Source: Adineta vaga (Eukaryota; Animalia; Rotifera). From it: DNA of 64,000 bases. The stretch covers positions 15,128,001-15,192,000 of the forward strand of contig CP075496.1 of the NCBI GenBank assembly GCA_021613535.1, written 5' to 3'. Shown one piece after another: positions 1 through 64,000 of this stretch; the stretch's first letter is position 1, and every line of letters begins with the position of its first letter. The notes beneath the pieces were generated by a model that had not been told where the DNA came from, made no database searches, and saw nothing but the letters and a program-made list of their open reading frames with translations. The position numbers and the translations under genes are program-made.

Positions 1-1134
1 GTCGCTTCAATTGAAAGAAAAACTGGGCAAAGGAGCATTTGGTACAGTGTACAAAGGTACTTATTATGCATTTGAAATAGCTTGTAAAGTTATTGATTCA
101 CAATTATCGAAAGTAACGACAAAGGAAACAAATATTCTTAAAACACTTCATCATCCAAATATTGTTCGATATATTGATGTTATTTATACATCAAAACAAA
201 CGTTCGTAGTTATGGAATATATTGATGGAGGTACTTTGTACAATTACATTAAACAAACATCATATTCAAATGGTTATTGGATAAATACTCATAAAATGAT
301 GATCAATATCGCTTATGCTATGAGTTATTTACATGGAAAACATATTGTTCATGCTGACTTAAAATCTGATAATATTTTATTAAAATCAAATAATGTTGCA
401 GTTCTTTCGGATTTTGGTCTTTCAAAGATCATCAAAGAAACAGCAATACTATCCAGTAGTGGAAATACAGGTAATAATCATATTTCATAGAAGAAACTAT
501 TTTTGATTGTATTGAATTTATTTCAGGTGCTATAAGATGGCTTTCGCCTGAACTTTGTGCCAACAATCGAGAACGATCTTCGTATATGTCTGATGTTTGG
601 GCTTATGGATGCGTTTTATTGGAAATAATAACAAAGAAAGTACCTTGGGAAGATATGTTTGAAAATATGTATGATCTTATGGATGCTCTTGCTCGTGAGA
701 AGAATGCAAACATATTTGAAAAATTTTGTTATAATCAAAATGCACCTGATAATTTTCATAAAATGCTTCGTTCTTGTTGTGCTTGGTCAAGAAATAATCG
801 ACCTAATTTCGTAAAAATCATCAAAGATTTTCATGAATATACAAATACAACTAATTATACTCCGATTCAACATGATATGACTTTTCATAAACCTACAGTT
901 TCACATTTTCAACGACAGCCATCTGCTCATACTCGTCCTCAAACATCTTCAAGAAGAAATTATTATCAAGAAAAAAGTTATCGTTCAAGTAAAATTTTAT
1001 ACGATTCGGAAGAAGATGATACTCCTCATGCACGTTATCCTAGAACGACATCACACTATATATTTTCACGAAAGACATATGATGATGATGATGATGATGA
1101 GGAGGAGGAGGAGGAGGAGGACGATGTTTATTGA
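1..1134 (+). CDS. Ser/Thr (TKL-like) protein kinase, 5' end outside window; intron 471-526
   Basis: GKGAFGTVY glycine loop, ACK lysine, HADLKSDN catalytic loop, DFG. GT(471)...TTTCAG(526) intron splices in frame to GAIRWLSPE and SDVWAYG. Acidic tail encoded by (GAT)n(GAG)n. Confidence 0.9.
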
Positions 1135-1473
1135 CAGAAAATGTACAACGAAATAAATGTTGATTGGCATGAAACGTGAAAATAGAAAAAAATAATATAA
1201 AACAAATTTCGTGACAATTTTTATTCTTTTTTGATAAAAAATATAGAAATTCAATTCTTATGTCATTGTCAATGACGTAAAATATGCACTTTTATTTCGA
1301 AAAATTTCGTTACATATTTCACGGATAGGAATACAATGAAATGTTTTGTTGATGCATATTTATTATTTATACTTTATTTAACCCTAGTCCATCCAAGATG
1401 AGTCATTTTTGACCCAGTCATAAAAATTTGGGAATATACTATGATATTTTGGTAGTTTCTAGTTTAAGGGATC

Positions 1474-1556
1474 TTTATCATCTTGAGGGTGTGGGTGTGT
1501 GTGTGTGTGTGTGAATGCAACAGACTCTCATTCACACCCACACCCTCAATGATAAA
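1474..1556. repeat. Head-to-head telomeric-repeat cassette #1
   Basis: TTTATCATCTTGAGGGTGTGGG(TG)n-spacer-CACACCCACACCCTCAATGATAAA. Terminates the Athena RT ORF. Confidence 0.9.
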
Positions 1557-1831
1557 TAAATGATGAAACTTCTTTAATTCTGAAAAAGCTTCTTGCGCAC
1601 GTTTATCCGAAGCAGACATACAATTATCTCGTAGACAATTGGTAACAGTATTTAACAACATTTCATATTGTTCCTGAATAATTTGTTTATTTGTTCGATG
1701 TCGAAATCGACTTTGACATGGGATGACATATTGAAGTCCTTTGATAAACATCGCCATTTGAGATGGTGTTAAATTCGATTGAACTTCGATAAATGGCGAT
1801 GATGCAGTGATTTTTGTATAAATAAGGGCAA

Positions 1832-1907
1832 AGCTCCGACGACGACGAATATAAGACTGATGTTGTTTCTTTATTCGTTGGATGTCGTCGGAGCTCCATC
1901 GAAAAAA
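1832..1907 (-). promoter_or_regulatory. Programmed -1 ribosomal frameshift signal (U UUU UUC plus stem-loop)
   Basis: Minus-strand TTTTTTC (1901-1907), a 5-nt spacer, then a perfect 12-bp stem AGCTCCGACGAC/GTCGTCGGAGCT (1884-1895 with 1832-1843). The -1 frame has no stop before the RT ORF. Confidence 0.8.
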
Positions 1908-2937
1908 GACGTCAATTTATTTTGAAGCATACTATTCAGACGTATTCGCATCGTTTCTATTCGGTTTTCAATTGCCTCATATAATTCTTTGATGGTCAAT
2001 TGTGATCGATGAGAATGATCGGATAGAAATTTTTGTTTCAATTCTGCTGCCTCCTTTACATGACCACGAATAATATTTTCCATTGTGGCTAATGTTAACA
2101 CCATAACATCACATTTAAACTGTGTAATTGTTTTCGAACATTGTGATGTTAAATTGGCACGTTCATCATCATTGATTACTGAAGATTCAAGCATCTCTCT
2201 AATATTGTCTACAGCTTGATCGACCGATCGATCTACGGACGATGGTAGACGACGTAATGAAATACGTTTTCGTAGGATTTCTTGTCGTTCTTTCACTTTG
2301 AGTTGAGCAGCTACTGATTGCCATATCTTTTTTGCTAGATAGATCTAGAAAGAAAATTATGTGAACATATCGTTCCTGTTGTGGTGGTCATATTCGATTA
2401 CACTTACTTGCTCTTCACTAGGATGTAATGAATAAAATTTTGTAATGGCTTCATGGTCATTGTAATTGTTTTGTAACATAGTCTTTTTATAATTGAATTT
2501 ATCTTTTAATCGACGTAGACCATTTTCAACACATTTATCCATCATTTCTGTTATTTGATGGATATCGATTGGAGGTGAACATTGTTGCGTCCACGTTAAT
2601 AAGTCGAGGAAATGCTCCTGTAATTCCATACCGGACGTAGTCATTTGTCGATGAATCATTTTTTGACGCTGTTCAATTGAATGTTTAGATGGAGTAATCG
2701 TTTGACATGTACAATGGTCTCTAGCAATACTTTTTGATATTTTCATAGACCATGTATCATTTTTTGTTTCAAAATCGTGAAGATTTTGCCAGAGATCTTT
2801 TTGCAAGATGACGTAATGTGATGTGCTAATAAGATGCATCATCTTTCGAACAGATTGTAGTTTCTCATTTGTATCTAAACTGCAGACGATTTTATGACTA
2901 TGTTCATTGATGTTCGATAGCATTTCTTTTAATTTTT

Positions 2938-3265
2938 GATGACTGGAGTATCGCTGCAGTACGAGTGGAGTAGACTGGAGTATGGCTGGAGTATGAGCTT
3001 TAGCGTTTCACTGCAATCCATCCATACTCCCATTGTACTCCAGTCTACTCCACCCCTACTCCAGCAATACTCCAGCCTTACTGCACTCATACTCCACCCT
3101 TACTCCACTCATACTTCAGACTACTCCATCCCTACTCCGGCAATACTGCGATCTACTCCGGCAATACTCCGATCTACTCCACTCGTACTCCATCTTACTT
3201 CAATCGTACTCTAGCGTACTCCAGAATTTTTTTGGAGTATTGGATTAGCGCTTTTTCCCCCTTGG
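2938..3265. repeat. Non-autonomous element fragment with GGAGTA/TACTCC motif arrays, interrupting Athena ORF1
   Basis: Multiple GGAGTA motifs followed by many TACTCC motifs (inverted orientation), ending TTTTTCCCCCTTGG. It breaks the ORF1 reading frame. Confidence 0.55.
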
Positions 3266-3905
3266 CGATACCCAACAGGAAACTGGTGGAGGTAATAAAT
3301 GGGGTATGCCCGTAGCTACCATAGCGTTATTGTTATTGTCAGTTGATGTGCCAACTAACGTTGAAAGCCACGGAGGTAAATCCAATGAAGGTATTGATGC
3401 CAGAGTCTTCGAATCGATGAGAGCTTTAAAAATCCAATAGAGAAACAGAACATTTCAATGAATAGGCTACTATTGAAATTAGATTACCTGTCGAATTGGG
3501 TTTGAGTGAGGATGTTTCTGAATGTAGGCATTCACAAGTATCTAATGAGTCAAACCTCTCATGATCGACATGTTCTATAGATAATAAACGAAAACAGAAG
3601 TGTACTTTTAGTCTCTAATCGAATAGAAAACTTTACTGATTTTTTTGGCAATGTTTTTGTTGGCTAATTCACGATTTGTCATGATAAGATGATGAGTAAA
3701 AAGAAGTCTTGGTAGTAGATATATGGATTTCTAAAATGTCAACAATTTGCAATAGCTTATTCACATATAGTTCACATTAGGAAAACACAAGTACAAATAG
3801 TAGATGTTCACAGACATAACAAAAGACGAAAATACAAAAATACAAAAAAAGAAAAGATCACAGTAAAATTACTTTGCACAAAAGTACTGGAAAATAAAAC
3901 CTTAA

Positions 3906-6064
3906 CCCTTTCGAGTCGATGGGGCCCACCGGTAGGCCCCACTATATTTTAACAAAAATTTTAATAGAAAAACACTTTCTTTTCTTTTTTTTAAGCGGGG
4001 GATCGCACGTAATGTGTCATCTGCTCTGCCTTCGTTATTGTTCGAATTATTTATTGCATACCGTGATGTTTCTCGTTAAAACAATCAAGACAAAAAAACT
4101 TGTTACAATCACAACAGAAAGTTTTTATTTTCTTCGTTGTTGAATGACACACTTCTCTTGATTGTTGTTCCCTGTTTTTCTCGTAACAACCAGCACAACG
4201 TCTTCAGACATTACTTGTAGATCCTGCCATTTCTTCGAGCTCGTGATCAGCTAGTTTGCGCTTCAACGAACTTGTTGATTGTTGTCTTGGATCAGGTTTC
4301 AGATCCTCGGATAATACACCAAGCAATAAAGAGCGCACAAGACTCTCACGAAACTGTAGGATGCTTGTATTGCCAATTGTATAGTTTTCTTTGTATATCA
4401 AATAGCTACTCACTACCGATGTACCAAATATCAATTCAAATGCCACCTTGTGATACCATTTGATAGATCGTCTGAGGCATGTATAGTATGCTGATAGCTG
4501 ATCAGATAAATCTATACCTTGTTTTCCTTCATTATAATCGAGGACAACTTGTGGTTTCATAATGCGCTCATTTAATTTATTAATTTTCTTGGTATCCACC
4601 ACAACTGCTGCATGGGATGGTTTTGTGGATATCATCAAAACGTCTCTTTTATCTTTCCACATGATTAATTTTATACCGTTTTTTGTTTTGGAGTCCGTAA
4701 ACTTCACGACGCTTCAGCTTTTTCTGAACGATTTTCTGACCTGATACAGCACGATTACTTCTGAACGTTCCAATCAAATACGTATCATTTTGCAACAAAT
4801 GTTCTGCAAGAGAAATACTTGTAAAGAAGTTGTCAGCGACTATAATACGATAACATCCCAAAAGATCTTCTGATAAATTCATTACGACTGTTTGAGAATG
4901 TCCAAGACCAGTCGTCGGATTCTGCTTTCCGGTACAAACGGTAAAATTCCAAGTGTATCCATTAGTAGTCGCTAGTTTGTATATCTTTACGCCATATTTG
5001 TGCACTTTTCCAGGAATATATTGGTTGAACAAAAGTCTGCCGTTCCATGGTACTATTGTTTCGTCGATAGAAATAGTTGACCCGAGAGCGTAAATCGACT
5101 TAAATCGGTCTTTCAATAAATCTAGCAGTGGTTTCAATTTGAACAACCTATCTTGGTCTGCATGCTTCTTCTCATTGTTAGAAAAATGATAAAATTTGAG
5201 AAGTAATTCAAATCTATCTCTTGACATTGTATTTTGAATGACTGCGGATCCATACAACTTGCTTTTGCTCCAACAGTAATCCATTTTCGGCATTTGTACC
5301 AATCCCATCTGAATAACAACTCCCAAAAATTGAAGCATTTCCTCATTAGTAGATGGTTTCCATTGAAGAGTTTGTGATCGTTGGCTAAGCTCTTTGGTCT
5401 GTAAGTGTTGTTCTGCATATCGATTAGTTTCGTGCACCATGAGGCAAACAATTTCGTCGGTGATGAAATGTCGGTAGCAATCAATAGGATTGATTGTATT
5501 ATCTTCTGAAGTTGTCGGTACTTCTTCGACAATTCCATGATCCTCCTGAAATTCAGCATCCGATTCTGATTCTATTTCATTCCAAACTTGTGAATCACGG
5601 TCATCATCAGAAATTTCTTCCTCGAAACTTGATGATTCAAATTGCATTCTAGCAAAATCATCATCCAAAGAACTGACATCACTTTCTGAATTCCTGCAGT
5701 CTTTAGAATCGGTTTCTTCAGACGACATGTAATTCAGATCCAAACTTCAATTGTTTTGATGCAAATGAAAGGAAAGAACCAAAGATAATGCTTCGAAAAC
5801 AATGCAAAAGAAAAAAATGGAAAATTCGTTTCGTTATCTTATTCCTAGTGAGTAATACGTACAAGAAAGAGAAAGGCAAACATGAATAATTATTCGGCTG
5901 CACGTGAAAAAGGACTGTCTATATACTGATACAAGGAAGAAAAAGAAAAAAGAATGGTAGCTCATACCGAAAAGATCAAAGAGTGCATTTATCGAAAGAT
6001 AAATGCACGTAAAAATGAATTTATTAAAGGTATTTTCTAAAATAATTGAATCGACTCGAAAGGG
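3906..6064 (-). mobile_element. piggyBac DNA transposon, complete ends, frameshifted transposase
   Basis: TTAA TSDs (3902-3905, 6065-6068) and perfect 15-bp TIR CCCTTTCGAGTCGAT. Transposase motifs SIDE, DNFFTS and GIDLSDQ, with a Cys-rich C-terminus near 4050-4200. Confidence 0.95.
4052..5743 (-). pseudogene. piggyBac transposase (frameshifts near 4680 and 4200)
   Basis: ORFs 4649-5743 and 4204-4707, plus a C-terminal zinc-finger segment (CAGC...CCDCNKFFCLDCF) in another frame. Confidence 0.9.
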
Positions 6065-6342
6065 TTAAGAGAAATCAGTTTGCTCCCTCTCGAAAATATC
6101 CATATGATACTTTTTATGGGCTTGAAAAATAAGGATAAATGGAATAGTTGCAGAGAATTGTTTTCGTGTTTTATTTTTAGTTTAAAAGTTATAGATGCAA
6201 ATCGACCATCGTTAAACGTGTAATGTATACAGAATAAGAAAATTATTTCACTTACACCTTTTTTATGTGACAACGTGCTTTTTTAATTTTATGATAACCG
6301 AAAGATAGTTTATATATCAACGATTACCTGCACAACGAGATA

Positions 6343-7242
6343 CAGGTGTTTGCAAAAAAACTTGGAAAAAAATTTGTTTTTCTTAAAAAGGTTTTCTCTA
6401 CTATTATAAGTAACTACGCAAGTCATTTTTTGTGGTCCAAGTCCTCGACAGATATACTTCACTTTGTATATATAGAAGTGCCATATTTTTCCTTTTCGAT
6501 ATATATTTATCCAATTATGTCGTCCACCAGTAGCTCGAAAAGTCATCATTTTTCACTTTTGTCTTTTTGGAACAAGAGCATACAATCTGTTTCCCTTATT
6601 TATCGTGAAACAAGCAGTTCACTTAAACATCGAGATGAAAATGGTCAACCACGTATTCTTGATGGGAAAGAAAAAGAAACTATTGATCAATACATACAAT
6701 AGAATAACGAAGTAACTCTAAGAGAAATAAAAGAAAATTTATCGAAAATGGATCACAGATCAATATCTATGTCAACAGTTAGTCGTCACCTTCATAAATA
6801 TGAGTATAAATATATTTTACCTCAATATATTGAACTATATATTCGATATTACTAGTGGTAGGCTCTCATTTGCTACGCAAAACTTTAAGAGGTTTCTTGT
6901 TTGAGAAGATATTGTATAACAAGATGGGCGAGTTTTATTGTAAGTACTTCAATGTAATATTTATAGAAGAAATCCAAAGAAAAAGACTGATGAACTCCAA
7001 CATTTTTCAGGTGAAAAAGGCAAAAAAATTGAAATATCCATGACAAATATTTTCGATGTGATGAAGGAAACGGAATATTTGTATAATATCTTTTTTATAA
7101 GTCAATCAAAAAAATATGAAACTATACTGTTGTTTAGTACTCGTCGTGAGCTATCTGGCACACTATAAAACAATTCGAAGACCACTTGTATAGAGAAAGA
7201 TATCCGTGAAAGAAGGTTTCCAAGTTTTTTTGCAAACACCTG
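6343..7242 (+). mobile_element. Internally deleted Tc1/mariner element
   Basis: TA-flanked TIR of about 26 bp, CAGGTGTTTGCAAAAAAACTTGGAAA, at both ends. Decayed N-terminal HTH transposase remnant at about 6590-6830 (GQPRIL...TLREIK...STVSRHL). Confidence 0.85.
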
Positions 7243-7526
7243 TACGTTTTTACGAGAACTATCATGACATTGTTTTATTTTGTTATTTCGAGAGGTAGAA
7301 TATTTAAGTCAAGTAAAAACTGAGTGTAGGAGAGAGTAATGAAATAGTTCTCTTCACTTTGAATAAGTAGTATACTAAGAGTCAAAACCTAAGAAAATTC
7401 TAGTGCAAATGCTGTGTTTGTTAGAGATAACTGATTTGCAAACTTACATTACGAATTTGAATATATAGTTATGTAGATTTCAACGATTAGTACAAGTTCG
7501 ATAAACGTTGACAATAAATTATTATT

Positions 7527-8327
7527 ATGAATCACATCGATCATCTTATTATTAATACTCGAGATCGTCTTGATCAGATAGCAGCATATTTTAAACGTAT
7601 GGGATTTATCATCACACCACGTGGTTATCATTCAAGCGGTACAATAAATCACACGATTGTCTTCAAAACTGATTATTTAGAATTGTTTGGATACACACCA
7701 GACATACCATTGGGAAAGCGTTTGAGACTAGAAAAATTACCTATAGGGTTAGTAAATATGGTGATCAAAGCTGATGATATAGAACAAGTGCAAACGACAC
7801 TCATAGCACGTGACTCGACAACTATATCGCCATTGTCTTTGTCACGTCCGGTTAGTTTCGATAAAAATACAACGGCAAATGCCGCGTTTTGCGTAACACG
7901 TTTGGAACCTGCTCCTATTCCTGGTGTAGGTATCACCTACTATCATCATTTTAATCCAGAACTAGTTTGGCGTCCTGAATGGCAAACACATCCCAATGGT
8001 TGCATTGCTATGCTCCAACTTCATATCAACGTTACTGATCCCCATGCTGCAGTTCAGATATTTCGGCGTGCTATGGATATTGATAAATTTGTTAATACCG
8101 AATCAAATTGTGGTATTCTTTACTTGCCAACTTTCAAAATCCTACTGACCGTTGAAAACAATGAGCCGTTAGGTATGTACAAATTAACGTTCGCTATTGA
8201 TTCTATAGACAAGCTCGTAGCCGCACTTGAACAAAGCGATATAGAATATCATAAAAAAGATGGATGTATCGTTACTGACACAGAACCACATATCGGCTGT
8301 GTATTAGAATTCGAACCTATGCCATAA
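7527..8327 (+). CDS. Glyoxalase-like/VOC-superfamily protein (bacterial-type), intronless
   Basis: IDHLII...GF...PRGYHSSGTINH...YLEL and 'ELVWRPEWQTHPNG' motifs typical of bacterial glyoxalase-like proteins. Confidence 0.8.
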   Translation: MNHIDHLIINTRDRLDQIAAYFKRMGFIITPRGYHSSGTINHTIVFKTDYLELFGYTPDIPLGKRLRLEKLPIGLVNMVIKADDIEQVQTTLIARDSTTISPLSLSRPVSFDKNTTANAAFCVTRLEPAPIPGVGITYYHHFNPELVWRPEWQTHPNGCIAMLQLHINVTDPHAAVQIFRRAMDIDKFVNTESNCGILYLPTFKILLTVENNEPLGMYKLTFAIDSIDKLVAALEQSDIEYHKKDGCIVTDTEPHIGCVLEFEPMP

Positions 8328-9053
8328 TCATGTTCGTAACATAATTATCACTTATCAAACAGGACTATCTTATTGATTTCTTTACATTTAGTTAGCTTTG
8401 ACATGAGTTGTAAGAATCTTTGTTCGTAGAAGTGTAATTCATCTCGAAGAAACAATCACCATATTGTTGTTCGAACGACATTTGATTGACGAAACTTTAT
8501 CAAATTACCAAAAAGAAAAGAAATAAATGAAGTACAAACAATTTTTCAAGAAGTGAAAAGATATTCTAGTTTACTGTGCTGTCAACATGGGATATGAGTA
8601 GTGCATATGTATTATTTCGATTTTCGATCAATTTTCTAATGAATGACAACGGATTAACACGAAAATGACATGATTGCAGTTGCAAAAGAACATGGTGTTC
8701 TAGTTTTTCTACGAATCCATCGAAAGTAATCTAACCTTTCTGAAAAGCATTTGGTTAAGCAAGACACCCTCGTCGAGCGTTGTTTATGATTAACTGATGG
8801 TTTAAAATACGAAATTTGATTTATTTTTTTATTTTTTTTTATTATTCGCCAAAAAGTAAAACTGATGACCATTAGGTCCTAGCAGTACCATAGAATGAGA
8901 AGAAATATAAAAAGAGAGTTAAAAAAGAGAAAGAAAAACAGTCTTTATATCCTTAACAGTATACCAACATAAAATAAGCAATAGCATACGAAGAGGAGTA
9001 AAGAAAACATCCAAATAACAAAATACAGTAGAGAAAAAATACAAACAAACAAT

Positions 9054-12005
9054 TTAAGCCAAGAAAGACTCAGGAAAAAGACGTAGGAGATGTATCTCAT
9101 CCATATCATAAGAAGGAAGAGACGACAGAGAAGAGTGAGAAGAAACCCAACCCATACACCTTTCAAACACGGAAATATTATCGATATATCTTTTAGAAAC
9201 CCTTAAGCCTCTAATGGAAAAATTCCTATCAAACCACAATTGTCTAAAAGAATTCAAATATGTACGTTCAAGAACTAATTCACCATCAATAGAGTCAGAT
9301 AATGCAGCAAGATAACGATGCCAGTATTTATAACATCTATCTTCGAGAGAAAGTTCATCAAAAAAGATAAGCAAAGAGAAAATCATGAGTACCAAGACAA
9401 AATAAAGAACGTTTAAGACAAGTGAAGTAGAAATGACTAATAAGAGCACGTTGAAGATCAGTGAAGAGTGGAAAGATTGGAAATAACCAAGTGAAAAGAG
9501 GAAGAATATACGAAGAAAAAAGTGCACGCCTCAAAGACAACGAACTTTTACCATGGAATTTGAAAGAATTAACTAACAACAATCTTTTTCTAATTTTCAA
9601 CAATGATCTACAGATAAGCTTACCCCAACCTAACCTCGACGACATGAAATAACCTAAATATTTATATTCCTTAACCCAATTAAGATTATTTCCATCCATT
9701 TTAATAACAAAAGGTGGAGAACAAGGCGCACGAGAACTCCACAAACACTCAGTTTTTTTATAATTAATAGGTTGAACAGTGAGAAGACAATAGAATTCAA
9801 GTTGTTCGCAAAATAGCTTGGTTCTTTTTTCTAAATCTAAACATTGAGATGAAAATTTTACACCTATTCGACCAGCAAAAACAGCCGCTAAATCATCTGC
9901 AAAAAGATGAGACGACGACCACGAAAGAAAATTTGACATATCTGCATGATATGTTATGAAAACAGTAGGAGTTAGCGAACTTCCTTGTGGTCCACCTTTT
10001 TCAATATTAAACCATCTAGATTTTTTATTATTAATCTCAATATAAGCTCTACGATTACTAAGCCAAGCGCCAATCCAATTCACAAAAGAAAGCGGAATAC
10101 CCATCTGCCGAAATTTACCGATACAACCTTCACGTCACAACATATCAAAAGCACTTTTAAAATCAACAAAAATTGTTGTTACTGGAGAGTTATTAGATAA
10201 ATAACTATATAAATCTTCTAAAAACAAGAGAACTCTAGTTTGTAGTCTAAATTTTTCTCTAAAACCAGATTGATTATCAGGTAAAAGACCTCTTCTAAAT
10301 AGTACATCATGAAAACGAGGTAAAAATAGTTTTCACCAACTTTTTGAAAACAATCAATTAGAGAAATAGGTCTAATTTGGGATGGTAGACAGACAGATTC
10401 ATTTTTAGCTAGTAACAACATCCTAGTATCTTTCCAAGAATCAGGAAAAAAAGATGTAGAAAAAGAGAAATTGAAAAGATGAAGAAGAAAAGACCAATGA
10501 GATGAATGAAGAAAGTTAAACATATAATTATTTAAACCATGTGCATCAAGAGATTTCTTTTTCTTCCAATTAACAATCAATAAATTAATTTCATCAATTG
10601 AAACCGAAAGAATAGAATCATTTTTATTATCAAATTCAACAAAAGGAGCATCAACATAAGGATGAGGTCGAACTATATTTTCTGATTTACGAAAGAAATC
10701 CTCATAAAATCCGCTGCAATAGTACACAAATCAACCGAATCTTTTGTAACAACACCTGAAGAAGAAATAAAACCATTAAGAGATGCAGAAGAAGGTTTAA
10801 TGAAACGTTTAACTTTAGACCAAAAGGAAATAGAAATACTAGAAGAAGAATGTCTTAGTTGAAGAGCACGAGAAAGATTAGAAGAAACAAAACTTTTAAG
10901 TTCATGTTTAACTTGTTTTCTTAATAAACAAATATGTTTTTTTAATACACTATTATTCGTACGAATTAGACGAAAAGAAAGAGCACGAACATATGACATA
11001 AAACACCTAAGATAAGGAGGAATAGCAATCCTATATTTATGCAGTGGAAAAAATCTAGTACATCGAGCAATTAATAGTTGAAGAAACATGATATATTGGT
11101 TATAAGTTTCATTAAAACTAAGACCACACCAATTTTTTTTTCCAATACGAGAATGTATATTCAGTGAATAAATTAAAAATCTTCCAATGAATTGAATTTC
11201 CTTTAGCTTGCTTAAGAACTTTAAAAGGAAGAATAGAAAGAATTGGGCAATGATCACTAGTTGTATTAATATTCAATTTTTGAATTTCAATACCAGTTAC
11301 ATTCGAAAAAGCATAATCAATAGTACGAGTAGAACGAAAAGAAGTATAACCATCAGGAACAAAAGGAGAAAGAGACAAAGAATCTGCCCAGTCTAATATA
11401 CAATCAGCTTTAATACCATCCTGTTCAAGATCAACATTAAAATTACCAAAAAGTACACATCTATCAGAAAAAAAGGAAGATAAATCATTCCAACACCATG
11501 AACGACTATCCGGTGCATAAACCCCAATAAACCTACAATCCTCTTCAATTGAGACATCAATAACACAAACATTAGGAATGTTACAATCAATTCTTTTAAC
11601 CTTTATATCATTTCGAACAAGAATCAAAACACCACCATTTCTGTTTTCGCCTAACTGATAGAAAATTTTAAAATTAGAAAAAGATTGACGATAGAAGGAT
11701 AAATCTAATTTGCCTGTTTCCAAAAGAATAATAATATCCGTGTTTGAAGAAGAGATAATAAGAAGAACTTCTTGCCAACGAACATTAAACATAAGAACAT
11801 GTAAAGAAGAAAGATAATTCTTCCACAGAGAAAAACATGAAGAAAGGAGTGGATTACTTTCCCACTCAGAAAGAATAGAGCAAAACAGTTTAAAATCAAA
11901 TAGAGAAAGAGTATCCTTAGCATTATCTAAGAACAGATTTCTCTTACTATTTTGAGAAAAAGAAGGACAACTGAAGAAAGAAGGAGAAAGAGGCGAAAGG
12001 ATCAT
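9054..12005 (-). pseudogene. LINE ORF2 (AP endonuclease-reverse transcriptase), multiple frameshifts
   Basis: ORF fragments 11118-12005, 10673-11257, 10218-10727, 9358-10104 and 9054-9527 carry consecutive APE and RT motifs. Confidence 0.9.
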
Positions 12006-24500: not shown

Positions 24501-26277
24501 CATCAATTTGTATTTGTCCAATGAATAAATTTGGTCGAAAATGTTATTTAAATAATTCAATTTGTCAATTAGAAAATAATTCGTGTCAAAATAATGGACA
24601 ATGTATTCCAATTGATGATCGAATTGGTATGAAGAAATTTACATGTTTATGTCCAGAAAATTTCAATGGAGAAAAATGTGAAAATAAAATTCAGAATATA
24701 ATTGATATTGAATTTGATGAAAATATAATTAAAAGTGATTCAGCTGTTTTCGTACATTTGATGAGATCATTTGGAGGTGAAAATCTCCAACATACAATAT
24801 TATTAAAAAAAATTAGATATGGACAAAATAGAATTAGAATTTATGTAACAATATCTTTTCATATTGTATTTATTGAATCTATTAATGGAAATTATTATTT
24901 AATTGTAGTAAGAGAACAATTTATTGAATCGGAATATATTGAAACTAAATTATTATCAAATCAACAACAATGTGTTTTTATAGATCAATTATTAAATATA
25001 ACTATTAAAAGTTATTCATATCTTGATCGTATTAAATATTATCCATTCTTCTGTCGACAAAACAAAGAATTAATGTGTTTTTATGATGAAAATTATATGT
25101 GTTTATGTGATCTTGATCGATTTTCGAATTGTTTCATGTTCGATCATAATGCAGCTTATGATTGTCAAGGAGAAAATGACTGTGAAAATGGTGGAAAATG
25201 TTTTCAAGATAATACAACATGTCCTGTTGTATCATTATGCATATGTCCAGATTGTTTCTATGGTACAAAATGTCAATTTACTACACAAGGTTTTGTTTTA
25301 TCACTTGATTATATTCTTAGTTATCATATTAAACCAAATGTTTCACTTTCTGAACAACCTATAATTGTCAAAATGAGTATAGTTATTATAACAATTACGT
25401 CTGTTGTTGGATTAATCAGTGGAATTTTATCAGTATTAACATTTCGTAGAAAGAAAACAAGAGATGTTGGTGTTGGTTTATATTTGTTTGTTTCTTCATG
25501 GATTTCTATATTAATAATAATTATTTTGTTAATCAAATTTTGTCAATTAATTTTATTTCAAATGAGAATAGTTACAAATTCAACATTATTTACTATAAAT
25601 TGCATTTTATTAGATATGATTATATTAAAGTTCTTATAGCTTCAAATGATTGGCTTGATGGATGTGTTTCAATTGAACGAATAGTTGCTGTTATGAAAGG
25701 CGTCAGTTTTAATAAAGTTAAAAGTAAAAAATTGGCTAAATGGATAAGTTTAACAGTTATTATTGTAATAATTCTCACTCATCTTCATGATCCTCTTAAT
25801 CGTCATGTTATTAATGATATTGATATTGATGAGCAACGTATTTGGTGTTTAGTAAAATATTCTCCTTCGATTAATATCTTTAATTCATTTATTACTCTCT
25901 CTCATTTTCTTATTCCTGTTGCAATTAATTCATGTTCAATAATAATTGTTATAATATTAGTAGCTCGATCTCGTTCAATTGTTCGACCAAGTTTATCTTT
26001 TATCGAACATTTGAAATTACAATTCAAAGAACATAAACATCATTTTATTGCATCATGTGCTTTGGTATTATTATCCATACCACGTCTTATTATATCATTT
26101 ATAAGTGGTTGTATGAAATCACCAAGTAATTCATGGTTATTTCTTTTCGCTTATTTTATTTCATTTTTACCATCAATGATGATATTTTTTATATATGTAT
26201 TATCATCAACAACTTATAAAGAAGAATGTAATATTATTGTTCAAAAAATAATTCGACGGTTTCGTAACAGAACATAA
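21575..26277 (+). pseudogene. LDLa-repeat/EGF-repeat rhodopsin-type GPCR, single frameshift near 25625
   Basis: Signal peptide, LDLa repeats (CLDWREICDG..DC..GEDE), EGF repeats and a 7TM region (SIER in TM3) split between ORFs 21557-25639 and 25498-26277. The frameshift could be an assembly error. Confidence 0.8.
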
Positions 26278-26863
26278 TTGTTTCTCTCAAAAAACATTTG
26301 CTTAATTGTACGGCTGATCAAAATTTCTTTCATTATTAAACAAGTAACGCTCATCATTTCGACTCTCTTAATCATCGACTGAATGGTTAAGTTTGTTTGT
26401 TCCGTCGACTGAAAGAGGGTCATATGAAAAAAATAGTTTGTTTGTTGCTTATCTTCGAATCAAGGACCAATAAACACATCTACATAAAAAATATCGAGGC
26501 CTCTGCTAAAAGGGCATCATAGGTCCTCAAGAGCTAATATATCGAGCTGACCTCGTAGTCGTCCTATAATTCCTATATTTTTGGAATTAGTCCTATTATT
26601 TTCTGAAATATCCTATATTCGAAAAATGGAAGGTTTTTCTAGGAAAAATTGTATATTCTGGAAAACCATGACGTTAGAGTATTTTCAAGAGTAATAGTTT
26701 ACGTAAACGATAGCGGCACATATACAGAGTACACCAGAAGTTTTGCGGCATTTTTTATTTTGCATATATCTCGGCGTAAGTCAAAGATATAATCTCGATT
26801 TTTTTTAAGAAGCTCCTTAGAAACCCATACAAGGATAGTAATAACAAATCTTGGTGGCCTTAT

Positions 26864-27056
26864 GTCAGGGTGTGGGTGTAGGTGTGAGTGTGAGTGTGGG
26901 TGTGTGGGTGTGGGTGTGGGTGGGGTGTGGGTGTGGGTGAGGGTGGGTGTGGGGGTGAGAGTGGGTAATGAAAAAGAAGATACCCACACCCACATCCACA
27001 ACCACGCACACCCTCACCACCCACACCCACACCCACACCCACACCCACACCCTGAC
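26864..27056. repeat. Head-to-head telomeric-repeat cassette #6 (longest, 193 bp)
   Basis: GTCAGGG(TGTGGG-like)n-TAATGAAAAAGAAGAT-(ACCCAC)n CCCTGAC. Cuts off the TPR gene. Confidence 0.95.
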
Positions 27057-29253
27057 CACGAACTCGATAGGACGTGAAAAATTGGTATGATCATCTGGCA
27101 AGCATTTTTTCCAGCTTATTGAAGCTTTATCACAATTTGTTGTAGCTACTTGCGTATTGTTTTGTGATAGTTCAACTATAGCCATGTTCAAATAGATCGA
27201 TCCTCGTAGTTGTTCATCAGGATGATCTAATTTTGATAGACATTGCAATGCTTTTTCAAACATTCGCATCGATGCTTTCCAGTCTTTAAGTAATAAATAT
27301 GAATAATCGATGTTGCTATAAATCATTGGAAGTAATTTCATTGCTCGTCCAGTCATTTGAAGTTTCGAATGAAGTTGCGATGCTGTTTGGTAATGAACAA
27401 GTGATGCTTTTGGATCATCTTTCTGAGCATAATAATAATAATTATAATAATAACGTCCCATAGGCTATTCGCCCGTTGGGGCCGGCCGCGGTTATTATTA
27501 GTATTTTTTCCACATGCAGCCGGGTTCTATCGTCTTTTCTTTTTACGGACGGCGGTATCTGCACCCTCTTCCGTCCAACATACTGACTAAGCGTGTAGTC
27601 AGTATGGATGACTCATGTGGAATGAGTCATTTAGACAACTTAGCCGTTAGTGACTTGTCCAGGGTCATTCCATGGGTGACGTTACTGAGGTTTGAACACA
27701 GTACCATGTAGTCACGTGTCGGACACGTAACCACTCATCCATGGCGGCTTTTTGAGCATAAACGACACCCATATTATTGTAAAGTTCACACCGATCGATT
27801 ATATGTTTCGCATCATATGTTGCTACCTTTTCTATCATCATAGAAAAATAACGCTCGGCACGAACAAGATCACCTAGCTTGAGAAAAAGAATACCAAAGT
27901 CAGCTATTGTTGGCTGTTCTTTAGTTTCAAGGCCAATATATTGTTTAAGCATTTTAAGTTGTTCATCGTCTTTATCTTTCATATTTAACTTGACATGGCA
28001 TACAAACGATGTCTTTGCACTAGGTTCTTCCACGGATGCTACACGACATATGGTGCCTAATGAAAGTAGAACTTCTTCTTCTTCTTTAAAAAGACTCCAC
28101 TCTTTAATATTAGCGTATGGTTGAGAAGTAACAACAGAACTCATCGATTGTAGCAGTGTGATTTCAAATAGAACAGGTTCAACATTACTACGTTTGTCAA
28201 CTGCTTCCTTTGCAAAAAGAATGGCACCATTTTTGTTTTCTGATGTTGATACGAAGGTATTAAACGAAATGAGTCCATCAATATTCGTTGATAGTACATT
28301 AATTTCAGCTATAGACATCGCTTGCCCACGATATACAACGAAAATATCCGATGAAGCATTCGCATGTAATTCGCATAATTTTTCATGAAGATCTTTGATA
28401 AAAAATCGATATTTAAAAATAATATCAATATTTTCTGTTCTTAATGCTTTATTTAATAAACGATAAAGAAAACATTCGCGTGTATACCACCACCAAATTG
28501 TATTATTTGATAGATTTTTTGAATAATCATTTTCAAATTCTTGAATAATGTCTAGTTGAACGGCTTGTCCATGATATTGTGCACGACTCTCAGTTAACAT
28601 ATCTGTTTTGGCGCTTTCAGTTTGTGGCATTCATATGAGCGTCTCCATTAGCCATTGATACCAAATAAATCTTGCATTTTCGTCAGTGAGAGCACGAATA
28701 GATTTTTCTCGCGTATCATTTTTAAAAAACTTACTGATAATAAGTTCTGAGAGTAAACTTTCACATCGGTTGTTAGTTCGGAGAAAAATTGTGTTTTATT
28801 ATCATAAACACCACGAATTTTGGTATAAGATCTTGCCCAAAGTTCATGTTTAGCTTTGTAACAACAGAAAACATATATATAAGCAATTTGAGGCAAATGA
28901 TGAATTTGTCCTGTGGTCGTTTCGCCAAATGAGCCAGAAACAACGAGAAAAATAGTTTCTTTTGTTACAGATCTAATATTATCGGTACATTCATCCAATA
29001 CTGTAAATGTTTTGAGATAGTTAATTGACGAACGCAAACGTGTTTGTGTATCTAAACAATCTTCTGTGCTATTAATATTCGCGTCTAACCATAAGACAGT
29101 TAAATCTTCTAGATTTTGATTGATAATCTCTTCGGATGTGGATAGGATAGAGCTTGAGACAACAGACGACGTTTCACTTGAGGTTAATCTTCCAAAGAAC
29201 TTTTTTATTGATGTAGTTCCATTCGATTTTGCACTTGAAGCGCTATGAGCCAT
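27057..29253 (-). pseudogene. ADP-ribosyltransferase (R-S-E type) + TPR protein with N-terminal receiver-like domain
   Basis: VLWLD domain, WWYTRE...YRLLNKALR, ART motifs VYRGQ, FVSTS and EEEVL, and TPRs (YNNMG, YLNMA). Disrupted by a frameshift near 28720, a TGA at 28631-28633, a SINE insertion and cassette #6. Confidence 0.85.
27433..27747 (-). mobile_element. tRNA-derived SINE (about 315 bp) with (TTA)n tail
   Basis: 14-bp TSD CTTT(C/T)TGAGCATAA (27419-27432, 27748-27761). Pol III A-box TGGATGAGTGG (27731-27741) and B-box GTTCAAACC (27689-27697). Removing it restores the host frame VYAQK-DDPK. Confidence 0.88.
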
Positions 29254-29539
29254 GTAATTTTCGTTTTTAGTGAATGAATTGATGGTCAAAACAATTCACA
29301 TGCACTTTCTGTGTTAGAAATAATTCTTTTTTTTTTCATTCTGCTCTCTTTTCGCAGAAATGAATCTTATTATTTCAAATATTTTTACGGAAAATATGTG
29401 AATAAACAAACTTCTTGATCAACGATAGAAACAAAGAACAGAAAGAAAGTATATTTCGTAGAACGCATCGCTTTTTGTACAGAATCAAATTTTTCTGGCT
29501 TCAGTCTTTACTTCAACATTTCGATATTGATCTTTAATC

Positions 29540-32500
29540 ATGAAAAGTACATCAAGAATTGATATATTAAAAGATTTAATTACTAAAGTCGATGCTCTAC
29601 AAAAACTTGGTGATGGTTTTGGAATGTTATTTCGTCGTTTGAATGCTTTACTTAAAAAAATACAGTCTGCAAAAAAGCAACCTACTCTATCTACTGAGTT
29701 CGATTCATTACTTGAAAGTATTGGTACGTTTCTCGAACAGGAACAAAAAGAATTACAAATATCTGAATTCAATCAATTTAACCTACGTTTATTAGATTAT
29801 TTAATCAGTCTTACTAACGATTCAAAGAAGAAAATCGAACTATTCACTGCTGTTCTTCGTGATGATCGGGTAGTTAGAAAAGAACAATATGCAAATGAAC
29901 TTCGTCAGCGTGAATCATTGCGCAAAGTTTTAATTCATGCTGCTTTAAAAGATCTTAGTCAAGAGAGTAAAAAAATACTCGAAACATTAAATTCTCAGTT
30001 CAAACCAATAGTTAAACCGTATATAGATAAATGTATTAGTGTACATGGTACTATACAAGTCAGAGGATTGGAACAAATTACTCAAAATTTTGGCGCGAGA
30101 TTTTACGGACAAAAGCCAGTGAAAACAGTAAATTCGAAAGCACCTCTTGTAGTGACTGTCGACATTCCGCTTCAATCCGAACACGTTTGTTTTCGTGCAG
30201 ATAAATCAACTGCTTTCGAACGGGAACAAGCTCGTGAAGCCATGGTAGTAGGTTCGAAGCCAACCGATGAATATGATGAAGTTTTATGGACGAAATTGGC
30301 TGCGGCACCTTATATGCCATCGTTAGTTGAACGGGATCGTTTCGTTAGTAAAGAAGATGAAAATCAAAGTTTGTCTCCTGGCAGTGTTTTACAAAAGAAT
30401 CGTTGGATGGTCATCTTAGGTAATCCAGGTAGTGAAAAGACAACTCTTGTACGTTGGCTGGCTCTTAAATTTGCTCAAATACTCAAGCGAGAAGAACATC
30501 TAGTGAAGTTATTTAATTTTACTGGAGAAGTTGCAAAGTCTGAAACAATTAATGTTGGTCCTAGTCGTATTCCTATACTAATTCGAGTAGGTGAGTATGG
30601 TGATGCTCTTCGGGTGAACAATACACTTTCACATTTCGATTATATTGGTCGTCATCAATGGATTGGACAAACATTTATAAATATTGCTTCAGAAACAGAA
30701 CGTAACCGTGCTATTACATAATTGAGTCATGCATTAAAAACTTATGTTCAAGCGGGACAAGCACTTATTATTTTGGATGGTCTTGATGAAATTCCAGCGT
30801 CTGAACAACGACATTGCATTGTTGAACGAATAGAACATTTTGTCAATCAATTTGTTCAAACTCCGTCTTGTGTTTCAGCTTTTGATCAAGAAAAATTTGG
30901 TTTTAGCTGGAATCAATTGTCTGAAATGGATTTACCAATGAATGCTGGAGGAAATCAGATTATCGTAACAAGTAGAATTGTTGGGTATCATGCAGGACCT
31001 TTAAAATGAAACTTTGCTCATTTTACTCTTGAACCTTTAAAATTACCAGGTATCGATCTATTTATTGATCATTGGTTTAATGCTGTACATCGACAATTAT
31101 TACGTATTCTACGAATTCCATCTCAAACTGAAGAAATGATCAAATCAAAAATAAATAAACAGACAAGTTTATTAAAAAAAGAAATTCAAAATCCAAATTA
31201 TAAAGGTTTAAGAGAATTGGCTTCCAATCCATTATTACTTTCTGTTATATGCATGATGTCTTTTCAATCACATGATCAAGTTACAAATGCCTTACCGGTA
31301 CATCGTGTCTGTTTATATCAAGATGCTGTACAATAGATGTTGAATGCGTGGCGTAGTCGAGATTCATCAATAAGTATGATTATGGTAAAATCTGTACTAT
31401 GTAATATTGCAACATATATACATAAAAATTCAGCATCTGGTTTAATTGAACAATCAACAATGACTCGATTATGTTCTGAAAGTTTAACGACATCAACAAA
31501 TGAGACAAATGAAGAACGTGTTTCTAGTTTTGTACGAATTATTCGCGAGGAAATCGGTGTTCTTGCAGCTCGTGGTGAATATGCATATGGTTTTCTTCAT
31601 TTAACATTTCAAGAATATTTTGTAGCATTAGAAATGCTTGATGTAGACATGAATGTATCAGTAGAAAAAGCTGAAAGTGTCGTTAGTCGTTTTTTTGAAC
31701 ACATGAATGATCCACGTTATCGCGAACCATTATTACTTGCAATGGAATTAATTAGTTGGAAATGTTCTCCTGGAGAATATGATAGTATTTGTTGTGAACT
31801 TTTATCAAAACGAACATTTCAAAGTGAGATATTTACTTCGTTAATTCCACTTGGAGCGATGTTATTCGTAAGTTCAGTTGGTGATCTTGTGAAACTTCCT
31901 TCAAATACACTCATCTTTGATGCTTTCGATCAAATTTTATTTGCTGCGACTGAACATCAATGGCATTCGTTTTTTCCCGATCTTGAAGCATTGATAGCTA
32001 ATGGTTTATCAAAATTACCGTTAAATATTTCACAACAATGGGCACTTCGTTATTTAACTTCATCTACAAATTCAATATCTCAAGTTGTTTGATTTTGTCA
32101 TATTCTTGTAGCATGTGCAAATCAAAATACGCCTCCATCTTTAAGTTCAATTCCATGGTTAGATCAATCGATAGTGAATTTATTATGGACTCTTCTTTCA
32201 CTTGAATATCAAGATGAAGAACTTATTATTGATTATACATTAGTTCAGTTAGTACAAACATATCCATCATGGTTTGATTCTTCACGCTTACGATTTCGTG
32301 CTTTTGTCATAAACCGAAATATTATTATATCATCTAATCTACTATCACTTGTCATTGCTTTTATATGGTGGGCTCCGACGAGACGAAAATCATCAAATTC
32401 ATTTCGATGCAAAATATATTCATCGTGATTCATCATTGAGTCCATTACTCATTCGTTATTTTCATCCTGATGATAAATCCGCTAAGGAAACAAAACTTGC

Positions 32501-35500
32501 CAGTATCATTGAGTATTGTATTCGTTCCATAAAAAGTTTAACACCAATCGACCATTCACTTCGAGCTGTTGATTCATTTCTAGCATTATTCTGTTTGAAA
32601 AATATAAATGATACAACATTTTATCAGCCATATATCAAATACAAAGCATTTCACTTAGCACAAAAACGTATTAAACGAGTGTTCGAAAATTTAAACGAGT
32701 TTTACTTTTCAACAAAGGATTGTATATCTTCTGCCAGTACAGATGGAACAGAAATTATCAATAAACTGGTTGAAATTAACGAGTTCGATGATGAAAATAG
32801 TCCGATAGATTCATCGGTAGTGAAAAATTTTCTTAATAATCTCTCGGCTATTATTGATGCAGTAAATCATTTACAATCTAAGAAAAGTTCATTTTTATAT
32901 CCTGGTAAGAAAAATAAATCCAGTTGTCGAGTTACTCTACCGTCATTTTTTCATAAAACAGCACTTACGGAACATTTGTTACTGATGGCTGATGATAATA
33001 CAAATAGGTTTACCAAAGTTCCTTCGTCATTTTTGGTCATTACATCTAGCTCCAGGATCGTACGAAGACACAAGTTATAAAAGATGTATTGAAATAGATT
33101 GTCCAAGTTCTGGTATGGCTTTATGCCACAACAGAACACCATTATTCGCTCTAACCTTTTGTTCACAATTAATACAAAAGATATACATTCAATTAATAGA
33201 TAGTGGTCAATGTATACTTGAAAAAGATGGTACATTCGATAGTAAAGAATGTATATATGAAGCTCAATTACTAATAGAATGCGTTCTTCAATTGCATAAC
33301 TGTCTTTGTTGCAAATACACCATGACATATTTGCTGATTCTCTTACATTATCTATTAAAAAGAAATCGATTGGAGAATTTCGCTGCCAGTTTCATCTGGA
33401 CATTGAAATCTCACAATTTAAAGGAACATTATTATTCAACGATCAATAGAATATCTGATGATCAACCAGAAGAAGAAGAAAAAGAAGAACAAGAACAAGA
33501 ACAAGAAAAAGTTTATAACGAAGTGAATATCATTTCTGATACGATTAATTTTGAAATGGATCGTCTACAAGAAATTTTAAATCAATCTCATCGACATGAT
33601 CAACATTTATACAGCAGTATTCTATCTCTTACTCATATATGCTGGTTCACGTCTGATGTGCCATTAAAATGGCAATTATTCAAAACAGCTATTTAAGCGA
33701 TGAATTTAATGTCCAATTCTATATTGAAAATACATCTATTAAGTGTCATATTATCACATCCTTGTGTGACACCATTATTATCAACAGCGATTTTTCAAAG
33801 TCGAACATTGCAAGATGAATTTATAATGTCTATAAAACAATTATCATTCATTGAATCTCCTATGATTACATCGTTATTAATAGTACGTTGTTTTCCACAT
33901 GCACACAATAATGACATTCGATCACAATTAGTTGATATACTTTTTAAAAAATTTCATAATTTGAAAATATCCTCTTCTGAAGAAGCTGAAATCATTGGCG
34001 AAATTTTATCCACCTGTTCTGCGGCCAACCTTGATCCATTATTTATTCAAGAGCAACAAAAACAATTGAGAATACGTAATATGAAATCTTGCATACATCT
34101 CAACAATCTCAATTCACCTATCAGCATACATTTTACTCCTAGTCAACAGACAACATTAGCAGCGTACCATTTAGTTGAACTCGCTCATGATGTACAGAGA
34201 CTAACATTTGGACAAAATATCTCAAGTTCGTCAGAACATTTATTAAATAGCGATGGAATTCTCACAGCATTACTAGCAACAAATATGACACAACAAATTC
34301 GATCAACCTCATTTGATCTAGAAAAAATCGATGAACTACTTCAATCTTTCCAGGAGGTGACTCCTAATGCGGTACAGATTGTTCAAGAGTGGCTTTTATA
34401 TGACAAAGATGAATAAAAAATACTGAGATATCATGCTGCCCTTCTTCTATCCTATTCTAACATTTGGTCTGTCCTTGGTATAAATACTTTATGTGATATG
34501 TTATTGAGTAAACTCGACCGATTTCGACAACGAACTGAATTTTTTATGCGAACACATACTATACCATGGCGGAGTTCGCAGCTTGGCTTAGATGTTTTTC
34601 TTGCACTAGCCGAAAAGCATTTCACTTTTGGAACCATATCTCCTTATGCGTCGGTAGTAACATTTTTGGCATTTGAAAAACTTCAGATAGACGACATTGA
34701 TCATCTTGTTGAATTGATGAAACGGGAAAAGCATCAGATAGAAGCTGAACTAAAGGTATCAGAGAGTAAAGATAAGAATGTTCAGATGAATCAATCTTAT
34801 ATGAAAGTGCCACATACAGTTTCAACACCTGTTCTTTCTCATTTTATCAAAATGATCGAAAGTGAGATTGATGAAACAATGAAAGCAGAAACAGAAACAT
34901 TGTCATCGGAAGCACAAGTACAATATATAGAACGTTTACTTAATGCGTCTATTTTTCACTGGACTACAGTGGGTACACAAGAAAGGATGTTTCTCGATAT
35001 GGCTCAACGTATTTTAAATAATATTACAATCAATGTCAGAATTCGTGCAATGATTGTATTTTCACTAGGTTATTGTAGCACTGGTGGTCTTCCTATTTTG
35101 CAAGCTGAAATTTTGAAGGTAGAATCTTTTGAACTACTTCCGATTGCAGTTAGCTCCTACTGTTACTGTATCCGTAGAACCTATAACGCTCAAGACGATT
35201 CAGCAAGAACTATTATACAAAGCTCTTTAGAATCTATTATTAGTCTACTGAACCATTCTTCCGATGATGTTGCCCAAGCTGCAGCTGATGGATTAGCTAG
35301 TGTATATGCAGCATGGGATGATGGTTTAAGCGTTCTTCTAGATACTCTTCAGCATGATCATATTCGAGCATACACCGCTCTATTAAATGCAACAAAAGAT
35401 TTGACAGACAATGCGATCAATCAAAAATGCGTACATCGAGCAGCTGAACTAATCGAACAATATTCATCATCTCTTCTACCACTTTTTCTTCTCGAATTAT

Positions 35501-35620
35501 ATCATAGTATCAAATATTTTCATACTTCAGTTCTTCTCATAAGATCACCGCCAGGATACCGAGGTATTAATGCAACTGTTGAAGTTGCAGCACTGCTTGT
35601 TCGAAAAATGCCTGCTGCTT
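29540..35620 (+). pseudogene. Large NACHT (STAND NTPase) protein with helical/HEAT-like C-terminal repeats
   Basis: Walker A GNPGSEKTT (G>E), Walker B ILDGLDE, IIVTSR, ASNPLLL and FLHLTFQEYF. At least 6 in-frame stops and 2 frameshifts. Ends abruptly at cassette #7. Confidence 0.88.
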
Positions 35621-35690
35621 GAGGGTGTGGGTGTGGGTGGGTGTGGATGAGAGTTTGCTGATTAAAGATTAAGAACCCACACCCACCCTC
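35618..35690. repeat. Head-to-head telomeric-repeat cassette #7
   Basis: CTTGAGGGTGTGGGTGTGGGTGGGTGTGG-spacer-ACCCACACCCACCCTC. Its TGA supplies the stop of the NACHT ORF. Confidence 0.9.
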
Positions 35691-37196
35691 TCTTGTCTAC
35701 GAGAAAGAAAATACTCTGTTGTCTCTCTTCCGTAGATATTGTTCGTTTAGTAGCATTCTAAACAGACAAAGACTATCAAAATACTAATGTGATGTAATTT
35801 GTAGCAGTTAATCAACTAGTTGTATTTTTCTCAGTTTCTACTCAGACTTTCGCTTGTATGTTCGAATGCTAACAAACATCTTCCGAAAAGTTGCAAGGAA
35901 ACGCGGTTATTTGTGTCAAAACGGATATGACAGTAAAAAGTGTATTATAGAGAAATATAGAAATGGTTAGCCGTAAGTGGTCGACTGGAGGGAGGCCAAC
36001 GAACGACCAGACGTGAATGTGTATAGTTACTAATAAAATAAAGTTTAAAAGTAAAACCGAAGTACTCTAAATCGTTTTATCTGAAGACGTGGATTACTAT
36101 TCTTTAGGAGTAACGCTGACGACGTACCACACTGTTAAGGCGAAAAAATTGAAAAGTATAAGGCATCCTGAACAATATTATAAAAGTATCGGATGCCTGA
36201 GAACCGTCTATTAATTACACTATAAAAGTCTGATTTTTACTCGGATTAAGTTTCTTTTTTGACAAACGATAGAGAGTGATAAAAAGTGTATATTATGAAC
36301 AGCTAGTCGTGAGTGGCCGACTGAAGGGAGGCCGACGAACGACTAGCTGTTTGCATTTGGATTTATCGTAAGCCCAATAAATGATAGATGTAATGCTTTA
36401 AGAAAGTTTCAAACGATTCGATTCCTCAGTGAAAATAATTTCCTTCTAAACGTTGAGAATAAAAACTTCATGCGGTTCAAGGTACATTAATGCTGATGTA
36501 GTACTGTGTACTCGCCGTAGGATTAGTAGACATATATATGCAGTTATATCATCTTGAAATTTTTCAGAAATGACTGACAATTCTAAGCGGTCACGTAATA
36601 TCATTCGCAACGTTTCTATAGAAAACTTCCTCCTTAGTTGTATTCTGAAACTTAAGTGTAACAAGTAATACTTTTTCTATAAACAATGATTGAAATTAAG
36701 GAGCATTTTTTATAATATACATATGAAATGTATACATATTCTTATACAACATACATCGCTATAAGGAGTATAGCTTCTTGTTAGCTTTCCTGCAATTAAG
36801 AAATCTGTGACATAAAATATAATCATAAATCAATTTCTTTTCATCAAAGCCATTCTGAATTTTTTGTCGAAAAGGGTCAGGTAATCCCTCGGATAAGCGT
36901 TACTTGTCATTTATTCACTTATGACACATTCGTATACCTCCTTATTTATCCTCTGTAGTCGACGCCACTCAGTTGAGTGCATTTATCCACCTCTATATAC
37001 ACCTAATGATAACCTGTTCATGAACTAACTTCTAGATTGATACGAAAAACTCGATCCGCTCGACATTAGATTTCTAAAAACGGGTGTTGAAAAATTCAAA
37101 TCAAGGAAAAGTTTGACTTGTCGAGTCTGGATGGCAGCAAAGAATCATTACATATAAATAAATAGATCGTAGCTCAGAATCTTACAAGAAAGTTAT

Positions 37197-37740
37197 TAGA
37201 CATCGTCTACGAAGTGTTCCTTTCAGTGGAGGGTTTAGCAACGTTTGCGTTGCGTTACTTGTGTTCAGACGTGTTCTCGGTGTTATTTTGCGCCTAGGAA
37301 ACCACCATACAAAGTTTGGAGAGTTTACCCATCATAAAAGCACTTGAGTGAAATTTCACCCAAATCATTTATGTCACCCACAGGACTTGAGGACCTATGG
37401 GTACCCCTATAATAAAGAACTTGAGGACACCAGGGTAATGCACATGAAGTCCATCAGACTGATATATCCTGTGAAAATGGCGAAAAACAAATTTGGGCAA
37501 AAAATCCCTGTACTCCTTCTCAGGGATGGTCTGGCCAGTTTCCAGTTTTTTTACGAGAACTCAAGCAATTCTTGACTGATCGGTCTCATCTTCGAACTCG
37601 ACTGAGATATTAATGAGGCTAAACTGTGTGGAAAATTTCAGCTCAATCGAACTCTCCTTTCGAAAGTTATCGGATAAACGGACGGACGGACACACTGACC
37701 GATTTTAGTAGTGTACTCACTTTTTGAGTACACAAAAAAA
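37197..37740 (+). mobile_element. Putative Helentron-associated (DINE-1/HINE-like) non-autonomous element
   Basis: (GGAC)n microsatellite at about 37680-37691, terminal hairpin GTGTACTCA-CTTTT-TGAGTACAC (37711-37733), then an A run. The 5' boundary is uncertain. Confidence 0.45.
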
Positions 37741-37815
37741 GACCCTTCGCCACTACTTTTGGACTGCTCTAAGTACAATTTTGTTGGTTTCTCGAAAAGC
37801 GTGCAACAGTAGTCC

Positions 37816-37948
37816 ATCTTGAGGGTGTGGGTGTGGGTGAGAAACAGTGGAATGATGACACCCTCAACCATCCTCACCCACACCCAACCCCTTACCCTCA
37901 TCCTCACCCATACCCACACCCTCACACCCTCACCCTTACCCTCAAGAT
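37816..37948. repeat. Head-to-head telomeric-repeat cassette #8
   Basis: ATCTTGAGGGTGTGGGTGTGGG-spacer-mixed CCCTCA/CCCACA/CCCTTA repeats-CCCTCAAGAT. Confidence 0.95.
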
Positions 37949-39318
37949 AAATATGCTTGCTTTTTTCTTTTTTACTACCAATGAACAAAAGGTGCTCTTT
38001 ATCAGCACAAATTAGTAAAAACTTTTTATAAAGAGTTGTTTCTTTTTTAACTGGGCATTTGTGATGACAATGAATAAATATCATTGAGAAAGACTTTTTT
38101 TTGCATAATTTTTAAGTTGTCGTCTTTACTTATCATCAAGACCTAAATGTGCATTTGGATCGAGGTATAATAAACGTTAAGAAATAAAAAAAATTTGAAA
38201 AATTCAGATTTACATTTCTTTTAAATTTATAGTTCATATCTGATTTCATCTAAAAAACATTTCTTGCTAGAAACTGCATTTCCTTGAAAAACAAATGATT
38301 TTCATTGTAACTTTGTCAAAATAAGAACAGATGTTAACTGAAACGATCGATAAGAAAAAGTCAGAGCCAAATCATGAGCTTTTCATTCGTTAGAAGTGGC
38401 ATGTAATAAAGAAATAATCCTAAAAGAATTTCCATTGATTCTCTCAAGGATTTTAGATAAAAACCAATACAGATTGAGAAAATTTGCAATTTGGACCAGT
38501 TCTGATCTAGAAATCGACTATCATTGACATTTTCTATAAAATATGTGGAAGCAACGTATTCGATAAAAGTTGAGTTAAAACTGCACGTCTTTCACCATCC
38601 GGTTTTTATTTAGCTGATTTTGTTTCAATGAAGTTTGCTTCCGCACTCTACATGCGAGTCGCCCAGCATTGTTGCCAGATTGTCTGTTTATCTTGAACAA
38701 TCATTTACATCTGCTTTCGTTATTTCACGAATTAATTGTGTCTATGGATGTATTTTCATTGTTTTTATTTATCTATGATTATAGTATCGTGTTGATTGCG
38801 AATGTTCGAATAGAATCTATCGTATTAACGTGACTATAACTAGTTTTTGTTCAGTTTTAAAGTATATACCATATATTCGAGTAAGTCAACGTGTGAGAAG
38901 AACGCTCGATGAGACTAATCATCAAGCAAACATACAGAAGACATACGTGTCTAGTATGAGTTTTACCAATCTTTAGACACGGTCTGTATTCAAATAATCC
39001 TTACATGGTTATATTGTTTATAGGCGAATAGGAAAAAAACTACAATTAGATAATCTTCTCAGAAGATTTCGAGAAGCTTCCTCGCTGTTCATCTAACATG
39101 AATGATGGAACAAAATGAAACGATGAATAACAATTCTGCAGTATGCCAATGATTTTATTTGAAATGAAGACATATGATAACAATGTTTTTTGTCACAATG
39201 TCATTTTAGGATTGCAGAACATCTCAGAATCCATCTGAAATACAGACTCCTTCGATGACAACAGTGTATGTGACCTTTTGTTCTCAGATAGAAACCTAAG
39301 GAATCTGTTTGTTTTTAG

Positions 39319-42300
39319 GAGCTCGCCCAGAAGAAGGAAAATAGGGTGCATCATAGTGATTTTGATTATTGGTATTGTGACTGTTCTTGCTGTGGCATTT
39401 CTTGTTCTAAAATACCATTGGGAAATAAGAATGGAGTATTCAACAACAATAACATTAGCCGGTAAAATTGTTTTCGAGAAAACAAGAGTTTATAGGTGGT
39501 TTTTACATTCTACTATGCAAAAAATCTTTGGATTTTCGAAAAAAACTCCGACTGGCACTTAGATTTCTTTGACATTACAGTAAAACTTCACTTTTTTAGC
39601 ACCCTTCGTTGACGAACAATTTGTTGGTCTCAACACTTTGTAGAACGAACGAACTTTTCTTTGCTAGAAATACACCTTTTCTTCATGAATCTTCTCCTTT
39701 ATGAATGTTCGAGATTGTTCAGATAAATTCCACCAATAATTATTACCAGTCAGGGAAGAAAATAAGGATGAAAGAACAAGAGAGAAAAAAATGAAATGAT
39801 CTATAGTAGAGGTGCAACAAACACAAAGCTTTGGATTTGTTTCAACAGATTTGGGTTTGGGTTTGGTTTTGAAATTAAACTCTTCTAATAGCAAAGTCAC
39901 ATGATTTCTAGGCATCTGAGACCCAAATAAAACTCAAACCCAAATCCAAATCTTCACTAGGATTTGTTGCACTCCTAATCTATAGAAAATTGACTGAAAA
40001 ATATATCATTTTTATCAATACTGTTGCGAACATTGTGAAAGAACGAGATGAACATATAGCCGAGTACTTAAAGAAACGAAAAAAGCATCAAGAATAGTAC
40101 GGCTCAGTAGATTGATGATGTTGTGTAAGAGAAACGTCGACACAAAGCAACATTTATGGTTACTTCAGTTAACACTAAAGTTTCATCTATCTTTTATCAT
40201 GAAAGAAAGGCTTCAATTTTATAGTCGTAATATTAACGTGCGAAATGCACACAGTTGTTAGTAATGTAAGAAAAGACAATCAAATGTTGACACAATAGAT
40301 GCTGAGAAAGCTCCCTTTTTTGAACGCCCCTTATACTGACCGAATTAAGCTGTTCATCGCGCATATAATCGTTATTATCGGGCAGTATGAATAAAAACGA
40401 ACAAAGACAGATGGGTTCAATAGTATCTACATAGGGGTATCCAAAAGTAGTGGCAACGATATTTTAGTACCAGATATTAAGCTTAATAAAAGTTTCTTTT
40501 CACATGGGATGATAGAGAAAAAAATGCTCTTTCTTTCTATACTATTTGATCATACTTCAACTAAAGTTATACTAATAAAATTCCGATAAGAGTTGTTTTT
40601 TGTTTGCATGTGTCCCCGTTATACTGACTCTCATTTCCAAGAAGATGAAGGAGTATTTTTTAAATAACTTTTCATAGAAACAAGATAGAGAGCTGCGGTT
40701 TTCGCCACTGAAAAGAAGAGATGAAGATGCATAAAATCGTATACTACGGTTTTTCTGACGTGCTTATTATAAGGTTTTCAACTGATCTTTTTAAGAACAA
40801 ACTTATCTCGTAAGATGTTTACAGTGAAGTTTCAATAATCAAATGTACGTTCAAGCTGTTAATCAAAGAGTTAAAAAATGCACAAGGCTGAGATGAATAA
40901 TACATGTTCTTTTTTTTTTATTATGCAAAGAAAACTGTGATCGTTGGATCCTAACAGTACATGTTAATATATAAAAAAAAACAAGAAGAGAAAACAGAAA
41001 ACAAGACAAAAGAGAATGACATAATAGAGTAAGAGAACATTTACATCTAACTCAGCAAAATGTTTCTGGAAAGATTTGCAAGAGTAGAACATCATCTATG
41101 TCAAAATGTGAAACCGAAGAGTAAGAAGGAACTGATGAAAGCCAGGTCAAGACTTTTTCGAGAATAGATAGATGAGGAACGAATCTTTACGACCTATTCA
41201 ATCCTTTAATAGAAAATTCTTTATTCAACCAACTTTTACGAAATTCTGCAAGATTAGCTTTTTCAAATAAAAGAAAACCATCTGTAGAATCAGCGAGTAC
41301 ATGAAGATATCTATTCCAATATAAAGCACATCGGTTCTCTAGAGACAATTCGTCAAAAACGTATGAAAAGAAACTACTATTTTATTCTAAACAATATGAA
41401 TAATGCATGTTCTAGTCCAGTCTTTAATATGATTTTCTAGCGATTTCTGTGAGAAACGCTCGTTTTTCTGCTTTTACCGCTTTTCCTGAGTAAAACATTT
41501 TTGCAATAGTTATAAAAATTGAATAAAAATATTGCAGAAATCAATATTAGAAGGACCGTTATATACAATTCGATGCATATTCATCTTTTCTTTCCAATGG
41601 TGAAAATTGCAACTCTCTATCTTGTTTCTATGAAAAGTTATTTAAAAAATACTCCTTCATCTTCTTGGAAATGAGAGTCAGTATAACGGGGACACATGCA
41701 AACAAAAAACAACTCTTATCGGAATTTTATTAGTATAACTTTAGTTGAAGTATGATCAAATAGTTTAGAAAGAAAGAGCATTTTTTTCTCTATCATCCCA
41801 TGTAAAAAGAAACTTTTATTAAGCTTAATATCTGGTACTAAAATGTCGTTGCCACTACTTTTGGATACCCCTATGTAGTGCCAAGAACAAAGTTACATGT
41901 CGCAAAGCAACTTCACTTGCTGAAGATACTTTTCATTTGAGTTCAAATTGTAGAAGAAAAGATGAGGACGATGCGTGCTCGTAGGCATTTGACTGGCTTT
42001 TGGTTTATCAACGAACATACCTGTCTCATTCAAATTCGAATACAGATCAAAGTTTCGAACATGTCTCCTATTACAGTGTCAAGATAAGGAAAACATGTCT
42101 GAAACACACCTTGGAATGACATAAATTTTCTATTCATTATCATAGATACTCAAAACAGTTTTCGCTGCGAAGCCTATCGCGGTTTAATAACTTCTCATTC
42201 TGACTAGGAGTCGATGGGCTCTACTCTACAGTGGCCATAGATGTCTGTTTTGAAGTAGCATATGAACCGAATGTTGCAAGAGTTTCAATGCAAAAAATAT

Positions 42301-45300
42301 AATGTAAGAAGAGAAATCGAATTCATGCTAACAGTCATCTTTTACAAGAAAGAAAAACTACACTATTGGACTAGCTATGCAAGATTGCACTAACTGATAA
42401 TATTTGACCAGCTGGAACTTATGCAGGCTTGTCTGTTGAATCTGCATTCAACGTTCGCTCTTTTAATCTCACATCGAAATATTGACTAGAGACTTTGGCA
42501 CCTTATTAACAGTTTTGTCTTTCAGTTGAAATTCGAATTGAAACAAATTTTTTTCTGATCAGTTTCGTTTAAAGGATTTAACTAAGTAGGTATTCGGCAG
42601 GAAGCGGACGTTGTGAATGTCAGATACTCGGAGGATTCAAGGAAACCTAATGTTGCGATGCTAATACAATAGTATTTCTTGTATCATAATTCATGGCGTT
42701 CCGTTAAGTTTTCAAATATCGTCCACTTCGTGCTCCATGATACCGAATCATGTCTCGAGATACTTATTTGTTAAGCTTCTACCAGAGACGTAAAATACCT
42801 CTTGACAAGAGCCTTGTAAAATTCTAACTCTCTTCGATCCGTAGATGTGCCGTCAGTGCTATACTAGGCACCGGGAAATTTTTCTAAACGAAACTCCATC
42901 TCTGCCATGCATATCTGACGAATAATTTGCTCGAACATGAAAGAGGAAACGACTGATTAGGAGTTTCATAATCATTCTAATCAATGCTAACCACTAATCA
43001 GCTATTTCTTCCTTGATTATTTCGTTTTCCATTGATTTCCAAATCGATGTCATGCAGTTGAACGTTCATTTATAGGCCAATCGAATTAAACGGTTTAGAT
43101 GCCTTCGTTATGTTACCACTCGGAGAATGTTCTAAATGACAATTTTATGTAAAATTCAATATAAAAATTCAAATGCTTACAATGATACGATAATAGTTCG
43201 ATTCATTATCAGTAGTTTACAAAACATGCCTGTATTAGAATAGTGTTATCTGAACTTTATTGTTTCTCACATAAAACTGATTTTAGAATTTACAGCAACA
43301 ACAACAACAGTAACGACTTCAACAACATCATCAATAACCACAACGACGACAGTATCAACAACGACGACAACAACAACTGGTAAGTGATACGCTAAATAAG
43401 CTCGAGTAATCTTTGTGATATGTCAACTGCAGCTCAGCCACAATCATGACTTCATATGATGCTTGAAAAAAAGCTGTCTCTTGCACGGCATTCGTAGTTC
43501 TAAAATGTTAAAACGGGATTCCCGAATTTCACCAATAAGACTTTCGCCAATAGGACGTTCGCCATTGGCGAAAATATAATGAACATTCGCCAATTGGCGA
43601 AGGTTATAAGAGAATACTGGCGAAAGTACAGTGAGCTCTTTTCGACTATCATAGACGAATGTAAATGTCGGTTGCGTGTGCGGAACTAGAATATCAGACT
43701 GTACCTTATTGCTGTCCTTTATCAACTTCGTCGAAAGTACAGTGAACTTTCGCCAATGGCGAGCGTCCTATTGGCGAAAGTCTTATTGGCGAAGTTCGGG
43801 TATGCCGTTAAAACAAACGAGTTACATGAAACAACTCCGAATGTCATTTCCACACGGAACAGTGTTTAGTACTGTTGAATTATTTTGCCGAAAAAAGGAT
43901 TTCTACAGAATTAATTGCGAAGAGTGAGTAATCCATAACAATATATGAATGTTGACAGAATAAGAAAAAAAAGATGTTAGCTGCACATTGAATCGCAAGA
44001 AATCTCTTGTATATTTTGGACTAATATCGTAATTGTGATAATCAACTTCTGTTTTTGTATCATCAGGGTATACAAATAGTTTTTTCTTCTATTCAATAGC
44101 TTGCAATATGTTTTATGAAGAAACTCGTTACTTACTCGGTGCAAGACCTAAGGCACTCGCAGTTGCTGATTTGAACAATGATAACGTGTCCGATATTGTT
44201 GTATCGTATGTTTATTATAAACCTACTATTGAAATTATTCTTCATAGTGCCACTGGAACAATTCTTTCTCGAACAAAATATTACGATTGGACTCTAACAT
44301 ATTCGTTCGCCATAGGTGACATGAATGCCGACAATAGACTTGATATTGTTGCTACATACCGTAGTGAAAATGCTATTGGTATTGGTATTTCATTCAATAT
44401 GCACAACGATACTTTTTCCAGTCCAAGAATGCACGATTGTACATCAGTCAATTATTGGACGAGGTAGGATAAATACAAGTGTCGTAAGTAAAATTGTTAT
44501 ATTTGTACGTGAAAAAGACGTGCTCAATACCTGCATTTCAATATGAGTAGTTCTCTGCTTAAGCTGAAATTTTAAAACAAAGTTCTTGTTTGTGGAGATT
44601 ATCAAGATCGATCATATAGAAATATCCATAGGTCTGCAAAATAGTCGTCTCTCATAATCTAATACGCCTAGCTTTGCAAAAGCTATGCTATAAAAGAATC
44701 CATGGGCAGGTAGAGGCGAGCTCTCCAATTCAGTTCAGTAAACAATAGTCTGCCAAACATTTTTTGTTCATATTGGTTAGCAAAACTTCACACTGAGTAA
44801 TTAAATTGTCTTTGACTCAACTAGAACTTAGAAATACTCAAATTTACCAACACAACACTGCATATGACGGTGATTGAAAAGTAAAAACCCATCATATCCT
44901 ATTTTATAACGCTGTAGTATCCAGTGAAGTGAATGATATTTTTCGTTGGATAAGGAATCCAATACTATCTGTAAAAAGCTATCGATAGCTTTCGAGTACC
45001 TTGCAAGCAAACAAGGAAATTGCTTCATAAATACAGTTAAAAGAGAAGTCCATTCCCCTACAATAAAATAAATCTTAGCCTAGGAACATCCAAATTAGGT
45101 GATATATGATGGATATGTGGCACCTATGATAGGACGTTCGTACTACGAACTTCGTAGTAAAATTTTCAGCTAACTTCTACTACGCACAATCGAGATGCGA
45201 AGCGAGTCAAGGTCAAAAAAATGATTATTGCATCTGGAAGAACTCTCGCTGTCTTTATAGTATATATGATTCAGCATTTATTTTGTTTGAAAGAGTATTT

Positions 45301-46185
45301 GTGAATGCAATAGTTATGAGGATGTTTCTTGTAAGACCTTATTTTTGAAGAAAAAGAGAACCTTCATAAGTTGGATCACAAAAAAACCATCGAACAAAGA
45401 TATTCTTCATTATAGTATTAACAGTTCGACTCGAAAAAGTGCAAAAGCTAATGTACAAATACTTTCATTCCAGGTCGAAACCATCCTCGATTGCAGTATT
45501 TGATATAAGTGGAGACAAAAATCTCGATTTTGTTGCTATATATGATCGTGACAAACGCATTGACTTTTTTCGTAACACAGGTGGTGATTTTTTGATTTGT
45601 CATAAGCGTTTTTTCGTTGAAGAATATCCGTCTTCAATAGCGGTAGGCAATTTGGATGATGATCAGTATCCTGACATTGTTGTGGGCTATGAAAATTTAC
45701 ATACCATTGGTATTTTTTTTCAAAACGAGTTTTTAAGTGAGTTTGATATGGAGTTTTATTCTGAAATCTCGTACCTTGTGGATGGACCTATATCCTCAAT
45801 TGCGTTAGCTGATATAGATAGCGATGGCCATCTCGACATAATTGTTACATTTTTGCTCTATAATACTGTTGGTATTTTGTTCAACAAGTCTGGTCGCTCT
45901 TTTTCTCGTGTAACTACTTTTGCAACTGGTATGCGCCCGTACTCAGTAACAATTGCCGATTTAAATAATGACTATAAACCTGATATAATTACCGCAAACT
46001 CTGGTGAAGATACCATCAGCGTTCTTCTCAACGCTGAGAATCGTACATTTCTTCCTCACATCGCGTACAAAGTTGGCAGTGAACCAAAAGCAGTTGCAGT
46101 TATCGATGCGAACCGTGACAATAAACCTGATATCATCGTTGCAAATGGATCTGACGACTATGTTGGTATTCTCTTACGTTGTTGA
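39319..46185 (+). CDS. Type II membrane FG-GAP (VCBS) beta-propeller protein with Thr-rich stalk; TE-filled introns, probably disrupted near 44440
   Basis: TM exon 39319-39461, Thr-rich exon about 43290-43379, FG-GAP exon from 44100 (ADLNNDNVSDIVV, GDMNADNRLDIV), and final exon about 45416-46185 with five further D-x-D-G-D-type repeats. Confidence 0.7.
39807..39977. mobile_element. hAT-type MITE
   Basis: 8-bp TSD ATCTATAG (39799-39806, 39978-39985), imperfect TIR TAGAGGTGCAACAAA / TTTGTTGCACTCCTA, and internal GGTTT/AAACC motifs. Confidence 0.8.
40430..41875. mobile_element. Non-autonomous Tc1/mariner-type element with TIRs of about 300 bp
   Basis: TA-flanked CATAGGGGTATCCAAAAGTAGTGGCAACGA... 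near-perfectly inverted at about 41570-41875. Confidence 0.9.
40911..41395 (-). mobile_element. 5'-truncated LINE (3' end of ORF2, UTR, polyA) nested in the TIR element
   Basis: 18-bp TSD ATGAATAAT(A/G)CATGTTCT (40893-40910, 41396-41413). Translates to FDELSLENRCALYWNRYL...FPETFC, homologous to the C-terminus of the LINE ORF2 at 9054-9360. Confidence 0.88.
43514..43807. mobile_element. MITE with TIRs of about 60 bp built from TTCGCCAAT/ATTGGCGAA motifs
   Basis: CGGGATTCCCGAATTTCACCAATAAGACTTTCGCCAATAGGACG is inverted at about 43750-43807. Flanked by TTAAAA on both sides. Confidence 0.8.
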
Positions 46186-48586
46186 AGCTTCTTGCTCAAC
46201 TGAACTCTATATATGTGTGGATTGTTTCTTCTCAAGACATTACCATCTGAATAGATTTTTCTCACTACATGAGGCATGTTGTTCTTCAGATGCTGACACA
46301 TTGAAAAGACTTGACATTTTACTTTCGGGATGCTTTTTTTTTCTAGAAAAATCCATGAATGATCTACTGTGAGTACTAATAATAATTGAAAAATGTAGTT
46401 CACTATAATATTAATCAAATATACAGAAATTTTTATTCAGATCAAATGACACTTCCGTAAATTCATCGATATGGATGGAAAAAGACCGGAGACACTATTA
46501 GAAACAACTATCTACATTGTAAATAAAAAAAAGTTTACTACCAAACCTATCGAAAAAGTTGCCCAGGTGTTGAATAGATTGCAAATGTGTCGGCATGCTG
46601 AAAAACATGATTTTTCAAAATTGACGAAACTTGAAAAGGATCTGACCGCGAGCACACGCTCCAAATCATCGTTCACGACACTTTTTCCATAGGTTCGGTA
46701 ATAAACTTTTTTTATTTACAGTGTACTGAATTATTACAAAGTTTTCGAAGTTACTGATCAATTCGCGGAAAGTATGGTGAACCCTTGCCAAGAATACGAA
46801 TCTGCAGGTCGTTTTGTAATAGCTTTGCCAAATTGTTAACAATTGATCGTGAGCACGCGTCTTTCTGCTGAAGATAGAACAAACTTTTAGAGAATGATAG
46901 AAAACTGTTTTTAGTTCAGTAGATAGCAATCAAAACCTTAATGATAATAACTGGGTTACCAATACTTTCGTACAGAATATACTGAACAGCTGTGAAACAA
47001 AATCAATGGCCATTGGTTTCGCGAATAATATTAGAAATTGTTAAGAGTTCAGTGCTGATTGCGTTAAAGTTCTGATGGATTTTCGATACTTCTCAAGATT
47101 CGTATATGTTTTACGAAAGAAAAAGTTAATCTATGATAACTACACTTTAGTCTCGGTACATCCCTATTCTGAACCTTTAGAAACATGAATAAAAGGTTAT
47201 TGGTTCAGGTGATACTATACAGAACCAACACTAATTTAGTAATGAATTTGGTAAACCTCTAAGGAATTTTCGAATCATTTAAGAATTCGTATAAATTATA
47301 CTAAACTGAGAGCTGATTTGTTTAGAATTTACTGAACCTTCAATTGAAATACTAAACCTTGAACGGTTTCGGAGAAGTTTTAGCAAGCTTTTAAGAGTTT
47401 GTGAATATATCAATCGTTTCGGGTAATCTACATCAAATCTCTAGAGTTTATACGAAACCGTGTTTGGTTTAGTTAGAAATACTCTGAGCTTTCTGAAAAT
47501 TGACGAACCATTGGTGATACGGTGCAAACTAACCTGAACCATCTAGTGGCTTACGAAACTATGAATAATTTCGAAAAAAATATACCAAACCTATCGTCAG
47601 ACTGCGAAACTATCGATAGTTCTATGGACATGTTACGGAACGATCAATAATTTCGCATGATACATATAAAACTTTAAGTTGTCTTTTTTTTTGTCAACTG
47701 CCAAATCTTTTCGGCCTTACTGAATTTAAAATCTTTCAATGGTAGCATGGAAAATCTTTTCAGTTCGGTAAAACGCCAATTTTTTTACAGCGCTATTTAT
47801 TCATTGTGGATTTACAGAAGGAAAAAGTTAATATTTAATTAATTCACTGCTTCTCATCTGTCCATTTATAATAATCAACAAGAACAGATCTACATGAGAG
47901 AAACCCATTCAAATGTTGTTTTTCTCATTGTTCACTTTTGCTATGTTGGATTTTATCATTTAGCTAGAAAACATACGGAAATGCCAACAGAAGTTAGAAA
48001 AATGTTAATTGAGTAGCAGGTATTCAGCTCACTTCTGTAGAGATCAGAAATGACGTGAATATGTTGAGAAACATCGAACTGCACACATGTATTTCTTAAT
48101 GTGATAAATTTCAATCTATTATTTCTCATTTTTACTTCGAAATTTCAAGGAGTAACGATGATAATGACTGTAAGTATGATAAGAATTTTCTCTTCATGTT
48201 TTATTTGTGTTGATGAATATTGCCTGTTTATTGTCGAGAGATAAGTATTATTACAACATTCATTCGACAAACGAAAATGAAAACATCTCGATGACGAACT
48301 GTTTTGTACAAATAGTTTTTACAGATTTTCACTGATGAAAAATATTCAGCACGATATTTGATTCAATGAGAACATCACGAATACAAAAAAATCGAGTAGG
48401 AATTGTTGAGGTAATCTACGCGAAAGAAACTAGTACAAAACCATTTAAGATCCTGTTCAACATTTTTAGTCTTATTCAACTCATCTCAACTCAACACAAA
48501 CAACAGCAACAATCCAACGGAGGAGAACACTGTATGCGTATTGAAAAATGTAATCAGTGATGAGAACAAATACTTTTTTCTTTTAG

Positions 48587-48786
48587 ATGTTCGTCTTTGG
48601 AGAAAAGAAAATTCCTCCGAAATGTATGTTTTTCTATGCTTACTATTTTATTCTTTGCAGGAAGCCTGATTTCCATAACGATTGCTAAGATAAAAAAAAA
48701 TGACATAACGACAGAAAGATCAAAAATGTCAACAATGACAACATCGATGTCAACAGAAACAACAACAACAATGACAACATCGATGT

Positions 48787-48817
<31 letters not shown>

Positions 48818-50523
48818 GACATCAACAACAACGACGATCACAACCACGATAACGACCACGACAGCAACCACAACAACAACAGCGACAAAAGAAACAACAA
48901 CGACAGGACCCAGAGGTTAGATCTTTCGTTAAAAGCAATAGTATTTTATGGAGTAAAAAAAGCATAATCTCAAATGAAGATGTTCATACCGTAGGCAGAC
49001 AAGATTTTCGAAACACGCGTTTATACCGTTAAAACGGTGAAAATCAGATTTTTTCAGCGTTCAACCATGCAGTATTCGAGTGTCAAAGAAAAACTGCGGT
49101 TAAACGTCAAAAAATCAAATTTTCACCGTTTTCAGCGTATGATTTATCATCGAGCGTAGCTCACAGTTGGAAACATAAACTAGTATGCGCAAACGCGTAT
49201 TTCAAAAATCTTGTCTGCTAGGGTATGAATGATCTCACACACCCATCGTCAGTATATTCGAGTGCATATATAATACAAGAAGCTCCCAATTCCACTACAA
49301 TTCTATACTAATAGAAGTTTAAATTGTCTTTCCGAGCTCATATAGTTAGAAATGTCTGTGTATACGCACGGATAACATCAGAATTATTGCTGACTGAAAC
49401 TATTAACTGTCATATGGTGTCCGTTTTGAACACACGTATTAGTGATGTAGGCGTGAGGCAAACAGCTTTCAGTGATTAGAGATTGTACATATAGGAGATC
49501 TAAGAGGTCGAGTATCAATCTAACATTTCTATATTTTTTTTTCCAGTATGGATATCTTCAGGGAACATAAATAACCCACATATATTTTCTCCATTATCTT
49601 TATTGCCAAACGGACAAGTGTTGCTTGTAGGTGGAGGATACTCTGATTCTATTACACGGGACACTGAATTGTACGATCCATCAACAGGTATTTGGACACT
49701 TGCTAGTCAGACATCAGATTCACGAAAATATCATACGGTGACTGTATTAAAAAATGGACTAGTATTGGTCTGTGGTGGAGAAGTCTCTTACAAAGTTTTA
49801 TCTAGTGCTGAATTGTATAATGTGTCAACAAATACTTGGACGATTACAGGAAGTATGAATTATGAACGACATTCTCACACAGCAACATTATTAATGAATG
49901 GCAAAGTATTAGTTGTTGGTGGACATGATCGTCAGCAGAGACCTATAAGAATTGCTGAATTGTATAATCCATCGACAGGTATTTGGATAATTACAGCTCG
50001 AACACATGTTCATCGTGTTCATCACACAGTCTCGCTGCTATCCAATGGGAAAGTGCTAGTGGCAGGAGGAGATAATTGGTCGCAATCTAAATCGAGTGCT
50101 GAACTGTATGATTCATCAACAGGTACATGGAGTCATCCAGTTTATATGAACGGCTTACATCGAGGTCATTCAGCATCGATATTAGCCAACGGAAGTGTGT
50201 TAATCATTGGTGGATACGATGCTGAATTATACGATCCATTAACAGAAACATGGACAATTGCAAGTAAAATGAACACTAGTCGGTATAATCATACAGCATC
50301 TGTATTACCAGATGGAAAAGTACTAGTAGCGGGTGGATTTGGTCATCAACATTGTCTAGATAGTGTTGAATTGTATGATCCACTAACAGACACTTGGTCG
50401 ATGGAAAATAGTCTGAATTTTAAACGTACACATCATACATCAATTGTCTTAATCGATGGAAAAATACTCATTGCTGGTGGCGAGAGTGAAGGTGCACCTG
50501 TGTACATTACAGAACTCTATTAA
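48587..50523 (+). CDS. Type II membrane Kelch-repeat beta-propeller protein with Thr-rich stalk; intron 48916-49546, 5' exon uncertain
   Basis: TM segment plus poly-Thr exon 48587-48915 splices in frame to an exon with about 7 Kelch repeats (HTATLLxNGKVLVxGG...AELYDPxTGxW). Confidence 0.85.
48985..49227. mobile_element. Intronic MITE
   Basis: Imperfect TIR of about 38 bp: CATACCGTAGGCAGACAAGATTTT... / ...AAAATCTTGTCTGCTAGGGTATG. Confidence 0.75.
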
Positions 50524-50944
50524 ATATCGTAAAAATGAACAAGTTATTGAGGAGCTTGATTTTACATCAAATTCAAATTCAAGTTTCCGTTTCTTTTTAG
50601 AAAAATTCGAGAGCACACCAGAAACATTATAGACATCGAAAAGCAAAAACATTAGTGAGGTACACTATAGAAAGAACTGTGATAATGTTGGCGATGCCTG
50701 TGGTATTGGTAGTATTCCATTAACTGCGCAACACCAAAGTATCACTAGCATTAGTAACACCCCCAGAGCCAGTAACAGTTCTAACTTTATCTCTATTTTT
50801 CTAATTTTATTTTGTTATAAATTAACCGCTTTCTTAAAGAATTATTTTACCACAAAATCATATTCCCAAACATATATTCGGATGGTCATATAGCATTTCT
50901 TTCATAAAAGAAATTCATTCGTTTGTAGAAGACAATAAATGCGA

Positions 50945-51007
50945 TGAGGGTGAGGGTGATAGTAGTATATTATTACATCAATCTCATATACACTCTTATC
51001 CTTCAAG
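50945..51007. repeat. Head-to-head telomeric-repeat cassette #9 (degenerate, TGAGGG variant)
   Basis: TGAGGGTGAGGGTGA-spacer-CTCATATACACTCTTATCCTTCAAG. Confidence 0.5.
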
Positions 51008-51289
51008 TTTTCGCTATAAAATTTAATGAAAGAGAATCGACTATAAAGAACTTCGATCTAAATTATTCATCTATCGACAATAGATTTGGAGAGAATGCTA
51101 TCAGAATGATATACTCTAAAAAAAAGGTGTTATACCGAACTTAACAGATTTAGTATTCATCCGCGAAACGATTTTAAGGTCCGCAGAATAAAAATGGGTT
51201 CGTCACTTTTCGACGGAACCTTTTTAAGTTTCGTAATTGCTATAATAGTTTCGCGTATCTTTTACGAAACCATGAATAGTTCTGTAAAA

Positions 51290-51900
51290 GTATACTGAAC
51301 CCTTCGATACTTTACGAAACTTGGTATGGTTTGGTAAGAAGCGTACCGAACCTTCAAATGACCAATCAAACATGCAAACGTTTCGTAAGATTCATGCTGA
51401 GCCATGAAGAGATGTACGAAACTGTTTCTGGTTGCGTAAAATATATACCAAACTCGTGGATTATTTGCTGAACTGTTCATAGCTTCGTGAAGAGCATATC
51501 GAACCATCATCAAATGTGCTAAACTCTTCAAGGCTTAGATAATTGTATACCAAAACCTCTGGCCACTTACAGAACCCTACAAGGTTTCGTGTAATAACTA
51601 CTGAACCTCTCAACCATTTACAGAGCTCTTCAAGGATTCGTGTAATGAATACCGAACTCTCTGGCCACTTATAGAGCCCCCTAAGGTTTCTTGTAATATG
51701 TACTGAACCCCGCAACTATTTACAAAACTCTCAAAGGTATTGAGGAATAAATACTGAACCTTCCAGCCACTTATAGAACTTTTCATGGTTGCGCGCAATG
51801 AATACTGAACCTCGCAACCATTTATAGAACTTTCCCAGGTTTCGTACAGTGTATACCGAACCTTTCGATCACTCACGAAACGATGTAAGGTTAGCATACT
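51290..51900. repeat. Diverged 51-bp tandem array (about 12 units)
   Basis: ACTGAACC-like anchor at 51294, 51345, 51396, 51447, 51498, 51549, 51600, 51651, 51702, 51753, 51804 and 51855. Confidence 0.8.
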
Positions 51901-52070
51901 TTACATAGAAAACTCTTTTCAGTGATACGAAACTAATTGTGCGACCGTATTAGGTATTCTAAATCTAGAGCATATCAGAAGTCATTGTGACTGAAAAATA
52001 AGTGATAGCCCTGAAGAACGCAGCTACTATGAACTTCTAGTGACGGTGAGATAGAAGTCATCTATATCAT

Positions 52071-52410
52071 CAATGACTATCACTGACCGACTAAGCCAGT
52101 TCAAAATAGACCGTCCATCAGGAATTTTTCTTTAGTGTCAATGACTATTATTCACTGACTAGTCCATTTCAAAATAGACCGTCCGTCACAGACTTTTCTT
52201 TAGTATCAACGATTATTATTCAGTGGCTAACCCATATTTATATAGGCTGTCCGTTAGAAATTTCTCGATGTCATCTATGATTATCATTGACTGACTAGAC
52301 CGTACGTCAGAATTTTTCCCATATTATCAATGACTATTATTGAGACATGAGTTGATATTCATGTAGAGCGTTCGTCAGAGAATTTCTTATCTTGTCATCG
52401 ACTACTACTG
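52071..52410. repeat. Diverged tandem repeat of about 68 bp (about 5 units)
   Basis: CAATGACTAT...ATAGACCGTCC unit starts at 52071, 52139, 52207 and 52275, then shorter or degenerate copies. Confidence 0.75.
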
Positions 52411-52921
52411 AGACGAAAATGTGATTGAATATTTTTCTTGTACTCTGTTTTGATGACGGTATGTAATGTTGGTTTTAAGTGGATGAACTTGTTTTCTTCA
52501 TATCGTCTTTTCTATTCCTATTTTAGAATAGTTGGCAGTTCATCCTCTAACGATGAATAGAATAGATAACTATACGACTAACTCGTTATTTCACTAGAGA
52601 TTCTGTGAATATGGATCTACAAGTTGTGTTTTTTAAATTAATTTTTCAGTTTCTTTTGTAGGCCAATGGCTATTCTGGATTTTCTAGTGAGTTTCTTTGA
52701 TCATATAAATATTTATGTTTGTATTTTAGAATTGTGCTACAACTTTATTAAGATTTAAATACATTTACGTGAATATATTAGTGGTCCTTATGTTCGGATC
52801 AAAACTTAACGTTGCTGTGTAAGTACAAGTTTATTATTGAATGGACTTAGTTCTTCTATTGAACCTGTGCGGATAGTTAGTGTAAGTAGTCTTTTTGATG
52901 AGATGCTTTCAAAGGATGTGC

Positions 52922-53457
52922 TGAGCTCCTGTGTATAGCATAGATCTCGATAAGATAACACGAATCTACTATCATGCCCTTCGTCAGGTCTTCTACTGGA
53001 AGTTGTTCTTATCTTACTATACTTTTACTTGAATGCTAACAAGAAATCGTACACGGCTGCGAACTTGATTTTGAGCATGACTGCTGCATACCAGACAGGT
53101 CTGAATAGAGCATACAAACCTCAATAGAGCAAGCACAGACAAATTTTCATTCGAAAACTTAGCGAAAATCTCCGTGATATATGATAATAAATATGATAAA
53201 ACTCAACAGAAATGACTGATGTTTTCGAATGAAAATTTGTCTGTGCTCGCTCTTTTGAGTTTTGTATGCTCTATTCAGACCTGTCTGGTATGCAGCAGTC
53301 ATGCTCAAAATCAAGTTCGCAGCCGTGTACGATTTCTTGTTAGCATTCAAGTAAAAGTATAGTAAGATAAGAACAACTTCCAGTAGAAGACCTGACGAAG
53401 GGCATGATAGCAGATTCGTGTTATCTTATCGAGATCTATGCTATACGCAGGAGCTCA
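52922..53457. repeat. Near-perfect palindrome: arms of about 237 bp, 62-bp spacer
   Basis: 52922-53158 is the reverse complement of 53221-53457 with only a few mismatches. Confidence 0.95.
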
Positions 53458-54849
53458 ACTCGAAGATGATTTTTCATTTTCTGCAAAACCATCTCGACGA
53501 ATCCTTTATTTCAACAATGTCAAAAGGAGTATTGTGCGAAACTATTTGTACCGAACCTTTTCATCGTCATAATTGTGAAGGTTTTGTAATGGACCTTCAA
53601 TACGAAACCTTGTTAAATTTTTCCTAGAAAGATTCGGTATAATGTGGTGTATTTAATTGTGCCTTTTTTTGAAAAGTGTGTAGTGATGGAAACCGCAGGT
53701 CTTTTGCACGTTGTGTTTTCTTGATGGTGTCCGTATGGTGGTAGAGGTTCCCAACTGCAGTTATGTAACAGCCATAAGAGCTGTCGTAATCACCGCTGTG
53801 AGTTAGAATCATGTGAACGCGTGGATATAATTGGTTTGAAAGATTGAAAGTGTTTTTCTGTCGTACTTTCGTAGATGTGTGCACCTATTAGTTAATGTTT
53901 CCGACTGTAGTGCGGGAACGGGTTATACTAGTCGCCGGATATGGGGTTATAGTTTGTCACCGTTTGAACGAGTGAATGTATCTATGCGTCAAGACAGGAA
54001 GTGTTTTCTTGTTTTAAATTTAAATACGTTCGCACATATTAGTTGAGGTTCCCGACTGAATGTGAGACACACTTCTGAAAAGTTTCCAAGCTAACCAACA
54101 TAGTATCCATATGAATACGCGCTGTCTAATGTTGAATGTGTGTACGAGGAAAAAAATCCTGTTGCAATACACGGTGCTTATTTTCATTCGGTTGCGACTT
54201 TCAGTCGGGAACCTCGACTGTGGGGTGGACACGGTCGGGATGTTATGAGCGGTTAAACGTGTTTTTTCAATTTCTCGCCTGCTTGGGAACTGCCGTAAAA
54301 GGTTACTGTTTACAGCTGGCGTTTACGATATATTACGGTACCATCCGAGTATCGTTTACAGTCGCCGTATTATAACAGTAGTCGTAGACGGCGAACGTAT
54401 ATGGACATCGTTTACGGCCGTACGTCGTTGAACTGGGAAGGTTTACATCTACTTTTGCCGTCGAGCTGTTTTTCTCATATCAGTTTTTTTCAACGATCAT
54501 TTGATAAAAACACATAAGAGAAAATATACAATAATATCATTTCATCCTGTTAGATAACTTTGAAAAAAAACACGATGTCAAAAATTCAATAAGCTCAAAG
54601 ACCATTTATAAGCCATCGTCTATTTGTATTCTTAACATAAGATTTCGATTTTTTTTGTACCATACTCTTATTTGTTTATGTTTATTCTTATCTTTCAAAT
54701 ATCATTTTTGTAATTGTCGAATTTAGACTAGTTTTGATTATTAGACTTGGTGATGATTTAGTAGCAATACTTGACGATGATTTTGTAGAGAGTTTAAACT
54801 GAAGAACAGAAAACAGTAGAAAAAATTATATAGATATGAGACTGAATGA

Positions 54850-55757
54850 CAGTGATGGGATCGGTTCGTGTTTTTGCAAAATCAAACCGAACCGAGAGGA
54901 TTTTCATTCAAACCGATCGAACCGAACCGAATCAAACCGAAATATAGTGCTTCTTCCAAATACTAGAAGTTTCTTTTTTAACTTTCGACTAAGAGAACCA
55001 TATAAAAAGTATCCATGTCTTTAAATCCTTTTGAGCGCTTTTTTCGGAGCCTTTTGCATCGTTTTCATAGCCAATTTTGAAAAATAATTGGATTTTGAGC
55101 TTAAAATGTGTTTAAAATTCAAAATTAGGTCTATAATCTCCGGGAGAAAGTTTGAACGGAACTGAAAACTTGGATATTTAAATTATTCAAAACTCATAGA
55201 ACACATTAGCAGTTACTTCCAAAACCTTTTAGCGTTGGCAACATTAGAGGCCTTGATGAATTTCTAATATGGAAGGATATTACAAAATTCAATGTGGTGA
55301 AAAATTCTAAGTGATCCTGTGAAAAATGATTTTATTGTTGATTTCCCTATCGATAGTGATAAATTAAAAATTCACTCCATCTAGCTAACTAATTCGACCA
55401 TCAAACAATTTGAATTTTTCAAAAATTTTGCAATAAGAGAAATCCTTATAAAGAAGCAAACAGAAAATAATAACAATTATATATCTCAATTCTCAAATCT
55501 TTGTAAAAGCGTAAAAACATGGTTAATTTTTCACTTCTGCATTGTTTGTAATTGAATTGCGAGACATTCCAATTAGACGAGTATCACTATTACAACTTCG
55601 CAGACGACATCTTTTCTGTTCTGACTATATGTTTCTCTGCTGTTCTTATTAATCAAGGTCAACAAAACATGTGTTCACTTTACTTTTACAAATACTTGGA
55701 ATCGGACCGACCCGAACCGGATTTTAAAAATGTCAAACCGAACCGATCCTATCACTG
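54850..55757. mobile_element. hAT-type non-autonomous element
   Basis: TIR CAGTGATGGGATCGGTTCG / CGAACCGATCCTATCACTG, 8-bp TSD CTG(A/T)ATGA, and subterminal AACCG repeats. Confidence 0.85.
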
Positions 55758-56180
55758 CTGTATGATGCTATGTCTTTTCATTTTCACTTACGAACAACGA
55801 TTCAGACTGCAATTTTCCACTCACTTAATTTTTCTGATGCAACAAATCTAGTAATACAATCTTAGATAAATGAAACAATAAAGTTAGTTCTCTTCGTGAA
55901 ATCTACTTACGACAATACGAAAGCAGATGTGAATAGTTATTAAATATAAGTATAGAATATAATAAAAACGTTGGGATTTAGGTAGACAATATGAAAGCAA
56001 GCTGCTTTCAGTAAGGTTTATTATTATCCGTGATAAGAGTTTAATAAAAAAAAGTCATAATTTTTTTATGGAAATGCATTTTCCTGAAAAGAAAAAAAAG
56101 CTTGACAGATGGAATCTTTTTTATTTTACTGAAGCTTTTCAGATGAATAAAATTCCATTTCATACGCATTCATTGTAATC

Positions 56181-59100
56181 ATGACCAACTTTTGTCGTCA
56201 GACAATATCTTCTCTGAAAAATTATCTTTTGAATCTCAATCTTTTCGAATCATCATCCAATAGTAATGAAACAGACGAACAACAACAACGTCGCTTCAAT
56301 ATTATTGTCACTCGTGTTTACTTAGTTGTTCTTATATTTCTTCTCATTTATTACAGTTTTTTAATATGGTCAGATTTGGAAAAAATCCACATAACACTGT
56401 ATAATTTCAATGAACAAGAGCTAAATGATTTGGCAATTGATGCAAATTGTCCTTGTTCTCGTATTTCACTATCATATGGTGAGTTTGTCTCATTAGAACC
56501 GATTTTACATCAAGTTTGCTCGAGTGATTTTGTGTCCGATCATTGGATTAAAGCCATTTATTCAAGTTCGAATTCTACGTATTTTAATTTGAATGACTTT
56601 CGTACATTTGGAAGTAGCCAATTTCAAGCTTTGGCTGGTTTTTGTAATCTATCACGTTCCTATCTTCAGCAAAATATTGATTCATTTAAACAAAGCATAT
56701 TTTTCAATTCACAAATCTTATCAAAGACTACTTTTCAGAAGGTAGTACAATCAGCTATTGTTCAGTTTCAGCAGACCGTACCTCAAACATTTGCAACGGA
56801 ATTAGATCTCATACGGCGACTAACAATAACCAATCGACTTGTATCCGGACTTCAAACAAATTTTATTATAAAATATGATGACAGTGGCAACTATCTTACT
56901 ACCAATACGTACAATAACTATAGTGAAACATCTTGTAACTGTCTATTAAATTTTCAGTGTACATCAAATGCTACCTATGATAGCATATTTGGAGCACCAA
57001 CACAGGAATATTCTGAGAACATCAAGATACTACGTGGAATATCTTCGGGTTGTCTACCGGTGGATTCAATTCTTTCATCCACATTGAAATGTTTCTACAA
57101 ACAGATATGTTTAGACGATCTTATCTCATTTTTTGCAACTGATAAACGATTCTTAGCAATGAAAATCAATAATAAAAGTCATTTTAGGTCATCTGCAACC
57201 GTACAATCAATCGTCGATCAATTGATGATAGAAGATTGGATCATCAATATATCTTATCGAAAATATTTTAATAGTTGTGCCGCTCTTTCATGTACTTATT
57301 CAATAAGAAAACGATATAGTATGGTATATGTATTAATAAAGCTAGTTAGTTTTCTCAGCGGCTTGATATTAGTACTCAGACTCGTGATTCCAGCTATTGT
57401 TCGATTTATAATAGATAAATTAAATAATGTACAATATCCAAAAATTCCTTGTAAGTAACTTGTTGTTATATTATATTCACTTGTGTACGATTTCGATTCT
57501 TAGTTTGTACTCGTATAATTCAAATAAAAGCGAACGTGAAAAAATTAATCATTGAATTAAATACATTCGAATCTTTTCCTTGTAATGATCGACAAGTTCG
57601 ATATCAACGCTATGCTACTCGATCGCGTATATTCTTGATCATTATTTCGGTAGCAATTGTAGCCGGATACATGCTGATGATTATATCAAGTCATCATCGT
57701 ACTATTATAAATCCAACAGAATCGGAATATATTAATCTTGAACAAACATATTCAACTGATCTCAATTGTTCATGTACTTCGACATCTATACCATATCTTT
57801 CTTTTATGACTATTAAATCTTGCAAACATCAGTTATGCTCCAGTTATTTGATTACGCCACACTGGATTAACTACACTCATTCCGAGAGTCATCTTCTTAT
57901 GTATATTCTTGACTATCGACAACAAGCTAGTAGTCAATTTCAAGCATTGGCAGTGCTTTGTGAACAGTCTCAAGCTGCATTCAATAATACACTCGATATT
58001 TTTCTTCGAACAGAGATTATTAATGCAAAAGTGATTCGCCAAGAATTATTTAAAACTAAAATGAAGCAACTTATCAAAAGTTGGAAATCATTAATGATTA
58101 GTCAGTTTAGACAAAGAATAGAGCTTATTCGACACACTACGTTTTTAAATCAACTAATGAATCGTAATAATATTTTCTTTCAGAGTGAAAGTACTGAAGG
58201 AAAAATAATTACGGAGCCTAGACGCTATGGTGACTGCAGTTGTGGTTTGAATCGAACATGCCATGAATCTATGAAAATAGACCCTTATAAGCCAAATGAT
58301 CATCTGCTAGTCTTTACGGTTCCTAATTTTTTCGTAGGTTGTTATCCTTTGGAAGCATTATTATTATCGACATTGGAATGTTTCTATAATCAATCATGTA
58401 TGGAACAACTTTATTCATATTATCATGTACCTCTCCACAAATCGTGGACTCTTCCCGCACTCAATTCAAGTCTTAGTTCATCTAACGAAACAATTGAATC
58501 AATGGTCAATCAATTAATGATTGCTGAGTGGTTCGAAAATGTTAATTTTAGTTCTTACTATAATAAATGTGCTCCAAAATCATGTATCATCGAATACAAT
58601 GCTCGCTATAGTCCCATGGCTATTATCAATATTGTTACTGGTGTTCTTGGTGGATTATCCCTTGGTTTACAAATGCTCATACGGTTGGCACTTTTTATTA
58701 TCGAAAAACTGATCGCTGGGTTTTCTTTTCGATCATTTTCAAAGTCGTTCTTAGAGCTTTTTGACTTCAGTGATGAGGAGAAATCGACGCATCTATTACA
58801 TGTTATTGTTGTCATAGTGATTCTTTATGCCTTTTACATGCATCAAGCATTTGATTCTGACGTAATCAAAAAAGAAATAAGGAAACCGTCACGAACCATC
58901 TATGACAATTTGATTAAACAATATCCTGATTCTCTAAACTGTTCTTGCTCAGAATTATCCATTCAATATTATTCGTTTCTTAATATAACTGCTCATTTTC
59001 ATCAAATATGCTCAAGAGATTTCGTTTCAGAAGCATGGAATGTAGTTAACAGTAATTCATGGGTTTTGTTTTTGGGTATTGAGAAAAACTATGCGTATGC

Positions 59101-59866
59101 AGGTTTAGCACAATTACAAGCGATGGTTTCACTTTGTAAAATGTCTCAAGACATAGTACATGATTCACTTGATCAATTATTAACAAGTCATTTGGTCAAT
59201 AATCAATTATTATCATTAACTTTATTGAAAGAACATATTCAAACACTTATTCATGATTTCAAAATACGAGTACCACAAACATTAATGAATATGTTTGCAT
59301 TGATTCGCATGACAACAACGGCAAATAAATTGATGGTCACATACGGTACCAGTTGGATATTTGCTTTTCCACCAACTAGAATTTCACATCATACTCTACA
59401 CACAGTTACAACCGTTACATCAGACTGTAATTGTGCTTTGACTCCGAACTGTCTTATAAAAAATATTTTAGGAATACAAATTGGTTGTTATGTAACTGAA
59501 GCTGTCTGTCAATCAACAATTGAATGTCCCTACGATCGACATTGCTTGGATTTAACGAATACTAGTCAACCATTAGATGACTCGATCGAACAGAGTCGTT
59601 TTCTTACGAATTCAACATTTGAATCAGTTTTCAATGAATTGATGTTAGAAAAACTTGTCCATAATCTATCGTACGATGCTTATTTTAATCGTTGTGCACC
59701 CTCATTATGTACTCGTTCTTCGTCTAACGAAAGTAATATAATCAAAGGATTTACAGCATTGGTTTCTCTCTATGGTGGTGTGGTAATCATTGGAAAACTT
59801 GCTGCAGTAATCATCGTCAAACTGTTACGATGTCGATCAACTAGGGTTATAGCAACAGCGAATTAA
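56181..59866 (+). CDS. Membrane protein of about 1210 aa made of three tandem TM-Cys-rich ectodomain-TM modules; intron 57451-57503
   Basis: GT-AG intron splices in frame. The motif set CxC...Y..F......HQ.CS..F....W ... GC ...LL.STL.CFY...C ... Y..Y...CAP..C.. TM(GG) occurs three times. Confidence 0.85.
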
Positions 59867-60065
59867 ACTATTCAAAAATATTGTTTTCTTTGCTTTAAAA
59901 ATGTTTGTCAATGTAAAACTAATTTGCTAATATTAACTCTTGCTTCTTTAACAATCGATTTTGATGTCTAAATAAGTTGAAATACTGTAGATAATATTTA
60001 GAGTTCCAATCACAAGTATAAACTTAACAAAGAAAACTAGTGTCGTACATAGTTAGCAAGCCATA

Positions 60066-60133
60066 TTGAAGTGAAGAGTGGGTGTGGGTGTGGGTGAAGA
60101 AAAGAGTAATACTCACACCCACACCCTTCAGAT
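60066..60133. repeat. Head-to-head telomeric-repeat cassette #10
   Basis: GAGTGGGTGTGGGTGTGGG-TGAAGAAAAGAGTAATACT-CACACCCACACCCTTCAGAT. Cuts the neighbouring transposase. Confidence 0.9.
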
Positions 60134-60844
60134 CGAGTGAATTTCCAGGCCAGATACCATTACCCCAAAACTGAATATCGTTGTCTTGAAGCAAATGTTG
60201 GGTCTCATATGCTCGCATACATAGTACTTTATTATGGACTAATGTAACTTCATCGACATCGATAACATTTTGTTCAGTTAAGACTACATCACGAAAATAT
60301 TGACCAGTCCAAGATTCACCTTTTTCTTTAATCACCCAACGTAACCTTTTTGCGGTAAAGGTGACAACAATGCCAATACATGCTTGATTTGTAACCATTT
60401 CTCGATAACGTTCGTCTTCTTCGATATCATCGATACTTTTCGCCCGAATTCGATCATTTTGATGATTTGGTCGACGAGCAACACATAAATAAAATTCATC
60501 AGACGGTGCGAGATGAAGAAATTCTTCCTCGGTCCAGTCTTTCAACCAGGCACACAGCCATAATCGGTTCGATATATAAGTTTCAGATTTGAACGGTTTT
60601 GAAATAACATGGAAAGGTTTGAGCCCTTCTCTATGACGGTAATTATTAATTGTTCCTCGAGCGACATATTCTTTTTGCTTTTGTACCATTTCCTTTGCTG
60701 ACCACATTGGACTGAGCGATGAACTTTCTCCGCGACCCATTGTCGATTAATAAATGTTGCACCAGCAACTCGAGCTTCACGGAAAGCGATATACTTAATA
60801 CGGTCAATAACTCTTTGCTCTTCATTATCGTAAGTGCCAGCCAT
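60128..60844 (-). pseudogene. Tc1/mariner (IS630-like) transposase, decayed, truncated at the WPxNSPDLN motif
   Basis: APSDEF (first catalytic D), HNK (degenerate second D) and WPGNSLDL, which runs directly into telomeric repeats. Has a deletion or frameshift near 60700. Confidence 0.8.
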
Positions 60845-61795
60845 TTAGAGTGATAAGCTTGTTTGATTCACGGAAAGGACAGAGTTGTTATGAAATATAT
60901 TGATCAGAAAATGCCCTTATGTGTCGTCTGATAAATGTTTACAATTTTTTCATTCTACTGCGTTCTAAGATAAGAAAAATAAAAAAAATATCTTCTCTCC
61001 ACCGCAGTCACGACGTGCAGACAACACAACGCAAAAGAACCGTAATATCTTTTGAATCATGATCAGTGGTTACGACCATTGTAACAATTTTCTTTTGATT
61101 TTTCCACAGATTTCGTTGTTTCTTTGAGCTAAATCTCGTCAACAATCAATTACGATGATCACCGTATGCCCAATTTCTCAAACTTTGTTATTCTTATCAT
61201 ACAAAAAAGTTTCAGTATCAATTAAAATAATAGCGGTATTCCCCTGGCAAAATATTATTCCCAACCTAGCATATCTCTACAGAACGAAAAAAAGACGTAT
61301 TGTCTTTTGCCTGCTCTATTAGATGGCCTACTTTGTGGCATGAAACGCACATATTAGCTTACAGCAGATCACTTTTTTAATCGATTCTCTATTTCAAAAC
61401 GTAGAAGAAAGATATAAGTTAACGTTTTTGACGAAATAATATGCTTTTGATAAATTTCGTGGTAAGTGTTTTTCGTAAACGTTCAGTAAAAAATAACCAC
61501 TGATTTGATCGAGATGACTCAAACGCAGAACGATAGAGTAACATCTACTCTATCTATATGACATATAAAAAAAATTGAATTTTAAAAAACATTTTTCGAA
61601 AAAAGAGAGGAGAATGCTTAATCTTTTTTATCATGAAAGTGTCCAGGTGGATTACAAATCGTCGATGAATTGACGCCCCGTCACATACACTGTGTTGTTT
61701 TCAGTCGTGAGCAAAAGCCTAGTGTATATATACTCTCGTAGTTTGATTATTTTTCACTTTGAAAGAAAGCTATTCCTGTAATACTTGTGGACGAA

Positions 61796-63020
61796 ATGAC
61801 GAGCATGTTTCAAGCCATTTCTCTGTGCCTTTCCATCATCTTGATTCTAGTGAAGATATCCCACGGTGAGTATTCGTTTCCCTCTCTCTGAACAAGGCAT
61901 GTATGTATGCGTACTTTTATTGACAGGACAAAATTGTGCAAGGGTTGGTTGCGGTCCTGGCTTCTGTTGTTCCAAATGGGGCTTGTGAGTTTTCATTCTC
62001 TCGTATAATGTGCAGTTCATATTCTAATTACATTTCTTACCGTCAGCTGTGGGAACTCGGAGCTTCACTGCAGAGAACGGATTGACGATCCAGTGGTTGG
62101 CACGATCGGTATTCCTTGTAATCCACCATGTCGACCGGGCCATTGCTGCTCCAAATGGGGCTTGTAAGGATATTTCTCATTGCAGATTCACGGTTACAAC
62201 ACCTCTCTGATCTTCCATTCTAGTTGTGGCGACTCGCCTCTTTATTGCGCTCCCGGTTCGACGACAACACGAGCGACAACGACCACAACTAGAACCATGA
62301 CAAGTGCGACCACCATGACTACGACAACAACGAACTCAGAAAACGCCTACATCTAGTAATGGTTCGGAGACGAATAACAAGATCACTCGAGAACAGTTCG
62401 ACTGTATCTTTGGGAAACTAAGTGAAGATGTTAGAGACAAACGCTGGCAAGGTACTCGTTCGAAGCTGATGAAGCAAACAAATATTTTCTTCTTCGGATG
62501 TGTTCTAGGTTATCAAGAGGCACTATCGATGGTGTCATTCAAACCCCAAAATCAGAACGAACTGATCATGTTTTTTGCACATGTCTCATATGAGACGAAT
62601 GGCTTACAGACGTATGAAGAATATTGTGGAAAGTCAAAGGAATGCGCTAGCAGTTATGAAATTTCCTGGTGTGGGTCGGTCACCGCAGAGCCGGGCAAGC
62701 ACTATTACGGTCGCGGCTGGTTGAAATTATCATTTCCATGCAACTACAATGCAGCTGGCCAAGCTCTTGGTATTGATCTCTTGAAGAACCCAGAGAAGGT
62801 TGCCGATTCAGATGTAGTGGCCGCTGCAATTGGCATGTGGTTCTGGAATGCTAACAACATAGATCAACCAGCACGGCAAGAAAACTTTGGCGCCACGACT
62901 CAAATCATCAACAGTCTCGAATGTGGACCAACGCCACAACAGACCAACAGAATCAGTCAATATCAAGAAGTGCGGCTCTGCTTCGGTCTCGAGAGAGACA
63001 CCACGAATCTACGCTGTTGA
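61796..63020 (+). CDS. Secreted GH19 chitinase with two hevein-like chitin-binding domains; 5 exons, frameshift near 62330
   Basis: Signal-peptide exon, two CCSKWGFCG domains, Thr linker, and GH19 motifs FFAHVSYETNG and YYGRG...LS...NY. Introns 61866-61926, 61985-62046, 62164-62223 and 62452-62508. The upstream frame hits TAG at 62354. Confidence 0.85.
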
Positions 63021-63559
63021 GCAAAGATCGATTCCTCTTGCCTTATGTTGATGGCCTCTTTTTGACTCAAAAGGAAAAACTGATATGATACACCATATTC
63101 TGCGTATCGATAGACCGTTTCATTTTTATTTGAAAAGATATAGTGCCAAAAACTGTATAAACAATTTCCTATAGGATAGAAAATTGTCACCGAAACCATT
63201 CATTTATTATACACAATATGTGGTTTATCAGGTAGATTATGTATTTTTGCTATTAAAGAAACAACTAACACGGCAAAAGACACTAGCTCCCATGGATTTT
63301 ATAACGCTTTTACCGACGTAGCTTTGGAAAATTTTATAAAATATTACATAGCAATGTTTTCACTGATTCTCACCTATAATTCAAGCTATGTACAATAATT
63401 TGAGAAAGTCTCAAAGAACTTCCGAGACAACCTTCATACCCAAAACTTCCAGCTCAGCTAACTTCGATGCCCTTTCCGCTTTTTTATCAAAACAAACATC
63501 AGCTTTCTTCTCTTATCACAAACGTTTCCATCGCTGTATTTACCCTTCTCTTTTCGCCG

Positions 63560-63810
63560 TTCGTTGAATTAAACCCTCAGTAACTTTTTTAGATAAAGAA
63601 TATCGGCAGTAATACCAGCAAGAACGAGCCTTTTCCTATGCGTCATTTTGTAGCTCATTGATTGATGCTTCATCGGTTTCCAAATGAAAAAAAGCCAGGG
63701 GATTCGTATTCAAGAGGGAACGAGCAGTTGAAATTCTTTGAACTTTCAGTAAATCTTCAATGTCTTCAGACGTGAATTCTTGAACGAATGTATAAAAGGT
63801 ATCACTTTTA
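63560..63810 (-). pseudogene. Decayed ORF remnant, possibly the N-terminus of a DNA-transposon protein
   Basis: DTFYTFVQEFTSEDIEDLLKVQRISTARSLL... followed by stops. Family not firmly identifiable. Confidence 0.25.
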
Positions 63811-64000
63811 AAAACTAAAAACGTCAGGAGGTACAATCGAAAGATAAATTGCTTGAGAAGAGTAAAGATATCGTTTGTCGACTGGCAAGGACATAGCGTC
63901 AATGGTAATAACACGAGAGACAGAACTTGTGTACTTATACAGAAAAGAACACGAAAAAAGGAATGAATGAAACTTAAGAAACACGTGGCTCGTGTATGCG

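Follow-up and report, generated by a model that had tools for sequence, protein, structure and literature searches.

Telomeric-repeat cassettes in a subtelomeric window

The window, a 64-kb stretch of the Adineta vaga genome (100.8 Mb in six contigs) located 33 to 97 kb from the right end of contig C4, contains nine cassettes, each composed of a G-rich telomeric arm, a spacer, and a C-rich arm, together with one lone G-arm. All ten sites of the original prediction are present at the coordinates it gave, and the one at 17654, described there as a half cassette, is a true lone G-arm. The features are as follows, with strand given where one applies.

1474-1556: cassette, with a G-arm (1484-1499) passing into (TG)n, a spacer, and a C-arm (1533-1548)
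15943-16001: cassette, its C-arm decayed, lying in RNA-silent DNA upstream of a TLDc-domain gene; an independent DNA contig crosses it without differences
17654-17669, plus strand: lone G-arm TCTTGAGGGTGAGGG, the left seam of the duplicated segment 17658-19941
17658-19941, minus strand: gene-sized segment with a P450 gene containing three confirmed introns, bounded on both sides by G-arms
19920-19985: cassette with full termini CATCTTGAGGG...CCATCAAGATG; C-arm decayed, not missing; hairpin z -4.9
20998-21065: cassette whose C-arm has CCCGCA units and whose G-arm has none
26864-27056: longest cassette, with arms of ~100 and 75 nt and outer ends GTCAGGG / CCCTGAC
35618-35690: cassette at a homology breakpoint; its first unit (TTGAGGG) holds the stop codon of ORF 34498-35622
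35691-35991, plus strand: block homologous to C2:15.938 Mb and C5:15.716 Mb; both paralogs continue upstream without a cassette
37816-37948: cassette with a 22-nt G-arm, a variant-rich C-arm of ~105 nt, and full termini ATCTTGAGGG / CCCTCAAGAT
50945-51007: decayed cassette TGAGGGTGAGGG ... TCCTTCAAG; C-arm decayed, not missing
60066-60133: cassette truncating a Tc1-like transposase ORF; hairpin z -5.6
60134-60740, minus strand: fragment of a Tc1-like transposase that aligns to residues 38-241 of 318 and is cut at WPGNS by the cassette

The arms are as variable in length as had been reported, ranging from ~11 nt to ~100 nt (longest at 26864-27056), and the two arms within one cassette differ both in length (up to 7-fold) and in their pattern of unit variants. 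The cassettes are often positioned between genes and some cut through coding sequence; at 26864, a TPR-like minus-strand ORF enters the cassette without a stop codon. We agree with the prediction that they have no ORF of their own and no target-site duplication, and no direct repeat or target-site duplication flanks the cassettes in ~50 copies. The cassette at 1474 has mirror symmetry that reaches into its flanks (TTTATCAT / ATGATAAA) and is predicted to form a DNA hairpin of -27.8 kcal/mol (z -7.7).

An assembly artefact is rejected because an independent 2013 DNA contig covers 15804-17751, including two cassette sites, with 0 differences; another independent contig contains a one-unit (6-nt) length allele at 21045. 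At the 19920 cassette, DNA depth is 3-8x and many contigs have loose ends that begin at 19919-19921. RNA-like contigs place introns solely at 18223-18283, 18602-18651, and 19022-19114, the cassettes of 15600-21500 lie in silent stretches, and there are no RNA joints at cassette edges in this interval; an origin as spliceosomal introns or introners is rejected. Cassette sequence is also present in RNA-like contigs derived from other loci.

Polarity, abundance, and arm termini

A tolerant scan of the window identifies 20 arm tracts (11 G-type and 9 C-type), compared with 0 to 4 (mean, ~1) in 20 shuffled versions of the same sequence. All seed pairs in the window run G to C and none C to G, and the single polarity that had been described holds genome-wide, where the pattern TGTGGGTGTGGG-N8-60-CCCACACCCACA has 145 matches versus 4 in the opposite polarity, and TGAGGGTGTGGG-N8-60-CCCACACCC has 514 (207+307) versus 0 for the control; the two polarities, which the prediction had proposed to count against each other, are far from equal. 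Matches on C1 (18.15 Mb) are concentrated at 0.1-2.2 Mb and 15-17.8 Mb. Pairing is the rule, with >85% of arms having a partner, and many copies are decayed. The same G-strand to C-strand head-to-head polarity is found in fusion-type interstitial telomeres such as human 2q13, which are arrays from telomere-telomere fusion; however, these reflect single large whole-chromosome events, whereas the cassettes are hundreds of tiny junctions, each with an apparently templated spacer.

The outermost arm unit is nearly always TGAGGG. As had been claimed for the outer terminus, GGG is preceded by A in 73 of 97 arm ends, with G (70), T (69), and T (58) at the next positions outward and the full ATCTTGAGGG in 24. 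The termini are inverted, with the consensus (C)ATCT-TGAGGG, the logo of which weakens gradually outward over 8 nt. Genome-wide, there are 474 copies of the exact leader ATCTTGAGGGTGTGGG versus 12 of the TGTGGG-first version ATCTTGTGGGTGTGGG, and lone arms bear the leader too. Within the arms, the repeat dialect is that of a real terminal array, with TGTGGG accompanied by TGAGGG and TGGG variants, and the real left telomere of C4 carries unit variants identical to those of the cassettes.

It is very improbable that the cassettes are programmed sites, acting either as chromosome-breakage and telomere-seeding signals or as boundary/insulator hairpins between genes. A cut in the spacer would yield two correctly oriented telomere seeds, and the frequent intergenic placement would suit either role, but no conserved motif was found outside the arms among the 97 arm ends, coding sequence is cut by cassettes, many copies are decayed, and DNA contigs (assembled contigs rather than raw long reads) pass through cassettes, one of them over two sites. 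The second reading offered in the original prediction, programmed breakage or seeding, thus finds no support.

Cassettes are also present in environmental bdelloid contigs. In AT-rich metagenome contigs picked solely by the G-arm leader, C-arm motifs occur at 3.5 per 100 nt downstream of the leader versus 0.09 upstream, and the flanks of one cassette-containing contig are only 67 to 81% like the A. vaga genome. Spacers vary between species and the leader is kept.

Spacer families

The spacers belong to a few families that recur at unrelated loci. They begin at a fixed point after ...GGGT and have ragged far ends; most members of family a begin with TAAGAG directly after GGGT and have many different end points. 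Homology between loci with the same spacer is confined to 34 to 69 bp, and there are 18 related pairs among the real spacers versus 0 of 1,128 shuffled pairs. The spacer of the 20998-21065 cassette, ATCTTCTTTTTCATT, is the exact reverse complement of that at 26864.

Cassettes at the ends of homology blocks

In every comparison, all of which use paralogs rather than alleles or orthologs, homology stops where the cassette begins and is not picked up again beyond it. The window from 35691 onward matches two paralogs (L046 and L047), both of which run uninterrupted upstream, and the left-flank homology of the 20998 cassette to C2:14953014-14953250 stops at 21000. At 60066, the cassette cuts the Tc1-like transposase at residue ~241 of 318 with no continuation past it, and the DNA homology of six transposase paralogs ends at 60127. 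Elsewhere, locus L035 has a 58- to 68-nt cassette in place of ~800 bp present in its paralog L034, and this cassette adjoins one repeated element (a TE) that is truncated at two positions 105 nt from each other, with CTT microhomology in both cases. The motif TCATCTT is at the L035 junction and missing from L034, which means that it came with the arm. The repeat tract is thus missing from the homologous locus in L035/L034, in 35691 and its two paralogs, and at the truncated transposase, all of these being paralog comparisons.

The segment 17658-19941 has a 94% identical copy at C3:17.74 Mb (L069), and the two have both G-arm junctions in common and differ in spacers, C-arms, and neighbors. At the left junction, equivalent to 17654, the L069 G-arm has a different length and a different upstream neighbor; at 19920, the junction and G-arm are common to both, and the spacer, C-arm, and right neighbor are not. 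Together, these comparisons show that the flanks on a cassette's two sides have separate histories, insofar as paralog homology records them. The evidence favors break scars patched with telomere-type repeats and rejoined: the homology-block ends, the truncated transposase, and the replacement of ~800 bp of a paralog all bear out this part of the first reading in the original prediction, but the fixed leader and the copied spacer families show that the patches are not random.

An improbable alternative is that the cassettes are MITEs or foldback DNA transposons whose inverted arms resemble telomeres, and whose copies later became recombination hot spots and so came to lie at homology-block edges. 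Like Foldback elements and MITEs, the cassettes have hairpin-forming inverted arms of tandem units in variable number, they are present in hundreds of copies, and read depth shows a sharp repeat boundary. However, they lack target-site duplications, flanks are not collinear and no collinear empty site appears in any paralog comparison, the terminus fades gradually rather than ending sharply, and no transposase with cassette ends was seen. An additional cassette (L001) sits inside a 110-nt inverted duplication that is single-copy in the genome and that a transposon leaves unexplained. A foldback element is rejected on its missing target-site duplication despite the variable arms, and the telomere-bearing MITE of the original prediction fails on this point as well as on the lack of empty-site collinearity.

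The unique inverted duplication at L001 fits a single healed end that folds back or fuses with its sister chromatid, as a hairpin-capped or breakage-fusion-bridge intermediate, such that the C-arm would be copied from the G-arm and the inverted flank would be shortened by later breaks. The mirrored flanks at 1474 (TTTATCAT) and 26864 (GTCA) and the strong hairpin potential of the cassettes are in keeping with this, but most cassettes have unrelated flanks and non-mirrored arms, such as that at 21000, with TGTGGG opposite CCCGCA units, and that at 37816, with arms of 22 versus ~105 nt. Spacer families are also left unexplained, and we consider this origin distinctly unlikely.

A model of telomere-tailed break seams

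Our preferred interpretation, to which we assign a probability of roughly 55%, is that each cassette is a seam at which two ends, both given de novo telomere tails, are bridged by short templated filler. Each of two double-stranded DNA ends would gain a de novo telomere-repeat tract, followed by head-to-head joining. A telomerase-type reverse transcriptase could prime on the broken 3' end using a few bases of microhomology to a putative template, 5'-CCCACACCCUCAAGAU-3'; because the template would read this way, ...CTT-GAGGG would be written first and TGTGGG later. Two G-tails would be unable to anneal with each other, and therefore one would be elongated from ...GGGT-3' by a short templated filler, giving a spacer with a fixed start and a ragged end. 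The filler may be copied from a few RNAs with an ACACCC-type tail (telomerase RNA or Athena/Terminon-like) or from a preexisting cassette, after which synthesis would cross onto the other G-tail to generate the C-arm. Repeated events, chiefly in rearrangement-tolerant chromosome ends, would yield gene-sized segments whose left flank is a C-arm and whose right flank is a G-arm.

Several points count against the seam model. The breakpoint comparisons use paralogs, and ectopic recombination among older cassettes could likewise have brought them to block edges; no hammerhead or other Rfam family was identified in or near cassettes. In addition, the near-universal arm pairing (>85%) demands that nearly every joined end was healed, and the dominance of a few spacer families resembles a mobile family. 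These last two observations are accommodated by a nonautonomous hairpin "patch" element, composed of a G-arm, a family-specific core, and a C-arm, that is end-joined whole between broken ends as cDNA or excised DNA, and which marks breaks yet replicates; with the hairpin unit preformed, pairing is automatic. The recurrence of spacer families at loci with unrelated flanks, the consensus common to both termini (which could be nibbled back), the deletion junction filled by a family-a cassette, and the cassette sequence in RNA-like contigs of other loci are consistent with such an element. In contrast, the unequal lengths and unit variants of arms in one cassette, the fixing of the spacer at one side only, the identical flank-plus-G-arm junction with different spacers in two paralogs, the leader on lone arms, and the interspecies variation of spacers next to a constant leader all argue against it, and we regard it as possible but unlikely.

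Relationship to known systems

Short interstitial telomeric sequences form at double-strand breaks and include the TERC-ITS (Nergadze et al. 2007, PMC2246262; Sola et al. 2021, PMC8537989), which have single one-directional tracts at 41 loci in 22 of the 30 vertebrate genomes searched, with a fixed flanking sequence ascribed to reverse transcription of telomerase RNA adjacent to the template (PMC2246262, PMC8537989). The cassettes are similar in having telomere-type repeats at repair junctions, a fixed flanking sequence, junction microhomology, and no target-site duplication; moreover, the leader, constant at ATCTTGA, and the fixed-start spacers agree with the telomerase-RNA-adjacent fragment expected of TERC-ITS, and telomerase RNA is a putative source of the leader. 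Unlike the rare, one-tract TERC-ITS, the cassettes are at hundreds of loci per genome and combine two oppositely oriented tracts with a spacer, and their spacers form recurring families. In A. vaga lines, telomeric repeats and Athena fragments are found at new deletion breakpoints, and transient neotelomeres that leave scars were proposed (PMC13564844). These are in the same organism and likewise place telomeric repeats at breakpoints, but they are reported as soft-clipped repeats at a few breakpoints, and paired head-to-head arms, a leader, and spacer families are not described in that work.

Bdelloid telomeres also contain Athena/Terminon chains, in which units are separated by short telomeric stretches, host genes are captured in between, and ACACCC and TCACCC tails pair with G-overhangs (PMC6431247, PMC8557442). 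The cassettes are similarly subtelomeric, but in an Athena/Terminon junction the repeats flanking a 5'-truncated PLE share one polarity, and the PLE has a 3' hammerhead ribozyme. In the cassettes, by contrast, the two arms face opposite ways, and searches at E up to 1 (the window) and up to 0.1 (20 contigs) gave no hammerhead; no other Rfam family was found in or near cassettes. G-arms border both sides of 17658-19941 alone, and this segment contains the intron-bearing P450 gene; an Athena/Terminon junction is rejected.

Implications

Bdelloids withstand massive breakage of their chromosomes and accumulate foreign genes close to the telomeres. We tentatively propose, with low confidence, that bdelloid chromosome ends are both extended and rebuilt by serial capture of fragments that are telomerase-capped at both ends and joined cap to cap via an RNA-templated bridge, such that the cassettes are ligation seams and the template and 5' flank of telomerase RNA(s) or Athena-type RNAs can be read from the leader and the fixed-start spacers. 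The captured fragments could be pieces of shattered chromosomes or transposons, or possibly foreign DNA. A seam signature consisting of the leader, two independent repeat tracts, and directional templated filler would offer a concrete guess at the telomerase RNA template and make it possible to test directly if genes of horizontal origin and transposon fragments are incorporated into chromosomes as telomere-capped pieces. Hundreds of datable seams genome-wide would also make the formation and loss of neotelomeres (PMC13564844) countable in existing irradiation and mutation-accumulation data, and even if the cassettes are merely a hairpin element captured at breaks, they would be useful markers of past breaks.

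A second head-to-head array, with an unrelated unit, is present at 2939-3223. It is foldback-like, which favors a foldback DNA transposon origin, and its hint of a more general foldback process counts against the seam model.

Chromosomal setting and polarity of the cassettes

The window has a G+C content of 33% and maps to positions 15,128,001-15,192,000 of contig C4 in the six-contig, 100.8-Mb genome; C4 is 15,224,634 bp long, and the window therefore lies 33 to 97 kb from its right end. All ten sites of the original prediction are found at their positions, and a tolerant scan of the window for telomere-type 6-mers identifies 11 G-type and 9 C-type tracts, compared with ∼1 in shuffled sequence. 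The cassettes are head-to-head units of a G-rich arm (TGTGGG/TGAGGG), a short spacer, and a C-rich arm, and every pair in the window reads G to C, in keeping with the single polarity proposed for them. A half-cassette had also been suggested at 17654, and 17657-17669 is indeed the sole true lone arm in the window; cassettes 19920 and 50945 have partner arms that are present, only decayed. DNA hairpin folding beats shuffles at each cassette (z of −4.3 to −7.7).

The same polarity extends genome-wide. The pattern TGAGGGTGTGGG-N8-60-CCCACACCC has 207 + 307 matches and its control has 0, and the symmetric TGTGGGTGTGGG-N8-60-CCCACACCCACA has 145 matches versus 4 for the reversed order. Among the matches listed, those on C1 (18.15 Mb) are at 0.1-2.2 Mb, 11.7-13.8 Mb, and, for the majority, 15.0-17.8 Mb. 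A 16-mer from the leader, the fixed sequence at the outer arm start next to the flank, is present at scattered internal chromosomal sites too. Other ORFs in the window include the following, of which the ADP-ribosyltransferase and glyoxalase-like ORFs are typical subtelomeric cargo.

Other ORFs in the window (window coordinates, strand, description)
4652-5743, −, piggyBac-like transposase ORF
7527-8324, +, intronless glyoxalase-like ORF
9361-12005, −, LINE-like pair of an AP-endonuclease ORF and a reverse-transcriptase ORF
27668-28630, −, ORF with an NAD:arginine ADP-ribosyltransferase domain

There is also a 237-nt inverted repeat (52922-53457; 98% complementary, 62-nt loop) and a weaker one at 43506-43815. 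At the right end of C1 (locus L051, C1:18144348-18146847) the assembly has a tandem array of ∼526-bp period with TGGGTGAGGGTGTGGG in each unit, and no terminal repeat tract is present at this end.

Independent contigs and transcription

Contigs of four public runs were aligned to 15600-21500 (5,901 letters). One of the DNA contigs, from a run of 2013, covers 15804-17751, including one cassette and the lone arm, with 0 differences; assembly artefact had been raised as a concern, and the cassettes in 15600-21500 are not one. At 19920 and 20998 the DNA depth is raised 3- to 8-fold, and numerous contigs part ways exactly at 19919-21003, as is typical where a multi-copy repeat has a sharp outer edge. 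One unit is missing from one contig at 21045, apparently by allelic slippage.

A P450 gene (17902-19674, − strand) has three ordinary introns (18223-18283, 18602-18651, and 19022-19114) in RNA-like contigs from two studies; a contig from one run lacks 21 nt at 18045. The same RNA-like contigs have no RNA joints at any cassette in 15600-21500, and three of the four cassettes there fall in RNA-silent DNA. The GT...AG symmetry of the termini had raised the idea of an intron or symmetric introner-like element, which we reject because splicing in the RNA-like contigs falls at other positions and most of these cassettes are silent. A hammerhead or other known RNA is likewise rejected, Rfam searches of the window giving only sub-threshold generic hairpin (miRNA-model) matches; a search of 20 metagenome contigs gave zero matches to known RNA families.

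Arm anatomy and leader

When 97 arm ends are aligned at the first GGG, a consensus emerges, (C)ATCTTGAGGG, in which information declines outward: the bases preceding the first GGG are, in outward order, A (73 of 97), G (70), T (69), T (58), C (33), T (42), A (44), and C (27), and the full ATCTTGAGGG is present at 24 of the 97 ends. The first arm unit is the TGAGGG variant, and the inner units are mainly TGTGGG; genome-wide, ATCTTGAGGGTGTGGG has 474 copies, equally on both strands, versus 12 for ATCTTGTGGGTGTGGG. The two arms of a pair are not mirror copies, with lengths of 22 versus ∼105 nt at 37816 and 24 versus 170 nt at locus L006, and at 20998 TGTGGG units are opposed by CCCGCA units. The inner arm ends are also non-random, 29 of 96 stopping at GGGT|, 2 at GGGTG|, 25 at GGGTG[TA]|, and 22 at GGGTG[TA]G|. 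A single true terminal array could be compared, that of the C4 left end; it contains the unit variants CCCACA, CCCTCA, and CCCA, as in the cassettes.

Breakpoints revealed by paralogous flanks

Comparison of the flanks with their paralogs indicates that the cassettes are located at breakpoints rather than insertion sites. Two paralogs (C2:15.938 Mb and C5:15.716 Mb) match the sequence to the right of 35690, and their mutual homology carries on upstream without a cassette; the flank on the left holds an unrelated orphan ORF (34498-35622) that has its stop codon inside the first repeat unit and, in protein searches, matches nothing except itself. The segment holding the P450 gene (17658-19941) is duplicated at C3:17.74 Mb (94% identity), and both copies start directly after a G-arm, of differing length, and end at a common junction, ...CCATAATC|ATCTTGAGGG, with unlike spacers, C-arms, and outer neighbours. 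At 20998, homology of the left flank to C2:14.953 Mb stops at 21000.

In the duplicated pair of loci L034 and L035, a 58-68-nt cassette in L035 replaces ∼800 bp of L034. TCATCTT at this first junction in L035 is absent in L034, so the leader arrived with the arm. Another cassette, carrying the spacer of the first, adjoins one repeated element, a TE, which is truncated at two points 105 nt apart; each junction with the element reads ...CTT|GAGGG, and the CTT is part of the element in L034. The ORF at 60134-60740 (− strand) is a Tc1-like transposase, an identity that rests on homologs and pairwise alignment (residues 38-241 of 318 in one homolog and 50-245 of 322 in another), Pfam giving no match to the fragment. 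It passes from WPGNS directly into the cassette, and DNA homology to six paralogs ends at 60127, with none beyond the cassette. The last flank bases here, ATCTGAA, resemble the leader, which suggests addition where an end can pair with the template.

None of the paralog comparisons made yielded a collinear empty site, and the original prediction that there is no target-site duplication is borne out at every copy compared. A 320-bp repeat at 20280-20603, unlike the cassettes, is an ordinary insertion relative to a paralog at C3:18.438 Mb. At locus L001 a 110-nt flank is inverted around the cassette, and a MITE with 110-nt arms was considered there; the flank is found nowhere else in the genome, and we reject this explanation for that reason. 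The ∼320-bp repeat has a second window copy at 27432-27753 and dozens genome-wide. A truncated 480-bp piece of a ∼980-bp repeat with >40 copies lies at 37262-37740, and the end motif of this repeat, AGTTTCCG(C/T)ATTT, also adjoins cassettes in L034 and L035.

Spacer families

Spacers recur at different loci, and loci with the same spacer have only 34-69 bp in common, with unrelated flanks. Among 48 non-redundant cassettes, some from loci chosen by their spacer, 18 spacer pairs score ≥12, versus 0 of 1,128 shuffled pairs; the unbiased matches are the window pair 20998/26864 (15 of 15 bases, inverted) and a copy of family a just outside the window. In an unbiased genome-wide list, four families take in roughly 20 of ∼45 cassettes among the matches listed; GUCAGGCUAUACUCUUA is an example of a spacer-family sequence. 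Family a starts GGGT|TAAGAG in 7 of 11 true members, and likewise among the genome-wide matches listed, and its far ends vary (...CCTA, ...CTGAC, ...CTGCC, ...CCACAATCTC(ATCC), and ...CTGACATACATTCCCCC); families d and e have the same pattern of a fixed start and a ragged end. One fixed and one ragged side fits synthesis that began from the 3′ terminus of one G-tract, and is not what a preformed symmetric element, or filler of random origin, would give. The spacers are copied, and with a direction.

Proposed mechanism and published precedents

Flanks, arms, and spacers show the cassettes to be repair or rearrangement seams, with two independent telomere-type tracts, templated starts, and directional copied filler. 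We propose that a telomerase-type enzyme would heal each broken end, starting at variable positions in a template, 5′-CCCACACCCUCAAGAU-3′; the first unit would then be TGAGGG, with TGTGGG in later rounds. The two G-tails would be unable to pair, and one would grow from its ...GGGT end, templated over a few tens of bases by another cassette or by an RNA with an ACACCC-type tail, candidates being an Athena/Terminon-like RNA or telomerase RNA read past its template (compare vertebrate TERC-ITS, interstitial telomeric repeats with a telomerase-RNA copy). Synthesis would then move on to the second G-tail.

This mechanism accounts for the polarity, for the lack of a target-site duplication and the inequality of the two arms, for the leader and spacer families, and for the accumulation of gene-sized pieces in the subtelomeres. 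Why healed ends nearly always meet healed ends is left unexplained, and the mechanism does not cover mirror symmetry reaching into the flank (L001, 1474, and 26864), for which a foldback or sister-end route is likelier. Also unexplained is another head-to-head array, built from an unrelated unit, at 2939-3223, which has ∼5 copies of an 11-nt unit with CTGGAGTA, a 27-nt centre, and ∼18 copies of TACTCC-containing units, and overlaps an ORF at 2936-3214.

Bdelloid subtelomeres are known to contain short interstitial TGTGGG stretches and repeats capping truncated Athena copies (PMC7943196, PMC8494291, PMC2861651, PMC6431247), and a 2026 paper (PMC13564844) reports telomeric repeats, as well as fragments of Athena, at fresh deletion breakpoints. 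Vertebrate break sites have telomerase-made repeats with an adjoining telomerase-RNA copy (PMC2246262, PMC8537989). Opposed pairs combined with a leader and spacer families were described in none of the papers found, in a search that missed key 2007-2017 papers, and an earlier report is possible.

Cassettes in other bdelloids

Public metagenome contigs scanned for ATCTTGAGGGTGTGGGTG gave at least 120 stretches, with 68 usable matches among those listed. Twenty-three of these 68 are in GC-rich contigs without longer arms and are chance matches; the other 45 are in AT-rich contigs and have longer arms, C-arm motifs numbering 3.5 over the 100 nt that follow versus 0.09 upstream. In clearly paired examples, judged by eye, the far arm, which had no role in selection, mostly ends CCCTC(A), sometimes then AGAT. 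One of the AT-rich contigs has flanks just 67-81% like the A. vaga genome; other bdelloids therefore share the architecture and the leader, and the spacers differ. Armless metagenome matches were considered as telomerase RNA candidates and rejected, the recurrent contexts checked being GC-rich coding sequence with chance matches.

No head-to-head pairs were found around Tc1-like genes in A. ricciae and Rotaria, at loci not known to be subtelomeric. The A. ricciae locus L082 does have direct repeats flanking its Tc1-like gene (7495-7541 and 11806-11859), each with two same-polarity C-type tracts around TGAGAGAGATCCCTACTG.
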